IMG/VR virus record: IMGVR_UViG_3300006204_000007
Coordinates: 14,960-78,959 of that record
DNA: 64,000 nucleotides
From: a virus
Lineage: Duplodnaviria > Caudoviricetes
Direction: 5' to 3' (one strand)
Positions within the stretch are counted from its first letter, which is position 1. The number at the start of each line of letters is the position of its first letter. Position numbers and translations under genes: made by a program. The notes beneath the pieces are model-generated. The model searched no databases. It worked only from the letters and a program-made list of their open reading frames with translations, and had not been told where the DNA came from. Of the stretch, positions 1-64,000 are shown piece by piece.

Positions 1-856
1 CAGTTCCATACCGACTTGTATAGTCGGAATTTCTGATGCATATGATCATGCCTGAAAATCCTTTTGGATTTTCGATATGCTCAGAACCTTGTGTGTTATA
101 CCAGTCCGTCACATCCCACATCAGCAGAAGTTTTTGCCTGCCACCATTATCGGGAACGTTATAATTTTTCATTCTGATGTTCCCAACTATCGGTTCGTTT
201 CCCTGAATGACAGCTTCTCCGGGTATAATAGTTTTACTATTATTTCCAAAAATAAGCCAACGGCCGAGTTTATTCGAGTGAACTCCGTGGTTTATACCGC
301 CGCTTCCTATTCCGAGCCATACTTTTTCTTCGTTATCTTTGTTTTTTACGTGAAATCCTCCACCGCCAGATGGGGTAATTACATTGAGTTTCCCCGTCAT
401 GGTATCTCCAGATTTTTGCACAAAAGTCCCTTCCGCATCCGCAGCTTTCATATATCCTAAAAGTTCTGAGCTTAGCTGATCCTCCGTAACGTATCCCGAA
501 AGATCAACTTCTGCCTGCAGCTCTCCAATCTTTTCATACCCGAAATCAGGAATGTAAATGTATTCGTCATATCTGTTATCCATAGAAGCTTCTTGGTTTG
601 GCACAAGATAAAACACGCCAATCTTTCCTACAGCCGGAAGAGAAGCGACTGATTCCGCAAAGCTATAGGAAAAACCAAACTCATATCCCTTTGCGATCAT
701 CTGCCAGTATTCACTGTTCGTTGGAAGGTTACCCGTCGTATTTTTTAATGCAACATATGAAGAAAAATCATAGTACACAACATCCAGTTTTTCATATATT
801 TCTGAACTGTTATATTCCCCTTTTATCGCAAATCCGATCCTTCCTGCGTCTCTCAT
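1..856 (-). CDS. Tail fibre/receptor-binding-like protein, partial (runs off the left edge)
   Basis: Manual translation from ATG 856 (MRDAGRIGFAIKGEYNSSEIYEKLDVVYY...) stays open to position 1; N-terminus is paralogous to that of 867..2897; absent from the ORF track. Confidence 0.85.
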   Translation of the reverse strand, partial: MRDAGRIGFAIKGEYNSSEIYEKLDVVYYDFSSYVALKNTTGNLPTNSEYWQMIAKGYEFGFSYSFAESVASLPAVGKIGVFYLVPNQEASMDNRYDEYIYIPDFGYEKIGELQAEVDLSGYVTEDQLSSELLGYMKAADAEGTFVQKSGDTMTGKLNVITPSGGGGFHVKNKDNEEKVWLGIGSGGINHGVHSNKLGRWLIFGNNSKTIIPGEAVIQGNEPIVGNIRMKNYNVPDNGGRQKLLLMWDVTDWYNTQGSEHIENPKGFSGMIICIRNSDYTSRYGT

Positions 857-866
857 AATCCTGCCC

Positions 867-2897
867 TCACTTTAACACGATACTGACAATATTATCTGTT
901 ACCCGTTCTATCACCATATAGGTATCAAATCCGCGCTCTTCTGCGAGTGTAGCAATACCTCCGTCTGCACAGCGGCAATATCTTCCGACTTCGCACGTAC
1001 CGTCGTCGCGGACGGGAAGAACCCCAACCATTCCGACTGCGTCCCACTCGGGGCGATCAAGGCGGAAGGTATACGGAGCGTCGGAATCGTAGTCAGGATT
1101 GACTCTGTAAAACTCCACGTCCACCTCACGTTCGACCTCTGTCACATTTCCGCCTTCGTCAATGGATGGCTCATTGACCGTTTCTTTGTGGGTTTCTTTG
1201 ATAAACGTCCCAAATTCGTCCCGCATGAACTGGCCGTGCCACTCCATATCGGCGTTACCGATCACCGACGGGTTGCCGGATATAATTCCAACTACGTAAT
1301 CACCCGCAGATGCCTTCTTTATCCGTTTCCCGTACATTGTCACAAAGTAGCCGCGCCGATCTTCATTATCGGGATTGCCGTCTGCCCATTCGAAAAGCTC
1401 TGCGTAGTCTGCTCCTGTGGAAGAGTATGCCTGCTTGCACCAAAGTTTTCCGTTGTAATCTATTCTTACTGCATTGCTTTTTCCAGAATCAGCTCCGTTT
1501 CCAATTACAAACGCTGAGCCGGTTCCTGTGCCAGAATATTTTCCTCCTGTAGCTAATTCTGTATTATTGTAATGACCAATAGCGAGTTGGTCATATAATG
1601 CTTCTGTTTTATATCCCATAGCGTGAGACCTGCTCCCACTTGCTATGGTTTCATTTCCTTCTGCAAAAGACTGTGAACCGCTTGCTAGCGTATTTGATCC
1701 TCCCGCGTGAGAATGATCACCTGTAGCTTTTGCTTTATATCCTTCTGAGTGAGAACATTCCCCTCTTGCTTCTGTCATATACCCTTCAGAGTGTGCATAG
1801 TTATTTGCGGAAATGCTTATTCTTCCTTCCGAATGGCACCCCGGATAATTTCCTTCAGATTTTACAATCGTAGCAAAAATAACAAAATAATTTGACGTTG
1901 GAATATCTTCATTTACAATAATTGATTTCCCATCGCTTCCTTTTTCGGAAACCGTGTATATAGAAGCGATATCTATATAGTGCGTATTTTGCACAAAAAG
2001 TTTTGACCCTACTTCTAAAGTCGAAAAAGCGTCGGAGAATCCATAGTATGTATTGTCAAATGTAAATTTTTTAGCCGTCGAGTCATAGCTTGCAATTTTA
2101 AAAACATATTTTGTTCCTGCTATATTCTGGCAATTTTCCGCGTGGGATCCTGATCCAAATGCTATATTGCCGCAGCCTTCTGAAAAACAATAGATATCTA
2201 CAGAAGCTAAATGGCTTCCTAAAGCCATAGAACTATAACCCATAGTATTGCATTCTTTTCCGAAGGAAATAGAATTATCGCCGCTTGCTTTGTTGTTGTA
2301 TCCGCCTGAAAAAGAATTAATTCCGGCTACTATATTTGTGTCACCGATAGCCATTGACTTTTGTCCAGTTACATCAAGGTTATTCCCAAACGCAAAACTT
2401 TTTTTACCAACAACCGTCTCATCTTTCCTGCCAAGGCTGACTGCATCATCACCATAAATCGCCTTGGACGCAAAATCTCCATCCGCGCTTCCACCAGCCA
2501 AATGCATCGTTCCATCTTCATCCACCGTAATTGTCGTACCATCTGGCTTACCAATACCCGCTCTAAAAGTCGTCATTGTTTTAATGCCGATATCTGCAAG
2601 CGTTTTATTCCCTTCTAAAACAACATTGTTAATTTTTGGCTTGTTATCCAGATCGTCATAATCAGTCGTTCCACCGGAAGAGCCTCCCGCACTAGCGGAT
2701 GCCAATATCTGCCAAAACTCATTGTCATTTACAGGAACATTTCCGGTTGTATCCTTTTTCGCTACATAAGAAGACCCGTTATAATAAACAACATCAAGAA
2801 AACCATATGTTTCTTCTTCCCGATATTCTCCTTTTACCAGAAACCCAATTCTTCCTGCATCTCCGTTTATTACTTCGCTCATAACGATAACCCCCAT
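867..2897 (-). CDS. Tail fibre/spike with SHAEG-type beta-roll repeats and C-terminal peptidase G2-like intramolecular chaperone
   Basis: Repeated S(H/F)(A/S)EG motifs; C-terminal GADYAELFEWADGNPDNEDRRGYFV motif; position after the tail hub. Confidence 0.8.
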   Translation of the reverse strand: MGVIVMSEVINGDAGRIGFLVKGEYREEETYGFLDVVYYNGSSYVAKKDTTGNVPVNDNEFWQILASASAGGSSGGTTDYDDLDNKPKINNVVLEGNKTLADIGIKTMTTFRAGIGKPDGTTITVDEDGTMHLAGGSADGDFASKAIYGDDAVSLGRKDETVVGKKSFAFGNNLDVTGQKSMAIGDTNIVAGINSFSGGYNNKASGDNSISFGKECNTMGYSSMALGSHLASVDIYCFSEGCGNIAFGSGSHAENCQNIAGTKYVFKIASYDSTAKKFTFDNTYYGFSDAFSTLEVGSKLFVQNTHYIDIASIYTVSEKGSDGKSIIVNEDIPTSNYFVIFATIVKSEGNYPGCHSEGRISISANNYAHSEGYMTEARGECSHSEGYKAKATGDHSHAGGSNTLASGSQSFAEGNETIASGSRSHAMGYKTEALYDQLAIGHYNNTELATGGKYSGTGTGSAFVIGNGADSGKSNAVRIDYNGKLWCKQAYSSTGADYAELFEWADGNPDNEDRRGYFVTMYGKRIKKASAGDYVVGIISGNPSVIGNADMEWHGQFMRDEFGTFIKETHKETVNEPSIDEGGNVTEVEREVDVEFYRVNPDYDSDAPYTFRLDRPEWDAVGMVGVLPVRDDGTCEVGRYCRCADGGIATLAEERGFDTYMVIERVTDNIVSIVLK

Positions 2898-3415
2898 AAC
2901 AAATGCCCGTTGTTATCAACTTCAAAATCAAACTTCCCGCCAGAATACAGAAGGTGCCCCGTTCCAAAATCAATAGTAAAAGCCGGCTTTGAAAGATCAA
3001 TCGCATTCTCCGCGACTTCGCTCCATTTTTTGGACTGCTCGCTGTAGTATTTGCTGTTGTCAGTATCTTCTCCCACGCGCGTACCAGTTCCGCCTACGGC
3101 CCATGACCTGGATTCTTTGGAGTATGTTCCTGCGTGGTTTTCATGTTGTTCAGCAAGAATCACAAACGCTTCCACCGCGGCCTGAATATCTTGGCATTCT
3201 TTCAGAATCTCTCGTATAAGCTCCATATCTTTCTCAAACGCCTCATATGTAGCCATTCGTAAAACGAACCCGGGCCGGAAGCACATCCAAACCTTTTTTG
3301 AGTCTGTTGATACCGCCCATTCCCCCGCGGTCATCTGGTCGGGATCAAAAAGTTCTTCGGCGCCGCGGCGCATTTGAATTGTTGCTAAAGTTGTGGTTGC
3401 TGATCTGAGTGCCAT
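2879..3415 (-). CDS. Tail protein with Mtd-N/hyaluronidase-like N-terminal anchor
   Basis: IQMRRG..FDPDQM..GEWAVS motif; paralog of the N-terminal part of 53371..54483. Confidence 0.7.
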   Translation of the reverse strand: MALRSATTTLATIQMRRGAEELFDPDQMTAGEWAVSTDSKKVWMCFRPGFVLRMATYEAFEKDMELIREILKECQDIQAAVEAFVILAEQHENHAGTYSKESRSWAVGGTGTRVGEDTDNSKYYSEQSKKWSEVAENAIDLSKPAFTIDFGTGHLLYSGGKFDFEVDNNGHLLWGLSL

Positions 3416-3418
3416 AGG

Positions 3419-3613
3419 CTACCCCTCCACGATTCCCTGCGCGAAATCTTCCAATTCTGAAATGATTCCAAGCGCGTTACCGTCTACTACTACACGGTTC
3501 GCCCTCTCATTTTCCTTGATGATATTTCCGCTATCATCAATTTCGGAAAAAGTGAGGGAAAGCCGCTTGCCCTCTGCCGTTGTAAGGATTGTCATGCTCG
3601 TTACTTTTTTCAT
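3419..3613 (-). CDS. Small conserved tail-region protein
   Basis: Paralog at 54483..54683; stop/start coupling with neighbours. Confidence 0.75.
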   Translation of the reverse strand: MKKVTSMTILTTAEGKRLSLTFSEIDDSGNIIKENERANRVVVDGNALGIISELEDFAQGIVEG

Positions 3614-6036
3614 ACCTTCATTACCTCCGCATAATAATTGTTTATGTAATCCTGCGCTTCTTTCTCGTAATCTACCCCGCCGTATGTCCTGTCCAGAGTA
3701 AATTTTTCCAGACGCTCTGACTCAAAACCGCACTGCCGCGCCTTTAATTCCCACCCAAACCTAAGATTCGGCGTTCCTTTGACAAGGAGGTAAGCCGGAT
3801 GCCTTTCTTCTACCCAAGCATCCCCTGCCCCATACTTTTGCAGAAATACTTGGTACTGGCAGTTCGTATTGACAGTCTCAAGGAAAATATCATCCACGAA
3901 TATGTAGCATGTCCCGTTTTCATCCAGCGTGGCTTCTCCAATATCTCCAAAATATGGTTTTGGGGTTTCGTAACAGTAAAGAAGCCGGTCTGAGTAGTCT
4001 TCTGTTTTTACTACTCTGTTTTTCTGACCTCCACTCGCAAAACCTCCGCTTGTGTAAAGCAATTCTTTTGTTGCTTCAAAAAACATTTCTTCGGATGCTC
4101 CAGAATCGTATGACATTGCTATCTTGTTCGCTCTGTAGTACGATGTATAATTGCTTTTTGATAGTTTTAAATAATTCGGAGCAAGGTATGAAGCGTCACT
4201 GCCATACTTAATATCAATTGAGCTTGTTTCGCTAGAGGATGTGCTTACTTTAAAAGAACCGCCTGTTATCTCCGCGCTGGCAGACTTTATCTCTCCTTCG
4301 AAATATCCATTTGTTGCTCTTAAACCATTTTTATCAAATCTACCTACCTCTAACCCATTACCATCATATACAACCAACGAACCGTTTTTGTTATTCAATC
4401 CACCAAGGTACAAATCAGTTCCACGGATGCTCCCTTTGTAAACCGTAAGACCTGTGTTGTCCATCCTCGTCAAAAGGTCGCCAGACGCGTTTACAAGGTT
4501 CAACACACCGTCTTCGTTGTTTATCCCACCAAGCGTCAGCGTGCCACTCCTTATCCAGTCTGCTACAATCCCTATTGCGTACAGGACATTCACTACCACG
4601 TTTCCATTTTTATCAAACCCTGCCGTGTAACTTTGTCCGCCGTCCGTTGAGATAAAAAAGCCGTCTATCGTCTGCTTATAGATGGTTTTGGAATCCTCCA
4701 GCGCGGGTTTATCGTGCAAATACACAATTCGGCTCCCGTCCGCCATATCCTCTACGGTGGTATGAAAACCCATGGCGTTCATTGCAAGCTGGTTCATTTG
4801 CTGCACGGCCTTATCATAAGTAGAAATTTGCTTTTCAGCGTTCTTTCTTGCTTCCGCCACTGCCGCCTGCACCGTGGGGGATATGTACTCGCTCCCGTTC
4901 CGCACTGGGTCTTCTGCCTGACATGATACTGCAGTATAGGCTCCGATCTTATACGATATCGAATTAACAATTGAATTATATACATTTCCATTTCTGTCGG
5001 ACACCATGACAACCTCAAACGGCTCATACAAGGGATTGCCAAGTATCTGAGCGGAGAACGGCCGGAATGTAATTCCAACCATACGTCCGCCAAGATACGC
5101 TGCGACTTCTGACTCCTTCCCGTCCACGAATGGATTGCCTTTTACAACAATCGCATACCCCTCTTCTCCAAACAGGGCCGTCACGCCGTCCTTGCCGATC
5201 ACCTTTACCCCTGTGATTACCACGTCGTCCGTATGAACATTAAGGGATTTAATGCGGAAAATGTGTTCCGGTCGCGGGTCGGTGAACTCGCCGCCAGACA
5301 CGTGCTCTCCCTGTCCGTAATTGGTAAAGTCCCCTCCGTCAAGTATGGTATCGTGAGGGTAGGTCTTAAAGCTCCCACCATTGTAATTGTACCAATTAAG
5401 AAGAGACGTGTTGTACCAAATTAACTGCATATAGCCGTCATTGTCGATTCTGGCATTGTGCCCGGACACTTGACAGGCATATGACAATACTTGTCTGTAA
5501 GTCAGATTTTCCGGCTTTTCTTTTACAGTGTAGGTATAGTTGTCAAACTGCTGGAAACCCGCTGGTATGCCGCAGTCAAGACATATATCAGATATAATAC
5601 TCTGTAAGGTGGCCGGATAAACCGTAGTCGCGGCGTAAGGCCGGTCAAGACGGTACATAGCGTCCACTGCGGATATCTCTATAATGCCCCCCTGAGTCTG
5701 CGGCACTGTGGCGTAGTACTTTCCTTTACGGATTTTCTCGATTGTACCATCATCCAAAAGCATGGCAACATAGATTACGATAGTAGACATGTAAAAATCA
5801 TAAGAAGAAAACCGCTCGTCATCGTTTTCCAGACGGATATTCAAAGTCTTTCCAATACAGAACCCGACACCAAACTTTCCGTCAGAAGTCTTGTCCTCAA
5901 TTTGACAGCCGCCGATCATAAAATCTCTTGGTTCAAGATGCAGTACGGTACCGTCTGACAGAGTCACGTCTGCATAATTTACGACCGCCGCGCCGTTTTT
6001 TAGTTTTTCCTTAAATTCCTTACTTGCATTTATCAT
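3610..6036 (-). CDS. Tail tip/baseplate hub (Tal-like) protein
   Basis: 808 aa after Dit-like gene; paralog at 54680..57304 with a conserved N-terminal ~500 aa and divergent C-terminal part. Confidence 0.75.
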   Translation of the reverse strand: MINASKEFKEKLKNGAAVVNYADVTLSDGTVLHLEPRDFMIGGCQIEDKTSDGKFGVGFCIGKTLNIRLENDDERFSSYDFYMSTIVIYVAMLLDDGTIEKIRKGKYYATVPQTQGGIIEISAVDAMYRLDRPYAATTVYPATLQSIISDICLDCGIPAGFQQFDNYTYTVKEKPENLTYRQVLSYACQVSGHNARIDNDGYMQLIWYNTSLLNWYNYNGGSFKTYPHDTILDGGDFTNYGQGEHVSGGEFTDPRPEHIFRIKSLNVHTDDVVITGVKVIGKDGVTALFGEEGYAIVVKGNPFVDGKESEVAAYLGGRMVGITFRPFSAQILGNPLYEPFEVVMVSDRNGNVYNSIVNSISYKIGAYTAVSCQAEDPVRNGSEYISPTVQAAVAEARKNAEKQISTYDKAVQQMNQLAMNAMGFHTTVEDMADGSRIVYLHDKPALEDSKTIYKQTIDGFFISTDGGQSYTAGFDKNGNVVVNVLYAIGIVADWIRSGTLTLGGINNEDGVLNLVNASGDLLTRMDNTGLTVYKGSIRGTDLYLGGLNNKNGSLVVYDGNGLEVGRFDKNGLRATNGYFEGEIKSASAEITGGSFKVSTSSSETSSIDIKYGSDASYLAPNYLKLSKSNYTSYYRANKIAMSYDSGASEEMFFEATKELLYTSGGFASGGQKNRVVKTEDYSDRLLYCYETPKPYFGDIGEATLDENGTCYIFVDDIFLETVNTNCQYQVFLQKYGAGDAWVEERHPAYLLVKGTPNLRFGWELKARQCGFESERLEKFTLDRTYGGVDYEKEAQDYINNYYAEVMKV

Positions 6037-6404
6037 ACTGGATTAATCACCACCGCATTAAATGATAGGCTTTCCCATGTATCACGCCCGTTTACATGTT
6101 TCAAACTTCCAAAAGGATAATTTGATGTATAAAACTGTCCAACCGTCCATTGACCTGTAAGAGGATTAAGATACCGCAGACTGTATTCGCTTTTGTTCAT
6201 AACCTGTGCCAAGATAAGCGCAGCTTCTTCCGGCTCTATGTACTTCCACTCAAAGGAATAGCTCGAGATCGTTCCTATCGGCGTATTGTGCATCACCAAA
6301 TCTTGTGTTCTGTCCGAATCTTCCGTGGAAGTCGTGGCGAAATTTGGCTTGAACGTATCTGGCGTTTTGACTGGTATTCCGTTAAATTCAAATGGTCTGT
6401 CCAT
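6033..6404 (-). CDS. Distal tail (Dit-like) protein
   Basis: Position right after the tape measure gene; paralog at 57301..57672. Confidence 0.7.
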   Translation of the reverse strand: MDRPFEFNGIPVKTPDTFKPNFATTSTEDSDRTQDLVMHNTPIGTISSYSFEWKYIEPEEAALILAQVMNKSEYSLRYLNPLTGQWTVGQFYTSNYPFGSLKHVNGRDTWESLSFNAVVINPV

Positions 6405-6413
6405 AACACCCTC

Positions 6414-9400
6414 CTACGTCGTTCCAAGGTCAAACGGATTTCTTCCACTAGCCATCATCCGTGTCTTACCTTCTTCTATAATCATGTCAAATATCACCCC
6501 GCCGTTTGCTATTGCCTTTACACTGTATGTATTTCCACCGTTGCTACCGCCGTTTCCTACTGCGCCTACCTTTGCCATAGCATTTATAACAGCCTGTTCA
6601 ATCGTAGATAACGGAGACACAACCTCTGTTTCACGCGGATTATCTCCCAACCATGCCAGATGTCGTTTCATGCTTGTAGGAATGACCTGTCCCGTTGCGT
6701 ATCCCGGTATCTCGATGTTTGCCAGCTTTGCAATCGCGGGGTGGACGGATGGAGCCGACATGGAGCGCATGGAGTAGGATCGGGCGGAGTAAGTCTGGCC
6801 AGAGTCGCCTCCACCGCCACTAAAGAAGTCTCCTACTTTTTCCTTCATATTCCTGAATCTATCAATAATCTTATCTATCTGGTCAGTTATCCAGCCAACC
6901 GCCCTTTCTATCGTTCCTGTTATTCCGTCAAATACCGTCTCTACAATGTTCTTTGCGTGTTCCCACGCGCCAGACCAATCACCTCTAAGAAGGTCAGCAA
7001 CAAGCCCCACTGTGTCCTTTATAACATCAAATAAACCACCGATTACATCTATTACCCATCCTACTAAATCAATAGTTGTGTTGAAAACTTCATCTATTAT
7101 AGGGAGAAGCACAGGGAGAATTGTGTCAACAATCCATCCCGCTATCGGAATAAGAACATCTTCCCACAAGGCTTTCAAAAGCTCCATCAACTTATCGATG
7201 CACGGCTTAAGGTGTTCCTCCCAAAGCTCCTTAAATTTCTGTCCCCATTCTTCAAGCATTGGCTTAAGATTTTCCTGCCAAAACTCTATAAATTTCTCCT
7301 TAAGTTCCTCCACTTTCTGCCGAAATTCTTCTGAGGTCTGGTATCCGTAAACAAATCCCGCCGCCAACGCAGCTACAGCCGCAACTACAAGACCAATCGG
7401 TGATAATAAAAACGATATCACACCACCAAGACCAGATATTGCGCCAGAAAGAATTGTAATAACGGGGTGTAGTAGGGAAAGCGCACCCTTTAACATGTTT
7501 GCTACGCCAGAAAGCGCAGAAAATCCTGTTGATATAAACGTAAGTGCCGCCCCTGCACCCTTAAGCGCAATTATAGCAATAGCAATCTTTTCAAAGCCAT
7601 CCGCGACTTCCTGCGGACTGACATTGTCCATCCAGTCTTCTATCATTGCGAGAAAATCTTTAAGAGCCTGACTGTTTAGGAATCCGGCCAAAACCTCTGA
7701 CAATCTTCCTATAAATATTATGAGTCCTTCGCCCACCGTCTCCGCAAATGGTTCCAAATGTTCCCAGAGTTCCGCAAAATTTGCCCTAAGAGATTCCCAG
7801 TCAACCATTTCATTAAAATCAATAAACACTTGCAGTAAATCCGGCAATCCTTTTTCTAAAACCCATTGACCAATCGGAAGAAGTACTTTCTCGTAAAAAT
7901 CCGTCATTATTCCGCTCAGAGTATCAATGACTGGTACAAGTGAAGCTGTCCACTCTTCAAATTTTGTAAGAAGTGGGGAAAAATCTATTTTTGAAGACCA
8001 TTCTACGGTTGCATCTGCGGCATGTCGTATATTTTCAACAATCGCGCCGATTATGTCCCGTATATTTTCAAGAATATGTAACCCCGTGTCGTTCTCGTTC
8101 CACGCTTCCCTGAACTTTCCCGCAAGATTACCAACCACAAGCCCGATATCGCCAATGATATGCAATATATTCTCGAATATCCTTATAGTACCCTCTTGCT
8201 GCCATACTGTAAGGAAATCACGCCCTATGTCTTTAATCAGTTTCCATACTTCATCAAGGGCGTATTTCCATGAATCCATGACAAATTTTCCTTCTCTGCT
8301 CCAAGCCTCCTTAAGAGGATTAAACAGACTTGTCAAGATTCCTTTTACTTTCTCGGCCATCTGCCTAAATTTATCTGATAAGCCTGATTCATCTATATTT
8401 GGCTTAACATTGACTTCCATATCCAAATTACCGAGGTTCCAAAAGTCAATATTTTCCAAATCAGACAATAACTCATCGTCTTTTCCTGCTGAATATTTGT
8501 TTATTTCATCAAGAGGGGACAAATATCCTTCCAGTGACTTCTCTGCATCCTGCGCCGCGTCAGATACATCTTCAAGTGAGCCAGTTATTCCCTCGGCGGT
8601 ATCAACATATTTATTTCCCGCTCCAGAACCGCCAGAAGAACTTTTCCCGAAAAACGATTCCGTAAATGACTTAAAAGCATTCGCTACTACCTTTAACTTC
8701 TCCAATAAGGTATTAAGCATTTTCAAAAGAGGATTAAGTACATTTATAAGTCCCTGGCCGATGGTTGCCTTAAGGCTTTCGATCTGCAATTTCAGAATCC
8801 TTGTCTGGTTCGCCCAGCTATCCTGCGTGCGGATAAAGTCGCCGGAAGCGCCGGACAGTTTTTCGGTAACAAACTGATACCGCAATGCGACTTTTTCTAG
8901 CTCAGTCATTTTGCTTACGGTTTTTCCTATACCCTTTGCCATTGCATAGGAATTAAGAGCGTTTTCCGTCATGACAACGCCAAGGTCTTTTAGAGTCTCC
9001 GTTTCTCCTGTAAAAACGGATTTCAGCTTTGTGTAGGCCTCGTCCTGGGATATGTTATAGAAGGATGCAACATCACCAGCCAGCTGCGTAAGCGTAGTTG
9101 ACATTCCAAAAGCTGCATCTTCCGCAAACCCAAATGATTTCGCCATTGCCCCGAATGTTCCAGCGTAACGCTTCGCCATTGTTTCGGACAAACCCGCAGA
9201 TTTCGCGGCGTTTATGGCAAATTCATTTATCTTGTCCGACATGGTGGTAAATGTAACATCAACTACGTTCTGCACTTCTTCCAGATCGGAACCCAATTCT
9301 GTCATTGATGAAGCAAAACCAGCGATTTTTCGTACAGCAAAAACAGAAGCTATAGTTGCGCCGAGGTTCCTGAAAGAGTCAGATACGCCGTTTACGCTCC

Positions 9401-9641
9401 CTTTTATCTTTGATGCTTCTTTTCTAATTCCGGCCCCGACACTTCTAAATTTGCTCCCAACACTTGAAATTTTGCTGTTAAGTCCAGACAACGCGCCTTG
9501 TACGCCGGATTTAAGCTGTCCAAAACCACCTTTCATTTCGGACACTCCTTTTTTTATTCCTTCTGTATTAATTTTTGTATTTATCCGAATTGACCCGTCA
9601 TACTGTGCCATAAAACCACCCGTAAAATAAAAAAGTGCCAC
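6414..9641 (-). CDS. Tape measure protein (probable start ATG 9611, MAQYDGSIRI)
   Basis: >1000 aa helical protein with Trp-spaced repeats; same N-terminus as 57685..61188. Confidence 0.92.
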   Translation of the reverse strand: MALFYFTGGFMAQYDGSIRINTKINTEGIKKGVSEMKGGFGQLKSGVQGALSGLNSKISSVGSKFRSVGAGIRKEASKIKGSVNGVSDSFRNLGATIASVFAVRKIAGFASSMTELGSDLEEVQNVVDVTFTTMSDKINEFAINAAKSAGLSETMAKRYAGTFGAMAKSFGFAEDAAFGMSTTLTQLAGDVASFYNISQDEAYTKLKSVFTGETETLKDLGVVMTENALNSYAMAKGIGKTVSKMTELEKVALRYQFVTEKLSGASGDFIRTQDSWANQTRILKLQIESLKATIGQGLINVLNPLLKMLNTLLEKLKVVANAFKSFTESFFGKSSSGGSGAGNKYVDTAEGITGSLEDVSDAAQDAEKSLEGYLSPLDEINKYSAGKDDELLSDLENIDFWNLGNLDMEVNVKPNIDESGLSDKFRQMAEKVKGILTSLFNPLKEAWSREGKFVMDSWKYALDEVWKLIKDIGRDFLTVWQQEGTIRIFENILHIIGDIGLVVGNLAGKFREAWNENDTGLHILENIRDIIGAIVENIRHAADATVEWSSKIDFSPLLTKFEEWTASLVPVIDTLSGIMTDFYEKVLLPIGQWVLEKGLPDLLQVFIDFNEMVDWESLRANFAELWEHLEPFAETVGEGLIIFIGRLSEVLAGFLNSQALKDFLAMIEDWMDNVSPQEVADGFEKIAIAIIALKGAGAALTFISTGFSALSGVANMLKGALSLLHPVITILSGAISGLGGVISFLLSPIGLVVAAVAALAAGFVYGYQTSEEFRQKVEELKEKFIEFWQENLKPMLEEWGQKFKELWEEHLKPCIDKLMELLKALWEDVLIPIAGWIVDTILPVLLPIIDEVFNTTIDLVGWVIDVIGGLFDVIKDTVGLVADLLRGDWSGAWEHAKNIVETVFDGITGTIERAVGWITDQIDKIIDRFRNMKEKVGDFFSGGGGDSGQTYSARSYSMRSMSAPSVHPAIAKLANIEIPGYATGQVIPTSMKRHLAWLGDNPRETEVVSPLSTIEQAVINAMAKVGAVGNGGSNGGNTYSVKAIANGGVIFDMIIEEGKTRMMASGRNPFDLGTT

Positions 9642-9669
9642 AGACGCGCATTACACGCATCCATGACAC
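9629..9669 (-). promoter_or_regulatory. GTGTCA...TGGCAC hairpin plus U-tract in the tape measure leader
   Basis: Two-part stem followed by TTTTTT about 20 nt before the start; equivalent element at 61206..61246. Confidence 0.6.
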
Positions 9670-9723
9670 CTATTAGTCCTTACCCTATGCCAATTCATAG
9701 GTCGCTTTGATTTAGTTATGATT

Positions 9724-9756
9724 ATTGTACCATTATTTGAGAATGAATTTGTACCA
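9724..9756 (-). promoter_or_regulatory. TGGTACAA-N19-TACAAT promoter upstream of tape measure gene
   Basis: Box 9749..9756, -10 at 9724..9729, exact 19-nt gap. Confidence 0.8.
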
Positions 9757-9800
9757 AATTACAAATAAAGAATATCTTCCTCGTTTTTTTATTTTATCTG

Positions 9801-10790
9801 TCAACCATTACGTTTTCTTGCAGGAGTTTCAAACGCTTTTTCGACTCCCCACCCCAAGACCTTGATCCGCTGTCTGATGCAGTCGTAATCCATGCCCAGT
9901 TCCGCACACCATTCTATCAGTGTCTTATTCTGCCCATTGTATTCTAAAACCCATTCCCTATTCTTCCTGTTTCGTTTTCTAATTTCCCTTATTCTTTTCA
10001 AATCCTCTTTTTCACTTGTTTCTGCTTTATCGCTTATTTTTTTATACAATAACGGGAACTCTTCTGAGAACCATTTCCAAAAATCTTTATGCGTGTGTTC
10101 TTCTGCAATTTTGCGAACTTCCGCCGCATCCTCAATGTAATAGTAATCGCCAAGATAATAACGTTTCCCTTTGAATATAATTTCTGACGTCCACGTTCCC
10201 CTGTCGTTTCTTTTCTTAACGCCCTTAAATCCAGATGTATTATTTTTCGGTATTTTAGACGTTATAACAAACGCATTCGTCCCGTCTTTTGAGTATTCAT
10301 CATATACTCTCTTCGCTATTTTTATATTATTTTTCCGTGATTCTTCTTGCAAATGCCCACATGATTTTCTGATTTTAAAATCGTTTGTTGCAACGTCAAA
10401 TTGCTTCCCACATGTGCAAAGACAGCGCCAGACATAACATGTACCATCCTTTTCCCCTGTATTATAAAGAGCTTTTACTCCGTATTTGTTCGTTTTTCCA
10501 GTTAAATCTGATTGATAAAATAGATTTTTTTCGTTAACATGCCCGCAACTTGTTGTTTTCTCAGATTTTATGCTATCATATCTAATTTCACACTTTTTAC
10601 CACACGAGCATACACATTCTGCATATTGTTTGTCTTTGTAACGATATACAGAGTTAATTTTTAACTCTCCATATTCTTCGTTTTCGTGTCCTTGCATGTA
10701 TATTTTACCGTTTTTACAATCATAGCAATACTTTGATCCGTTACTTTTTGCATTAAATTCATTTCCGCAATTTAGACATATTTTAATCAT
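9801..10790 (-). CDS. AP2-domain DNA-binding protein of homing-endonuclease type
   Basis: NNTSGFKGV...WTSEIIFKGKRYYLG AP2 motif, CxCxCG repeats, C-terminal YNG..KTL.EW NUMOD-like segment. Confidence 0.7.
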   Translation of the reverse strand: MIKICLNCGNEFNAKSNGSKYCYDCKNGKIYMQGHENEEYGELKINSVYRYKDKQYAECVCSCGKKCEIRYDSIKSEKTTSCGHVNEKNLFYQSDLTGKTNKYGVKALYNTGEKDGTCYVWRCLCTCGKQFDVATNDFKIRKSCGHLQEESRKNNIKIAKRVYDEYSKDGTNAFVITSKIPKNNTSGFKGVKKRNDRGTWTSEIIFKGKRYYLGDYYYIEDAAEVRKIAEEHTHKDFWKWFSEEFPLLYKKISDKAETSEKEDLKRIREIRKRNRKNREWVLEYNGQNKTLIEWCAELGMDYDCIRQRIKVLGWGVEKAFETPARKRNG

Positions 10791-10823
10791 AATATTATTA
10801 TCTCCTGTAAAAAAAGAAAACCC

Positions 10824-11093
10824 TTATCTAAAAGGGTTTTCAATCTGGTTCATGTCTTTGTCGTAAAATCTTATGTCCTGTGAGGAATCCGCAACCGGCA
10901 TCTGCTCACCTTCTCCGCTCTTTTCGTAATGCCCGTAGATTTCTGCGTATCCGTTTTCTGTTTCAATGCGGAAATCTCCGCATCCGTCTTCCTGTTCGTA
11001 AAAATCTGCGTTCTCTGCAAAAATGCTTGCCTGATCCTCATTCTCAACTCTTCCACCCTTTAAAATCATTTCCAATGTTGTCATAATCTCCAC
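10824..11093 (-). CDS. Small acidic hypothetical protein (moron)
   Basis: RBS GGAAGGTGGAG; own AT-rich promoter region at 11150-11200. Confidence 0.7.
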   Translation of the reverse strand: MEIMTTLEMILKGGRVENEDQASIFAENADFYEQEDGCGDFRIETENGYAEIYGHYEKSGEGEQMPVADSSQDIRFYDKDMNQIENPFR

Positions 11094-11221
11094 CTTCCAG
11101 CCTTATGGCTGCCTTTCGTTTTTTATTTTCTTTTTCGGGTTATTGTCATTTGGTTTCCCTCTTGACAATTATATAATATCACATTATTATAACTTTGTAA
11201 AGAGATATTTTCAAAATAATT

Positions 11222-11455
11222 TCAAACGTTATATTTCTTTTTTTCTTCCTCATTCTCCACATATTCTATAAGGTCTTTCGGCTGCATATCTAAAATCATG
11301 CAAATTCTGTTGATGCTCTCCAATGATATATTTGTATCTTCGTGCTTTATTTTTTTTAGCGTGTCTTGGCTTAACAGTTTGCTCGTCTTTGCTCTGTACG
11401 TGTTAAAGCCTTTTCTCTCTAATGCGTCCGCTATATTTATTTTATATTTCAGCAT
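11222..11455 (-). CDS. XRE/Cro-C1 HTH regulator
   Basis: LSQDTLKKIK...ISLESINRICMILDMQPKDLIEY motif typical of HTH_26-type proteins. Confidence 0.8.
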   Translation of the reverse strand: MLKYKINIADALERKGFNTYRAKTSKLLSQDTLKKIKHEDTNISLESINRICMILDMQPKDLIEYVENEEEKKKYNV

Positions 11456-11613
11456 TTCAAATCCTCCTTTCTATTTTCTACTATATATTATCATGCCGAA
11501 AAAGTCAACAAAAAATATTTCTTAAAAAAGTTATAAAAAGGCTTGACTATTTCTTTTAAAAGTGATATAGTATAACCACAGCAATCAACAAACCAAACAG
11601 GAGGAAATACAAA

Positions 11614-11997
11614 ATGTTTAAAGGTTCTGAAAAACAGATTAAATGGGCAAATGATATTGTTGATAATACGAGAAAGGCTTTTGAAAATAAGGTCAGGGAA
11701 GCGGAGTCTGACAGTTATACAAATCCAAAGGTTCTTAAAAATTATAAAAACTTATACGAAATAGCAGAAAACATTCTTTCTAATCTTTCTTTGGCATGGT
11801 CTGCTGGTGATGTTATAGAAAATAGAAACGGATTGGAGAGCGGAGATTTAGAAATACTGGGAATAAAAGTTTTTGGTGGCTGCGCAAGAATTAAGGTTGA
11901 CGGAAGATCTTATAAAGATTCTGATCTTAAAAACAGCGAAACGAAAAAAGAAATAGAAAACAGAGCGATTGATTATCTTAAAAATAAAAAGTCATAA
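11614..11997 (+). CDS. Hypothetical moron protein (GSEKQIKWA motif)
   Basis: GGAGG RBS; TTGACT-17-TATAGT promoter at ~11543-11571; divergent from the HTH gene. Confidence 0.75.
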   Translation: MFKGSEKQIKWANDIVDNTRKAFENKVREAESDSYTNPKVLKNYKNLYEIAENILSNLSLAWSAGDVIENRNGLESGDLEILGIKVFGGCARIKVDGRSYKDSDLKNSETKKEIENRAIDYLKNKKS

Positions 11998-12063
11998 AAA
12001 GTGGATTAATCACATAAACGGTTCACGAATAAATCTGTGACGTTTATGGGATTATTATAAATT

Positions 12064-12453
12064 TTAACTCTGTTTCTTTTTATAATTTGTATATTTTTTT
12101 GGTATATATTTCCGCAGCCTCTTAACGGTTTCTTCTTCTCTTGCGTATATTCTTCCTGTATTTACATCAATGTAAGCTGTTTCCTTGAGTATGTTATTGG
12201 CAACATTATTGTTTACTTCAACTCCATCAATTTTTACATCAGCGATCCTTCCAGACTTGTTTCTATATCCAACTTCCATGTTATAAAGCTTTTCAAGATT
12301 GATATACAGTCTGTCTTGATCCCCTTTTTGCCATCTCTTAAAGATTCCGTCCCCTTTTTCTTTTGAGTAATTGTATAACGCATCCATAGCCTTTTTGGGC
12401 GTATCATAAGATTTATTAGACAACCCGCTACTTCCACCACGTCCTCCCATCAC
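12064..12453 (-). CDS. Hypothetical protein with MGGRGGSSG N-terminus, partner of DUF4417 gene
   Basis: Overlaps the DUF4417 stop; this N-terminal motif commonly follows DUF4417 genes. Confidence 0.7.
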   Translation of the reverse strand: MMGGRGGSSGLSNKSYDTPKKAMDALYNYSKEKGDGIFKRWQKGDQDRLYINLEKLYNMEVGYRNKSGRIADVKIDGVEVNNNVANNILKETAYIDVNTGRIYAREEETVKRLRKYIPKKYTNYKKKQS

Positions 12454-13070
12454 ATCACCCTTTTAAACCTTTCCTGAAATGCCTTAATTTGCACAATGTT
12501 CCCTGTGCATTCTTCCAGCACCTTACCCATAAATAATACCACTTCCGGCCGCAATCTTACAAGCATTTCATTATACCCTGCCATAAACAACTCTTTCTTC
12601 GCCTTGCTATTTGACGCACCTACACTAGATATCGCCACAACGCCGCCCACCGGCTCCCCATCAAAGCACCAGTCAAAACTGTCCGGCGTACTCCATGAGA
12701 TTGTCGGTATCACATTTACTCCATTCTCTTGCAGATATGCGCCCACCCAATGCTTCCGGTAATGATTGTATATCTGAATCGCTTTCGGAAAGTCAGTGTA
12801 TGTAGAAAAGTCCGGGGACATGACGTGGGTAAACTGCCGGAACATGTCAAGGTACTTGTCCGGGGACTGCCAGACAGAATTAAATTGGTAATCGTCCAGA
12901 AAGAAATGCACACCCTTACCGTCTCTGTTCTTTTCGCTTCTGGCGTAGTTGAATCCTATCCAGTCACACTCTTTGTACTGTGTTGGCTGTATCTGCGGTA
13001 TGCCGTATTCTCCCATGCCGTCAAATATGCGCTTTTGGAGGTTTTCATAGTTTTTGGTTTGTCGATACAT
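12450..13070 (-). CDS. DUF4417-family protein
   Basis: GVHFFLDDYQF...SPDFSTYTDFP..IQIYNHYRKHW...VIPTISWS motif. Confidence 0.8.
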   Translation of the reverse strand: MYRQTKNYENLQKRIFDGMGEYGIPQIQPTQYKECDWIGFNYARSEKNRDGKGVHFFLDDYQFNSVWQSPDKYLDMFRQFTHVMSPDFSTYTDFPKAIQIYNHYRKHWVGAYLQENGVNVIPTISWSTPDSFDWCFDGEPVGGVVAISSVGASNSKAKKELFMAGYNEMLVRLRPEVVLFMGKVLEECTGNIVQIKAFQERFKRVM

Positions 13071-13197
13071 TATCTTTCCTCACAATCTCACACTTTTGCT
13101 TAAGAATCAAATATCCGTCCTTATTCTTTTTTACGATTGCAGTATACCCTTTATCCGCAATCTCCCTGGCAACCTTGCCTATTTCTTTGTCTGTCAT
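13045..13197 (-). CDS. Small conserved protein after tail chaperone (50 aa)
   Basis: MTDKEIGKVAREIA... with ATGA overlap; paralog at 61896..62033. Confidence 0.7.
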   Translation of the reverse strand: MTDKEIGKVAREIADKGYTAIVKKNKDGYLILKQKCEIVRKDNVSTNQKL

Positions 13198-13787
13198 CCC
13201 AACACCTCATTAAGCAATGTCTTATATGCGTCCTCCTGCTCCTGCTCTTCCTTTGTCAGTGGCTTTTTCATCAACACCAGTTCTTTGTTGTGGGATAAGA
13301 ACTCTTTCTCATGCTTTTCAAGCTTCTTACCCTTATTCAGCTTATTCCGTATCCCTACAATAAAAGAGAATGTGCCTTCTCCCACTTCATTGAAATATCC
13401 AAGAAACGTCCACCAGTGCAGGTAATCCAGTTCTCTCGTTTCTTTCCCGGCAACCTTATTGACCGCGGAAAAAATCATCTGTTCATCCTGCGTCCAGTTA
13501 TATGTCGGCTGTTCAAGTACCTGTTTTTCTGGTTGTCCAGCGGAGATGAACCATGATATTTGTTTTATTGCTTCTTCCAAGTCAAAGCCATTTTGCGCCG
13601 CCTGCAGCACATCATCAGCGCAAGAAAAGTCCTCAAATAGAAGATAGATAGCAACAATCCACTTTTCCTCCTGGGCCAGTTCTGGGTCTTGGAACGCTTC
13701 AAATACTTGGAGGACATTGCGGTAGTCGGTTCTGATAGGATATTCTTCACCGCCCACCGTCAACGTCTCCGACAATGCGCCTATCAT
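13194..13787 (-). CDS. Tail assembly chaperone (A118 Gp15-like)
   Basis: IRTDYR...DEQMIFSA...LHWWTFL motif; paralog at 62030..62623. Confidence 0.85.
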   Translation of the reverse strand: MIGALSETLTVGGEEYPIRTDYRNVLQVFEAFQDPELAQEEKWIVAIYLLFEDFSCADDVLQAAQNGFDLEEAIKQISWFISAGQPEKQVLEQPTYNWTQDEQMIFSAVNKVAGKETRELDYLHWWTFLGYFNEVGEGTFSFIVGIRNKLNKGKKLEKHEKEFLSHNKELVLMKKPLTKEEQEQEDAYKTLLNEVLG

Positions 13788-14296
13788 TTTTTGCCTTTCC
13801 TTTTATGATCCTGTGGCTGGTACTTTGCCATGCGCTGTTTGCTTGCCAGTTTTTCTAACTTAATCTTGTGTTCAGATAATCTCTCAATGACCGGGATTAA
13901 CTTATCCCAAAAGTCAAGGAAACACTCTAAATCCGGCTGGAAGTTGGGAATCACTGCATACACATCACCAAAGAATTTCCGAGTTGTTCCCTCGCCGAAA
14001 ACTCCATCCATAATAGCAGTTGCCTTTTCAGAGAAATACTTCCTTTCCTCAATTTCTTTTTTATAGTCCATATCGCCGGATTCAGACTCTTTCTTTTCCA
14101 TTTCCTCTGCTAATGCTGTCAGTTCATCACCAGCCGCCCGGAATCTGTCAAAGATAGAAATATCATTGCCGGAAATCACGATGTAATCATCACCGCCGCC
14201 GACGTATACTTTTGTAAGCGTCAACCGGTTGTCAATCCTGATTTCTTCTGTTTTGGTATTTTCATTTTCAATTTTCATTTCTTCAATTTCTGCCAT
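13784..14296 (-). CDS. Tail assembly chaperone (first of the pair)
   Basis: Between tail tube and Gp15-like genes; paralog at 62620..63132. Confidence 0.75.
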   Translation of the reverse strand: MAEIEEMKIENENTKTEEIRIDNRLTLTKVYVGGGDDYIVISGNDISIFDRFRAAGDELTALAEEMEKKESESGDMDYKKEIEERKYFSEKATAIMDGVFGEGTTRKFFGDVYAVIPNFQPDLECFLDFWDKLIPVIERLSEHKIKLEKLASKQRMAKYQPQDHKRKGKK

Positions 14297-14351
14297 ATTA
14301 TTGTCCTTTCAGAAATGGAGCATATCCCAAACGAATACACCCCATTATTTT

Positions 14352-14912
14352 TTAACTAAGATTGCTCTTGCTGCTTGTCTTGGCAAGTTTCTGTTCGCTT
14401 AATGCTGCCGGAGTTTCCCCACCAGTCGCAGGAGTGAATGTCGGTACTCTTTCTGTTACAGATACAGTTCCCTCTACCCTGCCGCCGTTTGGACTTACAT
14501 TAAATGGCAAGCCAAATCCAGCAAGTTCTCCGCCGGTGCTCTGGGGAACAACGACAACATTCTCCATCCAGCCTTTTCCGGTCAGCGTCTTTGTGTCAGA
14601 ATCCCTTACCTCCTCGTCCAGAACCGCTTCTAACAGATAAGCCGCAGTCGAATCCTCATCAAATTTCCTGTTCATTGCCATGCCGAGGATTTTCTCATAA
14701 ATGGCATCTTCCGTCCGGGCATAGTATGTATCTACTGCCAGTTCTGGCTGGTAGCCGCTGTGGTTTACAATGGTTTCCCCCAGTACGTTTTTGGTTGTCT
14801 CCACGTCCGGGTTCAACTCGTACGTTAAGGAATCCGTGTCTTTTCCAATCAGCGTCCATTCTTTCTTGTCAAATGAAAGCCATATGGCGTATGCCGCTCT
14901 TGGTAATTTCAT
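14352..14912 (-). CDS. Major tail (tube) protein
   Basis: Position and size; paralog at 63186..63773. Confidence 0.8.
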   Translation of the reverse strand: MKLPRAAYAIWLSFDKKEWTLIGKDTDSLTYELNPDVETTKNVLGETIVNHSGYQPELAVDTYYARTEDAIYEKILGMAMNRKFDEDSTAAYLLEAVLDEEVRDSDTKTLTGKGWMENVVVVPQSTGGELAGFGLPFNVSPNGGRVEGTVSVTERVPTFTPATGGETPAALSEQKLAKTSSKSNLS

Positions 14913-14926
14913 TGTGTTTCTCCTTT

Positions 14927-15376
14927 CTACTCTACTTCATATTCCATCACCGCATCGGCGGCATAGACAGTTGACTTATCGCCCTCAACCTCTATTACAT
15001 CTGAAAAACTGCCGCTTGTGGTGATTTTTGTTATTGTTCTGTTACCTGTCATACTGGGAAGATTCTGAATATCCTCCAGCCATCCGGAAATGTCGTCTAC
15101 AACCGCCTGCGCGTTAATCATCTGTGCGTTTGTTTTCGGAAAACTTTGATACATAATCCGTATCACCAGTTCTGCCGTAAATCCACCAAGCACATTTCTC
15201 TTCTTGATGTTTCCTCCGGCGGTCGATATGCTTACGCACTTTCCAACCTCCAATGCGTTGTACTTAATCTTTGCGTCCTTTGGAATATACGGACACTCCG
15301 CAATCAGTTCCAGCAGCATTTCCCCGACTTTATCGTATTCCGTTTTTGACAGGCGTTCTTTGATTTCTTCGGGCAT
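14927..15376 (-). CDS. Tail terminator/completion protein
   Basis: Directly before the tail tube gene; paralog ending at 63788. Confidence 0.7.
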   Translation of the reverse strand: MPEEIKERLSKTEYDKVGEMLLELIAECPYIPKDAKIKYNALEVGKCVSISTAGGNIKKRNVLGGFTAELVIRIMYQSFPKTNAQMINAQAVVDDISGWLEDIQNLPSMTGNRTITKITTSGSFSDVIEVEGDKSTVYAADAVMEYEVE

Positions 15377-15379
15377 AGG

Positions 15380-15571
15380 CTAACCTCCGTTCCATATAAA
15401 AGCATTGGTATTCAGCACAATACCGTTGCCCGTTTCCGTAAAAATTGGCTCTGTGCCATTGTATATTTGGAAATCCACATCTTTTCTGCAAATCCCCTTT
15501 TCTCCGTCCGCAAGAGGTATGCAGGCGATAATCTCTTTTGTTTTCTTGTCAAATACAACAATCGTCTGCAT
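15380..15571 (-). CDS. Small hypothetical protein
   Basis: RBS GGAGG; fills the gap in the operon. Confidence 0.6.
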   Translation of the reverse strand: MQTIVVFDKKTKEIIACIPLADGEKGICRKDVDFQIYNGTEPIFTETGNGIVLNTNAFIWNGG

Positions 15572-15615
15572 TATCTTCCTCCAATCTCAAACCTCGGTAT
15601 CAGCGTATAAACGGC

Positions 15616-15894
15616 TTACTCTGCCGCCTCATAGGTCTTTTCAAAGATGTCCGGCTTGCATGGGTAAAACTCCCCGTTTACGCCCTTGATAATGAAATCT
15701 CCCTTAGTACACTCATGGTCTCCCTCTAAGGTATGGATTTTCATATTTACAATGGGCGCACCTTTGCCAACTTCCCAAGCGGCATCGTGAATATCGTATT
15801 TCAGAGATTCCCCGACAAACGCTTTTACTTCTTCAAGATTTAACCCCGTCCACTGGATAGCTTCGATTACAACGGGTTTCTTTCTATACTTCAT
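15616..15894 (-). CDS. Conserved phage protein ([10 protein letters not shown]...TLEG...YPCKPDIF family)
   Basis: Recognisable widespread phage motif, function unknown. Confidence 0.75.
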
Positions 15895-15898
15895 ACTT

Positions 15899-16345
15899 TT
15901 ATCTTCCTCCTATTTCAAATCTTGGTATTAAGGTGTAAACGTCCACCGTATCAACGCTGAACGCATAGCCGTACTTGGTCTTGATATACTCAAAAAATCC
16001 GCCAGGGTACTTGCTTTCGTCTTGGTCTATCAGTCCGACAGGCACATCAATGTCAATGCCTAACTCTGCTTTCTTCACAATTACGAAGAAATTCTTCCCC
16101 TCTGTGTCAAGTGTGAAATTCTCAAGCATTTCATCAGTGGTTAAGTCGTTCCACACTTCCGGGGCTTTGTACGGTTTTGGCAGATTGGCATTCGGGATTT
16201 TCACCACGCACACGCTGGCGTTTTCCATGCCGCTTGCTTTCTGGTTTGCCCCCTGCGTCAGTTCCACCCGCACATTGTCAAACCGTGTGCCGAAATATGT
16301 TTCTGTTTCCATCAGTCCGTTTATGTACCGATTGTAGATAACCAT
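15899..16345 (-). CDS. Head-tail joining/stopper protein (A118 Gp9-like)
   Basis: Position in the head-completion module; beta-rich with C-terminal IPRFEIGGR. Confidence 0.65.
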
Positions 16346-16359
16346 GCTGTCAACATAGC

Positions 16360-17289
16360 CTATCCCAAATTAACCGCCCCCTCTATCCGCTGTTTTGCAA
16401 TCTCAAAATATTGCTCCGATAGTTCCATGCCAATAAAGTTTCTTCCAGTGTTGACGCAAGCAAGGCCAGTCGAACCGCTACCCATGCAGTTATCAAGCAC
16501 TGTATCACCCTCGTTGGTATATATCTTTATGAGATATTCAAGAAGAGAAACGGGTTTCTGCGTTGGATGAAATCTTTTAGATTCTTTTTTGAAATCCAAA
16601 ATATTTCCAACAAACTTTTTTCCGCTTGGGATATTAAACACTCTCGCAAAATCTTCATTGAATTTATTGTTCAATAATTTACATTCAGAAAATGTTTTAA
16701 ACCCTTGCATTTTGTCAATCCCGAAAGAATTTATCAATTCTATGTATGTTTGTTCTGTACATAAAGAAAATTGGCTTGTATTGACATAAAAACAATGCTC
16801 CGCTTTTCTATGACCAAGTATTTTGTTAATTTCTTTTCCGCTTGCAACTCCAATATAATCAAGTATTTTTTGAAAATACTCCCTTAAAGGATTTAATAAT
16901 TGGCTGTCGTGTCGTTTGTGAAATACGCTTAAATCCTCAAAATATGAAACTGGCGCATTATGTGATACCAATGGATTAGCGAAATGGTCTTTTTTCCATA
17001 TCAATGGATAACAAAATTCTAAATTTGTTTTTGGCTCATACCTCAATTTAGATGTGTATGGTTCCTGTGAAAACAAAATAGCGATTCCATTTTTGCGAAG
17101 CACTCTTTCGTATTGGCGAAACAAATCTTCATCATTTAAACGGTTGTCCCACTCTGTAGATTTTTCGTCCCAGCCATCCAAATCAGCGCCTCTCATTGTT
17201 CCATACGGTAAATCGCATAAAACCATATCAATACAACCGTCTGGAACATCCTTCATCAATTCAAGGCAATCACCGTTAAGAAGTTTCAT
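16360..17289 (-). CDS. Orphan N6-adenine/N4-cytosine DNA methyltransferase (beta class)
   Basis: GDCLELM...CDLPYG (motif IV), HPTQKPV, VLDNCMGSGSTG (motif I); AT-rich. Confidence 0.9.
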   Translation of the reverse strand: MKLLNGDCLELMKDVPDGCIDMVLCDLPYGTMRGADLDGWDEKSTEWDNRLNDEDLFRQYERVLRKNGIAILFSQEPYTSKLRYEPKTNLEFCYPLIWKKDHFANPLVSHNAPVSYFEDLSVFHKRHDSQLLNPLREYFQKILDYIGVASGKEINKILGHRKAEHCFYVNTSQFSLCTEQTYIELINSFGIDKMQGFKTFSECKLLNNKFNEDFARVFNIPSGKKFVGNILDFKKESKRFHPTQKPVSLLEYLIKIYTNEGDTVLDNCMGSGSTGLACVNTGRNFIGMELSEQYFEIAKQRIEGAVNLG

Positions 17290-17836
17290 TTTCGCTTTCC
17301 TCCTGCTTCTCCACTGGCTTATCCTCCGGCGGTCTGCTTATCGGGGCATTGCGGCGTGGGTAGGGTATTCCGGCATACAGAAGATTTACGCCGTTGGAAT
17401 CCGGCACAAGTGAGAGATATTCCCTCACAGTATCACGGTATAGCCGTTCCTGCGCCGCCTTGTCCGACAAAACAGTGTCAATCAGTGTGCTGCCGGATTC
17501 TGCCTTTGCCGTGTATGATATGGATTCACTGCCAGAGGAAACGGAAGATACCACTTTCCCCCGGAGTGCGCCGGATTCGTCCGTTATGTACCCCTGCCCC
17601 TCTGCCACACGCTTGTTTGCCGCTTCAATCTGCCCGGCAATCTTAATCAGCTTGCAGACGCACCGCCGGACGGCTTCTGCATCGTCCTCATTGGTCGGGA
17701 ATGCGAATTTCAGCTTATTCAGCGTGAGAGTGTCCACTTTCCGGCAAGCCTCCCATGACAGCCGGTTAAAGTCGGTTTCCGGCATGGATTCCTCGCCGTA
17801 TATGCTTTTGTAGTAGTCGTAGGTTACATATCCCAT
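17276..17836 (-). CDS. Head-tail connector/adaptor (A118 Gp8-like)
   Basis: YVTYDYY...F.RL..EA.R..D; SVSSGSESISY motif. Confidence 0.8.
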   Translation of the reverse strand: MGYVTYDYYKSIYGEESMPETDFNRLSWEACRKVDTLTLNKLKFAFPTNEDDAEAVRRCVCKLIKIAGQIEAANKRVAEGQGYITDESGALRGKVVSSVSSGSESISYTAKAESGSTLIDTVLSDKAAQERLYRDTVREYLSLVPDSNGVNLLYAGIPYPRRNAPISRPPEDKPVEKQEESENETS

Positions 17837-17839
17837 GGG

Positions 17840-18097
17840 CTACTCCACGATTTCCCAATCTTCTGCCAACATATCAGCCTGGGAAGCAAGCCAGCCGCAC
17901 TGGTAGCCGCTTGTGCCGACAAACATCAGGAATTTGCTTCCAATGTTTTCATGCTCCGGGTCAATAACTACCTCTCCAGATTTAGTGGCGCATGTTTTCA
18001 TGTATGCCAAAACAACATACTGTTCTTTTCCGTTCCAGCCCTTGCGCTTTGCCTTCTTTCCGTTTTTGATTGCTTCTAACGCTTCTCCAAAATTCAT
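17840..18097 (-). CDS. DUF2829/Tad2-like protein (candidate nucleotide-signal sponge)
   Basis: MNFGEALEAIKNGKK..RKGWNGK...GWLASQADMLAEDWEIV signature. Confidence 0.75.
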   Translation of the reverse strand: MNFGEALEAIKNGKKAKRKGWNGKEQYVVLAYMKTCATKSGEVVIDPEHENIGSKFLMFVGTSGYQCGWLASQADMLAEDWEIVE

Positions 18098-18164
18098 AGT
18101 CTTATTTTCCTCCTATTTGATTTCCAGCATGAAATACTTTACATATCCCATGCCGGTTTGCTTT

Positions 18165-19148
18165 TTATGACAGCTTCGTACTCTTTGCCCTTGTCGTGCC
18201 GCCAGATTCCTCGCCGGTTTCGCTTGCACTGGATGCACCCGGTTTCTTGCTGTAGAAAATCAGGTCAGGCATAACAACCTTACAGCCGTAGTGGAAGAAC
18301 ATGCCGATTGCATACGCATTGGAAAGCTCAATCTGCTTTGCTTGGTATTCGTCTGCCATAACCGGCTCCGCAATCGCCCCGGTACACATAGCGATAATCT
18401 CAACTCCCTCCGGCTGATGAACATTGGAGTAAATCCATGCACCGTGATACCGCCCGAACTCCGCAACGTCCGTCTGAACATTTGCGTTGCCTTTTGTGTC
18501 GATGTAGTCCCGCATTTCCTCGTAGGCTTCCGGGGACAGGACAACGTGAATATCCTCTTTCTCGATGCCGTCCACAAACTCATTTTTTGCAGTGTGCAGC
18601 TTCATCACTACCGCCGTTACACGGTCTTTAATGGTATCGCCGGACACCGTAACCTCTGTACCGCCGTCAACCGTCCCAACAGTGCCGTCACTCTCTTTGC
18701 GCTTGCCGACAGCCACAAGGAAAAAGTTTTCATCCAGTTCCCGAACCATGGCACGGGTAATAGCTGTTTTTCTTTCAGATAACAGCCCAGGAATGCCGCC
18801 CAGCCGGATATCCTTTTCCTCGTATTCCTCCATGATTTCCTTGTCGATGTCGATGTCTACGGCAACCTCAAATCCCCTGCCGGGCTTTCCTTTTCTTGCC
18901 GCCCTTGCCGTGCCGTATTCTTCTGATTTTGCAGAAGCAAATCTTTTCGCCACAAGCGTTCCTGCCTGCGGGTCGCCGGATAATCTCTGATTTTTGAAAA
19001 GGCTTGAAATCGTCCGCCTGCCGACATTCTCAATAATGCCCTTATATTCCTCTGCAAGTTTCAGTTTTCCGTCTTCGGTTCCTGCCAAATCGGAAAGTTT
19101 TACAAGATTTAATGAATCAATAGCCATAATAAAATCCTTTCTACCCAT
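18165..19148 (-). CDS. Major capsid protein
   Basis: Follows the scaffold gene; ~320 aa; flexible C-terminal tail similar to that of the tail tube protein. Confidence 0.85.
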   Translation of the reverse strand: MGRKDFIMAIDSLNLVKLSDLAGTEDGKLKLAEEYKGIIENVGRRTISSLFKNQRLSGDPQAGTLVAKRFASAKSEEYGTARAARKGKPGRGFEVAVDIDIDKEIMEEYEEKDIRLGGIPGLLSERKTAITRAMVRELDENFFLVAVGKRKESDGTVGTVDGGTEVTVSGDTIKDRVTAVVMKLHTAKNEFVDGIEKEDIHVVLSPEAYEEMRDYIDTKGNANVQTDVAEFGRYHGAWIYSNVHQPEGVEIIAMCTGAIAEPVMADEYQAKQIELSNAYAIGMFFHYGCKVVMPDLIFYSKKPGASSASETGEESGGTTRAKSTKLS

Positions 19149-19204
19149 AATTTTTAAAAGGTGTGTGGGTCAGCGACTTACTCAAACGTAAGCCGGTACT
19201 CGAT

Positions 19205-19813
19205 TTAGAAAATCACAGGAGCCGGACTGGTATCTTTTGCCGGGGTCTGCTTCGGCTCGGACTTGTCCGTAAACTTCGGCGCACTTCCGGCGGCTTTCTC
19301 TTTGGCTTCGGCCTCTGCCTTTTCAGCTTCGGTCTGGTAGAAATGGTCTTTTTCATTCTCCTTTGCCAGATAGTCCGACAGCCCCATAAATGCGCCGTCC
19401 TTCCACTTCAAGCCGTCATCGCCCATGATTTCACGCATGAGAGAATCCCTGACACGTCCTGACTCGATTTTCAGCTTGTCAAACTCGCCTTTCAGATAAT
19501 CCCGCTGGTCACGCTCCAAAATCTGCTTCGTAGCCATGTCCTGCGCTTCTTTTGCAGCCTGTTTATACTTCTGGATTTCCTCCTCCTGTTTCTCCGGGTC
19601 GATGTCCTTAAACTTCTCCAGGGTTTCATTTGCCGTGTCAAGCTGCCCTTTGTAAGTGTCCCGGTCTGCTTCTGCCGCTTCCAGCTTCTTGACCTGCTTG
19701 TTGTAATCAGCAATAGGCTTATAGTTCTCGGCTACGGCATCATTGACAGCCTTTTTCTGCTCCTCCGTTACTTCCAGTCCTGCGTCTTTCAAAATCTGCT
19801 CAATACTTTTCAT
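19205..19813 (-). CDS. Capsid scaffolding protein (Gp20-like)
   Basis: Charged coiled coil, GLSDYL..ENEKD, Pro-rich C-terminus, upstream of capsid gene. Confidence 0.8.
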   Translation of the reverse strand: MKSIEQILKDAGLEVTEEQKKAVNDAVAENYKPIADYNKQVKKLEAAEADRDTYKGQLDTANETLEKFKDIDPEKQEEEIQKYKQAAKEAQDMATKQILERDQRDYLKGEFDKLKIESGRVRDSLMREIMGDDGLKWKDGAFMGLSDYLAKENEKDHFYQTEAEKAEAEAKEKAAGSAPKFTDKSEPKQTPAKDTSPAPVIF

Positions 19814-19890
19814 GCTCCATGTCCTCCATACATTTGTTTATACCGGGCTGTCCCCGGTCTGTGAGTAAGCGTGTATACTGCGCCCAGTAA

Positions 19891-19936
19891 AGCCGTTCCG
19901 GGGATTGAACCCGGAAGCTGCCTATACAGAACGGCT
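19891..19936 (-). ncRNA. tRNA-like mini-helix (acceptor stem plus T arm, no D or anticodon arm)
   Basis: AGCCGTT/AACGGCT 7-bp stem and CCGGG-TTCAATC-CCCGG T arm joined by only 15 nt. Confidence 0.55.
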
Positions 19937-20102
19937 AATTCCTTTGATTGCCTGTTGTCAATTCTTCTCTCAACTTCTGCATTTTCTTTTCATGCTCTGC
20001 CTTAGTGATGTAATTTTCGTGAATCTTTTTGTACAGCTCTCTGTGTCTTTCTGGCGGCACAACCAGGCCAAATTCCTTGCAAATTTCAATAATGTTTTTC
20101 AT
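19935..20102 (-). CDS. 55-aa protein resembling the scaffold N-terminus
   Basis: GGAGG RBS; MKNIIEICKEFGL...ENYITKAE vs scaffold MKSIEQILKDAGL...ENYKPIAD. Confidence 0.55.
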   Translation of the reverse strand: MKNIIEICKEFGLVVPPERHRELYKKIHENYITKAEHEKKMQKLREELTTGNQRN

Positions 20103-20320
20103 GATATGTCCTCCTTAACGTATTTTTTAACAGCGTGTCCGCTGTATGGATTTAGGCAGATGAACCTCTGCCGGGGTAGCGCCCAAGCAAGGAGTCGAAC
20201 CTTGCCGTCCATGGGTCTCATACAGTTTGCAAAGCTGAATCTCCCATAGCCAACACAGCCGTTGCTACTTTCCCTCTGTATGCGCACTTCTTTGGGATTT
20301 CACAAGTGTTGCAGGCGTAA

Positions 20321-20394
20321 TCGGAATTGGTGGACTCGAACCACCGACACACGGCTTATAAGGCCGCCGCTCTAACCGACTGAGCTAAATTCCG
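20321..20394 (-). tRNA. tRNA-Ile, anticodon UAU
   Basis: Full cloverleaf: CGGAATT/AATTCCG acceptor, AGCTCAGTCGGTTAGAGC D arm, anticodon loop CTTATAA, GGTGG-TTCGAGT-CCACC T arm, discriminator A. Confidence 0.92.
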
Positions 20395-20522
20395 AGGGAG
20401 TGCGCCCACCCACAAGGGGCAGACGCTAGGGAATGCCGCCTATAACGGTCAGCACTTCTAAAAGTAACTGGGTTGAGTTCCACAGAGGATATAGGAAAAT
20501 CAAATAATTGATAATGTCAAAA

Positions 20523-20584
20523 TAAAAATGCCAGCAAACACGATTTCTCGTATCTACTGGCACTGAAGCTTTGTTACTGGCACT
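20523..20584 (-). promoter_or_regulatory. GTGCCAG...CTGGCA hairpin with GAAA tetraloop and U-tract, preceded by a repeat of GTGCCAGTA
   Basis: Stem seen directly; same outer stem as the tape measure leaders. Confidence 0.55.
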
Positions 20585-20589
20585 AAACG

Positions 20590-20772
20590 CTATTCATTTA
20601 AAAGTTTAAAGAATAAAATTACTGGATTTTTATATCCATCACTTTTTAAAAACTCTGTAAGCCTTACCATGTTATCAAACGAATCTATTTTGTAATCCAG
20701 TTTAAGGCAAATTCCTGTGTGCATTTGTCCTTCTTCGTGGTCGCTCAATATTGCAAAATAGTATTCAAACAT
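20590..20772 (-). CDS. Small hypothetical protein
   Basis: Coupled to the upstream gene. Confidence 0.6.
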   Translation of the reverse strand: MFEYYFAILSDHEEGQMHTGICLKLDYKIDSFDNMVRLTEFLKSDGYKNPVILFFKLLNE

Positions 20773-20975
20773 TACTTCCCCACCGCCTTACTCTCCATAT
20801 CCTTAATATCCATAACCGTCTCCCTTTTGCACTTCGGGCAGAACACAATGAGGTTTTTCGCTTCCGTGTCCGGCCTGATTTTCGTGCGGGTTTTTCCTCC
20901 ACAGATGGGGCAGAGTACCCATTTTTCAATCACATTCTTTTTCATAACAAGAAATTTTTCTCCATGCGATAACAT
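20772..20975 (-). CDS. Cysteine-rich KTR zinc-ribbon protein
   Basis: WVLCPICGGKTRTKIR...FCPKCKRET motif. Confidence 0.8.
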   Translation of the reverse strand: MLSHGEKFLVMKKNVIEKWVLCPICGGKTRTKIRPDTEAKNLIVFCPKCKRETVMDIKDMESKAVGK

Positions 20976-21095
20976 CTATTATTATTTCTATTTTACACTT
21001 ATGGCAACTTATACTAAAGTTTCTTGGGCACATTTCGAGATATATTTTTGATTTTGTTTTTCCTCCGCAAAATGGGCAGCGTACCCGTTTTTCTG

Positions 21096-21563
21096 TCATG
21101 GCTGATACCTCTCATAATCAATCGTTTCAAATTCATCAAACACATTTGGATAGAATATGCCAATCCAAAAATCGCGCTGAATATTCTGATTGTACGCAAC
21201 ATCTTGATTCCAATCCTGAACCTCGTCGATGATTTTTTTGCTTAGAAGTCCAAATTCATCACGGCAAGAACCACTTTCCAATTTGTACGTAAGTGCGGTA
21301 TATGTTTCTCTCCACATGTGAACTTTTGCGTTAATTCCGCAACTGTTCAAAATAATTACAATCAACATAATTAAAGCGACTAATCCGCTAATCACCGCAA
21401 CTGTACTGCCGCCAAATAGAAGTTCGTCATCATGACGATACACAAATTCAATATACTTGTTGTTATCGTCTTCTCCCCGACAAAACTTCTCGCCTATTTT
21501 TACAGTTGCCACCATAAAAGCAATTCCTAAAGCCGTTAAAATTAAAGCAATCCAAAATACCAT
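21096..21563 (-). CDS. Membrane protein, two predicted TM segments
   Basis: Hydrophobic N-terminus and a second hydrophobic stretch; RBS GGAGGG; promoter at 21589..21621. Confidence 0.75.
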   Translation of the reverse strand: MVFWIALILTALGIAFMVATVKIGEKFCRGEDDNNKYIEFVYRHDDELLFGGSTVAVISGLVALIMLIVIILNSCGINAKVHMWRETYTALTYKLESGSCRDEFGLLSKKIIDEVQDWNQDVAYNQNIQRDFWIGIFYPNVFDEFETIDYERYQP

Positions 21564-21588
21564 TTCTCTATCCCTCCCGATTTCCTAT

Positions 21589-21621
21589 ATTGTACCGCAG
21601 TTTTTCTGGGTAGTTGTACCA
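21589..21621 (-). promoter_or_regulatory. TGGTACAA-N19-TACAAT promoter
   Basis: Box 21614..21621, -10 at 21589..21594. Confidence 0.8.
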
Positions 21622-21630
21622 AGTTAAAGG

Positions 21631-21768
21631 CTATTTCTTTTTGGAACCTCCAAAAATAGCACCGAAAATCAGAGCAAGCATTATACCGATATTCCAAATT
21701 AAAACAACCGTTCCGCTGAACACCCAAAAGCTGCTAAATATGTACTTCAAAACATCCAACATTCCCAT
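21631..21768 (-). CDS. 45-aa membrane peptide (MGMLDVLKYIFSSFW...)
   Basis: GGAGG RBS before ATG 21768; single hydrophobic helix. Confidence 0.6.
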   Translation of the reverse strand: MGMLDVLKYIFSSFWVFSGTVVLIWNIGIMLALIFGAIFGGSKKK

Positions 21769-22102
21769 ATCCTCCCTTTTACGGTTTCCGACAGGGAAAA
21801 ACTCCCCTATCGGAATATTTTGTTTTCGACAGGGCAGTGACCGCTTGCTCCTGTCTAGCGTAGAGCGACTACGCAGCATAGAGGAACAAGGAATCGAACC
21901 TTGCCAGCGAAGCCATGCCATCACATTTCAAGCCTGCACACTCTACTCTGCGAAGAGCTATCTGTTCCCAGTAATACCTCTACTATCCATACAAACCACG
22001 CACCACCGACTATTTGCAGTTCATCAAGCAATACTCAGTTCAAAGATATTGTCCATTTTCTGTCTGCAAGGACTGTACAGGGGAATTTCTTCAACCATTT
22101 AC

Positions 22103-22135
22103 ATCATACCATGATTCAATAAATTATTTGTACCA
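22103..22135 (-). promoter_or_regulatory. TGGTACAA-N19-TATGAT promoter
   Basis: Box 22128..22135, -10 at 22103..22108. Confidence 0.8.
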
Positions 22136-22175
22136 GGTTATGCGCAAAAGAAAATAGATGTAAAAAGAAATGACT

Positions 22176-22452
22176 TAGTAGCATTGGTAGTCTTGGTAGC
22201 TTTTTTGACATTCCATCAAACCCTTGATTTTACTGACATTTTTAACACAAAGCTACTAAAGCTACTAAGGCTACTAATATATATTGTTTTCTTATGATAA
22301 AAAATATATATATAATAATATATAGTAAATATATATAATAAAGATTGTTGAAAAATTTGGTAGTTTTGGTAGCTATGGTTACAAACCCTTTAAAATCAAG
22401 GCTTTCAACGGCTACCATCTGACTACCAACTAGGCTACCAACTAGCTACCAT
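22176..22452. repeat. Iteron-like GCTACYAA arrays in alternating orientation around an AT-rich core
   Basis: Four arrays at ~22176-22200, 22251-22277, 22358-22373 and 22410-22452; TA-rich stretch at 22278-22340. Confidence 0.8.
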
Positions 22453-22474
22453 AGTTGCTTTTTATAGAAAAAGA

Positions 22475-22490
22475 GCGGCATCACTGCCGC
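22475..22490 (-). terminator. Intrinsic terminator after the GIY-YIG gene
   Basis: GCGGCA/TGCCGC stem with downstream T-tract on the minus strand. Confidence 0.65.
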
Positions 22491-23071
22491 CCCTTGTCGT
22501 GGGAGATTTTTTCTTCGATTGCTTGAACAATATATGCGTTTAGGCTCATATTGGAGTTATCGGCGTATTGTTGTATTTCTGCATAAAGAGAAGCGTCAAT
22601 ATGTATATTTCTTATGATTTTTTCTTTATATATCGGTTTCTCTCGTTTTTGGATAATTTCTGAAATATATTTTGCCATCACGCTATCTTTTTTGCATTCT
22701 CTAAGCATAGACAATAATTCATTTTTACTTGAACATGTTGTTTTTGCTTTGTTATATCCCACATTTAAACTATCATATTTTTGGATAAAGAATGATTCTT
22801 TCTCAAACAAATCAAATTGATTGCACCCATACGGCAACATTTCTAAAATTTCTACAGAAAATGTATCTCCATTCTGAATATCGTTCTTCATGGTTAAAAT
22901 AGGTGATAGGCTATGCTGTTTTATTCTCTTTTTCACATTTTGAGAAGAACCAATATACATCTTTTGGCTTCGATTGTTTATAATGGCGTATACTCCTATC
23001 CCCTCATAATCTGGTATATCAATTACAAATTCAGTATTGTTTACAATTTTCTCCATAAAATATCCTTTCAA
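22481..23071 (-). CDS. GIY-YIG nuclease-domain protein with C-terminal ribbon-helix-helix
   Basis: GVYAIIN...MYIGSS...RIKQH; C-terminal NIHIDASLYAEIQQYA...SLNAYIVQAIEEK. Confidence 0.75.
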   Translation of the reverse strand: MKGYFMEKIVNNTEFVIDIPDYEGIGVYAIINNRSQKMYIGSSQNVKKRIKQHSLSPILTMKNDIQNGDTFSVEILEMLPYGCNQFDLFEKESFFIQKYDSLNVGYNKAKTTCSSKNELLSMLRECKKDSVMAKYISEIIQKREKPIYKEKIIRNIHIDASLYAEIQQYADNSNMSLNAYIVQAIEEKISHDKGRQ

Positions 23072-23074
23072 AAA

Positions 23075-23299
23075 TCAATCTGTCACCCTGTCCCCGTCCG
23101 GCAAAACAAACGAACTTTCAAACTTGCACCCGGCGGCTTCTGCTACTTTTTTCAATTCTGCCGGAGTAAAGGTTTCCCTTTTCATTTTCTGGATAAATGC
23201 TTGCGGACTTGTGCCGCATAACCTTGCCAATTCTGAAACACTGATGTTAAGCTTCACACATAATATTTTTATCTGTTCTGATACTGCCAATATATCCAC
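23075..23299 (-). CDS. XRE-family HTH repressor
   Basis: ISVSELARLCGTSPQAFIQKMKRE motif. Confidence 0.8.
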   Translation of the reverse strand: MDILAVSEQIKILCVKLNISVSELARLCGTSPQAFIQKMKRETFTPAELKKVAEAAGCKFESSFVLPDGDRVTD

Positions 23300-23314
23300 C
23301 TCTCTTTCTATACC

Positions 23315-23416
23315 TTATTATAAACGAAAACATTTAAAATAGCAATATCTTTACTCAAAAAATAAATAAAAATATTTAATATAAGTGTTGACATTTTAAA
23401 CAGAACCGTTTATAAT
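23315..23416 (+). promoter_or_regulatory. Consensus sigmaA promoter with TAAAC-N6-RTTTA operators
   Basis: TTGACA 23388..23393, 17-nt gap, TATAAT 23411..23416; TAAAC-N6-GTTTA overlaps it and TAAAC-N6-ATTTA lies near the HTH start. Confidence 0.75.
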
Positions 23417-23448
23417 TAGACTTATCAAAGGAACGGAGGATATGGGAT

Positions 23449-23721
23449 ATGAGAAAAGAAATAAAAGATTTGCACGCTTTGATAATGTCGGATTGCAAAA
23501 ACATCAGGAGCAAAACCGATTGGATGGACGCAACTAATTGGAGAGCAGCGACATTAAATGCAATCATAGATGCTTACGAAAACGGTGATATTTCCAGAGC
23601 AGTATACCGATTTTTGAAAAGAAAGGTACGTGCTTCTATGGTTGAGGGCAGATTTAATGATTCTAAAAATGCAAGAGCTTTCAGCAAAAAGCCTTCAAAA
23701 AGATATGTGCAATTATTTTGA
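23449..23721 (+). CDS. Hypothetical moron protein
   Basis: RBS GGAGG downstream of the consensus promoter. Confidence 0.7.
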   Translation: MRKEIKDLHALIMSDCKNIRSKTDWMDATNWRAATLNAIIDAYENGDISRAVYRFLKRKVRASMVEGRFNDSKNARAFSKKPSKRYVQLF

Positions 23722-23772
23722 TTAACCACACCACCCACCCGGCGGGGTTGCGCCAGGAGAAAGAAGGAAGAT

Positions 23773-23973
23773 ATGAAAATAGACGGTATAAAAATTAAAG
23801 GGCATGTTGGTAATTGGTATGTAATTGATGAGACTGTGTGGAATGGCGAAAAAGTGTATCTTTTAGAGCATGAGACGTATGGAGATGAAGCCGCTTGTCT
23901 AATCGTAAATGGAGATTTATCAGTCGTTTTGGATGACGTATGGAATGGTTTCGAAGACCTTGAAGACTTATGA
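23773..23973 (+). CDS. Small acidic protein resembling a domain of large polyvalent proteins
   Basis: GHVGNWYVIDE...LLEHETYGDEAAC...WNGF motif; family recalled, not verified. Confidence 0.6.
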   Translation: MKIDGIKIKGHVGNWYVIDETVWNGEKVYLLEHETYGDEAACLIVNGDLSVVLDDVWNGFEDLEDL

Positions 23974-24020
23974 TTTTATCCCGTCCCTGCCGGGTAATGC
24001 AGGGAGAAAGTGAGAAGAAT

Positions 24021-24218
24021 ATGACGAACTCCGATTTTGACAGAATGAAATCTTTTATTTATAGTCATAGATTCAAAGGTTTGTATAGGCTTTCGGACGG
24101 TTCCGAAATACGCTCCCATAAGATGTCGTGCGGCACAGAATACGCTCTGTATACCGCTGACAACAACTGCGTTACCGTAGAATACGACATTGAACGATTT
24201 AGATTTCTTCTTGTATAA
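24021..24218 (+). CDS. Small hypothetical protein
   Basis: Third gene of the plus-strand operon. Confidence 0.55.
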   Translation: MTNSDFDRMKSFIYSHRFKGLYRLSDGSEIRSHKMSCGTEYALYTADNNCVTVEYDIERFRFLLV

Positions 24219-24241
24219 AGAAAAGGTGGCAGGATAACACC

Positions 24242-25920
24242 CAATGTCATTTAGATAAGGACGATGCAAAGAACAGTGTATGTAGAAATATGTACCCTGT
24301 TCTTTTTTTGTATAATTTCATAAATCACTTGACAGGATAAACCAAATGTGTGGCCGCTCTGACTATCTAAAAAGAAAGATAGTCAGAGCGGCCCTTGTAA
24401 TTAAGAACGATCTTGATTGCAAGGAGGATTACACAATGAATCATTCTACAGAGGTGAAGCAAAAACTATTATCCATTATTACAGAGATGGATTCTTACCG
24501 TTGGTTGTTTACAAAGAATCCGGAAACGGATTTTTCACGTAAAAAGAAATGGTCATTTGAAGAGATAATGAAGTTTATGCTTACTATGGAAGGCAAAACA
24601 TTAAGAGATGAACTTTTGGAATATTTTGATTTTGACAGTTCCGCGCCATCGAATTCAGCATTTAACCAGCGAAGGGCACAGATATTGCCAGAAGCATTTG
24701 AATTCTTATTTCAAGAATTCACTAAATCTTTTCATGATAATGCTGCATATAAAGGGTTTAGATTAATTGCCTGTGATGGTTCGGATTTATGCATTGCCAA
24801 CAATCCCAAAGATGAAACGACCTATTTTCAACCGCTTCCTGACAGCAAAGGCTTTAACCAACTACATTTAAACGCTTTTTATGATTTATGCAGCAGAAGA
24901 TACACAGATGCAATTATCCAACCTGCCCGATTGAAAAATGAAAATAGTGCTATGTGTGAATTGATTGACAGATACAGTGGTCAAACTGCTATTTTTATTG
25001 CAGACAGAGGTTATGAGAACTATAATATATTTGCTCATGCGGAACACAAAGGAATGTATTACCTAATACGCGTCAAAGATGTAACAAGTAATGGAATCGC
25101 TTCTGGGCTGACAATGCTGCCGGAGAGTGATGAATTTGACGAATGGGTTAATCTTACTCTCACAAAAAAGCAGACAAATGAAGTAAAAGCAAATCCCCAA
25201 AAATACAGAATTATTATGAAAAAAACACCTTTTGATTATCTTGACCTGCATTTTAATAAGTTTTACGAAATGAAAATGAGGGTGGTGCGTTTTCCAATCT
25301 CACAAGACTCTTATGAATGTATTATTACAAATCTACCACAAGAAAAATTTAGTTCTGATGAAATCAAACAGTTATATGCGAAACGCTGGGGAATAGAAAC
25401 CTCTTTTCGCGAGTTAAAATATGCATTAGGATTAACGCGGTTTCATGCAAAGAAAACAGAATATATTATGCAGGAAATATGGTCAAGAATGACTCTGTAT
25501 AATTTCTGTGAGATTATAGCGGGTAATGTTGTTGTCAAACAGAAAGCCAGCTGCAAACATATATATCAGCTGAATTATACCCGTGCGATGCGGATTTGCT
25601 GTCATTTTCTATCAATAAAAGAAGAAAAAGCTCCACCCGATGTAGAGTATCTAATCGGACATGAGCTTCTTCCTGTACGTTCTGGGAGAACAGACCCTCG
25701 CAAAGTCAAACCCCAGTCCGCGATAAGCTTTCTATATAGAGCAGCCTAATCAAATATTAGTATATACCATTTTTAAGACAGATGAAAGCATCTGTCTGTT
25801 TGTCGTACAAATTTATTACGTTGAATGCTTTTAAATATAGAAAAACAGCGAATAAACAAAATGTTTACTCGCTGTAAAAAGAATCCTAACTGCAATGTTG
25901 TCCTTATCTAAATGACATTG
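24242..25920 (+). mobile_element. IS4-family insertion sequence
   Basis: Perfect 21-bp terminal inverted repeats CAATGTCATTTAGATAAGGAC (24242..24262, 25900..25920); 10-bp target duplication GGATAACACC (24232..24241, 25921..25930). Confidence 0.95.
24436..25749 (+). CDS. IS4-family DDE transposase (open frame begins at 24346)
   Basis: IACDGSD, FIADRGY and YAKRWGIETSFRELK (YREK) motifs. Confidence 0.95.
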   Translation: MNHSTEVKQKLLSIITEMDSYRWLFTKNPETDFSRKKKWSFEEIMKFMLTMEGKTLRDELLEYFDFDSSAPSNSAFNQRRAQILPEAFEFLFQEFTKSFHDNAAYKGFRLIACDGSDLCIANNPKDETTYFQPLPDSKGFNQLHLNAFYDLCSRRYTDAIIQPARLKNENSAMCELIDRYSGQTAIFIADRGYENYNIFAHAEHKGMYYLIRVKDVTSNGIASGLTMLPESDEFDEWVNLTLTKKQTNEVKANPQKYRIIMKKTPFDYLDLHFNKFYEMKMRVVRFPISQDSYECIITNLPQEKFSSDEIKQLYAKRWGIETSFRELKYALGLTRFHAKKTEYIMQEIWSRMTLYNFCEIIAGNVVVKQKASCKHIYQLNYTRAMRICCHFLSIKEEKAPPDVEYLIGHELLPVRSGRTDPRKVKPQSAISFLYRAA

Positions 25921-25976
25921 GGATAACACCCGCCGCCTTTTTTCTTACATCTCTGCAATTTTCCTTGCCCATATTT

Positions 25977-26525
25977 TTAATACATATCTGCCATTTGCCG
26001 GATGTGGCGCATGACAATTTCCCTTTCTTCCTTACAATCAGCATCGCGTGTGAGTTGCTTAATCATTCCATGTACCCCAGACATAAAGTCCTCTAATGCG
26101 TTTAACATCCGTTCTTTACTTCCATCGTCCCGGTTGTTGGAGTATTCCATCTTCCGGCTCCTGTATTCATCCATGTCGGTATCGTCCCCGGACAGACGGG
26201 AATAGTTCGGGCGGTGTACATATCTGCCAGTGGTTGCGCTTCTGCCCCGTCGATAGGAATTGCCATTATCATAATCGTTGGAGTAGTTCCCCTCCCGGCT
26301 GTAATCGCCGTTACGGGAATACCCGCCACGCTCCCGGCTGTAATCCTCCATATCCCGGCTATATCCGTCCATGGAATAACCGCCGCCGTCCTGCATCATC
26401 TCGATTTTGTCCACGCCCTTCATGATTTCCACCAGTTTATAGGCGTTGTCCAGATTGGAAGAAGTCAAGCCTTTTTCCTCAATCGCTTTCAGCTCTTTTT
26501 CTGCGTTTTCTCTCAATTTATGCAT
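25977..26525 (-). CDS. Hypothetical protein with YSR-type repeats
   Basis: GYSMDGYSRDMEDYSRERGGYSRNGDYSREGNYS low-complexity core between helical ends. Confidence 0.8.
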   Translation of the reverse strand: MHKLRENAEKELKAIEEKGLTSSNLDNAYKLVEIMKGVDKIEMMQDGGGYSMDGYSRDMEDYSRERGGYSRNGDYSREGNYSNDYDNGNSYRRGRSATTGRYVHRPNYSRLSGDDTDMDEYRSRKMEYSNNRDDGSKERMLNALEDFMSGVHGMIKQLTRDADCKEEREIVMRHIRQMADMY

Positions 26526-26528
26526 AAC

Positions 26529-26954
26529 TTAACCCTCCCTGTTAATCGTGATGTTTGCGTTCTGCATATCAATCGCCTGTGTGGAGGTGTTTTTGATTGA
26601 TACCTGTATGCAGCAGCCCTTCGGAATCCATACATCTGTAGCCATAGCCACATTGAAGTAATCGCCAACTGCTGCCGGAGTTACGATTGCATTTGTGGAT
26701 AAGTCTGCCTCTCCGTTGATTGCGATTGCAACGGATATCGGGCCAGCCGTTCCGCCAGTCGCAACAGCGATATTGCCAGAAAAGATTACCCTGTATTTCG
26801 CCCTGCAATTCTGCGTACAGCCACGCACTGTAAACTGTCCGCTGCCTGTTCTATGTAAGACAAGACCTTTATTGCAGCATGATGTTTCCCCAGAAAACAA
26901 AGCGTTCTGATTTTCCTGTATTGTCTGCACAGGAACATTTACAAATTCTGCCAT
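26529..26954 (-). CDS. Beta-sandwich protein resembling the BclA C-terminal/C1q-TNF-like domain
   Basis: All-beta pattern G.Y.V.FSGNIA...IAINGE...; CC pairs; GGAGG RBS before ATG 26954. Confidence 0.6.
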   Translation of the reverse strand: MAEFVNVPVQTIQENQNALFSGETSCCNKGLVLHRTGSGQFTVRGCTQNCRAKYRVIFSGNIAVATGGTAGPISVAIAINGEADLSTNAIVTPAAVGDYFNVAMATDVWIPKGCCIQVSIKNTSTQAIDMQNANITINREG

Positions 26955-27011
26955 GTTATTTTCCTCCAAATAAAAAACTACCAACTGTTTATAGCTGATA
27001 GTTTCTGGATT

Positions 27012-27470
27012 TCAAGCAGATAATGCTTTATTTTTCCACGACTTTCTATATTTGTAAATTCTTTCAGAAGTAATTGGATTGTAAGATACCAAACATTTAC
27101 AATCACCTGTCAAGTAACATTCAATAGGCTCTTTTTCCACGCCATAAACATTCACTTTTCCATTGTCTGTAATGCTTGAATATTCGGTATCAAGTTGGAA
27201 TTTTATGTGCTTACATTCAAACTCCAATACATTCTGGTCTGCGTCATAACCATATGTTTTTCGTAGAGTGATGGTCTTTATACATCGGTATGATTTCCCA
27301 AATGCGTGAATCATGCTTATGTTTGAATACTCTGTTTCTTCATCGTCTGGAACTTTGGGAGGTTCAGGGTCTATATAACTCATTATCTTCATTCCTGCCA
27401 CATAAAGAACTCCGAACAAAAACATTCCTATCAAATGCCCAAATATCATCATATCGCCCTCCAAACTCAA
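27012..27470 (-). CDS. AT-rich moron, N-terminally membrane-anchored protein
   Basis: Hydrophobic N-terminus; own promoter 27487..27519 and terminator ~26972..27004. Confidence 0.7.
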   Translation of the reverse strand: MSLEGDMMIFGHLIGMFLFGVLYVAGMKIMSYIDPEPPKVPDDEETEYSNISMIHAFGKSYRCIKTITLRKTYGYDADQNVLEFECKHIKFQLDTEYSSITDNGKVNVYGVEKEPIECYLTGDCKCLVSYNPITSERIYKYRKSWKNKALSA

Positions 27471-27486
27471 TAATTTATTTGTATAA

Positions 27487-27519
27487 ATTATATCATAATC
27501 AAACGAAAGATATGTACCA
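27487..27519 (-). promoter_or_regulatory. TGGTACAT-N19-TATAAT promoter
   Basis: Box 27512..27519, -10 at 27487..27492. Confidence 0.75.
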
Positions 27520-27679
27520 TTATATGAATGAAACCCACAAACTATCAGCCATATTCAGTTGTCAATGTCCAGTTAATCGCAAAAGGACAGAATCAATGTT
27601 CTGCCCTCCCACGTTGTAATAACGGCTCATGCCGAACATTTCCGATGTTTCACGGAAAAGATACATTCTTTTTCAGTTT

Positions 27680-28477
27680 TTAGCAGTTGCCGCACTGACC
27701 GCAGTTACCGCCCCAACCGCCGCCATTGAACTGCCCACAGCAATTTGTCGGGAAAGTTACCTGCGCCGGTGGCTGTACGACATATGCCGGAATCGGACAG
27801 TCGTTGCCGGTTCTGCGGATAATCTGCGCCGTGTTAGCGTCCATAGCTGCCATAAGGGTAGCGTTCTGATTCGCCTGGGATGCTGCAAGTTTAAGCGTCT
27901 GATTCTCTGCCTGTAAGTCAGAAATCTTCTCCTGGCACAGATAGTCAAGGATTGCCCTTGTTCCTGCGTTCTGACTGTCGATAATGTCACGTGTGTTTAC
28001 ATTCATGGTATTCTGCAAATCGCATGTATTCTTTGCCATGTTGTAATTTACACCGTCAATCGCACGCTGCGTCTGGCAGCAGCAGTCGGAAAGCTGGCTG
28101 GAAAGATTGCAGAACCCACGTTCAACACCATTGAATCCCTGCATCATTCCCATCTGCGTGCTGTTGAATCCACTGTTTACTGCGTTTGTGAGGGCGTAAG
28201 TGCTGTCGCAAATGCCCTGCTGAATGGCAGTAATACCGCTCTGCAAGTTGTTGAGGGCGAATCCCTCGTTGATGTCTGCACGAGTCAAAGCTCCCTGAAG
28301 TCCTGCTGCATTGCCGCTAAAACCGCCACCAAAGCCGCCAAAACCTCCCCAACCGAACATGCCAAAGATTAAGAAAAGGATAATCCATGCTCCCCAATCT
28401 CCGCCAAATCCGTTGTTTCCATTGTTATATCCGGCAGGCTCTACCGGCATAGTCATAGGTACTCCTGATTCCATCAT
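27680..28477 (-). CDS. Gly-rich hydrophobic leader plus Asn/Gln-rich coiled-coil protein with Cys clusters
   Basis: GFGGDWGAWIILFLIFGMFGWGGFGG; DCCCQTQ; C-terminal NCCG...NCGQCGNC. Confidence 0.85.
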   Translation of the reverse strand: MMESGVPMTMPVEPAGYNNGNNGFGGDWGAWIILFLIFGMFGWGGFGGFGGGFSGNAAGLQGALTRADINEGFALNNLQSGITAIQQGICDSTYALTNAVNSGFNSTQMGMMQGFNGVERGFCNLSSQLSDCCCQTQRAIDGVNYNMAKNTCDLQNTMNVNTRDIIDSQNAGTRAILDYLCQEKISDLQAENQTLKLAASQANQNATLMAAMDANTAQIIRRTGNDCPIPAYVVQPPAQVTFPTNCCGQFNGGGWGGNCGQCGNC

Positions 28478-28526
28478 GTTTTTACTCCTTGAAATTTATT
28501 TACAAACTTTGCGCAAAGTTATGTAT

Positions 28527-28739
28527 CTACTTAAAAAATCCTTTAAACATCCCCTGCATTTGCTGGGCTTGCTGCTGCACTTGGTTAAGCTGCTGCTGGC
28601 TTACCTTCCCGGATTGAAGCAGCTTATTTATTTCCTCCTGCGGGTTTTTGCCTTTCATTTCCTGCATAAAGCGTTGGAACTGCTGAAACATGTTTCCGCT
28701 ACCCTGACCGCCCATAGCACTGAAAACCGGACTATTCAT
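28527..28739 (-). CDS. 70-aa Gln/Met-rich protein
   Basis: ATG 28739 overlaps the upstream stop; QQQLNQVQQQAQQMQ. Confidence 0.75.
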   Translation of the reverse strand: MNSPVFSAMGGQGSGNMFQQFQRFMQEMKGKNPQEEINKLLQSGKVSQQQLNQVQQQAQQMQGMFKGFFK

Positions 28740-29280
28740 TAGCATTTCCTCCCTTATTTCTTGGCTTGCTTGTTCCTGCCTCTGTTCTCTTGGTATCATC
28801 AGAAGTTGAAACACTGGCAGGAAAGTTATTCAGCTTGTCTAAAATCTCCATGTATTTACCCTGTAAATCGTCGTATTCCGCTCTTGTGACATATTTACCG
28901 TCTAAATTTATTTGAGCCGGATTTGGGGCTTGTGGCACGTTCTGCGGTGTGTTTTGTGTGCGCTCTGTATAATCAAATACCCTAAGTGGCAACGGAATCC
29001 CAGAAGCGTCTGCCGATTTGATGTAAAAAACGGGTGATTCGCTATCCATTAGCAAAACCGATTGCCCGTTTGCAATCATCCAACTTTTTGCTGCCGCCTC
29101 TCCTTGTACATAAGCCCAGGACTGTGTAGACTGCGGTTGCTGATTGATCTGTGGTGCCTGAGGCGGATATTGCTGTGATTGGTACTGCTGCGCCTGTAAC
29201 TGCGCCAGCCTGTCCATAGGCGGCTGCACCTGCTGTTGGTATGGATTAAAATAATTTGGATTCATAAAAGGTTGTGCCAT
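28732..29280 (-). CDS. Gln/Pro-rich protein with a small folded central domain
   Basis: GGAGG RBS before ATG 29280; YVQGEAAAKSW...LLMDSESPVFYIKS core. Confidence 0.8.
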   Translation of the reverse strand: MAQPFMNPNYFNPYQQQVQPPMDRLAQLQAQQYQSQQYPPQAPQINQQPQSTQSWAYVQGEAAAKSWMIANGQSVLLMDSESPVFYIKSADASGIPLPLRVFDYTERTQNTPQNVPQAPNPAQINLDGKYVTRAEYDDLQGKYMEILDKLNNFPASVSTSDDTKRTEAGTSKPRNKGGNANE

Positions 29281-29381
29281 CTGAACGCCCTCCGATTTCT
29301 TTCTATGGGTAAATTTTCGCATAAAAATAGAGGATTTCCCATACTCGGAAAACCCTCGTTTTTGTTGCGTTTTTTATTCAA

Positions 29382-29654
29382 TTATTCTCCGTATTTATCG
29401 CGGTATTTCTTGAAAAATGCTTCTTTAAGTGGCAATACCTTTATAATCTTTTCGGTGACGGATTCAGAAAGCTTGTTGATTTTAGTCATGCAATATCCCA
29501 TTTTCCCGGCGATTTCTTCAAAGCTCATTCCGTCGCCTTCATTCCTTAAATCAAAGAACATGGATTCGTCAGGTGTGAAATTACACTCATTTCTAAAAAG
29601 TTCTAATTCCCATTTAACAAATCCTTCGACTTCTTTTTCTTTCTTCTTCCTCAT
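29382..29654 (-). CDS. LuxR/sigma-region-4-like HTH protein
   Basis: NFTPDE..FFDLR...MSFEEIAGKMGYC...INKLS pattern. Confidence 0.6.
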   Translation of the reverse strand: MRKKKEKEVEGFVKWELELFRNECNFTPDESMFFDLRNEGDGMSFEEIAGKMGYCMTKINKLSESVTEKIIKVLPLKEAFFKKYRDKYGE

Positions 29655-29677
29655 GCCACCGCTACTTTCTTTTCTTC

Positions 29678-29971
29678 TTAGTTCCCCTGGTTCTGCCCTT
29701 CTTCTTGCTTCTTATCTTCTGTCCCATTATGCACATCACCTTCAATCTCTTTGTTGTAGTAATTATATCCCTCGCCGTCCTGTGATACATAGTCATAGGA
29801 CTGGAACACATACAACCAAGCCATATTTGTTCCAACAAGCAGTACGATAAGCAGAATAATCACAATCCACATTGTTTTAAGTTGCTTAACCAGTGCGCCT
29901 AATACATCTGTTGCACTGTTTTCTTTTTCCTTCACATTATCCCTATTTTCCAACTTCTTCCCCTCCTGCAT
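29678..29971 (-). CDS. Single-pass membrane protein
   Basis: WIVIILLIVLLVGTNMAWLYVF segment. Confidence 0.7.
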   Translation of the reverse strand: MQEGKKLENRDNVKEKENSATDVLGALVKQLKTMWIVIILLIVLLVGTNMAWLYVFQSYDYVSQDGEGYNYYNKEIEGDVHNGTEDKKQEEGQNQGN

Positions 29972-30212
29972 TTTCCCTTGAAATAATCAGATTTTTGTCT
30001 ATCAAAAGCGCAAACGGACACACAATCCCGATTAGTACAGTTCCAAACAAATCAATCAATTCTTTGTTTTCCATTCCCAAACCTCCAATATGTATTAGCG
30101 GACTCATCCCTTATGCAACTACTATATCCGCTATGTGGTCGCCCTCATTATTGCTCGACCCTCTCCCGCTCTGTATTTCCCTCATTATAGCAATTTTATG
30201 GAGGGGTTGCAA

Positions 30213-30428
30213 TCAGTCTTTCTGATTTTTAAGCACATCTATCGCCATATCTATATATTCTATAGTTTCCTGCTCATTTTCTTTCCTTACATTAATTTGT
30301 CCTGTTTTTCTTATTGCGCATTTAAACGCACCTAATACAACGATAGCTGTATCTATGCTTTTATCTCCTATCATCATACTCTTTTCCTCTCCCAAAAATA
30401 AATAACACTCTTGCCGCCGCTGTCCCAT
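30213..30428 (-). CDS. Small hypothetical protein
   Basis: Operon-consistent ORF; start probably at an internal Met. Confidence 0.5.
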   Translation of the reverse strand: MGQRRQECYLFLGEEKSMMIGDKSIDTAIVVLGAFKCAIRKTGQINVRKENEQETIEYIDMAIDVLKNQKD

Positions 30429-30781
30429 GTGTCCCAGTATTTTCCGTCTACCACCGTCACCACATGACCGTCAAGTCCAAGGACGTATGTACCATGTGGA
30501 AAGTTGCAGCAGAATTTGTAAACGTCCATAGGGTAATCCGGCTCATAGCGCACATAGCCATTGTCTGCCAGATATTCACCCCATACCTTATTGGCAGACA
30601 GAACATCCTTTTGACGGTATGCAATTTGTACAAGGTCGTCAAAGACTTCGTTCCATGTGCGCCCCGTAGCCTTGCAGCACGCACGAATGGCGCAATCGCC
30701 GACTCGCTTACCGGGTATGGGGTTGGGATTATATTTAATCCATGCGTTCATCATCATACCCCCATATATATCCATCTCCAA
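30374..30781 (-). CDS. Conserved phage protein with possible Cys-His-Asp catalytic residues
   Basis: NPNP...GDCAIRA...GHVVTVVDGKYWDTWDSG. Confidence 0.7.
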   Translation of the reverse strand: MEMDIYGGMMMNAWIKYNPNPIPGKRVGDCAIRACCKATGRTWNEVFDDLVQIAYRQKDVLSANKVWGEYLADNGYVRYEPDYPMDVYKFCCNFPHGTYVLGLDGHVVTVVDGKYWDTWDSGGKSVIYFWERKRV

Positions 30782-31271
30782 TTCCCGCTCTGCACCATAA
30801 CGGAATTATGTGTTTTGGATATTTTAATAAATCCGATGCAATACTTGCAGAACGGTATTTTGCAATCAGAACACCATCTAATGTTTTCTGATAAATTGGT
30901 TTTGATTTGGTATCAATAGCTCTCTTTTTTGCTGTACCGTAATTGTTATTATACTGATATGTACACCATTCAAGATTGGAAACAATGTTATTAAGTTTGT
31001 TTTCATCTTTATGATTTACGCATGGTAAGTTTTCGGGATTAGGAATAAAGGTTTCAGCAACAAGCCTATGAACTTGAAACTTTCTTCTGGTTCTGTCCTT
31101 TAAGTATAATGTCACAGTATGATATCCAGAATTTATCATAGTAGGCTTTAAATAAAACTCTTTCGGATTACCAAATTTTGAGCTTTCCCGAAAACTCTTT
31201 ACCCTTCCAAGATTGCTGACCTGATACAATCCCTCATATCCTTTTACATCTTTCCAAATTTCCTCGCTCAT
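30735..31271 (-). CDS. NUMOD4-HNH homing endonuclease
   Basis: EIWKDVKGYEGLYQVSNLGRVKS; VHRLVA...VNHKDENKLNN..SNLEWCT. Confidence 0.92.
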   Translation of the reverse strand: MSEEIWKDVKGYEGLYQVSNLGRVKSFRESSKFGNPKEFYLKPTMINSGYHTVTLYLKDRTRRKFQVHRLVAETFIPNPENLPCVNHKDENKLNNIVSNLEWCTYQYNNNYGTAKKRAIDTKSKPIYQKTLDGVLIAKYRSASIASDLLKYPKHIIPLWCRAGIGDGYIWGYDDERMD

Positions 31272-31291
31272 CTTCCCTACCTCCTACCACA

Positions 31292-31324
31292 ATTTTACAA
31301 CAGATTCGGGCGGGGGTTGTACCA
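31292..31324 (-). promoter_or_regulatory. TGGTACAA-N19-TAAAAT promoter
   Basis: Box 31317..31324, -10 at 31292..31297. Confidence 0.8.
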
Positions 31325-31326
31325 TT

Positions 31327-31560
31327 TTAAGCATACTCTCCATCGTTCCGCTTATTCCATGCCCTACGTGCCCCGTTCTTGGTGGTATGCCAGTTTCCCA
31401 TTTTTCCGTATGGATTTTCCCAACAGCACATATATTTATGCTCGTCTCCTACTGTGTGCATATGGGGATAATTCCCACAATAGCGACATTTTTCAAGCCT
31501 TACTTTCACTTTTATATCTCCTTGCGCCCTGATTCGCTTGCTTTGTCTGCTCCCTGTCAA
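31327..31560 (-). CDS. Small Cys-containing hypothetical protein (Lar-like end)
   Basis: CRYCG...ARRAWNKR. Confidence 0.45.
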   Translation of the reverse strand: MTGSRQSKRIRAQGDIKVKVRLEKCRYCGNYPHMHTVGDEHKYMCCWENPYGKMGNWHTTKNGARRAWNKRNDGEYA

Positions 31561-32752
31561 AATCAGCCACCTTTATGCGGTCATACTGCGGCTGTAAATC
31601 GTTCTGTTTGCAGAAATCGTTGTATGCCTTGTTTTTCTGTGTCAGTTGGTAGGCCATGCGGTCATAATCCCTCTGCAATATCTCCTTAACGTCCGTTTCT
31701 GCCACGCCTGCGATTTCCTGCTCTTTGACAATCAGCTTTCTTTTCCATGCCCGCAGGCTCCGCTCCATAGCACGCTGTTTCTGTTGGAGTTCATACCGCT
31801 TTTTGTTTTCCTCGCTGTCTATTTTCAGATTGCCTTTTTCGTCCACATAGGGATTGCGTAAGTGTGGATCCCAAGGCTTGTGTGAATGCCTGCAATTATA
31901 TCCATGAAGCGACAGCGGATTTGTGACAGTTCCTTGTCCTGTTTTCGGGTCTATCCTATATCCAGTAGATTCAAGCATATTAGGATATCCTGGTTCACTT
32001 CCAGTAATCTTATATGCTTTACCCTGCCACGATGAATGGTCTGCTATTGGCGGCTGTCCTTTTTGCGCCACTCTTGCCCCTAAATGCGCCGATACAAGGA
32101 CATATTCAATTCCACCCTCAACTATGTATTGATTTGTCACTTGCGCCGCCGTCTGATTCATTGATGTGACAACGCACAATCTAACCGCCGCTTCCAATGT
32201 GCGCCTTGTGCCGCTCGGATAGTCCACATAGATTCCCCGTCCGGCGTATCTATCCAAAATATCACACACCGCCGCAGAATAGCTTTGTACGCCTGCCGCC
32301 ACTCGCAGATCAGCTTCATCAAGCATATTGATAAGGTCAATCTGCGACTGCTTCATGGTTGTGCGTGTGAGGTTTGTCAGTTCTTCCAAACTCTTTTTAA
32401 ATTCAGCGTCCATAACACGGATTACAGCGGCATTTTCAAGCGGATGGGATAATTCTATGCTTAACTGCCCTAAAGTCGTTCTATCGTCCTCCCATGAGGT
32501 CAGAACAGCGTCTTGCAGGAGTGAACGCAACTCTTTCTGTGTCAGTCCCGTTAAGGTCTGCAATTTCTGTTCAATCGCCGCTTGACTCTCGCCCATCTGC
32601 TTTAACTTCCAGATAAGGCGGTCGGCGGTTGCGGTCATTTCCCCGGCGGAGAGTAGGCGGCGGGTGATGTCTTTGAGGATAAAGTCTTCTAATTGGCGGT
32701 ATAATTCAAGAAGACGGTCTTCTTTGTTGGTGAAGTAGTCTGGTGTGAGCAT
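31493..32752 (-). CDS. Minor capsid/head morphogenesis protein (Phage_min_cap2-like)
   Basis: MLTPDY...VSAHLGAR...H.SWQGK...NCRHS motifs. Confidence 0.88.
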   Translation of the reverse strand: MLTPDYFTNKEDRLLELYRQLEDFILKDITRRLLSAGEMTATADRLIWKLKQMGESQAAIEQKLQTLTGLTQKELRSLLQDAVLTSWEDDRTTLGQLSIELSHPLENAAVIRVMDAEFKKSLEELTNLTRTTMKQSQIDLINMLDEADLRVAAGVQSYSAAVCDILDRYAGRGIYVDYPSGTRRTLEAAVRLCVVTSMNQTAAQVTNQYIVEGGIEYVLVSAHLGARVAQKGQPPIADHSSWQGKAYKITGSEPGYPNMLESTGYRIDPKTGQGTVTNPLSLHGYNCRHSHKPWDPHLRNPYVDEKGNLKIDSEENKKRYELQQKQRAMERSLRAWKRKLIVKEQEIAGVAETDVKEILQRDYDRMAYQLTQKNKAYNDFCKQNDLQPQYDRIKVADFDREQTKQANQGARRYKSESKA

Positions 32753-33078
32753 TACTTTATTTCCTCATATCCGCAACTATCGCATTTTCCTTTAAATGTA
32801 TATGCGTTATTCACATGACCGCAATTCGGACACAAAAAACCGCCTTGCTCGGCAGTTCCAACGCTTTCAAATCTCATGTGCTTGCAGTTTTCTTTCCACC
32901 AAACAGATTGTCTTAAAAAGTCAACCTCTGCCTTTCTTTTTTCAGAATCCAATTTGCTAGAACACATTTCGCAAACATCAAGGTCTTTACTTCTTCCACC
33001 ACTATAAGCTAACAAAAGTGTCCTCTTTTTCAAATTCCCTGTTTCTGCTCCGCATATATCGCAAAATGTTCTTGTCAT
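32752..33078 (-). CDS. Zinc-finger hypothetical protein
   Basis: FCDICG, CEMC, CPNCG, CDSCG. Confidence 0.6.
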   Translation of the reverse strand: MTRTFCDICGAETGNLKKRTLLLAYSGGRSKDLDVCEMCSSKLDSEKRKAEVDFLRQSVWWKENCKHMRFESVGTAEQGGFLCPNCGHVNNAYTFKGKCDSCGYEEIK

Positions 33079-33122
33079 TCCCCTACTCCTTTCCTGCTGT
33101 CCTCTTGACTAAATCTATCCAT

Positions 33123-33575
33123 TCATTTCATAAACACAAGCCAACGGGTTTTTGACCGCTTATCTCCAAACAACGGCTTAAAATCAATGTTGGCCAATAT
33201 TTCAGAAGTCTTTATTTGTTCCTCATTCCACTTAAAAATCAATACTCCATCTGTTTTTAGCACCCTCATGCACTCCTTAAATCCTGCCCTTATGTATGGT
33301 TTCCAATCAGCAGGAAGAACGCCATACTTTTTGGCCAACCACGAATTTTCCCCAGCGTGGAGTAAATGCGGAGGGTCAAAGACAACCATTTTGAAAGATT
33401 CATCGTCAAACGGCATATTTCTAAAGTCCATTTTCACATCCGGCTTGATAACCAATTTCCGGCCATCACACAAGGTTGTTTCTAATTCTCTGTTATCTGC
33501 AAATACAACGTCCGTATTTTCTTTATCAAACCAAAACATTCTTGAACCGCAACAAGCATCTAAAATTCTTTCCAT
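33123..33575 (-). CDS. Small class I SAM-dependent (probable DNA adenine) methyltransferase
   Basis: ILDACCGSRMFWFDK; VVFDPPH; RVLK..GVLIFKW. Confidence 0.85.
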   Translation of the reverse strand: MERILDACCGSRMFWFDKENTDVVFADNRELETTLCDGRKLVIKPDVKMDFRNMPFDDESFKMVVFDPPHLLHAGENSWLAKKYGVLPADWKPYIRAGFKECMRVLKTDGVLIFKWNEEQIKTSEILANIDFKPLFGDKRSKTRWLVFMK

Positions 33576-33672
33576 ATTGCACTTCCTTTCTGCAATGCTC
33601 CTAAATAGTTAAAGCGTGAGGAAACGGTTAGGAATTACCGCTTTCTCCCCGTCGGGATATCCTCACACTTTA

Positions 33673-33705
33673 ATTTTAATATAAATTGCAGATTCAGTTG
33701 TACCA
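33673..33705 (-). promoter_or_regulatory. TGGTACAA-N19-TAAAAT promoter
   Basis: Box 33698..33705, -10 at 33673..33678. Confidence 0.8.
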
Positions 33706-33707
33706 TT

Positions 33708-34145
33708 TTAACCTCTGCCGGCGGTCTGTTTAACAAGCCGTACCCATTCAGAGCCATGTATGCGCTTTGCTTCCTCGAAAAAGTGGTCTGTCGTTCCGGG
33801 AGTATGGAATTGCATTTTTCTATCCGTCTTTTGCTTTTTCTTTCCCGGCGGTGAAAACCAACCAGTAATATTTCCTGCGCTATCCTTAATCGGTATATTG
33901 GGAGTGAATACGAATCCTTCGTAAACTGCGTGTGCATAAGGTGTGTTATACTCAATCTCGCCGCCGTATATCCCCTGCGGATAGTTCACGCTATTCCGCA
34001 ATGCTCCCTGTTGGAATGGTATCAGAGGGTCGCAGTCGGCTACTACCTGCATATTTAATAGCTTCTGTGCTTCTTTCAGATTGCGTTGCAACCTTGCATC
34101 AGTTATATCAATATCGACATTCCCTATATGCTGTCTAATCCTCAT
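33708..34145 (-). CDS. Minor capsid/tail-completion protein (A118 Gp10/HK97 gp10-like)
   Basis: IPFQQGALRNS...YNTPYAH...HWF-type ending (TTDHFFE). Confidence 0.75.
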   Translation of the reverse strand: MRIRQHIGNVDIDITDARLQRNLKEAQKLLNMQVVADCDPLIPFQQGALRNSVNYPQGIYGGEIEYNTPYAHAVYEGFVFTPNIPIKDSAGNITGWFSPPGKKKQKTDRKMQFHTPGTTDHFFEEAKRIHGSEWVRLVKQTAGRG

Positions 34146-34149
34146 AAAA

Positions 34150-34335
34150 TCACGCTTTCTGTTCCATATAAATTCCGTTCACGCAACCACTACAAAACTC
34201 AAGTTCTCCGCACCATTCTAAACAACACCAAAGATGTGGCATTTTATATTCTTCTGCACATTTTTTACAAACGCCCATATCTGGATTTTTTGCATATCTG
34301 CAAACCTCATTTGGGTTATTATCGAATTCACTCAT
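34150..34335 (-). CDS. Small Cys-rich protein
   Basis: Nine Cys in 61 aa; fills the operon gap. Confidence 0.5.
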   Translation of the reverse strand: MSEFDNNPNEVCRYAKNPDMGVCKKCAEEYKMPHLWCCLEWCGELEFCSGCVNGIYMEQKA

Positions 34336-34338
34336 TCC

Positions 34339-35805
34339 TTATTCCTCCCCAAACAATCCATCTTTCGGCTCATTCTCGCTCTTTGCTTCTGCCACAATAT
34401 CCCGCGCCGCTTCTTCCGTGAACCCTTCATTATGCACCAGATAATACCACTTAGGATAAAAGCCCTTATCTGTCAGCAACAACGCCCTTGACCTATCTTC
34501 CTCCGCATTTCTCGTGAGGTCTGCAAAGTCCGCATATATTTCATAGTTCCCAAACTCACTAGGAGCCGATTCCCCGTTGATAACAGACATAGCGTCCATT
34601 ATATAGGCTATGTCATGAATCGCCCCTATGCGCCCATCTCCGTTGCTGTCAGGGCATGATAGAATGTCCCGGTAATCTCCCACGGTGTTAATTGTACGCC
34701 GCTCCGTTGCTTCTACCTGGGTAGCAGTAGCAACGGAAATAGTCTGACCGTTAAAGACGAAATATCCAGGGTCAAACCCGGTCTTGTAAGAAATGATAGA
34801 AAGCAGGAAATTTATTCCGTCCGTCCGGCTTGCAACTTGCAGAGTTGGCTGCCACTGCTCAAATGACTTATCAGTCATATCGTCCAGTCCGGTCTTGAGT
34901 ACCATTCTCGGAAGTTCAATCCCGTTTGCTTCTGCATACTGTATCGCAGATTGACCGATTATCATTTTCGGCTCGGAATCCTCTGTTTCAACTCCCAGCG
35001 TGGACATTGCAATATCCAGCCAGCGCAGTTCCTCTATGCACTCCGAAAAGCACGATACCCCCAATGGGCTGTCCGGGTCTATGGTGTTGCTGTATGGGTT
35101 CTTTATGTACACGAATAAAGGTTTTTCAAGGTTCTCCGCTGTAAACTCCGGCACAATATCCGCCCACTTTGTATTTTTTAGGTCTGTCGGCCGGCCGATT
35201 TCGTCCTGGTTATCAGAAACAAACGCTTTATTGGAAACTCTGTACACTTTGACAGACACACTCTCCCCGGCTTCGTCCCGGCGTTCTCCGTCCTCGAACC
35301 TGTGCCATTCTGCCCGTGTGTAGAATTTCTTTTCTTTCTGGTAGTATGAGAAAAATATCGCCCCGGTCACTTCCCCATTACTGTCAAATTCAGTCACAAG
35401 AAATCTGTCTGGCGGTATGTAGTCCATACCTTTCCCGTTCCACTTCGCCATAGATCCACCCAACATAACCACATCTTGCATAATCCGCTGGGCATTCTTC
35501 AGGAAATAATCATCAATGCATTTCTGGATTCTTTTTGCGGTTTCCCCAGTTCCATACTTTGACTGCACCTTGATATCAATATTCTGTGTAATCAGCTTAG
35601 CCAGTTCCCGTGCTACGGTGTTGGAAAAGCGTATTGTTCGGGTATCGCCCTTTACCCACGGTGGATTTCCGCTCTCCAACTGCCCCCACAGCTTGATAGC
35701 AGCGTCCATTTCTGGCGACAGGTACGTTTCCACACCGAAAGCCTTTTCAGCGTCCGTTTTAAATAACATTCTTATCTTCTCCTTAAACCATGCGATTAAA
35801 CCCAT
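34339..35805 (-). CDS. Portal protein (A118-like)
   Basis: 488 aa after terminase; SPLGVS and GFDPGYF...ATATQV motifs. Confidence 0.9.
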   Translation of the reverse strand: MGLIAWFKEKIRMLFKTDAEKAFGVETYLSPEMDAAIKLWGQLESGNPPWVKGDTRTIRFSNTVARELAKLITQNIDIKVQSKYGTGETAKRIQKCIDDYFLKNAQRIMQDVVMLGGSMAKWNGKGMDYIPPDRFLVTEFDSNGEVTGAIFFSYYQKEKKFYTRAEWHRFEDGERRDEAGESVSVKVYRVSNKAFVSDNQDEIGRPTDLKNTKWADIVPEFTAENLEKPLFVYIKNPYSNTIDPDSPLGVSCFSECIEELRWLDIAMSTLGVETEDSEPKMIIGQSAIQYAEANGIELPRMVLKTGLDDMTDKSFEQWQPTLQVASRTDGINFLLSIISYKTGFDPGYFVFNGQTISVATATQVEATERRTINTVGDYRDILSCPDSNGDGRIGAIHDIAYIMDAMSVINGESAPSEFGNYEIYADFADLTRNAEEDRSRALLLTDKGFYPKWYYLVHNEGFTEEAARDIVAEAKSENEPKDGLFGEE

Positions 35806-36188
35806 TATTCATCACCTATACAGTCAAGTATAAATTTATGCTTATATACATTCTCCAATTTGGAAATAGCTTTCATATGCCACAATAAAATATCTCCAAA
35901 GCAATCAGGATTAGTTTTGATAAGGCAAATTGTTTGCGTGTCAATTTCTTCAACTTTCCGCTTATTTCTTTCGTACAGACGTAAAATAGGCTCACTTTGA
36001 AGTCTGATTTTATGAATAGGTTTTCCGTCCTTTTCATATCTGATTGAATCACATGTCAACAAACTTTCATTCTTAGTAATTTCAATATCATCATGAGAAA
36101 GAGTTCTTTTTACATCTGTCATGCGCATTTTCCAAATAGAATCATCTATCATTTGCAACTGTTCTGAAAACTTCCCAAATCTCCCCAT
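35805..36188 (-). CDS. AT-rich hypothetical protein
   Basis: Coupled to the portal start. Confidence 0.6.
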   Translation of the reverse strand: MGRFGKFSEQLQMIDDSIWKMRMTDVKRTLSHDDIEITKNESLLTCDSIRYEKDGKPIHKIRLQSEPILRLYERNKRKVEEIDTQTICLIKTNPDCFGDILLWHMKAISKLENVYKHKFILDCIGDE

Positions 36189-36399
36189 AGCATTATAAAT
36201 CTGCTCTGTTGTTATTTATCCTTTTTGGCTGTCGTATAATTCACAAATAGCATTATATACAGATTCATCAAATTCAGAGAGATTCTTTCTATGCTTCTTT
36301 TTTATCTTTATTCCTTTTGGTGGATTATTAAAATCTATGCGTATATCCATTTCCCCATCTCCTAATCAAAATATTCTTTCAACTCCTGCCGCAATCCTT

Positions 36400-36897
36400 T
36401 CAAGGCTCATGGTATGGCTCTGGGAGGGGCATCCAAGCGATAGACACTTCATCTATTTGTGTTCCGTTGCAATTAAACCATACAAAATGGTTAATATCAT
36501 AATCAAATATTCCTTGATGCACTCTGTTTCCGTCACTGACAATAAATCTGCAATCGCTTTTTATACATTCCTCTTTTGTTGGCAATCTATCCTTGCATGG
36601 AATCCACCCGCCGCAATCCTCCGCTGACCGCTCCATATCTGCCAGCTTTGCAGATAAGGCTTCTATGGTGTCGGCGGCTTGATAAAGAATATTAGCGGTT
36701 CCATATATCGCATCTCCACTTGCTTCATGTGCATAGGCGCACGCTTTAATCTCCTTTATCTGTTCACTAATGCTCATTCTGTCCATCCTCCAATCACAGT
36801 TTTTTCTCACATTTAATTGAACAATATTCGCACCTTGCTTTTGGACATGGAGCATTTGTATGTTTGCATGTAAACGCAACGACATTCTTTGGGACAT
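36400..36897 (-). CDS. DUF551-like protein
   Basis: WIPCKDRLP...IAWMPLPEPY. Confidence 0.75.
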   Translation of the reverse strand: MSQRMSLRLHANIQMLHVQKQGANIVQLNVRKNCDWRMDRMSISEQIKEIKACAYAHEASGDAIYGTANILYQAADTIEALSAKLADMERSAEDCGGWIPCKDRLPTKEECIKSDCRFIVSDGNRVHQGIFDYDINHFVWFNCNGTQIDEVSIAWMPLPEPYHEP

Positions 36898-36992
36898 GGC
36901 ACTCCCTATTCTTTCTGTTTACACATAGAAATTTGTCACATATTTCCATTTCCCTATCCTCTCCTTACCACATTGGCAGATGCTTCAAATGC

Positions 36993-37262
36993 CTAACCCC
37001 TTATAACTGACATCATATATCCCAATTCTTTGTGAACATTCCTCACAACGCCCATTCTCTTTTTCTCGTGATTTTGAATCGCTCTCGCCCTTATGTTCCA
37101 ATGTTCAACGGCTTCTTTTTCTGTGTCATACCACTTCTGCACATCATCAGCCGTCATACTCCCTTGCAGAACGTGGTATTCACCATCTTTTTCTGCCAAA
37201 TAAGGCATTCCGTCAAATAAATGACAACGCTCTATCTTCAATATTCTTCCCCTTTCTACCAC
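36993..37262 (-). CDS. Hypothetical protein (degenerate Lar-like)
   Basis: EAVEHWNIR ending; the CxxC motifs are missing. Confidence 0.45.
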   Translation of the reverse strand: MVERGRILKIERCHLFDGMPYLAEKDGEYHVLQGSMTADDVQKWYDTEKEAVEHWNIRARAIQNHEKKRMGVVRNVHKELGYMMSVIRG

Positions 37263-37271
37263 ATAGCCATT

Positions 37272-38597
37272 TTAATATTTCCACCTCAACCGCCGCCGCA
37301 GGAATGTATAACATAAATAGCGTATCTGGTCGCATTGGTGGTCATTCTCCTTTATAACAGCATCTTCTGGACTTTCCATGTCCCAGGAATACAATCCCAT
37401 TTCACTCATTACTGATTCGCAATCTTCGTAAAAGCTGATAATTCCTTTGTTTAGCATAGTTGTAACAACTCGTATGCCGTCCAGTACGTCATTTTCCGCG
37501 CCCTTTGCAATGTATTTCCCATGCTTCTTGATTGTTTCAATAAACGAAGCTGCGGAAGGGTCAACGATTATAAAAGACACTTTCTTGTCGCCTATCAGTT
37601 TACACAATTCCTGATAATGCGTTTCATCATCACGCCTTACCCCAGTTTCGCGGCTGTCATAGTAATATTCGTACTCCATCTGCGCCCGTTTTCCATCAAA
37701 CGCCCACAATCCGGCAGCAAACGGGTTGACTGTTCCATAGTCCACAGACACGACCCATTCTTTTTCCCCGGTCATGTGTTTGTATTTGACGTGCTTGTCC
37801 TCGTCAAACATGGAGTAGACAAGCCCCTCTGCCACGCACCACAGCCCCAGGATATACCGCTTGAAGAACACTCCCACATACATTCCCCGGTATCGTGTCT
37901 TTATCCGCTCTGACAGCGATAAATTATCGTCCATAGTGAAATGCAGATATAGGATCCGCTTTTCCTCTGCCTTATCAATCCAGTTGACCTTGAACCAGTG
38001 CCGGGGGCTGTCCGGGTTACAGTTAAACCACATCTTAGAGCCATCAACAGATAATCGCCCCGTTGCCTGATTGACAAAAGATTCCGGCATAAGCGCCACT
38101 TCATCAAAGAAAAAACCGGAACCCGTAAATCCTTGAACCAAATCCTGCGAACCCTCGTGATTTCCTCCAAAGATATAAAATGTATTAGTTATATCTCCTT
38201 TGCTTATGGTTAAATAATGGCTGTCTCCTCTATGGTCTTTGATTTTATATCCTCTACTTATCAACATCAATTTTAGGGTATTTACAACATTTCTCCTAAA
38301 AGAAGCAATCGTCTTTCCAGCCATTCCAAAATCGCTATTATTAAAGTTTTCCATCGCCCACAGCACATAGGACAGCGACATTGAGAGAGTCTTTCCGCTC
38401 CTGATTGCCCCATCTGCTATGATTCCGTCCATATCCTTTACCGGGCTTTCAGGACACCACCAGGTAAGGACTTTCTTTTGTTTGTCAGAGAATGGCTTGA
38501 ACTGGAATCCCTGCTTCTGCACCTTTGCTTTCATAGCGGAGGCACGTTTTGCTATGCCTTTGCGGATATTTTCTATTCGGGTGTCAATATCGCCCAT
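37272..38597 (-). CDS. terL: Terminase large subunit (PBSX family)
   Basis: GAIRSGKT Walker A, FFDEVAL Walker B, CNPDSP, VDYGTVNP, NDHQCDQIRY. Confidence 0.95.
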   Translation of the reverse strand: MGDIDTRIENIRKGIAKRASAMKAKVQKQGFQFKPFSDKQKKVLTWWCPESPVKDMDGIIADGAIRSGKTLSMSLSYVLWAMENFNNSDFGMAGKTIASFRRNVVNTLKLMLISRGYKIKDHRGDSHYLTISKGDITNTFYIFGGNHEGSQDLVQGFTGSGFFFDEVALMPESFVNQATGRLSVDGSKMWFNCNPDSPRHWFKVNWIDKAEEKRILYLHFTMDDNLSLSERIKTRYRGMYVGVFFKRYILGLWCVAEGLVYSMFDEDKHVKYKHMTGEKEWVVSVDYGTVNPFAAGLWAFDGKRAQMEYEYYYDSRETGVRRDDETHYQELCKLIGDKKVSFIIVDPSAASFIETIKKHGKYIAKGAENDVLDGIRVVTTMLNKGIISFYEDCESVMSEMGLYSWDMESPEDAVIKENDHQCDQIRYLCYTFLRRRLRWKY

Positions 38598-38860
38598 TAT
38601 TTACTCCAATCCAATTTCTGACCGCACCGATTACAGTAATTATTTAATCCTCTATAATCGTGATGCACTAGGCAATCATGAAACATTTCTTTTGGTTCGT
38701 CACTCTCACTGCCGGAAATGTCATCGTCATCAAATTCTATGATACGCAACCCACAAGATGGACAAATACAAGCATAAATATTAACGTTTCCGTGATAGCT
38801 ATATCCCACATCCTCATATCTTATCTTTTGTGGAATCTGCTTTTTCTCCCATTTATTCAT
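38597..38860 (-). CDS. Zinc-ribbon hypothetical protein
   Basis: CPSCG...YCNRCGQKLDWS. Confidence 0.7.
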   Translation of the reverse strand: MNKWEKKQIPQKIRYEDVGYSYHGNVNIYACICPSCGLRIIEFDDDDISGSESDEPKEMFHDCLVHHDYRGLNNYCNRCGQKLDWSK

Positions 38861-39356
38861 CCTCTACCTCGCTTTCTTCCCACACTTCCGCCGCCGTTCC
38901 ATTCAGAGCGTCCAGGAAGTTGTCCTCTGCTTCTTCCTCCGTATGGCTGTCCTTGACCTGGCTTTCCAGTTTCAGGAGTTCGATTTCAAGTTTCTGCTTA
39001 TCCAACTGGTGCTTCATCGGGTTGTTGATGAACTTGTCTATCACAATCCCCATTGCAGTAGCAATCTCTGACAGCTTCGCAGCCTGTATTTTCTCTGGCT
39101 TTTTCAGAGCTTCTATGTAAGCGTCTAAAACATCTTTCGCCTTATCTTTTCTGGATTCCATATAGTCCAGAATGTCAGCGGTATTCTGCTCTCTTTTTTC
39201 TGCGCACTTCTGCGCAATCTGCGCATTTTCATTGCAAATCTTTTTTACAGTGTTATCCGACACCCCAAATTTCTTTGCTGTTGCTCTATAGCTGCCAGAC
39301 TCCACATAATCAGCAATTATTTCTTTTTTCTGTTTATCTGTCAGCCTGGCAGCCAC
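38853..39356 (-). CDS. terS: Terminase small subunit (N-terminal HTH)
   Basis: HTH (YRATAKKFGVSDNTVKK), coiled coil, DNFLDAL C-terminus, upstream of terL. Confidence 0.75.
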   Translation of the reverse strand: MAARLTDKQKKEIIADYVESGSYRATAKKFGVSDNTVKKICNENAQIAQKCAEKREQNTADILDYMESRKDKAKDVLDAYIEALKKPEKIQAAKLSEIATAMGIVIDKFINNPMKHQLDKQKLEIELLKLESQVKDSHTEEEAEDNFLDALNGTAAEVWEESEVEDE

Positions 39357-39392
39357 TTTCTATCACCTCAATCTGCAAATTCTTTCTGCCTG

Positions 39393-39644
39393 TCATTCCG
39401 TAATCAAATCAAGGAAAACAATATCATCTGCGACAGGCATAACGATTCTTCCGTCTGGTAACTCTACAATCGCAACAGAATAATTTCCAGGTCCGCTATC
39501 ACAAAATTCCTCATAGTTCATTCCCCATTCATGGAAATAACCCAATTCAAAATCCATGCTATGCCATTTCCCATTTTCATATATGTTACATTTCCCTTTA
39601 CATCTTCTCAATTTATTCATTTCCCTATCCTTTTCCTTTCTCAT
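39393..39644 (-). CDS. Conserved small phage protein
   Basis: GYFHEWG...AIVELPDGRI motif. Confidence 0.65.
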   Translation of the reverse strand: MRKEKDREMNKLRRCKGKCNIYENGKWHSMDFELGYFHEWGMNYEEFCDSGPGNYSVAIVELPDGRIVMPVADDIVFLDLITE

Positions 39645-39850
39645 TATCCAAATGGTTCTATTACCTCAAAACATTCCTCATAGGTTAATCCGGTCACTTT
39701 CAGGATTTTATCAATATTCTTTTTCCGAATATCTGTATTGCCATTCAGGAACCGGCTCATGGTAGAGGGAGCAATTCCGCACTTATCCGCAAATTCTCTG
39801 ATACTCATCCCCTCAATACCTATATATTTTTCGATTCGCCAATACTTCAT
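39644..39850 (-). CDS. XRE-family HTH protein
   Basis: MSIREFADKCGIAPSTMSRFLNG. Confidence 0.8.
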   Translation of the reverse strand: MKYWRIEKYIGIEGMSIREFADKCGIAPSTMSRFLNGNTDIRKKNIDKILKVTGLTYEECFEVIEPFG

Positions 39851-40077
39851 ATCCTTACCTTTGCTTTCTGCTTTGGAGTCAGCTTATCCATTCAACCACC
39901 GCCTATATGCTCACCGATTTTATTCTTCAATATCCCACCACGAAGCGTCTAACTTTCCCTCATACCAATCATGGAAAATTTCAGATATTTCCTCATCCGT
40001 TGTATCATCATCAAATTCCATTACTTCTTCATGTGCGCTACATGCAAATCCCGTTCCAAGATAAAATTTAACCTTTC

Positions 40078-40629
40078 TCATTCTCCCTTACCCCTCTCCA
40101 ATTCTTTCAATGCGGCTTCGGCTTCTTCTCTGGTGAGGAAATCGGTCTTGCCGATTTCTCTTACTGCAAAAGTTCCCGTAATACTTCCGTTTGAATTTGT
40201 ATAGTAAACAACAACTTGGTCTAAAATCCTTTCTTCTTCCCAGTCATCATCATTCATACTTCCGAAAGAAAATCCCGCAACCTCATAACTGTATGGTCTG
40301 CCAAAATCAATATCCCAAATTATATCCCCCGCCGCACAAGGAAGTTTCAACAGTTTCCCTTGTTTCTCTGCCTCTTTCCATTCCACGAACTTTTCTGCAT
40401 CTTCTTTTTCAATGAACAACGCCAAATGATTAAGAGATTCCTTTATCTGACCTTTTTCATTCCAAATTCCCGCCCAGCTCATAGGTCTTACTGCATATCT
40501 GCCTCTATCTGTTTCGCAAATTATTGGTTTATCCATATTTCCCTTTCCCTCCACAATCCCCCTAAATCCCCTAATTCTATTGTACAGGAGATTCATAGGG
40601 GAGTTGTACCAAGTTAATCTGCTATCCAT
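40078..40629 (-). CDS. Hypothetical protein (real start probably near 40537)
   Basis: EKQGKLLKLPC..GD...FLTREEAEAAL motif; a promoter lies in the 5' part of the called ORF. Confidence 0.7.
   Translation of the reverse strand: MDSRLTWYNSPMNLLYNRIRGFRGIVEGKGNMDKPIICETDRGRYAVRPMSWAGIWNEKGQIKESLNHLALFIEKEDAEKFVEWKEAEKQGKLLKLPCAAGDIIWDIDFGRPYSYEVAGFSFGSMNDDDWEEERILDQVVVYYTNSNGSITGTFAVREIGKTDFLTREEAEAALKELERGKGE
40579..40611 (-). promoter_or_regulatory. TGGTACAA-N19-TACAAT promoter at the head of the late region
   Basis: Box 40604..40611, -10 at 40579..40584. Confidence 0.8.
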
Positions 40630-41194
40630 TCGTGCTTACATATTCTGCATCCGCATACAATCCATGATTTGACCAATACAATCTTCTCATAGGCTTTTCT
40701 TCATTCAAGATGTTTACTGCGCAATATGTATCATCTAAAATTTCTTTTTTGTGCTTCTCATACTCTTTCATCAACTTCTTTTCGCTGTCAAATGGCACAC
40801 AGAATTGATATGTCATATCTTCTTTCCAGAAAAGCATATTTTCAAATATTCCTATCTGCGCCCACAAAACAACATCGTCACATTCCCTTGGCTCATATTC
40901 AACAGTAATCCGTTCTGATAGGTTGAAGGGTACTATGGTCTTATACTTCTTTCGTTCTTCATCCGCTATCCGAATTAACTCGTTTATATCCTGTAATCCC
41001 TCGTCATAAGAATAGCACCCTCCGCTGTCAGTTCTGTAAAACGGATAATATGGCAATCCCTCAACTTTGGTTATGGTTGCAATCCTAGCTTCTCCCAAAA
41101 CAATTCTGCCGATTTTATCCCCAACAGAAAGTGTTTGTTTTATTTCTTTTTCAGATTGCAAATATGAAAATATATCCAACTGCTCATACTCCAT
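40622..41194 (-). CDS. Hypothetical protein
   Basis: EQLDIFSYL start typical of these phage proteins. Confidence 0.7.
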   Translation of the reverse strand: MEYEQLDIFSYLQSEKEIKQTLSVGDKIGRIVLGEARIATITKVEGLPYYPFYRTDSGGCYSYDEGLQDINELIRIADEERKKYKTIVPFNLSERITVEYEPRECDDVVLWAQIGIFENMLFWKEDMTYQFCVPFDSEKKLMKEYEKHKKEILDDTYCAVNILNEEKPMRRLYWSNHGLYADAEYVSTNG

Positions 41195-41246
41195 CTATTT
41201 CCCTATCCTCCTTAACTCCTTATCAAACAAACTGTAAAAATATCTC

Positions 41247-41501
41247 CTAATCCTCTTCCACCACTTTCAAAAGGCTCTTCCTTGCTGCATAATAATGTGT
41301 AATCTGCCCATATTTCCCAGCTTTTACCGCCACAAGCATTCTGTCAATGGTGCTTTTATCCTTATCAATCTTTGAATGGCTTCTCTTTGCGCTGGCCGGA
41401 ATATGTTTTCTTACGCTCGTTCCAGCCGGAATATCCGCAATGATAACACCACGTTTTTCCGTCCATGAACTTATCCAAACAACCTTATCTCCTATTTTCA
41501 T
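41247..41501 (-). CDS. Small hypothetical protein
   Basis: Coupled to the upstream stop. Confidence 0.65.
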   Translation of the reverse strand: MKIGDKVVWISSWTEKRGVIIADIPAGTSVRKHIPASAKRSHSKIDKDKSTIDRMLVAVKAGKYGQITHYYAARKSLLKVVEED

Positions 41502-42667
41502 TTCCCTATCTCCTTCATTTTCTCGTTAAAAATACTAAAGAAATATCTCCTAATCCCATAAAAATCTGTCCGGCAGTATGGAATCCGCTCCATTTCTTTC
41601 AGCTCCCATTTCACCCTTAAGGCGTCATAGGACTTGTTTTGAGTGACAGACAGTAAAATGTACTCTGCAATCGTTTCATTGGCTCTATGAGCCGCCTGTG
41701 AAGCTAGAGAGGCATATCTGCCGGACTGTATGTACTCTGTAAGTTGCCTGTACCGCTCTTTGCTGATTCCATAATACTGCCAAGAATGCCGGGGAACTGA
41801 ATGGTACTGCGGTTGTGGCAGTTCGTCTGCTTTCCCCCATTGTTCAGCCATAGCTTTTGCAATACTAGGGAATGTCTTGCTTCGTATTTTTGCTGTTTCT
41901 GGGTCGTTGTATCTCATGATTTTTCCGAAATCATCTTTTGTCATAAACCCAAGTAGTTTCCCGTCCGGACTTACCTGTTGATTCTCTTTCCTTTTTCTTT
42001 CGTCCCAGATAATATCCGTAGGGTGTAACTTTTGAAGTCCTTTAAGCCAAAGGCAAGTACCTTTTGACGCATTGTGTCCAAACATCCAGGGTTGAATGAT
42101 TTGGTCTGGCTTTCTATATTCTGTTGACATTATCCCCACTGGGTTCTCAATTGCTATCCTTTCACAATCGGCATTTACGAACTGCATAAAGAATTGTTTG
42201 CCTTTTTCTCTGTTCTCTGCCCTTTCAATCGCTTTATCTCCGTATTTCTCAACATCAAACCAGCGATTTCCAGCTACCGTCAGATATGTACAAGGCGGAA
42301 AAGCTATAATCATATCCCATTTCCCATAAATCCTATGTTCTATGCCGTCCACTGTCCGAAAACTACAATCGCCATTCAGCAAGGGGAGTACATCGGCTTG
42401 TATATGCCATTCTGGGTGTCCTCCGCTGCAAGGTTCTATGTCGCAGGAATAGGATTCATGTCCTAATCGCCGGAACTCCATGCAGACACGCTGGCTCTCT
42501 TCACACGCTACTAAAACTTTCATATGCTGTTTTATTTCCTGTTCAAAGATACTAAGCTGCCTAAATCCACTGTACCTCTCACATGATTCTTTCTTCCCTG
42601 TACATCCCTCACATTTGCATACATTCAAGCATGTCCGGCATAGGCAGGTGTGGCATTTTCTGCGCAT
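41498..42667 (-). CDS. Fusion: Cys-rich N-terminus, C5-cytosine methyltransferase-like domain, putative late transcriptional activator domain
   Basis: MKVLVACEES (from nt 42523), FPPC, IENP, RSKTF..IAKAMAEQWG; C-terminal YGISKERY...IPYCRTDFYGIRRYF. Confidence 0.75.
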   Translation of the reverse strand: MRRKCHTCLCRTCLNVCKCEGCTGKKESCERYSGFRQLSIFEQEIKQHMKVLVACEESQRVCMEFRRLGHESYSCDIEPCSGGHPEWHIQADVLPLLNGDCSFRTVDGIEHRIYGKWDMIIAFPPCTYLTVAGNRWFDVEKYGDKAIERAENREKGKQFFMQFVNADCERIAIENPVGIMSTEYRKPDQIIQPWMFGHNASKGTCLWLKGLQKLHPTDIIWDERKRKENQQVSPDGKLLGFMTKDDFGKIMRYNDPETAKIRSKTFPSIAKAMAEQWGKADELPQPQYHSVPRHSWQYYGISKERYRQLTEYIQSGRYASLASQAAHRANETIAEYILLSVTQNKSYDALRVKWELKEMERIPYCRTDFYGIRRYFFSIFNEKMKEIGK

Positions 42668-42671
42668 GGTA

Positions 42672-42917
42672 TCACCGCCTAACTCTTCTTCTCAATTCCG
42701 CTTCCAGCACCTTTAACTTGGTCTTTACTCCGCTCTTTCCATCAAGATTAGAAATTGTCGCTTGAATTTCTTCGTTTGTTGCCCTTTTTAATGCACTTTT
42801 AAAATTACAATCACCAGATGGCGTTGTCATAAGCCAGCTAATATTATTGCTCATCATTTCCCCTATCTCCTTTCCTTTTCCTGCACCACTGCGGGCAGTT
42901 TGATACTTTCTGTTCAA
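42672..42917 (-). CDS. Small hypothetical protein
   Basis: Operon-consistent ORF. Confidence 0.5.
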   Translation of the reverse strand: MNRKYQTARSGAGKGKEIGEMMSNNISWLMTTPSGDCNFKSALKRATNEEIQATISNLDGKSGVKTKLKVLEAELRRRVRR

Positions 42918-43188
42918 TCAGGCGCATTTTGTCAACACACAATCTTCTATATCCGTCCTGCTTCTCCTTTTCCACTAATATACAGTTTTCGCATTCATCA
43001 CAGTGCGGTAGGTTTGCTTTTACTCTCACTCTGTAATCTCTCTGTTTCTGCTGATACATTTCTGGATTTATTGCCCATCGCCTACGCTTAAGCATGGCGG
43101 CAATATCTTTGTTTTCCTTGTTGCAATCTTCTCTTGTACAAGATACACAATTCGGATATTGGCAATCATCAGAAATCAATTTGATCAC
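42844..43188 (-). CDS. Cys-rich hypothetical protein
   Basis: Two Cys clusters; coupled to the replication gene. Confidence 0.65.
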   Translation of the reverse strand: MIKLISDDCQYPNCVSCTREDCNKENKDIAAMLKRRRWAINPEMYQQKQRDYRVRVKANLPHCDECENCILVEKEKQDGYRRLCVDKMRLIEQKVSNCPQWCRKRKGDRGNDEQ

Positions 43189-44084
43189 CTCCCAGAATTG
43201 TTTGAAAGTAACTGTTTTTCCAATTCCGTAAAGTCATACTCTCTTTGCGGAAAATCGCTAAAGCTGTTCTTTGGCCTTTTGGACACAGGATTTGTGTTAG
43301 TATAATTCTCATCCAGATAATCTACATAACCGCCATTAAAGAATGTGCCGCCGTTTTGGTACTGCAAATAATCAACGCTATCAACATATTTCTTATAGCG
43401 CTCTATTGCCCTTGACATTTCATCGTAGCCAATCTTGAGCAGCTGCATCTTCTTTGCATCAGATACCTGTCCTTTTCCTTTCTTAACTGGGTATAATTTC
43501 CATAGTTTTTCAAAAAGTGCCAAAGCGTCAGCTTTGCACATATTATTTTTATTATTTCCTTTACTTTCCTTTACTTTACTTTCCTTTATGTCATTTCCGC
43601 AGGATTTACTCTCATTTCCGCAGGATTTACTCTCATTTCCGCAGGATTTACTTGAATTTACGGTAACTTTAATATGGGAAGCAGTTTCTTTTGTGTTTAA
43701 AAGCCAGATTTCAGAATCAACATTCACATCCCGTTTCCGGCTTTTCACAGCTTCCTGGTACCGTTTCTGTATTCCCGGTGAAGTAATGGTAGCGCCCTCT
43801 GTATTCAGTGTTCTCTTTATGAGTAGTGACCTGGTACACAAGTATGCCAAAACTTGCTCTATAAACCCTTCCTTGAGACGAAGGTCTGTTGCGGCATCTT
43901 CTGCCGATTCCTCATCCCAACTTATGTAATATCCGTTACGGTAGATTTCTGTCAGCAGATAGATGTAAAATATTATTCCGTCATTTCCAAATTTAGCATG
44001 AAACCTCTTAATCCGCTTATCTGCGTAAAAAAAATCCGTGTCAAAAGGAAAGTAGAGTAATCCGTTTTGTTTCGGACGTGCCAT
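43185..44084 (-). CDS. Replication initiator/replisome organiser (DUF4373-like)
   Basis: MARPKQNGLLYFPFDTDFF...TSPGIQKRY; C-terminal FEKLWKLYP.KKGK; internal iterons. Confidence 0.88.
   Translation of the reverse strand: MARPKQNGLLYFPFDTDFFYADKRIKRFHAKFGNDGIIFYIYLLTEIYRNGYYISWDEESAEDAATDLRLKEGFIEQVLAYLCTRSLLIKRTLNTEGATITSPGIQKRYQEAVKSRKRDVNVDSEIWLLNTKETASHIKVTVNSSKSCGNESKSCGNESKSCGNDIKESKVKESKGNNKNNMCKADALALFEKLWKLYPVKKGKGQVSDAKKMQLLKIGYDEMSRAIERYKKYVDSVDYLQYQNGGTFFNGGYVDYLDENYTNTNPVSKRPKNSFSDFPQREYDFTELEKQLLSNNSGR
43591..43653. repeat. Three tandem 21-bp repeats in the initiator gene (probable phage origin iterons)
   Basis: TCATTTCCGCAGGATTTACT(C/T) x3 beside TTACTTTCCT repeats. Confidence 0.85.
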
Positions 44085-44525
44085 CTACTTTATCTCCTTA
44101 ATCAAAACCTCAATCCGTGGATTTTCCCTGTCCACTTCAAACCTGTCGGAAAATCCGACAACATGCTTCCAGCCATCATCTTTTAATACCCCGGTACTCA
44201 CAAGTGCATCCTGGATCACTTTCCTACCAAATGACGAAATATTATCCTTATCGCGCCGCTTACTCGGTTCCACCCAAAGATATTCCATGAATACCGGTTT
44301 CTCAATCCTCACGCCCCTAAAACACTGCCTGATTGCCGCCGCAACGATTTTTCCGCTGTCCGCTTTCATTTTAGCCCCTTTGTGGCGGTTCGTGCGTTCT
44401 GCAGCTATGTAGTCATTCAGGTTTGGCAGTGTGCCGGGTATTGTCAGCTTGTACTCCACATAAGTCCTCCTTTCCGGCGGCAGAGACCAACCCGCCGCCG
44501 ATTCCGTGATATATCGCATGAACAA
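44085..44525 (-). CDS. rusA: RusA-like Holliday junction resolvase
   Basis: PNLNDY...RRDKDNI...IQDALV..GVLKDDGW...PRIEV. Confidence 0.8.
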   Translation of the reverse strand: MFMRYITESAAGWSLPPERRTYVEYKLTIPGTLPNLNDYIAAERTNRHKGAKMKADSGKIVAAAIRQCFRGVRIEKPVFMEYLWVEPSKRRDKDNISSFGRKVIQDALVSTGVLKDDGWKHVVGFSDRFEVDRENPRIEVLIKEIK

Positions 44526-44545
44526 ATACTACGGTTGATAGTTAC

Positions 44546-45460
44546 CTACAATCTCTGTATATGCAACCTGTATTCTGTCCGTTCTGGCACCGTATAGGAT
44601 TTCTTCTGTATGCACTTTCTCTGCACCAGATAATCTCCAGTAATAACCTTCTCGCGCTCTCCGACCTTGCTTTTTATAGCCTTGTCAACCTCACTGTGTT
44701 CTTCAACATACTTTTTCAAATCGTATTTTCGCGAAATCAAGTCGTTCAGTTCACCATCCAATTCCACATCCGGCTCAACACCCTTGTGTATGCCGCAGAT
44801 ATGTGCTAACTTACAGCCTTCACACATCGCCATGTCTTCCACTGCATCCGGCTCTTTCTTATCCTCTATAGCCTTGTAAATCCGTTCTGCCTTTTTCAAA
44901 AGTCCGTCTGCCATATCCCAGTCAAAGTCCATGCGTATCATTTTGGTTTCTCCTGTCAATTTGTTTGTAAGAGCGAAAAATCCGTACATCTTACCAAAGT
45001 GATACATATAAATCTGAAGCTGCGCTGGATACTGCCGGATGTAATACCGTTTTGAGTGCAAGAAATCCTCTACCGTGTTCAGCTTGTCAAACTCAAACGG
45101 GGATATACCCTTGACCTCGACAGGGATCAGTTCCCCGTTCTCATCCTTAATGCGCAAATCTTCCCTACCAGTAATCAGCGGGTTTTCTATCTGAAAACTC
45201 CACTGTGTCGGTGTTATGACTTCATAACCGGCCTCTTTCAGGTTGTTGATCGTATGCGTCTCCAACGTGTTCCCCAAGTCAAACACATTCTGCAAGCCCA
45301 CATCGTGCGGCTGCTGTTCCTCCCACCGCGTAATCAGCAAATACAAATGCCTTTCACATGGATGCCCTATATTTGACGCCCTCAAATTCCGGCATGGATA
45401 TACCTTTATCTTCGCCTCTTTCGCCGCCGAAAGCCTTTCATTAATTTCCTGTGCTGTCAT
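44546..45460 (-). CDS. Cas4-like PD-(D/E)XK exonuclease with four-Cys cluster
   Basis: ASNIGHPCER; GREDLRI...VEVK; QLQIY; CEGCKLAHIC. Confidence 0.75.
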   Translation of the reverse strand: MTAQEINERLSAAKEAKIKVYPCRNLRASNIGHPCERHLYLLITRWEEQQPHDVGLQNVFDLGNTLETHTINNLKEAGYEVITPTQWSFQIENPLITGREDLRIKDENGELIPVEVKGISPFEFDKLNTVEDFLHSKRYYIRQYPAQLQIYMYHFGKMYGFFALTNKLTGETKMIRMDFDWDMADGLLKKAERIYKAIEDKKEPDAVEDMAMCEGCKLAHICGIHKGVEPDVELDGELNDLISRKYDLKKYVEEHSEVDKAIKSKVGEREKVITGDYLVQRKCIQKKSYTVPERTEYRLHIQRL

Positions 45461-46202
45461 TCGTACCGCCTCCCGCAGACGCTACTTTTTGGCAATCCAT
45501 ACAGTACATGTGACCGTCATAACGGCTCTGTGAGTAAGATGCTACTTTCTGACTGATAGACGCGCCACATTTCTCACATTTTAAGCCGGAATCTGCCGCT
45601 TTGCTTGCGCCGCCTTTTCCTCCGTCCTTAAAGGTATAACCCTTAATCTTTCCCGTATCAATTCCAGCTTCCTCAAGCGTCCTAGCATCAATACCACGAA
45701 GACCGGGGATGATACGCTTGATACCGTTATTAATGCAGTTTGTGTACGCTGCCTGGCGTACGTTTCTTTCAGAGATTTCATCCACGGGCTTTCTTGCGTC
45801 CGGCTTGCCGCCAAAGAAATCATCCTTCATGCTGCGGCTTCCTTCGCACTCAATAAACTGACCGCGCATCTCGAACCGCCCTTTATATGTAAAAGTCTTG
45901 TAACCCTCTGTGTCGCACTCAATCTTAGGCTCTCCAATTTTCCAGCTTATGCCAAACAGCCGCGCTACCTTTGTTGCGCCAGACTCTTGCAAATATGGCT
46001 TGCCGCCGATCAGCGTCCAGTCATGCTCTGATGTAATCTTAAGCGCTGCTGACATGATCTTGTTCATGGCGGTAATCATCTTGTCCGCCTTTTCTGCAAG
46101 ATACATAATATTATCTGTAGATGTATCCAGAATCCCCGTGCTGCGGTCCCCTGCGTCCATAGCCTGCATAGGCTCCATAATTTCAATACTTGTGTTATCC
46201 AT
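45441..46202 (-). CDS. Probable single-strand annealing protein with C-terminal zinc finger
   Basis: KPYLQESGATKVARLFG core; CEKCG...YCMDCQK; adjacent to the exonuclease. Confidence 0.6.
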   Translation of the reverse strand: MDNTSIEIMEPMQAMDAGDRSTGILDTSTDNIMYLAEKADKMITAMNKIMSAALKITSEHDWTLIGGKPYLQESGATKVARLFGISWKIGEPKIECDTEGYKTFTYKGRFEMRGQFIECEGSRSMKDDFFGGKPDARKPVDEISERNVRQAAYTNCINNGIKRIIPGLRGIDARTLEEAGIDTGKIKGYTFKDGGKGGASKAADSGLKCEKCGASISQKVASYSQSRYDGHMYCMDCQKVASAGGGTNDSTGN

Positions 46203-46367
46203 TCCCTAATCCTCCTGCCTTTCATAAATTATAAAACTGCTCCCCTTGCCATCCACAACCTTGCCTTTTTTGATACTGACTGTATATCCGGCCTTCACCA
46301 AAAGCCGTGCAATATCAAGCTGTTCCTCCTTTGTAATAGCAGATGCTGTAAATTTTAATTTGACCCA

Positions 46368-46793
46368 TCATTCCTCCTTAACCCAATTCCCAGAATAGAA
46401 CCACTCCATAAATATTACTTTAAACTCTTGTTTTAAATCCTCATCCAGAGAAATCCTTTCCATAGCATATTCATATGCATCCTCCTCTGGGACAAAGATC
46501 CCAGTTCCCAACTCCGTATATCCTGCACCTCTTAATTTTTCGCTAACTTCTAAAGGAGTATTCTGTTCCCATTCTCCATCTACCACCATGCGGTTTTCTA
46601 ATTGATATACCATTGCACTTTCCTTTTTTTCTGCATATTCATCCATAGCAATACCAAGAAAAAAACTCCCAAATCCTAAAAAAGCCATGGATGCTTCCAT
46701 CCCGATTCCAAACTCGATTGCTCCTGCTATTCCTCCAAGGCCTATTAAAGCGCACCAAAAACCAATGCCGCCTATAATCTCATGCCATTTCAT
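46368..46793 (-). CDS. Membrane-anchored hypothetical protein
   Basis: Hydrophobic N-terminus followed by an acidic domain. Confidence 0.6.
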   Translation of the reverse strand: MKWHEIIGGIGFWCALIGLGGIAGAIEFGIGMEASMAFLGFGSFFLGIAMDEYAEKKESAMVYQLENRMVVDGEWEQNTPLEVSEKLRGAGYTELGTGIFVPEEDAYEYAMERISLDEDLKQEFKVIFMEWFYSGNWVKEE

Positions 46794-47050
46794 TTCGCCG
46801 CCCCCTTGTCCAGATAAAGAGCGTCCAATATGTCTTCTTTGGGAATTTCCAAAGTTTTTATGTATGCCCGAAGCTCCCCCAGCGTAATCTTGTCCGGGTC
46901 GCGCAAGTGCTTGTAAAATGTCGGCATACTAATACGGGCTTTTGCAACCAGCTTTTCCCGGTTAGTTCCCGTCCTCTCCATGCATGACCTGATTGACCGG
47001 GAAAGACTTATATTTTTATCCGTCCATATCCCGAGCGATACTTTTCCCAT
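46790..47050 (-). CDS. HTH-like early protein
   Basis: LVAKARISMPTFYKHLRDPDKITLGEL. Confidence 0.65.
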   Translation of the reverse strand: MGKVSLGIWTDKNISLSRSIRSCMERTGTNREKLVAKARISMPTFYKHLRDPDKITLGELRAYIKTLEIPKEDILDALYLDKGAAK

Positions 47051-47055
47051 TTCCT

Positions 47056-47208
47056 TTACCTCCCCGCAAAATAAATAATCATATAAAGGGCGATAAACCC
47101 CATCACCATTGCCACCATGCCCGCGGCAAAGTAGCAGATAAATTTCAGCCGCTCAAAACTCATCGGCTCCCGGCCTTTCTTGCCGCTCCTTAAAATGATT
47201 TCTTCCAT
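47056..47208 (-). CDS. 50-aa hydrophobic peptide
   Basis: GGAGG RBS; FICYFAAGMVAMVMGFIALYMIIYF segment; absent from the ORF track. Confidence 0.65.
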   Translation of the reverse strand: MEEIILRSGKKGREPMSFERLKFICYFAAGMVAMVMGFIALYMIIYFAGR

Positions 47209-47258
47209 ACTTTCCTCCTTATCTTGCGATTTCCAGAGGAAAATGATATAATTCTCTC

Positions 47259-47328
47259 TGTAATCGCATTAGTCTGGTTAATGTGGTTACAGTCCCGGTT
47301 GGTGTTGCCGCACCGCCGGGGCGTTTTT
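47259..47328 (+). ncRNA. Candidate two-hairpin small RNA antisense to the early operon
   Basis: TTGCGA (47224..47229)-17-TATAAT (47247..47252) with extended TG; 14-bp hairpin, GC hairpin, T-tract; no ORF. Confidence 0.6.
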
Positions 47329-47566
47329 GTTAGATAAACCTAAATTCTCCATCGCTGCGCATGTTTAGCGCGTCCACTATTTCTCTTGCCCACCCTTCCG
47401 TGTCGGCCTGTGCAATCATGTACCATATATCCGGGTCTAATGTGCTTCTTTTTTGGATTTCATATTTCATTTACATACCCCCTATATTGAATTTGATCCC
47501 CTTATCTCCTATACTGTAAGTACCAGACTGTCATCTGGAATACGAAAGAAAGGAGATAAAACACAT

Positions 47567-47758
47567 ATGACAAAATTTTGTCCATTCATGAGCAAAGACC
47601 CATCCATTCCAGATAAGTCAAGCACAGACAAAAATATGATTCCTTGTATGGATACCTGTTCTTTGTACTGGAAGGGATTCTGTTCAATTAACATCCTCGC
47701 CCAAAAAGCGATACATGACGGCGAAAAAGAAAAGAAGGACAAATCAGTCTCTGAATAA
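47567..47758 (+). CDS. Small Cys-containing protein counter-oriented in the early region
   Basis: GGAG RBS; KFCPF...C...CSLYW..FC motif. Confidence 0.65.
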   Translation: MTKFCPFMSKDPSIPDKSSTDKNMIPCMDTCSLYWKGFCSINILAQKAIHDGEKEKKDKSVSE

Positions 47759-47968
47759 TTCTTTTCCGTCAAGGCGGCAAGCGATATGTTGCGAAGGGTA
47801 ATCGACTCTACTTGCACTTTCTTTCTCTACCAAAGAATGCGCACCGATTCCCTTCGCTGTATCTGCCGATTTGCAAAGTTCATAAAAAGTCAGTCCTTCC
47901 TCTGCCGCAAGATTGATAATCTTCTTGGCGAACTCCTCTGTCTTTTCATAAAATTCTTTTCCTTCCAT
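47744..47968 (-). CDS. Small early protein
   Basis: GGAGGTGA RBS before ATG 47968. Confidence 0.55.
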   Translation of the reverse strand: MEGKEFYEKTEEFAKKIINLAAEEGLTFYELCKSADTAKGIGAHSLVEKESASRVDYPSQHIACRLDGKELFRD

Positions 47969-48242
47969 TTCCCTCACCTCCCCTCTGCACCAGAACCTTG
48001 TCCGGCTCTTTGCCTGCATTCTCTTTGAAAAGAACACGAATAGGTATGTCCGGAAAATATGTTCTTTGGATGTTGAATGCTTCATCCAGATTCAAGCATG
48101 AACGCCCAGATAACTTTCTCGAAAGTGTATCTCTGTTCATGCCGATTCCTTTTGCAATATCCATGATTGTCAAATCTTTTCTTGCCATTTCAGCCCTTAC
48201 ATTTTCGTACATCACACAACTTTTCAATGCTTCCACCTCCAA
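47946..48242 (-). CDS. cro: Cro-like HTH protein (start probably near 48212)
   Basis: RAEMARKDLTIMDIAKGIGMNRDTLSRKLSG; divergent from cI. Confidence 0.8.
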   Translation of the reverse strand: MEVEALKSCVMYENVRAEMARKDLTIMDIAKGIGMNRDTLSRKLSGRSCLNLDEAFNIQRTYFPDIPIRVLFKENAGKEPDKVLVQRGGEGNGRKRIL

Positions 48243-48332
48243 TCGCTCATTGAGTGATTACAAGTACATTAAATCACGCTATGAATGATTTGTCAACACA
48301 TATTTTGAAAATAAATCTTGCAATGCGTGATT
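48241..48332. promoter_or_regulatory. Genetic switch: three AATC-N11-GATT operators
   Basis: 48241..48259, 48272..48290 and 48314..48332 between the divergent cro and cI genes. Confidence 0.8.
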
Positions 48333-48371
48333 TTTTATGTATAATGTAAGATATAGGAAGGAGGGAAACAG

Positions 48372-49151
48372 ATGGATGTATACGAAGTTTTATCGGATAT
48401 AATGGCTTATGAAGGACTTTCAATAGCACAAGTGGCAAAGAAATGTGGTCTTCCAGATTCTACGGTTAGAGGCATTACAACCAGAAAACAAAAAACTGTC
48501 TCACTTGATGTTGCATATAAACTTTCTGATGGATTAGGTGTTTCACTCGAACGATTGAACGGGATGAAAGACCCCAATGAAAATAAAGAAAGAAGTTATT
48601 ATGAAACTCATGCCACGGATAAGGAATTTGAGGACATTATAAGAAAATATCGTATTATATCCGAATATTCCCCGGACGGAGCAGTCGTGGTTGATACGGT
48701 ACTGGATAGGGAGTATGCTATTGCGGAGAAGTTGAGGGAGCAGAAAGAGCAGTTGGAAAAGGTTCAGAGGATGAATATAGAAGTATCGGAAGAACTTATA
48801 CCATTAAGGCTGTGGGCTTATTACGGGAAAATCGCTTGCGCCGGAACTGGATTTATATTTGATGATATTCCATCAGATACCGTTCAAGCCCCGGACGCAA
48901 ACGCAGACTTTATAATAGGTGTAAACGGTGATTCTATGGAGCCTGACTATTCTGACGGAGAAAAACTGTATATTAAAAAGGTAGAGCGTATAAATCCGGG
49001 CGAAGTCGGCATATTCACTATCAATAATGAATGTTTCTTGAAAGAATATGGAAAAGACGGGCTTGTTTCCAGAAATAAAAAGTATGACGATATTCCGGGA
49101 AACGAAGATGTACGTCTAATTGGGAAAGTAGTTGGAAAAGTTGAGGAATAA
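48372..49151 (+). CDS. cI: CI-like repressor (HTH plus S24 peptidase)
   Basis: N-terminal HTH; CAG cleavage motif, VNGDSMEP, FLKEY. Confidence 0.9.
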   Translation: MDVYEVLSDIMAYEGLSIAQVAKKCGLPDSTVRGITTRKQKTVSLDVAYKLSDGLGVSLERLNGMKDPNENKERSYYETHATDKEFEDIIRKYRIISEYSPDGAVVVDTVLDREYAIAEKLREQKEQLEKVQRMNIEVSEELIPLRLWAYYGKIACAGTGFIFDDIPSDTVQAPDANADFIIGVNGDSMEPDYSDGEKLYIKKVERINPGEVGIFTINNECFLKEYGKDGLVSRNKKYDDIPGNEDVRLIGKVVGKVEE

Positions 49152-49199
49152 TTAAACCGTTACGACGATTTAATAAAAATTTAAAAAAGGGAGGAAAGT

Positions 49200-49475
49200 A
49201 TGGAACAAAAATATTGTAAACACTGTGGAGAACTCATAGATAAAGATTGCGTTGTTTGCCCGAAATGCGGAAAGCAAGTTGAAGAATTATCCGGAGTTGA
49301 TAAAAATATTATTATTAACAATTCTTCCAGTGCGTCAGCCGCCGCGTCATCTACAGTGACAGCACCAACAAAAAGAAAGAAAAAATATAATTTTTTATTA
49401 GACCTTATTCTTATTTGCTGTACAGGCGGATTATGGATAATATGGATGATTGTCAGACCAAAGTATGAGTATTAA
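49200..49475 (+). CDS. Zinc-ribbon membrane protein of the lysogeny module
   Basis: YCKHCG...CPKCG; C-terminal hydrophobic helix. Confidence 0.75.
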   Translation: MEQKYCKHCGELIDKDCVVCPKCGKQVEELSGVDKNIIINNSSSASAAASSTVTAPTKRKKKYNFLLDLILICCTGGLWIIWMIVRPKYEY

Positions 49476-49631
49476 AAGAAAAAACCGCCCGGCGCTACCA
49501 ACACCGAACGGCTTACATAGATACCAGAAGATGATACCTACAACCCAAAAATATTGTATCATCTTCGGGGGCGGCTTGCAAGCGGATTTCCCGCAGGCTG
49601 TTATTTTTTTACAAAAAAGGAGGATGATACC

Positions 49632-50666
49632 ATGGCAACAGCAAAAAAACTACCGTCCGGCAACTGGCGCTGCCAAGTCTACGATTACACGGACGGAGCT
49701 GGGAAACGGCATTACAAGTCCTTTACGGCCGCCACGAAAAGGGGAGCGGAGCATCTGGCCGCAGAATACGCCGACACAAAAAAGGAGCGGCCGCAGCCGC
49801 TTAAGGTGACAGTGGGCAAGGCGCTGGATAATTATATCAATATCAAAAGCAATGTATTATCCCCCAGCACGGTAAGGGGGTACCGCGCGATGAGAAGCAG
49901 CAACTATTCCGATATCGAAGATATCCTGCTGGAAGACCTCACGCAGGAAGTGGTGCAGATATGGGCAAACTCCTTGGCTGCAAAGAAAAATGCCAAAACG
50001 GTTAAAAACGCCCATGGGCTGCTGTCGGCCATGCTCTCCGTGTATATGCCAGATTTCATGCTCCGTACCGCCCTTCCGAAAAAGCAGAAGGAAGTGCCGT
50101 ACATACCAACAGAAAGCGATATAAGGCTCATAATGGAGTTTTTCAAGGAAAAGGATACAGAAATGCTTAAGGCGGTTTACCTGGCCGCGTTCGGCACGCT
50201 GCGGCGTTCAGAGATATGCGGGTTGACCGGGGAAGATATAGAGGGGAATGTGATCCACGTCCACTCGGCTGTTGTTATGGATGATTCGGCTAACTGGATC
50301 AAAAAAAATACAAAAACATCTTCCAGCGACAGATATATACCTCTTCCAGATTTCGTAATCGATGCGCTGCCAAAAAGCGGCAATGTAGTTCTAATTGAAC
50401 CTTCCAAAATATCTGCACGGTTTTCGTCCGCATTGAAAAGACTTTCCATACCTCATTTCCGCTTCCATGATTTGCGCCATTATTCGGCCAGCATCATGCA
50501 CGCGATCGGCATCCCGGATCAATATATCATGCAGCGGGGCGGTTGGAGTTCGGATGGGGTTTTAAAATCAATTTACCGCAATACCATGGACGATTACGCC
50601 AAAAAATTTAGCAGCCAGATCAACGATTATTTTAAAAATGCAACACAAAATATCACACAAGAATAG
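49632..50666 (+). CDS. int: Tyrosine integrase
   Basis: LRRSEICGL, FHDLRH, RGGW...IYRN catalytic motifs; GGAGG RBS before ATG 49632. Confidence 0.95.
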   Translation: MATAKKLPSGNWRCQVYDYTDGAGKRHYKSFTAATKRGAEHLAAEYADTKKERPQPLKVTVGKALDNYINIKSNVLSPSTVRGYRAMRSSNYSDIEDILLEDLTQEVVQIWANSLAAKKNAKTVKNAHGLLSAMLSVYMPDFMLRTALPKKQKEVPYIPTESDIRLIMEFFKEKDTEMLKAVYLAAFGTLRRSEICGLTGEDIEGNVIHVHSAVVMDDSANWIKKNTKTSSSDRYIPLPDFVIDALPKSGNVVLIEPSKISARFSSALKRLSIPHFRFHDLRHYSASIMHAIGIPDQYIMQRGGWSSDGVLKSIYRNTMDDYAKKFSSQINDYFKNATQNITQE

Positions 50667-50702
50667 AAAAGTGCTATATTTAAAGCAATTCCATTCCTGT
50701 GT

Positions 50703-50729
50703 GTGTGGGTTCAAGTCCCATCTTCCGCA
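50703..50729 (+). other. att core: 3' end of a tRNA (probably tRNA-Leu)
   Basis: GTGGG-TTCAAGT-CCCAT T arm plus CTTCCGC-A acceptor strand, no 5' half upstream. Confidence 0.8.
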
Positions 50730-50736
50730 GTTTTTA

Positions 50737-50790
50737 TAAAACCCCATATTTGCGATAGGCAAATAAAAAGCCTTGCAAATATGGGGTTTT
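50737..50790. terminator. Long hairpin between convergent integrase and lysin genes
   Basis: AAAACCCCATATTTGC ... GCAAATATGGGGTTTT 16-bp inverted repeat. Confidence 0.75.
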
Positions 50791-50877
50791 TAATTATTAC
50801 CAAAAATAAAAAAATTAAATAGAATATAATAAAATATTATGTAATATAAAATTATGCAACACGAAATGCAACACAAG

Positions 50878-51663
50878 TTAATTAATCGCCGTCCATGTTT
50901 TTACCCCCACAATCCCATCAACAATAAGACTGTTTTCTGCCTGAAATGCTTTTACTGCTTCTAATGTTTTTTTACCAAAAATTCCGTCAATATTACCAAC
51001 CCCATAACCTTTTGCCGTAAGACGCTGCTGCAGATATGTCACATCATCACCACGGCTTCCTGTTTTAATAGTGCTGCGTTTCGGAGCAGTTCCCTGAAGA
51101 TTCCCATAATATATATTCATGTCTACATTGGATGGTATGCCTGATATCCTGCCTTTTGAAGAATGCTGCCACATAAACGGATTGTATCCGTCTATATTAG
51201 AATTATACCTTGCCAGCCACAAGGGATATTTGCTAAGATCACCAAATTTATTTTCTATATAATCAATATTTGAATAGACCCCAACCTCATAACCTTTGGC
51301 AGACAAATAATCACAAAAAGCTTTTACGCTATCCGTCCGGCCTTCTTTTGTTTGCGGATTGCGCTTATCGGAATCATACTCCCAGTCAGCCCATACCCGC
51401 ATAGTAATAATATCCTTATAACCCTCAATGCATTTTTCGCACATTTTGGCATTAAGGACGGCCTCGTCCTTGTTGGCGGCATAAATAAACCAGTAAATGC
51501 CTATTTTTACTCCAGCCGTATGAGCGCCACAGATATTATTGATAAACTGCTTGTCCATCTGCGACTTTCCATATCCGGCTCGAATAATCGCAAAATCTAT
51601 TGACTGGCTTGCTTTTTTCCAGTCAATTTTTCCATTATGGTACGATACATCAATCCCTTTCAT
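50878..51663 (-). CDS. Endolysin: GH25 muramidase plus peptidoglycan-binding domain
   Basis: GIDVSYHNG; WQHSSKG...VDMN; GSRGDDVTYLQQRL...DGIFG..T. Confidence 0.93.
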   Translation of the reverse strand: MKGIDVSYHNGKIDWKKASQSIDFAIIRAGYGKSQMDKQFINNICGAHTAGVKIGIYWFIYAANKDEAVLNAKMCEKCIEGYKDIITMRVWADWEYDSDKRNPQTKEGRTDSVKAFCDYLSAKGYEVGVYSNIDYIENKFGDLSKYPLWLARYNSNIDGYNPFMWQHSSKGRISGIPSNVDMNIYYGNLQGTAPKRSTIKTGSRGDDVTYLQQRLTAKGYGVGNIDGIFGKKTLEAVKAFQAENSLIVDGIVGVKTWTAIN

Positions 51664-51673
51664 CTGGCTGCCT

Positions 51674-51913
51674 CTACTTTCTTAAGTCTTTTAAATGCTC
51701 GTCAGCTATAATGGCCGCCTGTGTAAAACTATTGTTTTTCCACCACGCACACAGTGACGCTCCTACAGTCAAAGCCATGGACACGGCCTGCCCGAAATCC
51801 TCGTCCGCAAACGGGAGAGGGCTATAGCCGCTGATTGTCAGCACTTGGTTGATAAGTGCAAAAACTAATACCGCAGTTCTCACGATGGTTCCTGTTTCAA
51901 TTTTCTTTTTCAT
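51674..51913 (-). CDS. Holin, SPP1 family
   Basis: GTIVRTAVL..ALINQ.L...AWWKNNSFTQAA. Confidence 0.9.
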   Translation of the reverse strand: MKKKIETGTIVRTAVLVFALINQVLTISGYSPLPFADEDFGQAVSMALTVGASLCAWWKNNSFTQAAIIADEHLKDLRK

Positions 51914-52188
51914 GGTTTTATACCTTCTTTCTTTTCTAAATTATCAATACGGTGGTTAGCCGTTCTGATTCGTTCCTCCATCACATCAGCCCGTGCCTCC
52001 AGCCTGTCCACGCGCCCGTCCATGACAGAGCAGTTTTCACACTGCTTTTTCAATTTTTCCTCAAGCTGTGTTACACGGTATGTAAGCACCTTTGCGCTAC
52101 CAACGACACCTACAACGGAACCTATCAGACTTGCAACAGCCGGTATGATGATGTTAAGTAATTCGTTTGACATATAAACACCTCTCAA
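51910..52188 (-). CDS. Lysis-module protein (TM helix plus coiled coil)
   Basis: IIIPAVASLIGSVVGVV...YRVTQLEEK; upstream of the holin. Confidence 0.75.
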   Translation of the reverse strand: MRGVYMSNELLNIIIPAVASLIGSVVGVVGSAKVLTYRVTQLEEKLKKQCENCSVMDGRVDRLEARADVMEERIRTANHRIDNLEKKEGIKP

Positions 52189-52203
52189 ACATTTCTTAAG
52201 TAT

Positions 52204-52236
52204 ATGATACCTTACGAAAGACTGGACATTGTACCA
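52204..52236 (-). promoter_or_regulatory. TGGTACAA-N19-TATCAT promoter upstream of the lysis genes
   Basis: Box 52229..52236, -10 at 52204..52209. Confidence 0.8.
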
Positions 52237-52337
52237 TTTTTATCGATCCAATCCTTAGTCATTTTTTTCCACAGCTTTGGAACGTCCCCTATATGCATAT
52301 CGCCGTTCAAAATCTTCAAACCATAAAATTTTCCCAT
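52212..52337 (-). CDS. XkdX/CD1375-like small protein (41 aa)
   Basis: MGKFYGLKILNGDMHIGDVPKLWKK...; absent from the ORF track. Confidence 0.65.
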   Translation of the reverse strand: MGKFYGLKILNGDMHIGDVPKLWKKMTKDWIDKNGTMSSLS

Positions 52338-52407
52338 TAAGCAAGCCCTCTTTCTTCAGCGAATTCGTTAATTGTTTTAAAACCTTCCTTTTGCTGTTAA
52401 TAGATAT

Positions 52408-52767
52408 TTAATTATTCAGCTGTAATGCAAATAGTCTGTTATTGCCAGATGCGTTTATGGCATAAGGTTTATCACTCCTGTTTTGCGCGGTAATCACTAA
52501 CGCGTTTTGCGAGGAAAGACGTACAACATCCACGCCGTTTTGCCCTAATAAGATGGATACATAGTTGCCTGTCGTACTAAGATTGATATGGTATACAGTA
52601 TCAAGGTTATAGTTTGACATCCGATATCCGATTAGGTATAGCCCTGGCTGTAAAATTACTGTCCGGCATAATTATGTTCCAGTTGTCATGTTTGCTGGCA
52701 GAGTAATTGCATTAGTAACACTGCTAATTATTAACCTACTGTTTATGATTCCTAAATTGCTGTTTAT
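52408..52767 (-). pseudogene. Silent tail-fibre C-terminal cassette with one in-frame TAA
   Basis: Begins at ATAAACAGCAATTTA (INSNL); single frame ...MTTGT*LCRTVILQPGLYLIGYRMSNYN...QLNN*. Confidence 0.7.
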
Positions 52768-52976
52768 CTCTTATTATAGAATGCTTTTATCCGTATCCCC
52801 ATCCCTTCATATGGCTCACCTCCTTCCAAATACTTGTTAACGCCAAATAAGCCTGCTGTCTGGCAGGCTGTTTCATGGTTCCTATTCGCAAGCACACAGT
52901 ACAGAACGCCTTTCAGTTCATCCATCCTTTTCCCTGCCATTCCAAGCAGTACTTTGCCGATAATCTGTTCTACCAT
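52764..52976 (-). pseudogene. Probable N-terminal remnant of a tyrosine recombinase
   Basis: GGGAGG RBS; MVEQIIGKVLLGM...ELKGVLYCVL resembles recombinase N-termini in related phages (recalled); no catalytic domain follows. Confidence 0.45.
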
Positions 52977-53033
52977 AACTGCCTCCCGTTTTTGCTCCCA
53001 TTATATCAAACAGGCAGATGGGGCGTTGGTGAG

Positions 53034-53357
53034 ATAAACAGCAATTTAGCGCCTGAAGTATTAACAAACGGTATTGATTTTGAAAAATATTACCGCATCG
53101 ACATAGTAATAAGAGAAGAAAGAATATCATCCGCGATTTATACAGCAAGCTTTTTAGAACCATCAAAACGTCGTTCGCAATTTTTTAGCTATATAACGCA
53201 CAATCTAAACTATATGTATGCTGGTATAGCTAAAATCGAATTTATGAATGAGGGAAGTATATCCGCTACCCATAGGATGGGAATTAACCTAAATACTGGT
53301 GATCCAGCTACCAACAACTATACTATCCTTGGTATAATGGGATATAAGCATATTTAA
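53034..53357 (+). other. Inverted, startless tail-fibre C-terminal cassette
   Basis: Open frame from ATAAACAGCAATTTA (INSNLAPEV...GYKHI*), convergent with 53371..54483. Confidence 0.8.
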
Positions 53358-53370
53358 GATATCTGCTTTT

Positions 53371-54483
53371 CTATTTATAAATAATATAGCTGAAGGATGT
53401 GTCTATTCTGGCCGGATCAGTGTTTGCAGGGAAATAAATTTCCAAAGTGCCAGTACCCGATGAATTAGCATATATTCTGGCCGAATAGCATTTCCCATTT
53501 GTGCATTGCAATGATAAATAGTTTGTAAATAATGGTTTTGGTACACCAGTTAAAACAATATCTCCGTTTTTTACATTACTGCTGGGAGAAGTTTCAAAAC
53601 TAATGTAACAAATTCTTCCAATTAAATAATAGTCTGCTCCTTTGGTAAATTTTTCTCCTTTTACTGCGGATTTCTTTGTTATTTTAGTTTCGTTTGTTAA
53701 ATCGCTGTTTATTTGATCAAGCCGACTTTGCAAACTGCTTTGCTCTTCTTTCAAAACCCTTCCTGCATCTGCATCCAGCGCTACTATTCCCGGTGTATCC
53801 ACAAGAAAATTATTTGCAAGTTCTGCAAATGCATGTGGTTTTAAATCCTCGCAGAATTTTGATAGCTTTGCAAAAGCAATTTCTAGGTTGTCACCTGACT
53901 GGACGTTTGCGCGTTCCGTTGCTTGCTCAAATGTAATGATTGCTTTAGAAGCATCCCCGTCCTTTCCTAACTTTTTATTTAATTCTTCCGTTATCACTTT
54001 ATTCTGCACTGGATTTGTCGATGTTGTGCTTAGTTCCGAATCGATATCAAATCCTGCAATGGAAGCTGCCCGGTCGGCCTCATCTTTTGCCCTGTCTGCT
54101 TCGCTTTTCGACTGCTCGCTCCAATATTTGCTGTTATTTGTATCTTCTCCTTCGCGGGTGTTTGTACCGCCTACAGCCCATGATTTGGATGCAACAGACC
54201 ATTCTTCCGCTTGTGTTGCATGTTGCTGTGCCAATTCTTCAAATCGCTCTACCGCAGTCTGGATATTTTGGCAAGTCGCAAGGATGGTCTGTATTTCAAT
54301 CATATCCTGCTCAAACGCTTCATATGTAGCCATTCTTCTGACAATCCCCGGCGCAAAGCACATCCAGACCTTTTTAGAATCCATGGACACCGCCCATTCG
54401 CTGGCGGTCATCTGGTCTGGGTCAAAGTTTTCTTCTGCTCCTCGCCGCATCTGCATCGTTGCTTTGATTGTCTGTATTGCCAT
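53371..54483 (-). CDS. Tail fibre with Mtd-N-like anchor and exchangeable C-terminus
   Basis: N-terminus paralogous to 2879..3415; ATAAACAGCGATTTA (INSDL) at 53698..53712 precedes a beta-rich C-terminal domain. Confidence 0.8.
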   Translation of the reverse strand: MAIQTIKATMQMRRGAEENFDPDQMTASEWAVSMDSKKVWMCFAPGIVRRMATYEAFEQDMIEIQTILATCQNIQTAVERFEELAQQHATQAEEWSVASKSWAVGGTNTREGEDTNNSKYWSEQSKSEADRAKDEADRAASIAGFDIDSELSTTSTNPVQNKVITEELNKKLGKDGDASKAIITFEQATERANVQSGDNLEIAFAKLSKFCEDLKPHAFAELANNFLVDTPGIVALDADAGRVLKEEQSSLQSRLDQINSDLTNETKITKKSAVKGEKFTKGADYYLIGRICYISFETSPSSNVKNGDIVLTGVPKPLFTNYLSLQCTNGKCYSARIYANSSGTGTLEIYFPANTDPARIDTSFSYIIYK

Positions 54484-54683
54484 TATTCTTCACCATCCAC
54501 GATATCCTGCGCAAAATCTTCCAGCTCCGCAACGCAATCCAAAGCAGCGCGGTTCACTACCACTTTGTTTGTGCGTTCATTTTCTTTTACGATGTTTCCG
54601 TTTCCATCAATTTCAGAAAACGTAATAGATAGACGTTTTCCTTCTGCTGTAGTCAATATTGTCATACTGGTTACTTTTCTCAT
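54483..54683 (-). CDS. Small conserved tail-region protein
   Basis: Paralog of 3419..3613. Confidence 0.75.
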   Translation of the reverse strand: MRKVTSMTILTTAEGKRLSITFSEIDGNGNIVKENERTNKVVVNRAALDCVAELEDFAQDIVDGEE

Positions 54684-57304
54684 ATTTTTAATGCCTCCTT
54701 GTAAAAACTTTCTATGTAATTTTGTGCTTCTTTCTCATAATTGATAAATTCTTCTGGTTCTTCCTGCACAAAATTTTCCATTCTTTCTGTTTCAAATCCC
54801 AACTGCCTTGCTTTTATTTCCCATCCAAATTTAAGGAAAGGAGTTCCTTTAACAAGGAAGTAATTCGGTTTCCTTTCCTCCACACACACATCCCCTTGCC
54901 CGTATTTTTGCAGGAATACCTGATACTGGCAGGATGTATTTATGGTTTCATAAAATATGTCATCTATGGATATGTAACATATTCCATTTTCATCTAGTGT
55001 AGCTTCCCCGATATCCCCAAAATATGGCTTGGTGGTTTCATAGCAGTATAATAGGCGGTCGGAATAATTTTGAGTTTTTGCAAGGCGTGATTTACTTCCG
55101 TCTGCCAATAAATATCCATCCACAGATAAATTTTTAAGTTTGCAAAGCTGCGTAGTTCCATTATCTGAAAGAAACATTTGAGAGCCGATGCCTATTCTGC
55201 ATCCATAATTACCTCCTCCAAACATTTTTATATCATTTCCTATGTTTAAATTTGTTTCACCATTTGCCAAATATTTTGCAATATATATTCCTCCAAATTT
55301 TATATGTGCAGTTTCCTCATCTTTAAAACTAATTTTGTTTTCTCCTACAAAATTTATAGTATTATATTTTTCGCCGTTTCCTCCTTCAAACGCAAGAATT
55401 TCCAAAAGTTTTTGTTCGTTTTTTGTTACATAAATTCCCGAAATTCCTATTTTAATTTCTGAACTTCCATATATGTACACAGTTCCATTGAATTTGGAAT
55501 CAACAGCTCCTATATTAACGTATTCTTTTGAATCACTATTAATTTTTAATCCAGTGGCAGAAATAGCTGTGAATGAATCACCAGTGGTATATCCACATCT
55601 AATAGATAACGCTGACATACCAGTTTGCCACCCTCCACTTCTTAAAATTATTCTGGAATCTTTTTCGTTGCTTGTATGAATGTTGACGATTCCCCCGGTA
55701 ATATTCGCAGAATTAGTGGTAATTCCATCTTTATCAAATCTTCCTATCTCATTTCCTTTTGCATCATAAATCACACACGAGCCATCAATATTGTTATCGC
55801 CGCCAAGGGTAAGAGTGCCGCCTTTTATCCAGTCGGCTACAATGCCAATCGCATAAAGGATATTTACTACTGCATTTCCGTTTTTATCGAATCCGGCCGT
55901 ATAGGTTTTCCCCCCGTCAGTTGATATAAAAAACCCGTCAATGGTCTGTTTGTAAATTGTTTTTGATCCTGCTAAACTTGGCTTATCATGGAGATAAGTT
56001 ATAACACTTCCGTCCGGCTGTTTTTCTACCGTTGTATGGTATCCAAGGGCGTTTCCGGCAATCTGCGTCATATTCTGCACGGCCTTGTCATAAGTGGAAA
56101 GCTGTTTTTCTGTGTTTCTCCGCGCTTCCACAACTGCGGCCGCCGCTTCAGAATAATACATGCTGCCGTTCCTGACCGGGTCTTCCGCTTCGCAGGATAC
56201 TTGCGTATAAGAACCGACTGTATAGGAAACGGAATTTATTATCGAAACATACACATTCCCTTTCCAATCCGACACCCTTACTACTTCAAAAGGTTCGTAA
56301 AGAGGATTATTTAATATCTGCGCGGAAAAAGGCCGGAAAACCATGCCAACTATGCGGCCGCCAAGGTAGTTTGCTACTTCCTGCTCTTTTCCTGCTGCAA
56401 AAGGATTTTTTACTTCAATCAAATATCCTTCTTCACCAAATATAGCAAAATTATCGTCTTCGCCAATTACTTTAACTCCCGTAATCTGCACATCATCCGT
56501 ATGCACGTCAAGAGATTTTACACGGAATATATGTTCCGGCATATCTGAAAAATTGCCGCCAGAAATAATGGTGTTTGTGCTGTAATCCGTAAAATTGCCG
56601 CCGTCAAGTATGGTATCATGAGGATATGTCTTAAAATCCCCACCAACATAATTATACTGCTCCAATAATGCGGAGTTGTACCAAATTAACTGCATATATC
56701 CGTCATTGTCTATCCGGGCGTTATATCCGGCTATCTGGCAGGCATAGGAAACAATCTGCCGGTAAGTTCCCGATTCCGGCTTTTCCTTTACGGTAAAAGA
56801 CATATTATCAAACTGCCGGAAGCCTATGGGGATGCCGCAGTCAAGGCAGGCATCCGTGAGAATTGTCTGCAAAGTGGCCGGATATGAGGTTTTGCTGGTG
56901 GAATAGTCCTTATCCAGCAAAAACATTCCATCTACTGCATTGATTTCTATGATTTCCCCTTTTGTAGACGGAATCGTGGCATAATACACTCCTTTGCGGA
57001 TTTTTTCTATGGTTCCATCATCCATGGCCATTGCGACATAAACGCGGATTATGGAGTTATAGAAGTCATATCTGGAGAACCGTTCATCATGGTTTGCAAT
57101 CTTTATGGCCAATGTCTTCCCAACCACAAAACCTACACCAAATTTACCATCTGTGGTCTTGTCTTCTATGCTGCATCCTCCTATCATGAAATCCTTTGGT
57201 TCCAAGTGCAGGACGGTACCGTCTGACAGAGTCACGTCTGCATAATTTACGACCGCCGCGCCGTTTTTCAGTTTTTCCTTAAATTCTTTACTTGCATTTA
57301 TCAT
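54680..57304 (-). CDS. Tail tip/baseplate hub protein
   Basis: Paralog of 3610..6036. Confidence 0.75.
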   Translation of the reverse strand: MINASKEFKEKLKNGAAVVNYADVTLSDGTVLHLEPKDFMIGGCSIEDKTTDGKFGVGFVVGKTLAIKIANHDERFSRYDFYNSIIRVYVAMAMDDGTIEKIRKGVYYATIPSTKGEIIEINAVDGMFLLDKDYSTSKTSYPATLQTILTDACLDCGIPIGFRQFDNMSFTVKEKPESGTYRQIVSYACQIAGYNARIDNDGYMQLIWYNSALLEQYNYVGGDFKTYPHDTILDGGNFTDYSTNTIISGGNFSDMPEHIFRVKSLDVHTDDVQITGVKVIGEDDNFAIFGEEGYLIEVKNPFAAGKEQEVANYLGGRIVGMVFRPFSAQILNNPLYEPFEVVRVSDWKGNVYVSIINSVSYTVGSYTQVSCEAEDPVRNGSMYYSEAAAAVVEARRNTEKQLSTYDKAVQNMTQIAGNALGYHTTVEKQPDGSVITYLHDKPSLAGSKTIYKQTIDGFFISTDGGKTYTAGFDKNGNAVVNILYAIGIVADWIKGGTLTLGGDNNIDGSCVIYDAKGNEIGRFDKDGITTNSANITGGIVNIHTSNEKDSRIILRSGGWQTGMSALSIRCGYTTGDSFTAISATGLKINSDSKEYVNIGAVDSKFNGTVYIYGSSEIKIGISGIYVTKNEQKLLEILAFEGGNGEKYNTINFVGENKISFKDEETAHIKFGGIYIAKYLANGETNLNIGNDIKMFGGGNYGCRIGIGSQMFLSDNGTTQLCKLKNLSVDGYLLADGSKSRLAKTQNYSDRLLYCYETTKPYFGDIGEATLDENGICYISIDDIFYETINTSCQYQVFLQKYGQGDVCVEERKPNYFLVKGTPFLKFGWEIKARQLGFETERMENFVQEEPEEFINYEKEAQNYIESFYKEALKI

Positions 57305-57672
57305 ACTGGATTTATCCCCACTGCATTAAATGATAATGATTCCCAAACAAAATGGCTGTTTGATACCCTTAAAGTTCCCAAGCTGTAATTTGATGTGTAA
57401 AACTGGCCCGTTTTCCAACCGCCTGTTACCGGGCTTAAATACCGCATGGTGTAGCCGCTCCTGTTTAGTATTTGGCCGATGATTTTAGCCACTTCCTCCG
57501 GCTCTATGTACCTCCATTCAAACGCATAGCTTTCTATCGTTCCCATGGGCGTGTTGTGCATTACCAAGTCTTGCGTCCTGTCCGAATCTTCCGTTGATGT
57601 CGTTGCCATGGATGGACGGAAGGCATCTGGCGTTTTGACTTTTATTCCATTAAATTCAAATGGCCTGTTCAT
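57301..57672 (-). CDS. Distal tail (Dit-like) protein
   Basis: Paralog of 6033..6404. Confidence 0.7.
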   Translation of the reverse strand: MNRPFEFNGIKVKTPDAFRPSMATTSTEDSDRTQDLVMHNTPMGTIESYAFEWRYIEPEEVAKIIGQILNRSGYTMRYLSPVTGGWKTGQFYTSNYSLGTLRVSNSHFVWESLSFNAVGINPV

Positions 57673-57684
57673 GATACCTCCCTC

Positions 57685-60600
57685 CTATGTTGTTCCAAGC
57701 GCAAACATATTGTTTCCTGTTGCCATCTGCTGAATTTTTCCTTCTTTTACCACTGACTCTGCAACTTGTTTTCCGTCAAGATATTGCTTTATAATGATTG
57801 TTTGCGGATTGCTATTGATCCTGTTTCCAGTTATTCCAAGTTCCGACAGCACTTCCAAAATAGATTCCCTGTTAGCTTTTTTTATTGTATCAAGCGGAGC
57901 CTCGACATTTGTACCATGTTTCTGATCGCCCAGTACGGCCAAAAATTCTTTGTTTGCCGGTATTACCGCTCCTGTGGCCAGCTTTGGTATTGGAGTGGTT
58001 CTTAGCGAATCAAACGCCGGACTTTGATACATTGACAAAGAAGCTGGTGTGAAAGAATAACTTCTCCCGTAAGAATAAGAGCTTGTGCTTCTGGATGAAA
58101 TTACCCGCGAGGTAAGGCTTCTTAAAGAATTGCCAAGCGATCCGATTGTGCTGGAAATCCATCCAAATACGGAACTTATTGTATTTTTTACCGAATCCAG
58201 CACGGAGCCGACCTTGCCCTGCATTCCTTCCCATGCCCGCGACCATATATTTTGCGCACTGGATGAAAAATTGCTGATCGCGCTTTGCATCCCGGAAAAT
58301 TTATCCCGGACGCTCCCGGCCATGGACTGCGCGGAGGATACTGCCTTTTCCTTTATATTGCCCCATGCGGATGCTGTTGTTTCCTTGGCTTTCGCCCATG
58401 CATTCGCAATATTGGTTTTTACATTTTCTGCCGACTCTTTTACGTTGGATTTAATATTTGTCCATGATTCCTTTATTCCATTTTTCACATTATCAAACGT
58501 GGCCTTTGCGCCGGATTTTATATTGTTCCATTTTTCGGAAAGGTTCTGTTTGATGCCATCCCAAACTTGCGATGCCGTCTGCTTAATGGAATTCCAGGTA
58601 TTTCCAAGAAAATCCTTCACCCCATTCCAAATATTGACCGCAGTTTCTTTCATCCCTTCCCATATGGCTTTTACATCGCCTACAAGGCTCAATATGCCGT
58701 TCAACAGGCCTTGGATGATGTATTTTCCCATTTCGGCCATGACGGTGGACGGGGAGTGGATGCCGAAAAGGGATTTGAATGCATCCATAAAAGGTTTGAA
58801 TATATGGTCATGTATCCAATCTCCGATTCCGACTATAGCATCCACAATTCCCTGCATAAGTCCAAAGATTATATCTTTACCAATTTCCCATATTCCAGAT
58901 ACTATAGTTCTAATTCCTTCTACAAATCCTTCAACAACAGTTTGCAATCCCTTAAAAGCTAATTCCCAATCTCCAGAAAAGACTCCTGTTAAAAAATCAA
59001 TAATTCCTCCTATAACCGTTATAATAGAATTTATAGCATCTGAAACATATCCTACAAATTTTACTAATTCATCCCATACAGCCTTTATAACTGGAAGGAT
59101 TTTAGGAAGAACATTATCTATAATCCACGCAATAAAAGGTTGCAATATGTTTTCCCATAAAGCTTTCAACAAATCTGCAACTTTACCCAAAAGTTCAATA
59201 AAATTATCAACCATTGGCTGTATATGGGTTTTCCACAATTTGTCAAAATCTTTTGCCATTTGTTTAAGAATTGGTTGTACTTTTCCATTCCAAAAATCTA
59301 AAAATCTTTTAACTAAATCAGATAACCCATCAGCAATCGAATCAAAAAACGGTTTAAAATGTTCATCATACACTTCATTCAGTTTGTCAAACGTATCATC
59401 CACCGCATCCTTTATAGTTCCGGCCACATCTGCCAGGACTCCAAGAAACCCTTCTAAAGCTGTGCGGAACCCTTCCTTGTTTTCCACAAATGGCTGTATA
59501 AATATATTGAGAACATCCCTTATAAGTTTTGATGCAAGCTCCGTCACTCCCATAAATGCATCCGTAAATATGCCAATAAGGTTTGCGGTAAGCCGCTGGC
59601 CATCTTCGCTTGCAAATGCTTCAAATACATATGCAAAGGACTGGAATAAGTCTGATAACAGGTAGTTTACTTCTTCCCATATGTCAAACATAGAAACAAG
59701 ATGATCTTTTATCCTTTCCTTATTTTCTTCCAGGTATTTTGCAATGCCGCCTACAATGTTAGTAGCAATCGTCAGCCCTATGCTTGCCGTAGCACCGACA
59801 AGGCTGCCCAACATATACGCGACAGATTTCACGAAACTGTCTGCGGCAGAAATAACTTCCGGGTTCGTAAAAATATCCTTAAGACTTTCCTTTATGGATG
59901 CTATGCTGTCCTTTATGGAGTCCCACCGATACTCCCAATCGCCCAGCCCGTCAAAAAAGCCCTGTTTGAAAATCCCGGCCAACTCTTTCAATTTCCCTAT
60001 TAAACCGTCGGCCGATTCGCTTACTTTATCTAGGACATTTTCACCCTCTGCGACCTTACCATAATCTATATTTTCAATTTCACTGATATTTCCAATGTCT
60101 ATCCCTGCTTCCGGTTGCTCTAAATCAGCAAGTTCTTCATTTTTACTGAATTTGTTTATTTCATCAAGAGGGCTTAAATATCCTTCTGCGGCTTTTTCCG
60201 CATCTTTGGTTGCATCGGCCACTTTTTCTGTAGATATTGCCAAATTATCTGCCGCGTCTGCCGCATCATTATATCCGTCAATGGAGTCACCTAAACCGCC
60301 TCCAGCCATTCCGGCTTTTGCCGCCACTCCGCTTCCTGCAGAAGCTTTTTTGCCTGTTATTAACTCCGTAAAAGATTTAAAGGCATTGGCAACCGTTGCA
60401 AGTTTTTCAAGCAATATATTGATAACCTTTATAGCAGGCGTAAAGATATTGATAAGTCCCTGTCCTATGGTTGCCATTAAGCTTTCAATCTGCAATTTTA
60501 AAATTCTTGTCTGGTTTGCCCAACTGTCTGATGTACGGATAAAATCCCCGGATGCTCCGGCAAGCTGGTCTATCACAAATTGATACCTTAAGGCGACTTT

Positions 60601-61188
60601 TTCCTGCTCCGTCATTTTGCTTGTAGTTTTCCCGAAACCATTGGCAAGAGCGTACTGGTCAAGAGCAGCTTGCGTCATGACAACGCCAAGTTCTTTCAAT
60701 GTCTCTGTTTCTCCCGTAAATACGGATTTCAGCTTTATGTATGCTTCGTCTTGCGAGATGTTATAAAAAGATGCAACATCCCCTGATAATTGCGTCAGAG
60801 CAGTAGACATCTTATAGGCTTCATCCTCCGCAAAACCAAAAGATTTTGACATGGCACCAAACGTACCGACATACCTTTTTGCCATGGTTTCCGATAAACC
60901 GGCAGATACGGCAGCGTTTTTTGCAAATTCATTCACTTTTTCTGACATGGTGGTAAATGTCACGTCCACAACATTCTGCACTTCTTCCAAATCAGAGCCT
61001 AATTCTATGGCTTCTTTTCCGAACTGAATAAGTTTTTTTACAGCAAAAACAGAAGCAAGTAGAGCGGCAGTACTTCTTGCAGCTTCGCTAATACGGCTTA
61101 AAGACCCCCTTACCGCTGATTCTCCACGCCTGATTCCATTTGTATCAATTTCTGTATTTATCCTTATGCTTCCGTCATACTGCGCCAT
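57685..61188 (-). CDS. Tape measure protein
   Basis: 1167 aa with 11-residue Trp repeats; N-terminus shared with 6414..9641. Confidence 0.92.
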   Translation of the reverse strand: MAQYDGSIRINTEIDTNGIRRGESAVRGSLSRISEAARSTAALLASVFAVKKLIQFGKEAIELGSDLEEVQNVVDVTFTTMSEKVNEFAKNAAVSAGLSETMAKRYVGTFGAMSKSFGFAEDEAYKMSTALTQLSGDVASFYNISQDEAYIKLKSVFTGETETLKELGVVMTQAALDQYALANGFGKTTSKMTEQEKVALRYQFVIDQLAGASGDFIRTSDSWANQTRILKLQIESLMATIGQGLINIFTPAIKVINILLEKLATVANAFKSFTELITGKKASAGSGVAAKAGMAGGGLGDSIDGYNDAADAADNLAISTEKVADATKDAEKAAEGYLSPLDEINKFSKNEELADLEQPEAGIDIGNISEIENIDYGKVAEGENVLDKVSESADGLIGKLKELAGIFKQGFFDGLGDWEYRWDSIKDSIASIKESLKDIFTNPEVISAADSFVKSVAYMLGSLVGATASIGLTIATNIVGGIAKYLEENKERIKDHLVSMFDIWEEVNYLLSDLFQSFAYVFEAFASEDGQRLTANLIGIFTDAFMGVTELASKLIRDVLNIFIQPFVENKEGFRTALEGFLGVLADVAGTIKDAVDDTFDKLNEVYDEHFKPFFDSIADGLSDLVKRFLDFWNGKVQPILKQMAKDFDKLWKTHIQPMVDNFIELLGKVADLLKALWENILQPFIAWIIDNVLPKILPVIKAVWDELVKFVGYVSDAINSIITVIGGIIDFLTGVFSGDWELAFKGLQTVVEGFVEGIRTIVSGIWEIGKDIIFGLMQGIVDAIVGIGDWIHDHIFKPFMDAFKSLFGIHSPSTVMAEMGKYIIQGLLNGILSLVGDVKAIWEGMKETAVNIWNGVKDFLGNTWNSIKQTASQVWDGIKQNLSEKWNNIKSGAKATFDNVKNGIKESWTNIKSNVKESAENVKTNIANAWAKAKETTASAWGNIKEKAVSSAQSMAGSVRDKFSGMQSAISNFSSSAQNIWSRAWEGMQGKVGSVLDSVKNTISSVFGWISSTIGSLGNSLRSLTSRVISSRSTSSYSYGRSYSFTPASLSMYQSPAFDSLRTTPIPKLATGAVIPANKEFLAVLGDQKHGTNVEAPLDTIKKANRESILEVLSELGITGNRINSNPQTIIIKQYLDGKQVAESVVKEGKIQQMATGNNMFALGTT

Positions 61189-61205
61189 AAAATCACCCGT
61201 AAAAT

Positions 61206-61246
61206 AAAAAAGTGCCAGAATAACGTCAACACGTACTTACCGGCAC
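61206..61246 (-). promoter_or_regulatory. GTGCCGG...CTGGCAC hairpin plus U-tract in the tape measure leader
   Basis: Stem seen directly; equivalent to 9629..9669. Confidence 0.6.
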
Positions 61247-61294
61247 CGTTTAGCCGTTATCTACAACCGTTTATGCAGATCTCATATTTAATTT

Positions 61295-61327
61295 ATTTTA
61301 GCATGGTTTTTGAGTGGATTTGTACCA
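61295..61327 (-). promoter_or_regulatory. TGGTACAA-N19-TAAAAT promoter upstream of tape measure gene
   Basis: Box 61320..61327, -10 at 61295..61300 with extended TG. Confidence 0.8.
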
Positions 61328-61346
61328 AATTAAAAGAGCAGTATTT

Positions 61347-61529
61347 CTACTGCCCTTTATCCATAATTTTATATTTTAAGTCTATCCCTTGTCGGATAAG
61401 TTCTGATTTTGAGATTCCTTCTTTTTCACATATAGCCTTTACCTTTTTTTCTGTTTCCTCGTCTACTCGTATTTGATAGAGTATATCTTTGGGTGTATCG
61501 GTTAGTTTAGTACCTTTTTTTATTCCCAT
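61347..61529 (-). CDS. Ribbon-helix-helix (CopG-like) protein
   Basis: QIRVDEETEKKVKAICEKEGISKSELIRQGI. Confidence 0.8.
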   Translation of the reverse strand: MGIKKGTKLTDTPKDILYQIRVDEETEKKVKAICEKEGISKSELIRQGIDLKYKIMDKGQ

Positions 61530-61532
61530 ATT

Positions 61533-61784
61533 TTAGACCTCGTACCATTCGCCATAAAAACCAAAATCTCCAAACTGACAGGTCACAACATCATCTTTCT
61601 CGGGAGCAACGCCGTACCAAGGTAAATTCGCAATAACTTCTCCGTCCTCGCCCTCAATCCTAACAGACTGTTGCGTGTATGTAAGACCTTCTTCTGCAAC
61701 TCTCATAGCATCTTCTAAAGTTCCCTCGATTTCCTCGTTTCCTGCTCCCGTTCCGTAATTTACATAATATTTCATATTTTCCAC
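61533..61784 (-). CDS. Small acidic moron protein
   Basis: Acidic 83 aa with own promoter region at 61820-61860. Confidence 0.7.
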   Translation of the reverse strand: MENMKYYVNYGTGAGNEEIEGTLEDAMRVAEEGLTYTQQSVRIEGEDGEVIANLPWYGVAPEKDDVVTCQFGDFGFYGEWYEV

Positions 61785-61895
61785 CTTTAAGCCTTTTGGC
61801 TTTCCTCTCTGTTTTGTTTGTAATTACATTATAACAGAAAGTTTTTTCTTTGTCAATACAAAGTTAAATTTTTAAAAAATAAAGGAACGATATTT

Positions 61896-62033
61896 CTACC
61901 GCTCCTTATCTGACTTTACAATTTTAAGTTTTTCTTCCAAAATCACAATTCCGTCTTTATTCTTTTTGACTTTTGCAGTGTTGCCCTGCCCCGCAATCTC
62001 CCGGGCAGTCTTTCCAATCTCTTTATCCGTCAT
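61896..62033 (-). CDS. Small conserved protein after tail chaperone (45 aa)
   Basis: Paralog of 13045..13197. Confidence 0.7.
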   Translation of the reverse strand: MTDKEIGKTAREIAGQGNTAKVKKNKDGIVILEEKLKIVKSDKER

Positions 62034-62623
62034 CCTAACACCTCGTCCAACAATGCTTTATATTCGTCCTCCTGTTCCTGTTCTTCTTTGGTCTTTGGCT
62101 TTTTCATCAGCACCAGTTCTTTGTTATGAGAGAGGAACTCTTTCTCATGCTTTTCCAGCTTCTTACCCTTATTCAGCTTATTTCTAATCCCTACAATAAA
62201 GGAGAATGTACCTTCTCCCACTTCGTTAAAATATCCAAGAAACGTCCACCAGTGCAGGTAATCCAGTTCTCTCGTTTCTCTCCCGGCAACCTTATTGACC
62301 GCAGAAAAAATCATTTGTTCGTCTTGCGTCCAGCTATATGTTGGCTGTTCAAGCACCTGTTTTTCCGGCTGCCCGGCAGAAATGAACCATGATATTTGTT
62401 TCATTGCTTCTTCCAAGTCAAAGCCATTCTGCCCCGCCTGCAGCACATCATCATCACAGGAAAAATTATCAAACAGCAGATAGATTGCCACAATCCATTT
62501 TTCCTCTTGGGTCAGCTCTGGGTCTTGAAACGCTTCAAAGACTTGAAGGACATTGCGGTAGTCGGTTCGGATAGGGTAATCCACGCCGCTAACCGTCAAC
62601 ACCTCCGGCAATGCGCCTATCAT
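62030..62623 (-). CDS. Tail assembly chaperone (Gp15-like)
   Basis: Near-identical to 13194..13787. Confidence 0.85.
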   Translation of the reverse strand: MIGALPEVLTVSGVDYPIRTDYRNVLQVFEAFQDPELTQEEKWIVAIYLLFDNFSCDDDVLQAGQNGFDLEEAMKQISWFISAGQPEKQVLEQPTYSWTQDEQMIFSAVNKVAGRETRELDYLHWWTFLGYFNEVGEGTFSFIVGIRNKLNKGKKLEKHEKEFLSHNKELVLMKKPKTKEEQEQEDEYKALLDEVLG

Positions 62624-63132
62624 TTTGCTCCTTTCCTTTTATGGTCCTGCGGCTGATACTTAGCCATGCGCTGCTTGCTTGCCAGTTTATTCAGCTTGAC
62701 CTTGTGTTCAGACAACCTTTCAATGACCGGAATAAGAGAATCCCAGAAATCCATAAAGCACTCTAAATCCGGCTGGAAGTTCGGAATCACCGCATACACA
62801 TCACCAAAGAATTTCCGAGTTGTTCCCTCGCCGAAAACGTCGTCCATGATAGCAGTTGCCTTTTCAGAAAAATACTTTCGTTCCTCGATTTCCTTTTTAT
62901 AGTCCATCTCGCCGGAATCAGACTCTTTCTTCTCCATTTCCTCTGCTAATGCAATCAATTCATCGCCAGCCGCCCGGAACCTGTCAAAGATAGAAATGTC
63001 ATTGCCGGAAATCACGATAAAATCATCACCGCCGCCGACATAGACCTTTGTAAGCGTCACCCGGTTGTCAATCCTGATCTCTTCTGTTTTTGTATTTTCA
63101 TTTTCAATTTTCATTTCTTCAATTTCTGTCAT
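62620..63132 (-). CDS. Tail assembly chaperone
   Basis: Near-identical to 13784..14296. Confidence 0.75.
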   Translation of the reverse strand: MTEIEEMKIENENTKTEEIRIDNRVTLTKVYVGGGDDFIVISGNDISIFDRFRAAGDELIALAEEMEKKESDSGEMDYKKEIEERKYFSEKATAIMDDVFGEGTTRKFFGDVYAVIPNFQPDLECFMDFWDSLIPVIERLSEHKVKLNKLASKQRMAKYQPQDHKRKGAK

Positions 63133-63185
63133 ATTATTGTCCTTTCAAAAACGGGGCATATCCAAAACGAATACACCCCATTATT

Positions 63186-63773
63186 TTAACTAAGATTGCT
63201 CTTGCTGCTTGATTTGGTCTGCGCTGGTTCGCTTAATGCTGCCGGGGATGTTACGCTCTCCGGTGTAAATGTTGGCACTTTGTTAGACACAGATACCGTT
63301 CCCTGTGTTCTTCCGCCGTCCTCCGAAATCGTGAATGGGATTGCGTACCCGGAAGTACCACCTCCATCACTATCAAATACAACCTTGACAGGAACGCTGA
63401 ACCCTTTCCCCGTCAGCGTCTTTGTTGTGGAATCTTTAACCTCGTCTGTCAGGGTTGCGACAATCAGCGTGGCAGATGTGCGTTCATCATCAGTAGCAAG
63501 CGTGTCAACAATCGTCTGCAAGAAGGGATAAATCGCGTCCTCTCTCCTTGCTATGTAACCGTCATTACTAAGCGTAGGCGTATAGCCATTGTTCACGAAC
63601 GTGACTTCGCCCTGTACGTTTTTTACCTGCTCGCTGTCATTGTTTCCCTCAATGCTCAAATCATCACTGTCTTTACCAAGGCATGTGTAACCTTCATTAT
63701 CAAACGTCAGCCACATCGCCCGGCATCCCCTTAAAATCTTTCCCGTTTTCGGGGTTGCTGGTGTTTCAGGCAT
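63186..63773 (-). CDS. Major tail (tube) protein
   Basis: Diverged paralog of 14352..14912 with the same C-terminal tail. Confidence 0.8.
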   Translation of the reverse strand: MPETPATPKTGKILRGCRAMWLTFDNEGYTCLGKDSDDLSIEGNNDSEQVKNVQGEVTFVNNGYTPTLSNDGYIARREDAIYPFLQTIVDTLATDDERTSATLIVATLTDEVKDSTTKTLTGKGFSVPVKVVFDSDGGGTSGYAIPFTISEDGGRTQGTVSVSNKVPTFTPESVTSPAALSEPAQTKSSSKSNLS

Positions 63774-63787
63774 AATATTTCTCCTTT

Positions 63788-64000
63788 CTACTCTACTTCA
63801 TATTCCATCACCGCATCGGCGGCATAGACAGTGCTTTTATCCTGCCCTGTTTCATCCTTGTAAGGAATTGCCCCGGATGCCGTAATCTTCGTTATCGTCC
63901 TGCCGTTAGTCAGCAGGGGTAAATCTTTTGTGTTTTCAAGCCACCGCATGACACGCCCCACAAACGCCTGCGAATTGATACGCTGTGGCGAGGTCTGCGG
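63788..64000 (-). CDS. Tail terminator protein, partial (5' end outside the window)
   Basis: 3' end matches 14927..15376 (STVYAADAVMEYEVE). Confidence 0.75.
   Translation of the reverse strand, partial: PQTSPQRINSQAFVGRVMRWLENTKDLPLLTNGRTITKITASGAIPYKDETGQDKSTVYAADAVMEYEVE

Follow-up and report, generated by a model that had tools for sequence, protein, structure and literature searches.

Many middle promoters of phage T4 depend on MotA and AsiA and carry, in place of the −35 element, a conserved box that keeps a constant distance to a good sigma-70-type −10. P2 Ogr, which is a Cys4 zinc-finger protein, and P4 Delta each represent a system with four dispersed late promoters that have a −10 and no −35 and are served by one small activator. 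Phage Mu C is likewise one small phage activator for dispersed late promoters (four) with a recognizable −10 and no −35 (PMC2582627, PMC4461284). The Ltr late activators of Gram-positive temperate phages (RinA, ArpU, LtrA/Sigma70_r4, LtrB/DUF1492, and LtrC) are small proteins encoded by the last early gene just 5′ of terS and are needed for the packaging, morphogenesis, and lysis genes. Their C-terminal domain has been modelled as sigma region 4-like, each is specific to the promoter of its own phage, and they bind 7-nt direct repeats 5′ of a single terS promoter (PMC3753634, PMC3152322).

The DNA discussed here is a 64-kb stretch (the window) that includes two gut Lachnospiraceae prophages, A and B. 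As in the Ltr systems, the gene of our candidate regulator closes the early module just 5′ of the terminase genes. The C-terminal domain of its product gives weak matches to sigma region 4 chains (VIA-align Z of 4 to 5.4; a Foldseek search of the candidate models gave nothing significant). The candidate family has no sequence or HMM relationship to the Ltr proteins (Pfam and NCBIfam negative; hhalign probability of 0.13 against 80alpha RinA), and, unlike in those systems, there is one 14-bp box at the −35 position of 9 to 13 predicted promoters per contig. The head promoter has no triple 7-nt direct-repeat array and the box occurs at 13 sites; the earlier note had already set many dispersed late promoters apart from the single RinA-type site 5′ of terS. 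Several dispersed late promoters with a −10 and without a −35 are also found with Mu C/Mor and P2 Ogr/P4 Delta, but those systems come from phages of Proteobacteria, their proteins are unrelated to the candidate, and the sites they bind are dyads with a centre near −43 or −55, whereas the box here is asymmetric and fixed 19 nt from the −10. A box in the −35 place at a fixed distance from the −10 recalls T4 MotA/AsiA; that system, however, requires a pair of proteins and works by remodelling sigma region 4, and no MotA or AsiA homologues were present among the proteins scanned. The box also lies 2 to 5 bp further 5′ than a sigma-70 or ECF −35. Our literature search found neither the box nor the candidate family described. 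Activator-dependent late promoters are already known, and in our reading the sites described here are another form of them.

A box on the late strand

A regular-expression search of both strands for TGGTACAW-N19-TANNAT recovered 12 matches in the window, all on the minus strand, and these are the 12 boxes that the earlier note had picked out by eye. The comparison that it had proposed, with the plus strand and with shuffled DNA, gave no plus-strand match and none in any of 100 dinucleotide-preserving shuffles. The bare 8-mer TGGTACAW occurs 19 times (3.2 expected), 18 of them on the minus strand. Two other matches turned out, as noted earlier, to be −10 regions of sites (at 5387 and 9725), and a third, at 5742, lacks a −10. 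One more site, the 13th, is found on this contig just outside the window, at window positions −1749..−1717, 5′ of the prophage A lysis genes, and is the homologue of the prophage B lysis-cassette site. The early region (48085-41247) has no sites, and all are found from the early/late boundary onward. The candidate gene and the sites, in window coordinates, are as follows.

41498..42667, minus strand: candidate regulator gene, 389 aa; last conserved early gene, at the early/late boundary
40579..40611, minus strand: predicted head-of-late-operon promoter (box, N19, TACAAT), 887 nt 3′ of the candidate regulator gene and 5′ of a 152-aa gene and the terS-like and terL genes; a 10-nt inverted repeat flanks the −10
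33673..33705, minus strand: predicted late promoter, 5′ of an int-alpA RNA motif (33600-33667) and a methyltransferase gene (33123-33575)
31292..31324, minus strand: predicted late promoter, immediately 5′ of a NUMOD4/HNH homing endonuclease gene (30735-31271)
27487..27519, minus strand: predicted late promoter with a complete TRTG extended −10, 5′ of an unknown gene (27012-27452)
22103..22135, minus strand: predicted late promoter, just 3′ of a GIY-YIG endonuclease gene and an IS transposase; about 330 nt downstream have no clear ORF
21589..21621, minus strand: predicted late promoter, 5′ of a 155-aa gene (21096-21563), then head genes
9724..9756, minus strand: predicted late promoter, 5′ of the prophage A tape-measure gene (6414-9641) and directly following an HNH endonuclease gene (9801-10790)
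5386..5418, minus strand: predicted late promoter within a tail gene (3610-6036, phrog_6616); in-frame internal SD-start at 5301
61295..61327, minus strand: predicted late promoter, 5′ of the prophage B tape-measure gene (57685-61188), with a terminator-like hairpin before it
57884..57916, minus strand: predicted late promoter within the 3′ end of the prophage B tape-measure gene, 5′ of gene 57301-57672
56651..56683, minus strand: predicted late promoter within a prophage B tail gene (54680-57304), homologous to the 5386 site; in-frame internal SD-start at 56422
52204..52236, minus strand: predicted late promoter of the prophage B lysis cassette (small genes 51910-52173 and 51674-51913; endolysin 50878-51663)

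The full motif is longer than first noted and reads tTTAAnnTGGTACAA, then 19 nt, then a Gram-positive extended −10. Its box, TTAAnnTGGTACAA, stands in place of the −35 element at these predicted late promoters and extends 5′ to TTAAnn, with A in 100% and 92% and T in 69% and 84% at the four positions of the 13 sites, which were not chosen by TTAA. In related phages GGTACAA occurs in 130 distinct contexts; TAnnAT follows after exactly 19 nt in 60 of them, and other spacings are at background; an N24 peak in the spacing test is a second, overlapping hexamer in the conserved head promoter. The −10 consensus over 63 related sites is TATGnTAnaAT. On our contig TGn precedes the −10 at 6 of the 13 sites, compared with 9.5% of background TAnnAT, and is missing from the other 7. 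The sites have no −35 hexamer: the mean best match to TTGACA 16 to 18 nt 5′ of the −10 was 2.46 of 6, against 2.53 of 6 in background, and a sigma-70 consensus scan did not flag sites 40604 and 52229. These features point to promoters that would have a −10 of the host sigma-A type and no −35. At 33673..33705 the Rfam int-alpA RNA begins 6 nt past the −10, which corroborates the predicted start; this is a single instance, since no int-alpA RNA was found 3′ of box promoters in three other box-bearing phages (G001, G003, and G004), nor by a regular-expression search in any of the loci retrieved.

The motif defines a phage regulon, not a host regulon. Three whole Lachnospiraceae genomes (4.0 to 5.3 Mb) have all of their TGGTACAA sites (6/6, 7/7, and 11/11) inside one prophage each, on one strand except for 1 of the 11 in genome G008, where the only site outside the prophage is a TGGTACAT variant. 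Cultured lysogens with the regulon include Lachnospiraceae bacterium JLR.KK009 (CP143549.1, prophage at about 5.217-5.253 Mb), Eubacterium sp. 14-2 (NZ_KE159567.1), and strain 1XD21-87. Sites in 151 other Lachnospiraceae genomes are scattered, roughly at the level of the reversed-pattern control. The motif recurs in over 100 viral contigs. At 41 loci there are two to four sites, always on a single strand, and G003 and G004 have nine and six sites, respectively, each on one strand. Phages of the G001 type encode the family protein and have box promoters at two places, neither of them 5′ of the terminase genes.

The candidate regulator and its family

The product of 41498-42667 has a Cys-rich N-terminus (residues 1-48), an in-frame C5-methyltransferase-like insert of 232 aa (residues 49 to about 280, phrog_757) with its own Met at nt 42523, and a conserved helical domain that appears to resemble sigma region 4 (residues 281-389). 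Because it is split by this insertion, activity of the candidate in the window is uncertain; two other loci, L130 and L131, have intact ORFs of the same methyltransferase-inserted architecture, with box sites downstream. In most regulon phages the regulator is present without the insert, and the family consists of proteins of 77 to 150 aa, many with a predicted Cys-rich N-terminal metal-binding module. The family, with roughly 600 homologues in all, finds no sequence match in Pfam, NCBIfam, or PDB, and PHROGs lists it under “unknown function.” A Pfam search with 58 members at E values up to 0.01 gave no match to DUF1492, Sigma70_r4, Sigma70_r2, or Phage_antitermQ; an NCBIfam search at E values up to 1 matched no RinA/ArpU model; and tblastn of the regulator against GenBank phages (50,697 records) returned nothing. 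Host genomes have only two DUF1492 matches, both unrelated proteins of about 190 aa.

Family and motif occur together. Non-structural proteins common to four box-bearing phages are limited to RusA and the candidate family. A strict site lies 3′ of the family gene on the same strand in 17 of 21 genomic loci, the first of them 147 to 1192 nt after the gene, and the same 17 loci have no strict site upstream or on the opposite strand. The family was found in 25 of 30 multi-site viral contigs, including all 14 of those that are at least 90% complete; of 19 single-site contigs searched, 7 have it, and the 12 that do not were taken as chance matches. Diverged members keep the gene position between replication genes and terminase, and at 37 to 51% identity a GGTACAA box is still found just 3′ of the gene. 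The only covariation of box with regulator clade that was found is TGGTACAA against CGGTACAA, the latter in the P0144 clade. The family is broader than the regulon, with no recognizable box at L153 to L156 (remnant or other elements), at the remote members L150, L151, and L134, or at L129 (58% identity), and a crude word search of the loci of remote members gave no alternative box. The phages also share structural genes, so the co-occurrence is confounded by common ancestry.

AlphaFold confidently models the C-domain as a four- to five-helix HTH domain (pLDDT of 98, and 88 for the natural 77-aa form), with the conserved segment TDFYGxRR at the start of the last helix. VIA-align fold matches are weak overall, with Z scores of 4 to 6. 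The best match of the 77-aa form is SigR region 4 (Z of 5.4, rmsd of 2.5, 61 of 65 residues), in keeping with a tetra-helical HTH of the sigma region 4/LuxR type; for the 150-aa form, ISWI and Spt6 come out on top and sigma region 4 is prominent at a weak Z of 4 to 4.8. In each search roughly one in three of the top 50 rows is a sigma region 4 chain, and the modelled C-domain appears to resemble sigma region 4 as its best though weak match. The candidate has no sigma region 2 and so cannot be a complete sigma factor. A complete phage-encoded sigma factor was also rejected on the size of the proteins (77 to 150 aa), their lack of a Sigma70_r2 match, and the host sigma-A type of the −10.

The earlier note had named 41498-42667 and 29382-29654 as candidate activators; comparative evidence favors the former, and the latter is not supported as the primary regulator. 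The 29382-29654 protein has weak homologues in G004 and G001 and none in the complete nine-site phage G003, and it sits downstream of box promoters itself. P0001 (190 aa, 40622-41194), directly 5′ of the head promoter, was rejected because no relatives turned up in Pfam, PHROG, or PDB and because five related motif-bearing phages lack it. The terS-like protein (38853-39356), although it contains a Sigma70_r4_2-like HTH, lacks conservation among the related phages. The idea that GTAC methylation gates the box was not upheld, as GTAC is at an observed/expected ratio of 0.96 and most regulon phages are without the methyltransferase insert. The depleted words are instead GATC (0.36) and GGCC (0.46).

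Proposed mechanism and alternatives

We infer, with a probability of roughly 0.6, that temperate Lachnospiraceae siphophages use these sites as activator-dependent late promoters and that the box is read by the 77- to 150-aa family, represented in the window by 41498-42667. Host sigma-A RNA polymerase would read the extended −10 (TRTGnTAnnAT), and the missing −35 contact would come from a phage protein that sits on the 14-bp box (about −45 to −32) and touches the polymerase. This activator is most likely the product of the last conserved early gene, and once made it would turn on about nine promoters per phage genome, those of the packaging, head, tail, distal tail, and lysis modules and also of inserted homing-endonuclease and moron genes. 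The earlier proposal of a phage activator or sigma-like factor driving dispersed late promoters fits the strand and late-region restriction, the lack of a −35, the extended −10, the prophage confinement, and the conservation in diverged phages. A more specific version is doubtful: the 77- to 150-aa protein could be a free-standing surrogate of sigma region 4 that docks on the sigma-A holoenzyme in place of or atop region 4 and retargets it to the GGTACAA box 2 to 5 bp 5′ of the normal −35.

The promoters could also be activator dependent and the box be read by another phage protein, with the 77- to 150-aa family a syntenic passenger at the early/late boundary. Common descent as a confounder of the co-occurrence, the missing box near some family members, and the weak fold matches of the candidate all lend this something, yet we consider it unlikely: apart from RusA, the four box-bearing phages compared have no other non-structural protein in common, each phage has different genes in the interval from the candidate to the head promoter, with unrelated ones in G003 and G004, and no counterpart of the small HTH protein 29382-29654 was found in the nine-site G003. 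That no phage regulator is needed, the sites being constitutive extended −10 sigma-A promoters or promoters served by a factor of the host, for example an alternative or sporulation sigma, is improbable. Extended −10 promoters are able to work without a −35, and TGn is present at six sites, but the other seven do without it, and a fully conserved 8-mer plus TTAA at a rigid N19 implies a specific reader. Given the prophage confinement in three genomes and the control-level scatter in the 151 others, there would be no host regulon for a host reader to serve.

The least probable reading is that box and −10-like element form a loading site for a Q-like antiterminator, made up of binding and sigma-dependent pause elements, and not a promoter. 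A fixed distance between box and TAnnAT is also typical of Q systems, as at the lambdoid PR′; VIA-align also gives weak matches to Q21 (Z of 5.3) and lambda Q (Z of 4.2), and the nearest named ESM Atlas clusters include Phage_antitermQ (0.90), beside DUF1492 (0.90), both as leads only. Q systems, however, use a single constitutive promoter with a −35, whereas here 9 to 13 copies are dispersed over a contig and none has one. Several of the sites follow terminator-like hairpins or lie deep in long genes, where retention of sigma is unexpected, and 0 of 58 family members match the Pfam Phage_antitermQ model.

Implications for Lachnospiraceae phages

The Lachnospiraceae are a dominant gut family that is hard to culture, and to our knowledge late-gene control in their phages is essentially unstudied. 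The 14-bp box at its fixed spacing is a signature with which the late regions of these prophages can be located and oriented. The placement of the sites suggests that homing endonucleases and morons inserted in the late operon use this promoter type for their own expression. Neither Pfam, NCBIfam, nor the 50,697 GenBank phage records contain the regulator family, and its characterization would therefore annotate several hundred “hypothetical” proteins. Together, a 77- to 150-aa protein and a 40-bp promoter offer a testable on-switch for genetic tools in gut Clostridia. If the candidate is indeed a region 4 surrogate, this would amount to sigma appropriation by a single protein, widespread in phages of gut Clostridia, and in the methyltransferase-inserted variants the DNA-reading domain would also carry a C5-methyltransferase-like module to late promoters. 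Since the boxes of the two prophages are identical, the activator should also switch on the neighboring prophage, which would provide a mechanism for cross-talk between co-resident prophages.

Structure and genomic setting of the box sites

A pattern search of the window recovered all 12 TGGTACAW-N19-TANNAT sites that the earlier note had read by eye, each at its reported position and all on the minus strand, compared with no match in 100 dinucleotide-preserving shuffles. The 8-mer TGGTACAW alone has 19 copies (3.2 expected), 18 of which are on the minus strand; as had been stated, two copies beyond the boxes themselves coincide with the -10s of sites 5386 and 9724. The record is 78,959 nt long, the window being its bases 14960-78959, and a 13th site lies before the window start, at -1749 to -1717. 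This site and the 52204 site are homologues, each preceding the same small lysis-cassette gene. The motif first described, a box followed at 19 nt by a -10, is borne out, but its extent was drawn too short, and the 13th site lay beyond the stretch that was read. The 13 sites, which were not selected on sequence 5' of the box, share a TTAA two bases 5' of it (A at 100% and 92%, T at 69% and 84%). The consensus of 63 distinct sites from related viral contigs is tTTAAwwTGGTACAAmt ... A-rich ... TATGnTAnaAT. Spacing is rigid, with TAnnAT at exactly 19 nt in 60 of 130 distinct GGTACAA contexts from related phages; no other distance rises above background, apart from one produced by the conserved head promoter, where a second hexamer overlaps the first.

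There is no -35 element, the best TTGACA match at 16 to 18 nt averaging 2.46 of 6 versus 2.53 for random TAnnAT. A TGn precedes the -10 in 6 of the 13 sites (background, 9.5%), and scanning for the sigma-70 consensus does not pick the sites out. On these features, with the spacing and the consensus, the -10 half resembles the extended -10 of Gram-positive sigma-A promoters, and the part 5' of it is a specific 14-bp box spanning roughly -45 to -32.

Features of prophage A, in which transcription runs along the minus strand
49554-50666, plus strand: integrase
48372-49151, plus strand: cI-like repressor
Next: recombination and replication genes (RecE/Cas4-like exonuclease, RusA, replication initiator)
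41498-42667, minus strand: ORF between the replication genes and the terS-like gene
Then, in order: terS-like gene, terL, portal, minor capsid, head, and tail genes
30735-31271: HNH homing endonuclease, late region
24346-25749, opposite strand: DDE IS transposase, late region
22481-23071: GIY-YIG endonuclease, late region
9801-10790: second HNH homing endonuclease, late region
6414-9641: tape measure
Beyond the window start: lysis genes

Prophage B is present on the contig only as its tail-to-lysis end (64000 to 50878). The early region contains no site, and every site lies from the early/late boundary onward. Most are close to gene starts, as had been proposed, 20 to 110 nt 5' of a Shine-Dalgarno-led start, and three lie within long tail genes. 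Predicted box promoters directly precede or follow three of the four inserted selfish genes (two HNH, GIY-YIG, and IS transposase). The arrangement fits a late region divided into modules that each begin transcription anew from one type of promoter. Within 5301-5418 and 56422-56683 (minus strand), the box promoters inside two homologous tail genes (phrog_6616) are followed by in-frame internal Shine-Dalgarno starts. The predicted C-terminal products would be 563 and 580 residues long, with the caveat that only in-frame starts can yield long ORFs there.

The predicted head promoter of the late operon carries a 10- to 12-nt inverted repeat (CTCCCC..ATCTCC / GGGGATTTAGGGGGA) flanking its -10 (window 40553-40607). 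The whole 60-nt promoter, dyad included, is kept in about 18 related prophages, and the dyad, which has no counterpart at other box promoters, may be an extra operator.

One site allows a check on the start of transcription. An int-alpA RNA motif (Rfam RF02996; 33600-33667, minus strand; 43.3 bits versus a gathering score of 35.8) occupies the leader of the methyltransferase gene at 33123-33575, and its first base is 6 nt past the -10 of site 33673-33705. That base coincides with the transcript start expected from this promoter, an independent check from a single instance; the related phages examined gave no match to the motif.

The late region also holds a tRNA-Ile gene (anticodon TAT; window 20320-20395, minus strand). 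Since there are two integrase genes (window -4236 to -3220 and 49554-50666) with early or late phage segments on both sides, the contig holds parts of three prophage-like units in tandem, which could reflect true polylysogeny or an assembly join. Over the whole contig GATC, GGCC, and CTAG are strongly depleted (observed/expected, 0.36, 0.46, and 0.33), suggesting restriction avoidance unrelated to the box. GTAC is not depleted (0.96), and the earlier idea that methylation of the GTAC in the box gates the promoters finds no support.

Distribution among phages and hosts

The pattern TTAAnnTGGTACAA-N19-TAnnAT occurs in at least 106 IMG/VR contigs; among the matches listed, 41 fetched stretches have two to four strict sites, always on one strand. 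The related phage G003 (complete, 60.4 kb) has nine sites and G004 has six, all on the coding strand. A second phage group, of about 42 kb and GC 0.38, has the same box with structural proteins only 23 to 56% identical to those here. At homologous sites the box and the -10 are kept, and the spacer and upstream flank vary (52204 versus -1749; 9724 versus 61295).

The hosts, Lachnospiraceae of the mouse gut, include Acetatifactor, Hungatella, and Eubacterium sp. 14-2. Three whole genomes (4.0 to 5.3 Mb) each have their TGGTACAA sites inside one prophage (6/6, 7/7, and 11/11), on one strand but for a single site among the 11 in G008; the small number of other matches are TGGTACAT variants elsewhere. 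Across 151 Lachnospiraceae species genomes the strict pattern is found zero to three times per genome, scattered over contigs and strands about as often as a reversed-pattern control, and a six-site, one-strand cluster appears only in the genome with a known prophage. A host factor reading the box would therefore have no host regulon. To judge by this distribution, the box sites are phage-specific, not host.

A candidate regulator family

The prophage A proteins common to G003, G004, and the GC-0.38 phage G001 are all structural except RusA and one other family, represented by ORF 41498-42667, which is the likely regulator on these comparisons. Of the two activators suggested in the earlier note, this ORF is the one favoured; the other, at 29382-29654, is unsupported, not being found in G003. 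The latter is a small, HTH-like late protein of 90 residues, weakly conserved in three box-bearing phages (minus strand; G001 26021-26182; G004 21521-21700), lies directly downstream of a box promoter in G001, and may be a second-tier regulator. The 190-residue product of gene 40622-41194, directly 5' of the head promoter, was rejected because it is not conserved.

Residues 1-48 and 281-389 of ORF 41498-42667 align end to end with 150-residue proteins of G003 and G004 at 78 to 89% identity. The intervening residues, 49 to about 280 (window 41828-42523, minus strand), form a complete C5-methyltransferase-like unit (phrog_757) that starts at a Met of its own; this in-frame insertion splits a Cys-rich N-terminus from a helical C-domain. 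Loci L130 (383 residues), L131 (385 residues), and probably L133 have the same three-part architecture as intact ORFs; those in Eubacterium sp. 14-2 and another genome have box sites downstream. The family numbers 615 close homologues and 182 clusters at 50% identity; many are C-domain-only proteins of about 100 residues. It has no sequence match in Pfam, NCBIfam, or the PDB and no relative in 50,697 GenBank phage records; its sole annotation match is PHROG 11237, "unknown function."

A strict site follows the homologue gene on the same strand, the first one 147 to 1192 nt past the stop codon, in 17 of 21 genomic loci encoding one, and none of the 21 has a strict site upstream or on the other strand. 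Members are encoded in 25 of 30 multi-site viral contigs, among them every one of the 14 with completeness of 90% or more, a co-occurrence that is not independent evidence because the phages are related. Of 19 single-site contigs searched, seven encode a member and come from the same phage groups; the 12 lacking one are, in our reading, chance matches. Even at 51%, 38%, and 37% identity, members still lie between replication genes and terminase, and a GGTACAA box, which reads CGGTACAA in one clade, comes shortly after each. GC-0.38 phages have a 77-residue form, consisting of the distal helices only, and the same TGGTACAA box. The box is absent near members in remnant elements and near some remote members. 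Between its 77-residue homologue and its terminase genes, phage G001 has a hammerhead ribozyme of type II (Rfam, 58.5 bits; L107:19072-19139, minus strand).

AlphaFold2 models the 150-residue protein with a five-helix C-domain (pLDDT 98) and a Cys-rich N-terminus (pLDDT 53-65), and the natural 77-residue form at pLDDT 88. Foldseek returned nothing significant for these models. With VIA-align the top match to the 77-residue form, a weak one, is SigR region 4 (Z 5.4, rmsd 2.5, 61/65 residues), followed by LuxR-type EsrB (Z 5.0), SigE region 4 on -35 DNA (Z 4.7), and SigA region 4 (Z 4.6). Sigma region 4 chains make up about a third of the best 50 rows with the 77- and the 150-residue form alike. 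Other matches include Q21 at Z 5.3 and lambda Q at Z 4.2. The matches, weak but thematically consistent, suggest rather than establish a sigma region 4-like fold class. The last helix opens with an almost invariant TDFYGxRR segment, at what would be the position where region 4 proteins contact DNA.

Proposed mechanism and relation to known systems

Functionally, the closest systems are the Ltr activators of Firmicutes phages (PMC3753634, PMC3152322), along with Mu C, P2 Ogr, and T4 MotA. Tests of Ltr membership, where run, gave no model match, an hhalign probability of 0.13 against RinA, and no triple direct repeat. Ltr proteins serve a single terS promoter (PMC3753634, PMC3152322), whereas here one asymmetric box recurs at a fixed distance in many promoters.

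We propose that early transcription would arrive at the regulator gene and that the HTH domain of its product, predicted to resemble sigma region 4, would bind TTAAnnTGGTACAA; the extended -10 would be occupied by sigma-A holoenzyme, and the activator would stand in for the missing -35 contact. Since the boxes are identical and the regulator of prophage B itself lies outside the contig, a single activator should switch on prophages A and B alike.

Follow-up and report, generated by a model that had tools for sequence, protein, structure and literature searches.

The question raised by positions 25977–29654 of the window (the whole stretch of 64,000 nt that was analysed) was what a block of co-oriented genes lying near the head genes might do for the virus that carries it. 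Seven genes were found here on the minus strand (Table 1). The original prediction had listed six; all of these exist and share the strand, and g152 is present as a seventh. It had also placed the block between the minor capsid and scaffold genes. However, the scaffold gene is not abutted, as three other genes intervene, and on the other side the unit reaches upstream of g90 to a promoter followed by two small transmembrane (TM) ORFs. Five of the products matched PHROG families of no assigned function (E 8e-31 to 4e-98), and the families of G265 and B151 comprise 1725 clusters at 50% identity and 2113 clusters at 90% identity, respectively. Because of these matches and cluster counts, the cassette is far above chance. 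PADLOC defence models gave zero matches for ten cassette proteins. Homing endonucleases adjoin the cassette or sit within it, and a canonical holin and endolysin are encoded elsewhere in the prophage of the window, separate from the cassette.

Table 1. Position of the cassette genes, their control elements and neighbouring features in the window.
Feature	Position	Strand	Match or remark
IS transposase	24346–25749	+	between cassette and scaffold gene, with GIY-YIG gene and tRNA-Ile
Strong intrinsic terminator closing the cassette	25845–25875	-	14-bp stem and T run
YSR182 (phrog_28802)	25977–26525	-	PHROG E 2.7e-84
B151, 141-aa stand-alone jelly roll, as modelled (phrog_20016)	26529–26954	-	AF2, Foldseek, VIA
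g152, orphan AT-rich gene with N-terminal hydrophobic segment	27012–27470	-	GC 0.35
G265, 265-aa protein (phrog_16490)	27680–28477	-	PHROG E 4e-98
Q95, 70-aa Gln/Met/Phe-rich helical protein (phrog_22984)	28527–28739	-	PHROG E 8e-31
QP196, Q/P-rich protein (phrog_21718)	28732–29280	-	PHROG E 3e-39
Intrinsic-terminator hairpin between HTH gene and Q/P-rich gene	29330–29357	-	12-bp stem and T run
g90, small HTH-like protein, family f4, sigma-70 region 4-like	29382–29654	-
g97, 97-aa single-TM protein	29678–29971	-
Small hydrophobic ORF, about 43 aa from Met behind GGAGG	29943–30074	-
Sigma-A-like promoter, TTGCAA, 17 nt, TG-n-TATAAT	30184–30212	-	consensus scan
P135, putative papain-like Cys peptidase (phrog_3754)	30374–30751	-	PHROG E 3.8e-35

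The genes at the upstream end include a candidate regulator. A LuxR-like HTH had been announced here; an HTH-like gene, g90, does exist, but the LuxR label rests on no family match. A Pfam search with g90 of the window returned nothing, and so neither the LuxR/GerE nor the Sigma70_r4 model. Its homologue from locus L053 matched regulator families (Sigma70_r4, E 0.0016, which is sub-threshold; phrog_36, E 1.2e-5; and also phrog_1190), and members of its family are found immediately 5' of the Q/P-rich gene in 37 loci. Homologues of g97 were detected by tblastn at the equivalent position in 13 loci, and ORF family f80 occupies the place of the small hydrophobic ORF in 5 loci, which is an equivalence of position and not of shown membership. 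P135, whose family lies 3–8 genes upstream of G265 in 20 loci, may be a Cys peptidase; C20, H96 and D107 are invariant across 11 homologues, and searches of PDB and Pfam gave zero matches. The promoter upstream of the small hydrophobic ORF, g97 and g90 was called purely from its pattern, with 10 of 12 consensus positions and the TG extension. At the place of the hairpin behind the HTH gene, a hairpin with a T run (-12.7 to -19.6 kcal/mol) is present in 8 QP196-type loci including the window, and the stem sequences differ. Behind the final cassette gene, 14/47 distinct loci have a hairpin with a T run at -10 kcal/mol or stronger, versus 4/47 random windows. The HTH gene and the two terminators would provide the module with its own expression control.

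That the genes co-occur elsewhere as a genuine cassette was borne out by synteny: the order HTH, Q/P-rich, small Q-rich, G265, beta protein and RGY-rich protein was strongly conserved in 80 IMG/VR loci. The insertion sites differed, being the minor head/scaffold interval, the position after the MCP/connector and an XhlA-like gene, or that after a lysin gene. The cassette is often found among head genes and follows the XhlA-like gene in 16 loci. It adjoins holin or endolysin genes in cr1_1, cr4_1, cr116_1, Dulem virus 40 and bajarodcaudo virus 5, and a lysin gene in Butyrivibrio phage Ceridwen, which carries the full Clostridial-type cassette and has been seen growing lytically only. The module is thus found in temperate and virulent phages. 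At the partner positions alternative families are exchanged (QP196/f2, Q95/f3, B151/f5). Most members of the G265 family reside in prophages of Lachnospiraceae, Oscillospiraceae and other Clostridia. The complete set of G265 hallmarks was also found in Crassvirales and in the Bacteroides uniformis phage isolate C3_41T2LP, and the set without the Cys-rich tail in Methanomassiliicoccales viruses. In these viruses G265 is followed by analogous beta-rich and Arg/Gly/Tyr-rich partners; those of Bacteroidota phages have no homology to the Clostridial partners detectable in comparisons that included hhalign. None of the Bacillus or C. difficile phages among 50,697 records had the cassette. Its range consists of viruses of gut anaerobes from three host groups. 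The G265 tree divides by host group (support 100/99), and the carrier genomes have 33–38% and 59% GC. This indicates that G265 is a long-term resident in each group. The cassette is a real, very widespread, mobile accessory module of gut phages, of which the stretch in the window may be regarded as one portable and self-contained copy.

G265 is the invariant core of the module. It contains 14% Gly, 11% Asn and 13 Cys, and consists of a Gly/Trp/Phe-rich hydrophobic segment, two long polar helices, a CCC motif (residues 132–134), a P-x-P-A-Y motif and a Cys-rich tail with CC, C, C, C. Helices were predicted by AF2 at 29–40, 76–113 and 118–223. The protein is strongly conserved: the CCC is invariant in 60 sequences, and no homologue has lost it, the hydrophobic segment or the coiled coil. 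The stalk sequence reads as rich in N/Q/T/S/A, whereas cytoplasmic coiled coils are typically rich in E/K. The hydrophobic core is short (12–14 residues) and its flanks in the Clostridial forms are almost uncharged, which makes any topology provisional; these forms have no Lys/Arg, and often have Asp, just ahead of the segment. The Bacteroidota and archaeal forms have an N-terminal extension of 45–80 aa with Lys/Arg at this place, which favours N-in, C-out. A Baculo_PEP_C domain in the Cys-rich tail was not found in Pfam at E 0.1, and the type of tail did not co-vary with the type of knob formed by the beta protein.

Low-complexity proteins are among the other conserved partners. The ORF of QP196 (14% Q, 10% P) spans 28732–29322, and the likely start is M15 at 29280, which is preceded by GGAGG. 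A Q/P/Y-rich N-terminus, a small beta-rich middle and a C-terminal helix make up the protein. It is homologous to f2 (hhalign probability 97.9%), and one of the two families is encoded two genes 5' of G265 in 68/78 loci. Q95 (24% Q) or its alternative f3 lies immediately 5' of G265 in 66/78. The commonest partner, present in 53 of these 78 loci, is the YSR182 family; YSR182 has eight YS[RNM] units, 14 Tyr, helices at both ends and a disordered middle rich in Arg/Gly/Tyr/Ser/Asp, and proteins of similar composition follow G265 in Bacteroidota phages. By eye, the knob and the low-complexity partners begin without an N-terminal hydrophobic segment, which fits assembly inside the cell.

For B151, the predicted BclA-CTD/C1q-like fold was confirmed by modelling. 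The AF2 monomer (pLDDT 92.4, pTM 0.85) is a compact ten-strand jelly roll that covers the whole domain. Foldseek matched it to 9h38, 8d02, 7r1m and 1wck (E 2.5e-6 to 1.5e-5, TM 0.62–0.76, probability 1.00), and VIA gave Z 16.1 to 9h38 (the F-BclA CTD; rmsd 2.1, 123 aligned), 14.8 to 1wck (BclA) and 13.2 to ExsFA. B151 thus shares the jelly roll of the BclA CTD, of ExsFA/BxpB of the Bacillus cereus group and of C1q/TNF over its whole length, and resembles ExsFA/BxpB also in being a free-standing domain of about 140–150 aa without a collagen stalk. It differs from BclA and ExsFA in that sequence identity is only 9–15% and the protein is encoded by phages, including the lytic Ceridwen. In Pfam zero families were found at E 0.1 except a chance FOXO match, and hence no BclA_C or coat family; phmmer against PDB sequences gave zero matches. 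The Cys pattern is CC, C, C, CC, and CC pairs are not a known feature of BclA. B151 was rejected as BclA proper, with a collagen-like stalk and an exosporium-targeting leader, as its 141 aa are all jelly roll. A search for longer forms returned one 263-aa fusion and zero collagen-like forms, which is weak evidence; a fused form of the knob sits in a tail-gene block.

A spore link had been proposed for these genes, and they could encode a lysogenic-conversion module whose expression in the mother cell would give the lysogen's spore an additional coat- or exosporium-like layer. The knob has its best fold matches among exosporium proteins (F-BclA, BclA, ExsFA/BxpB), the compositions are Cys-rich and Tyr-rich, the products have no signal peptides, and SpoIVA was present in 9/10 host genomes carrying G265, a count uncontrolled for the already high base rate among gut Clostridia; in the host genome check it was not found in the Bacteroidales genome G005. 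Nevertheless, the cassette was not restricted to spore-forming hosts. The original prediction had itself set commonness in phages of non-sporulating hosts as evidence against it, and this is what was observed: the core with its analogous partner sets occurs in Crassvirales, C3_41T2LP and Methanomassiliicoccales viruses, and the full cassette in a lytically growing phage of Butyrivibrio, a genus described as non-spore-forming. Because the core is shared with Bacteroides phages and gut methanogen viruses, the cassette is not a spore-coat module. The missing Bacillus and C. difficile carriers, the lack of coat families in Pfam and the sigma-A type of the promoter-like site also argue against a spore layer, which we consider very improbable.

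A role on or around progeny virions, as accessory fibre, decoration or occlusion-like coat, is doubtful, though it deserves more weight. Here, G265 and the knob would make up a stalk-and-knob fibre or, together with the low-complexity proteins, a Cys-cross-linked matrix. Either could help virions to adhere to gut material or to survive outside the host, for example through thiol oxidation on exposure to air. Partners without a hydrophobic N-terminus could assemble in the cytoplasm like virion parts. A polar coiled-coil stalk with a TNF-like knob is typical of phage fibres and is shared with the Sf6 tail-needle knob, PRD1 P5, the short fibre of cyanophages A-1(L)/A4 and Chlamydia Pgp3; VIA matches of the knob at Z 8.4–12.3 included the Sf6 needle knob, the A-1(L) and A4 fibres, TM4 gp23 and PRD1 P5. 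The frequent location among head genes, the knob fusion in a tail-gene block and a range over three groups of gut anaerobes, which fits a function directed at the environment, point the same way. In the cassette, however, stalk and knob are separate polypeptides that are not known to attach to a virion, and the stalk has Cys clusters and an N-terminal hydrophobic anchor of the membrane type. Tailed virions have no lipid to receive such a Gly/Trp anchor, a universal docking site would be needed on the capsids of unrelated siphoviruses, crAss-like podoviruses and archaeal viruses, and structural genes seldom come with an HTH gene, promoter and terminators of their own. We tentatively prefer a portable stalk-and-knob complex, anchored in a membrane and directed late in infection at the host envelope, a possible rather than an established role. 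The short Gly/Trp-rich segment would insert G265, probably shielded until then by the Met/Gln-rich 70-aa protein, into the cytoplasmic membrane of the host. Its polar coiled coil may form a parallel, probably trimeric stalk of about 20 nm, whose CCC ring and Cys-rich tip would be cross-linked by disulfides or metal to the small beta-sandwich partner, in the window presumably a BclA/C1q-like trimer; the Q/P-rich and Arg/Gly/Tyr-rich partners could supply a cohesive matrix. At the end of infection the complex would act on the envelope of the infected cell, most likely as a release accessory, with superinfection blocking as second choice. The only docking site that Clostridia, Bacteroidota and Methanomassiliicoccales all offer is a lipid membrane. 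The membrane-anchored complex is also favoured by the gene order kept despite several insertion sites, the long residence and conserved hallmarks of G265, its stalk composition and Lys/Arg extensions, the knob fold, the module's own promoter and terminators, its position beside lysis genes and the zero matches to defence families. Against it, morons, too, classically sit beside lysis genes, and the Crassvirales cases are non-independent because of synteny within that group. The contacts between the parts are hypothetical, the short core and nearly uncharged Clostridial flanks make the proposed topology provisional, and tail and knob types do not co-vary. The Bacteroidota partners lack detectable homology to the Clostridial ones. 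As the partners have no hydrophobic N-terminus, they would meet the outside stalk only after the holin fires, and the window prophage already has a holin and endolysin.

Of known lysis proteins, the lambda i-spanin Rz resembles G265 in its N-terminal membrane segment, two long helices (as predicted by AF2), Cys and Pro-rich end, and in several Bacteroidota phages the G265 gene adjoins holin and endolysin genes. Unlike Rz, G265 always has beta-sandwich and low-complexity partners, and the two share no sequence similarity. Its family is also common among phages of monoderm Clostridia and present in archaeal viruses, and the hosts of both lack an outer membrane that could be fused. A regex scan of six Bacteroidota-phage loci found zero same-strand lipobox ORFs within 2.5 kb that could be an o-spanin. 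G265 was rejected as an i-spanin: the membrane segment and coiled coil fit, whereas the lipoprotein partner and a host outer membrane throughout its range do not. These two points also count against the preferred membrane complex. Likeness to membrane-protein morons such as HK97 gp15 and to XhlA of PBSX lies in the insertion into structural or lysis blocks, the promoter and terminator, the single-pass product predicted for G265 and the direct XhlA-like neighbour. The cassette differs in that it has several genes including a regulator, is conserved in more than one host phylum and lacks homology to either. HK97 gp15 is a single-gene moron that acts in superinfection exclusion, and a complex that prevents other phages from adsorbing or their DNA from entering, or serves another membrane-level conflict, is an unlikely alternative with several points in its favour. 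Moron-like insertion sites with a sigma-A-like promoter and terminators, family swaps as expected under diversifying conflict, the homing endonucleases and the presence in temperate and virulent phages alike agree with it. Yet five to seven genes are far above known exclusion systems, G265 is conserved and not diversifying, PADLOC found nothing, and a terminator that separates the HTH gene from the genes behind it speaks against simple constitutive expression in lysogens. Slightly less likely again is an inward stalk (N-out, C-in), tethering at the inner membrane face a scaffold or condensate with prion-like Q/P-rich and RGG/Tyr-rich proteins that would serve as a platform for assembly or replication. 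All partners are cytoplasmic by sequence, Q/P/Y-rich and R/G/Y-rich compositions are typical of phase-separating proteins, and Clostridial G265 lacks Lys/Arg ahead of its hydrophobic segment. Such an orientation is opposed by the long charged extensions of the Bacteroidota and archaeal forms, the extracytoplasmic look of the stalk and Cys-rich tip, and the TNF-like knobs, which serve as the binding heads of proteins that are secreted or sit on surfaces.

The seventh gene stands apart from the module. g152 had zero family matches in Pfam, PHROGs, NCBIfam and PADLOC, was a singleton among 87 loci, and is an orphan insertion inside the cassette. It has a promoter-like site of its own with an extended -10 at 27548–27519.

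The cassette of the window was found to recur as a gene group. With a single bait, G265, the 265-aa protein with a CCC motif and a Cys-rich tail that is the core of the cassette, 80 viral contigs and 54 genome loci were retrieved, and the neighbouring ORFs of all fetched loci were clustered de novo. The recurring order is a small HTH protein, a Q/P-rich protein, a small Gln/Met-rich protein, G265, a beta protein of ~141 aa, an Arg/Gly/Tyr-rich (RGY) protein and often a minimal zincin. This order bears out the original prediction that the genes co-occur, and its descriptions of the single genes also stood, apart from corrections. The Q/P-rich position is filled by QP196 or its homologue f2 (hhalign 97.9%), the small Gln/Met-rich position by Q95 (70 aa in the window) or f3, and the beta-protein position by B151 (141 aa, the knob) or by an unrelated-looking Cys-rich family, f5. 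Among 78 loci, which are not independent as many are near-copies of each other, the Q/P-rich partner lies two genes upstream of G265 in 68 and the small Gln-rich partner directly upstream in 66; the beta protein and the RGY protein were found downstream in 60 and 53, respectively, and the HTH protein upstream in 37. Five cassette products match PHROG families of unknown function (E 8e-31 to 4e-98), and an ESM Atlas search with G265 and QP196 returned unnamed viral clusters only. Searches of Pfam, NCBIfam, PADLOC and PDB sequences gave no significant match for any cassette protein.

In the apparent first prophage of the record all late genes are on the minus strand; from the portal the order leads via a DNA methyltransferase, minor head protein and HNH endonuclease to the cassette, and on, past an IS transposase of opposite orientation, to a GIY-YIG endonuclease, tRNA-Ile, the scaffold and an ORF at the capsid position (see table). 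The internal terminator after the HTH gene is present in eight loci including the window, with differing stem sequences, and a terminator follows the final gene of the cassette more often than expected from control windows (14 of 47 distinct loci versus 4 of 47). Between the G265 and knob genes of the window an AT-rich gene is inserted (g152; 152 aa, 27012-27470, minus strand, GC 0.35), which encodes an N-terminal hydrophobic segment, has its own extended -10 promoter-like site and has no homologue in 86 related loci. Judged from gene sizes and a few family matches, the source record (IMG/VR, 78,959 bp) appears to consist of two siphovirus-type prophages head to tail. Similarly sized tail genes occur in two sets (13194-14912 and 62030-63773), as do tape-measure-sized ORFs (6414-9641 and 57685-61188), which gives the record the look of a tandem of two related prophages or of a chimeric assembly.

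Late genes around the cassette and expression signals of the cassette (window positions)
Feature	Position	Strand	Remark
Portal	34339-35805	-	
DNA methyltransferase gene		-	between portal and minor head protein
Minor head protein	31493-32752	-	
HNH endonuclease gene		-	between minor head protein and cassette
Sigma-A-like promoter	30212-30184	-	cassette expression signal
Terminator		-	cassette expression signal; between HTH gene and other cassette genes
Strong closing terminator	25875-25845	-	cassette expression signal
IS-type DDE transposase, 467 aa	24346-25749	+	opposite strand; directly past closing terminator of cassette, within late operon
GIY-YIG endonuclease gene, then tRNA-Ile			between IS transposase and scaffold
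Scaffold	19205-19813	-	
327-aa ORF	18165-19148	-	capsid position; without family match

The host range of G265 was examined by tblastn against 50,697 phage records. Relatives were found in uncultured gut phages, Butyrivibrio phage Ceridwen, C. perfringens phage XP41-N3, phage csAssE-Sib and many Crassvirales of two families. They were also present in a plaque isolate on B. uniformis, Bacteroides phage C3_41T2LP, and in two viruses for which the record gives Methanomassiliicoccales as the host; the Bacillus, C. difficile, Lactococcus, Streptococcus and Staphylococcus phages of this set yielded none. A G265 of 96% identity is present in a Lachnospiraceae lysogen, the isolate of CAJTGD01. The Bacteroidota-phage proteins, read over their full length, carry the Gly/Trp hydrophobic segment, CCC, the coiled coil and the C-G-C tail, and most have S-Q-Q-x-Q-T and P-x-P-A-Y, the latter being absent from cr4_1. 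In the archaeal-virus proteins, which are without the tail, CCC occurs twice and both the hydrophobic segment and the coiled coil are present. Both groups possess an N-terminal extension of 45-80 aa with a conserved Met-rich K-G-x-D-P motif. In a maximum-likelihood tree, in which the host label of metagenomic representatives is an assumption, the Clostridial-type proteins were separated from those of Bacteroidota phages and archaeal viruses with 100/99 support. The GC content of the G265 loci is 33-38% in Bacteroidota phages and 59% in archaeal viruses. The tree split and these values indicate that G265 is native to each kind of genome and not a contamination. In-frame TAG codons occur in the G265 homologue of cr4_1 (L006 5653-6630) and in its neighbours, and their reading frames are uninterrupted when TAG is taken as Gln, consistent with stop-codon recoding in this Crassvirales lineage. 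A relation of Q95 to the N-terminal extension by fission or fusion, via KG-x-(D/N)-P, was considered and is a lead at most (hhalign E 0.002, probability 13%). In both Methanomassiliicoccales viruses (L141 3152-4186, L145 2134-3996) the G265 gene adjoins a phrog_5302 tail protein gene and genes for large secreted repeat proteins that bear a membrane anchor at the C-terminus. A further neighbour in vir215 is a reverse transcriptase gene, which may be part of a diversity-generating retroelement.

In Bacteroidota phages G265 is followed by a beta-rich protein of 128-180 aa, in many cases containing Cys, and by a beta-plus-coiled-coil protein of 164-188 aa, of whose 16 records 15 contain G265. Four of the five loci read also have a short Arg/Gly/Tyr/Asp-rich protein, which in some cases carries a G-R-Y-V-R-R-type motif resembling that of the window protein; in cr1_1 the place is taken by an unrelated protein. 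A zincin is often nearby. Homology between Clostridial and Bacteroidota-phage partners, or between B151 and f5, was not detected by hhalign, and the correspondence of partners across these families is one of position, size and composition only. A DUF7841 protein lies alongside the cassette in some Clostridial loci (L065 11671-12135); in cr4_1 (L006 4997-5623), immediately upstream of G265, it has an Arg/Gly/Tyr-rich tail fused to it and is annotated in the record as 'sigma factor/ubiquitin-like'.

The cassette is a real, mobile unit. Its location varies among phages: it is situated between the minor head and scaffold genes in the window and in Dulem virus 35, elsewhere past the capsid and connector genes and an XhlA-like gene, and past the lysis genes in Ceridwen, XP41-N3 and bajarodcaudo virus 5. 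Homing endonucleases lie beside it or interrupt it and could drive its spread between co-infecting phages. HNH, I-HmuI-like and GIY-YIG genes of this kind were noted in L044-L053 (between G265 and f5), at L142 5270-5890 and at window positions 30735-31271 and 22481-23071.

The structure of the knob B151 was modelled with 34 homologues (pLDDT 92.4). Its best matches were the C-terminal domain of F-BclA (VIA Z 16.1), BclA (Z 14.8), EDA (Z 14.1) and ExsFA/BxpB (Z 13.2; Foldseek TM 0.75), followed by C1q and TNF family members and then by phage fibre knobs at Z 8.4-12.3. The BclA/C1q fold predicted from the sequence was thus right. The G265 model, built with 60 homologues (pLDDT 64), shows a short hydrophobic helix at 29-40, two long ones at 76-113 and 118-223, and disordered Gly-rich and Cys-rich ends; a Foldseek search with it was uninformative, as this shape would lead one to expect, giving only noise (E 8 or worse). 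In the family alignment CCC is invariant, and several Gly around the hydrophobic segment, S-Q-x-x-Q, the P-x-x-x-Y of P-x-P-A-Y and one tail Cys are nearly so. Tail type and knob type did not co-vary cleanly.

The original prediction had placed these proteins in a protective or adhesive layer on the spore of the lysogen or around virions. The spore reading fails, as G265 is common in phages of non-sporulating hosts, which the prediction itself had named as its refutation, and a spore layer is now highly improbable. Butyrivibrio is not known to sporulate. Its phage Ceridwen carries a complete Clostridial-type cassette, and the growth seen for this phage is lytic only (PMC7372960). SpoIVA was present in 9 of the 10 G265-bearing host genomes and lacking in a Bacteroidales MAG; this frequency reflects the high base rate among gut Clostridia and is therefore uninformative on a link to spores. 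A 1.9-Mb MAG titled 'uncultured Bacteroides sp.' (L134, genome G008) holds both a G265 homologue and full-length SpoIVA and is probably a mislabelled or mixed bin.

We tentatively put forward, as the likeliest of the readings though at low confidence, that the cassette forms an envelope complex of the infected cell. The module is portable among wholly different envelopes and its hydrophobic anchor is invariant, which points to the cytoplasmic membrane, the sole structure common to all hosts, as the candidate target of G265. A stalk oriented N-in, C-out would be favoured by its N/Q/T/S-rich composition, by the Cys-rich tip and by the long, charged extensions at the N-terminus; the flanks in Clostridial forms are nearly uncharged and do not decide on this topology. 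The module adjoins holin or endolysin genes in cr1_1 (where it lies between the two), cr4_1, cr116_1, Dulem virus 40 and bajarodcaudo virus 5, adjoins the lysin in Ceridwen and follows XhlA-like genes in 16 loci. These neighbours suggest that the module may have a late envelope function in infection, perhaps one in release. Lysis itself was considered in two forms. A spanin was rejected, as no lipoprotein partner was found near G265 in six Bacteroidota-phage loci and an outer membrane is absent from most hosts. A primary lysis system was rejected because a holin (phrog_263) and an endolysin belonging to the prophage lie, with its integrase, past the tail genes outside the window. Since no N-terminal hydrophobic segment was visible by eye in the knob and the other partners, there are three options: contact with a stalk outside the cell is made only once the holin has fired, the stalk lies inside, or the complete assembly comes to be located on or around virions. 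A virion fibre or coat is rather unlikely, a role in exclusion quite unlikely and a cytoplasmic scaffold very unlikely; the probability left goes to something else. It is unlikely, though conceivable, that the cassette encodes a kind of viral machine not described before, which gut viruses with hosts from different domains of life have in common: a portable, membrane-seeded, Cys-cross-linked lattice of stalks and knobs, the heads BclA-like, with which tailed viruses of Clostridia, Bacteroidota and methanogenic archaea remodel the envelope of the dying cell or wrap their progeny in an occlusion-like coat, for release and survival between hosts. If so, the likeness to exosporium proteins would stem from common ancestry or from the same principle of construction.

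At 50% identity G265 falls into at least 1725 clusters; those of its partners number thousands more. No match above threshold to G265 or its partners exists in Pfam, NCBIfam or PADLOC, and no paper describing the module was found in the literature on DUF7841, on prophages and exosporium or on crAss spike and fibre annotation. With these numbers and PHROGs of unknown function, the cassette is among the large gaps in the annotation of gut viromes. New here are the Bacteroidota-phage and archaeal-virus range, the parallel partner sets, the separate lysis genes, the failed spanin test and the conserved internal terminator. A module spanning viruses of Gram-positive and Gram-negative bacteria and of archaea implies reliance on something common to the hosts or on their shared habitat, and this common target, once known, would define a new step by which phages infect, are released or are transmitted in the gut. 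As the module occurs in two culturable systems, Ceridwen and C3_41T2LP, this is directly testable.

A search for longer knob forms yielded one 263-aa protein and no fusion of the knob to G265 or to collagen. The 263-aa protein (L149-L151, 6001-6792) consists of a 125-aa N-terminal domain without assigned identity and a BclA-like knob, and its gene lies past an Ig-domain gene in a tail block. The three contigs, from different samples, all end within ~140 nt past this gene, which hints at a repeat or hypervariable region downstream.

Follow-up and report, generated by a model that had tools for sequence, protein, structure and literature searches.

We conclude that the tail-fibre locus analyzed here very probably represents the decayed remains of a tail-fibre tip shufflon, probably locked, of a kind found widely among prophages of Lachnospiraceae and related Clostridia. 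The locus lies in a 64,000-nt stretch of a viral contig (the window), and the phage to which it belongs is a prophage of a gut Lachnospiraceae-type bacterium. An initial annotation, made from the letters of the window, had read the region as a decaying host-range switch that had lost its recombinase, and this reading is supported by the intact design of related loci, by a deletion of ~940 bp and by a nonsense codon in one of the silent cassettes, tip3. The coordinates of the remaining parts are collected in Table 1.

Table 1. Features of the fibre-tip locus, in window coordinates
Feature	Position	Strand	Basis or remark
Conserved 41-aa gene, downstream border of the shufflon in relatives	52212..52337	-	resembles L022 translation
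Place occupied in relatives by the fourth cassette, site D and a 130-136-aa gene	52338..52407	.	70 bp left
Tip3, silent cassette with nonsense codon	52408..52751	-	homology to fibre C-terminus
Site C, 19 bp	52752..52770	-	identical to B; orientation same as A
Former 3' flank of recombinase gene	52771..52856	-	now read through by 70-codon ORF
Deletion junction, ~33 bp	52857..52889	.	L026 has ~940 bp there, recombinase codons ~32-329
Recombinase remnant, codons 1-29	52890..52976	-	protein match
Former 5' untranslated/promoter region of recombinase gene	52977..53030	-	divergent from site B
Site B, 19 bp, GAGATAAACAGCAATTTAG	53031..53049	+	inverted relative to A
Tip2, silent startless cassette	53049..53357	+	107 codons open from site
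Tip1, currently expressed, predicted head domain	53371..53697	-	homology and fold model
Tail-fibre / receptor-binding gene, 370 aa, P0001	53371..54483	-	ORF and translation
Site A, ATAAACAGCGATTTA	53698..53712	-	inside expressed fibre gene

The repeated site on which the whole arrangement depends could be located precisely. The 15-mer ATAAACAGCRATTTA matches exactly at 52753-52767(-), 53034-53048(+) and 53698-53712(-), the three places in which a 15-bp site had originally been reported, and no further copy of the site exists in the whole 78,959-bp contig. The core TAAACAGC(A/G)ATTTA is present three times and shuffled sequences yield none; for the 14-bp core TAAACAGCRATTTA, three matches were found against 0.00 expected from 100 dinucleotide-preserving shuffles. 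The two silent copies, B and C, form a perfect inverted repeat (19/19) with a spacing of 260 nt; the 19 bp that they share had been noted initially. Site A departs from both at one position of the 14-bp core, where it has G instead of A, and in the sequence 5' of that core; its pairing in an inverted-repeat search extends over 23 nt at 83%. The canonical core TAAACAGCAATTTA, read I/L-N-S-N-L, sits within 16-19 conserved bp; the core of the window sites is identical to that of the relatives L026, L027 and L102-L109, and an 18-mer identical to site B occurs in fibre genes and cassettes of L022, L026 and L027.

All three sites are read in the frame I-N-S-(N/D)-L, and the site stands both at the shaft/head junction of the fibre and at the head of each silent cassette. 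The fibre gene reads ...DQINSDLTNE... at site A, cassette 2 reads ..EINSNLAPEV.. at site B and stays open up to a stop codon at 53355-53357, and cassette 3 reads ..EINSNLGIINS.. at site C with a single internal stop. Since cassette 2 is open in frame at its site, an inversion between A and B would fuse tip2 to the shaft in frame, and the proposal that such an inversion would swap the fibre C-terminus agrees with the frames of both partners.

P0001, the product of the expressed gene, comprises a constant shaft (residues 1-257), the junction INSDL and tip1; upstream of its gene lie that of an 874-aa tail protein (phrog_6616) and then a 66-aa gene. Among 551 homologues of P0001, many have the N-terminal ~260 aa in common and diverge immediately after the INSNL/INSDL junction. 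Tip1 is 42-57% identical to the C-termini of the fibres P0004, P0010, P0042 and P0043, and its AlphaFold model (pLDDT 91) is a beta-sandwich whose best PDB matches are the receptor-binding protein heads of the lactococcal phages p2/TP901-1 (TM 0.58-0.65); tip1 thus models as a receptor-binding-protein head. Tip2 stands tail-to-tail with it, 13 bp separating their stop codons. Over its first ~60 residues tip2 shares 55% identity with P0251, in which the tip is joined to a shaft, and with P0250, in which it is silent, and over its last ~45 residues it shares 68% with P0252; these relatives were seen only by exhaustive HMMER search, and none was found in viral contigs or longer proteins. Tip3 aligns over 118 aa with the C-terminus of fibre P0018 at 76% identity, and in the intact shufflon L085 its homologue is the third cassette. 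It carries the single TAA that had been noticed in it, at 52672-52674(-), where two relatives conserve GAA (Glu). The identification of the cassettes as fibre tips, that is, receptor-binding heads, is therefore supported, for tip1 by homology and fold and for tip3 and tip2 by sequence, in tip2 through the shaft-joined P0251, and the resemblance to fibre tip domains on which the initial annotation had built stands. Folding the tips, which it had put forward as a check, gave a clear answer for tip1; the model of tip2 is of low confidence (pLDDT 50).

When the window is compared with its intact relatives, both alternative tips and a recombinase are found at the same locus (L026 and L085), as a decayed switch would lead one to look for. 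The full design runs fibre, site A, tip1 / tip2, site B / Xer-like tyrosine recombinase / site C, tip3 / tip4, site D. In L085, four sites (+,-,+,-) surround the recombinase and are followed by the 41-aa gene, holin and lysin, and L026 is laid out as fibre-site-tip / tip-site / 329-aa recombinase / site-tip with the same 18-mer as the window. The gene order of the window is like that of these two (fibre / tip pair / recombinase / tip pair / 41-aa gene / lysis genes), and the core is the same or differs by one base; the window, however, is without ~300 recombinase codons, the fourth cassette and site D, and has the nonsense codon in tip3 and the drifted site A. The intact 329-aa tyrosine recombinase P0127 carries the domains PF00589 and PF13495. 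Its best NCBIfam match is the Xer-type model NF040815 (238 bits, cut-off 220), it scores far under the cut-offs of two 'tyrosine-type DNA invertase' models, and its closest structures are XerC-like, XerA and XerD. No GenBank phage matched window 52200-54700 by blastn.

Other relatives record the shuffling itself. An 810-bp segment is 100% identical between L102 and L106-L109, with its flanks exchanged exactly at the core, and this is direct evidence of site-specific shuffling. One tip occurs both shaft-joined (P0251) and silent (P0250), and in many Lachnospiraceae/Clostridia prophages invertible tip pairs are bordered by this core. Most recombinase homologues sit on contigs of 1.15-1.3 kb, which is the distance between sites B and C and fits assembly breaks at both. 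Distant homologues (42-52% identity) were detected in 29 of the 301 sampled Lachnospiraceae species genomes; in the four inspected genomes with short flanking repeats the four-site geometry is kept and the site sequences are their own, such that site sequences co-vary with recombinase lineage and the geometry is unchanged. Two recombinase types, P0127-like and P0254-like (34% identical), accompany the same 14-bp core. None of five site-bearing species genomes has a P0127 match at E <= 1e-40, and one of them carries the P0254 type instead. L088, with a 407-nt inverted copy of tip1, resembles a further isomer of L085 but may equally be an assembly artefact, and it is left out of the evidence.

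In the window, an intact recombinase is absent between the inner inverted site pair; 29 codons and both flanks are left. Residues 1-29 of P0003, the product of the 70-codon ORF, are 66% identical to residues 3-31 of P0127 (E = 1e-11), and the position and orientation of this remnant match those of the recombinase gene of L026 (L026:4832-5821). By blastn, window 52890-53048 aligns with L026 5729-5891 (74% identity) and window 52753-52856 with L026 4685-4788 (69% identity), and the gap between these two blocks marks the deletion. The alignments support loss of the recombinase through an internal deletion of ~940 bp. Of the 70-codon ORF at 52764-52976(-), described initially as having a recombinase-like start, it is indeed the start that derives from the recombinase (the 29 codons); the remainder is read-through into the old 3' flank.

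The remnant is the sole tblastn match to either recombinase type on the contig, and no other copy of either type was found by tblastn in the 79-kb contig or in ~34 kb of the phage's late region from another sample. A search of the whole contig for serine invertases gave no PF00239 match, and control genomes did match. Two tyrosine integrases on the contig (window 49554-50666; G000 10723-11739) were rejected as belonging to neighbouring prophages. Neither is matched by either shufflon recombinase (tblastn, E <= 1e-3), and the one scanned with NF040815 scored 38.8 bits against the cut-off of 220.

The downstream end of the locus is reduced as well. In L085, tip4, site D and a 136-aa gene precede a gene that is equal in size to the 41-aa gene and takes its position. 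The 70 bp that follow tip3 in the window resemble the terminal part of L022's 130-aa gene too weakly to be relied on, and no fourth site is present in the window at up to 2 mismatches. L101, a variant of the same phage lineage, keeps tip4 and site D after tip3, adjoined by a second recombinase that is frameshifted. With the fourth cassette and site D gone and site C oriented as A, tip3 can be reached only by deletion, in line with the earlier view that deletion or conversion would be the only routes to the third cassette.

Taken together with the relatives, these remnants suggest how the device may have worked. In its intact form an Xer-like ('armless') tyrosine recombinase is encoded between two tail-to-tail pairs of startless tips; it would catalyze recombination between inverted sites, which flips the intervening DNA so that a different receptor-binding head is attached in frame to the constant shaft, and through such a change of heads would alter host range. 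Given four sites, successive inversions could reach all four heads. In the window's phage, decay has involved deletion of ~940 bp of the recombinase gene, loss of the fourth cassette together with its site, a nonsense codon in tip3 and drift of site A off the canonical core, and a phage with these four lesions would make the tip1 fibre only.

The assemblies are consistent with a locked state. Seven contigs, drawn from seven samples, run collinearly through the aligned parts of 52150-54600 at 99.9-100% identity (five of the seven span it all), and the TAA of tip3 is present in each of the six that cover tip3. Samples that contain the phage include ERR2497912, ERR2497917, ERR2497919, ERR2497921 and JGI 3300006143-3300006151. 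The window's phage is found in one orientation only in these assemblies, which give the majority orientation; its seven contigs include no isomers, whereas relatives do show them, and its assemblies are contiguous and uniform, whereas in relatives whose recombinase is intact the assemblies are mostly interrupted at the sites. A search of 5.8 billion protein clusters returned no long protein that contains tip2, and hence no shaft-tip2 fusion, and the best fibre homologue there was 54% identical. We infer from this that the window's phage probably does not flip even at low frequency. Two points count against locking: minority flipped molecules are compatible with majority-orientation assemblies, and the relative L113 is apparently intact despite one site with a mismatch, which bears on the G in site A.

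The alternative that survives best is that the locus is an orphan shufflon still flipped in trans by a recombinase of a co-resident prophage or of the host, with tip2 fibres made at low frequency. We regard this as unlikely. It draws on the canonical sequence of sites B and C, identical to sites of relatives with intact recombinases, and on the sharing of one 14-bp core by P0127-like and P0254-like enzymes. The cultured Lachnospiraceae bacterium 28-4 has one locus with a P0254-type recombinase (96% identical) and a recombinase-less three-site locus, both with the same core and a common 60-bp module of back-to-back sites; trans action is therefore plausible in principle. L027 likewise has an inverted site pair with no P0127-type recombinase in 28 kb, and inversion served in trans has been proposed for a Bifidobacterium prophage (PMC6109161). 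Because the host genome and the phage early region lie off the contig, a trans-acting recombinase may exist, and the 19/19 identity of sites B and C fits recent loss but would fit continued use too. Against trans flipping stand the single orientation in seven independent contigs, the missing shaft-tip2 protein and the unlike cores of sites A and B. No such recombinase is encoded on the 79-kb contig, the whole neighbouring prophage included, the second recombinase of L101 is itself frameshifted, and tip3 would yield a truncated fibre regardless. The more specific idea that co-resident prophage recombinases flip the fibre tip of the window's phage through the common core we hold to be quite improbable. 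A third possibility, that there never was a programmed switch and the cassettes are leftovers of ordinary homologous recombination among fibre genes sharing the INSNL junction motif, could appeal to the divergence of fibre homologues at INSNL/INSDL, a conserved junction in the protein, and to L022, whose fibre gene contains the canonical 18-mer but which lacks cassettes and a recombinase, but it is very improbable and appears already contradicted by the comparative data, in that the homology of both silent copies stops at exactly the same 19 bp, these copies flank the recombinase remnant in the geometry of intact relatives, the flanks of relatives are swapped exactly at the core, and sites co-vary with recombinase lineage with their geometry kept.

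A decayed, probably locked shufflon can be placed among several known systems. In the shufflon of plasmid R64, the tyrosine recombinase Rci acts at several 19-bp sfx sites to shuffle the C-terminal tips of the adhesin pilV. That system serves a plasmid pilus gene, whereas the window concerns a phage fibre, and the best NCBIfam models for P0127 are Xer-type. Inversion at intragenic sites that swaps the tail-fibre C-terminus in frame is known from Gin (Mu), Cin (P1) and Min (p15B), the last with several sites and cassettes (PMC6109161). These use serine invertases, whereas the enzyme of the window's family is a tyrosine recombinase and the contig has no PF00239 match.

The closest parallel is the Rin shufflon of Bifidobacterium breve/longum prophages (Mavrich et al. 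2018, PMC6109161), a type also reported in Eggerthella lenta prophages (PMC8778435). Rin has a phage-encoded tyrosine recombinase without an arm-binding domain, to which the Xer-like enzyme of the Lachnospiraceae family, kept in the window as the 29-codon remnant, may correspond, and like the window it has a constant receptor-binding N-terminus and startless C-terminal cassettes behind short in-frame repeated sites (PMC6109161). The Rin cassettes resemble TP901-1-type receptor-binding heads (PMC6109161), the same structural match that tip1 gives. The Rin site, however, is the 11-bp rix TTCCCTAACCC (PMC6109161), whereas the core in the window has 14 bp, and the Rin cassettes are described as standing in tandem between the constant gene and rin (PMC6109161), unlike the Lachnospiraceae form, in which the recombinase lies between two convergent cassette pairs and is flanked by inverted sites. 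The hosts differ also, Actinobacteria for Rin and Lachnospiraceae for the window's family; Bifidobacterium phage records do not occur among the tblastn matches to the recombinase that were listed (25 of 28). The window's copy, unlike Rin, is without a recombinase.

The principle is thus a known one, tyrosine-recombinase shufflons of phage receptor-binding proteins having been described since 2018, and nothing new in principle is added here. For annotation the locus carries a warning: the 70-codon ORF, a 121-aa ORF over tip2 and a 70-aa ORF in tip3 are not genes, and the recombinases of the family are routinely labelled integrase or XerC/D. As a decayed shufflon, the locus documents the death of a phage host-range switch, with the enzyme deleted, a cassette pair lost, tip3 interrupted by a nonsense codon and the expressed site drifted; the silent sites B and C remain perfect through the decay. 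It can serve as a naturally 'locked' control alongside the many intact members of this shufflon family in gut Lachnospiraceae prophages, and as a test bed for the trans action of such recombinases and for the strictness of the identical-core requirement. Were flipping in trans to prove true, a prophage would determine which hosts its co-resident can infect.

The locus belongs, in decayed form, to a family of tail-fibre shufflons in Lachnospiraceae prophages, and the initial annotation, which took it for a decaying switch, had correctly read a real feature. The 15-mer ATAAACAGCRATTTA occurs as exactly three exact copies in the window, at the positions and on the strands first given for them (sites A, B and C); its 14-bp core (three copies vs none in 100 shuffles) has no further copy elsewhere on the whole contig. 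The 19 bp said to be common to the two silent copies form a perfect inverted repeat of B and C, 260 nt apart, and site A differs from both at one position inside the core, plus bases 5' of it. The frame I-N-S-(N/D)-L is read at all three sites, as claimed. The inverted cassette that follows B (tip2) stays open over 107 codons; the cassette behind C (tip3) carries the single TAA described, and the same position is GAA in the protein P0018 and in the cassette of L085, an intact relative.

Coordinates of features in the window, the whole contig (G000) and related loci
Feature	Position	Strand	Remark
DDE transposase, 467 aa (PF01609)	24346-25749	+	inside neighbouring prophage
Neighbouring prophage repressor	48372-49151		at its end
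Neighbouring prophage integrase	49554-50666		at its end
Subject prophage endolysin	starts 50878		its first gene in window
Site C	52752-52770	-	19 bp
Alignment block	52753-52856		L026 site B and recombinase 3' flank
70-codon ORF	52764-52976	-	contains recombinase remnant
Alignment block	52890-53048		first ~30 recombinase codons, upstream region and next site of L026
Site B	53031-53049	+	19 bp
Fibre gene	53371-54483
Site A	53698-53712	-	in fibre gene
Third integrase	G000 10723-11739		left of window
L085 sites	5251, 5925, 7114, 7894	+, -, +, -
L085 recombinase	5995-6984
L022 18-mer	6765-6780		in fibre gene
L023 site copy	7235-7250		contig stops here
L027 18-mers	798-815, 1359-1376	+, -	identical

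Intact relatives carry alternative tips plus a recombinase at this locus. In L026, found by an 18-mer scan of viral contigs, a fibre gene with a site is accompanied by a convergent inverted cassette with a site, and a 329-aa tyrosine recombinase (P0127; PF00589 and PF13495). A further site-cassette unit, the third, diverges from the start of the recombinase gene. L085 is the complete form, with a recombinase 83% identical to P0127 and, downstream, a 136-aa gene, a 41-aa gene, holin and lysin. P0127 exceeds the cut-off of a Xer-type NCBIfam model, and its nearest solved structures are XerC-like, XerA and XerD. Its family numbers 2823 proteins at E <= 1e-30 (nearly all of the 120 listed are 326-331 aa). 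Of 301 Lachnospiraceae species genomes sampled, 29 encode homologues at E <= 1e-80; four of five Lachnospiraceae loci inspected share the four-site geometry with lineage-specific sites.

In the syntenic L022, whose fibre is 54% identical, the fibre gene carries the canonical 18-mer, and neither cassettes nor recombinase were found on its contig; L023, with the same fibre, diverges past the stop codon. The provirus contig L027 holds an inverted two-site, two-tip pair, and no P0127-type recombinase was found in its 28 kb. In a Blautia sp. MAG (JAMPGC010000001.1), a recombinase of the P0127 family and three sites (core TAAATAGCAATTTA) have an ABC-transporter operon on one side and a CRISPR-Cas locus on the other, with no tail genes called nearby; this may be a stranded remnant, or the system may serve a non-phage function. 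Distant homologues of the recombinase (30-34% identity), annotated 'integrase', separate the last tail/fibre gene from the holin in the cultured phages phiCp-D of Clostridium (MW478291.1, 21639-22616) and TPELB_ph1 of Terrisporobacter (PP197244.1, 17645-18640), the latter of which carries a separate integrase.

When the window is aligned to L026, the 260 bp between B and C resolve into two blocks, and about 940 bp of the recombinase gene are replaced by about 33 bp, which bears out its proposed loss. The 70-codon ORF does begin like a recombinase, matching it in residues 1-29, whereas the remainder does not. Only 70 bp separate tip3 from the conserved 41-aa gene, where relatives have a fourth cassette, site D and a 130-136-aa gene. 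Since only A(-), B(+) and C(-) are present, inversions are limited to a flip of the remnant or to the exchange of tip2 with tip1, the expressed fibre head, and for this exchange site orientation and frames would allow the in-frame swap of the fibre C-terminus originally envisaged. Tip3, for which deletion or conversion had been proposed, could be reached only by A-C deletion, and the product would be a truncated fibre. The sister variant L101 (97% identity over 760 bp) has the same remnant and TAA; past tip3 it retains an inverted fourth cassette and site D (GCTAAACAGCAATTTA), as well as a second recombinase gene, whose type differs from P0127 (34% identity). Relative to the intact 339-aa P0254, this second gene is frameshifted by a short deletion. 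The four-site layout was therefore once complete in this lineage, which also had two recombinases, both of them now broken or lost.

Many of the 551 fibre homologues are alike over their first ~260 residues and split just past the INSNL/INSDL junction. Tip1 resembles the C-termini of four of them, and tip3 is 76% identical to the P0018 C-terminus over 118 residues. Tip2 has distant relatives only: over its first ~60 residues it shares 55% identity with a cassette seen both shaft-joined (P0251) and silent (P0250), and over its last ~45 it shares 68% identity with P0252. That the cassettes encode fibre tips gained structural support for tip1, modelled as a beta-sandwich (pLDDT 91) whose best PDB matches are the receptor-binding protein heads of lactococcal phages p2 and TP901-1 (TM about 0.6); the tip2 model was unusable and gave no fold.

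Related loci provide evidence that a site with core TAAACAGCAATTTA acts as the crossover site. L102 and L106-L109 share an 810-bp segment at 100% identity with the core at both edges; the outer flanks differ, switching exactly at TAAACAGCAATTTA, and the right flank in L102 is the left flank in L106. Among the matches listed, most recombinase homologues lie on contigs of 1.15-1.3 kb, equal to the B-to-C distance, and several genome contigs end at the site, a pattern typical of assembly graphs at repeats undergoing active inversion. Within each tabulated relative, the sites agree over a core of at least 13 bp, except for a second site with two mismatches in L083 and L084 and one mismatched site in L113. 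In L102-L109 a frameshift splits the tip2-like cassette into two ORFs (P0251/P0250 and P0252); yet the 810-bp segment is 99.9-100% identical between L102 and L106-L109 and lies in the expressed position.

The exact fibre and remnant proteins recur on 22-23 contigs, and in seven distinct contigs, each from a different sample, the region is collinear with the window at 99.9-100% identity (five span it completely), although these are consensus assemblies, in which minority orientations are hidden. Among 5.8 billion protein clusters no protein joined the shaft to another tip (best match 54% identical), and no long protein in the clusters searched contained tip2. Searches with both recombinase types (tblastn) of the contig and about 34 kb of the late region from another sample returned only the 29-residue remnant; action in trans by a recombinase encoded in the phage's early region or in the host genome is conceivable. 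In Lachnospiraceae bacterium 28-4, isolated from mouse gut and cultured (L118, G005:C1:1462836-1466852; L059, KE159598.1), one locus combines five sites with an intact P0254-type recombinase (96% identity), while another fibre locus, with three sites, lacks a recombinase. Both loci contain the core TAAACAGCAATTTA and the same 60-bp module of back-to-back sites, making them a candidate case of recombination in trans in a tractable strain.

Self-comparison of the 78,959-bp IMG/VR contig (window, bases 14960-78959) revealed two related prophages in tandem, with patches 70-85% identical; the integrase/repressor end of one (window 1-50700) adjoins the lysis end of the next (50878-64000). This junction is also present in contigs of other samples and is thus not an assembly chimera. 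The subject prophage, transcribed leftward, runs from endolysin through holin genes, shufflon locus, fibre gene, 66-aa gene, 874-aa tail protein and tape measure to the contig end, which is the window's right end. The DDE transposase, in a patch of 34-36% GC vs about 43%, is probably an insertion sequence.

Shuffling of receptor-binding-protein tips by an armless tyrosine recombinase that the phage itself encodes was described in Bifidobacterium prophages as the Rin shufflon (PMC6109161), and the same principle recurs in Eggerthella lenta prophages (PMC8778435). The present family differs from Rin in site sequence, in hosts and in having the recombinase embedded between two convergent cassette pairs; our literature search found no paper combining shufflon, Lachnospiraceae and phage. 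The principle of tip shuffling is thus already known from the Rin shufflon, and the locus in the window adds a decayed copy.
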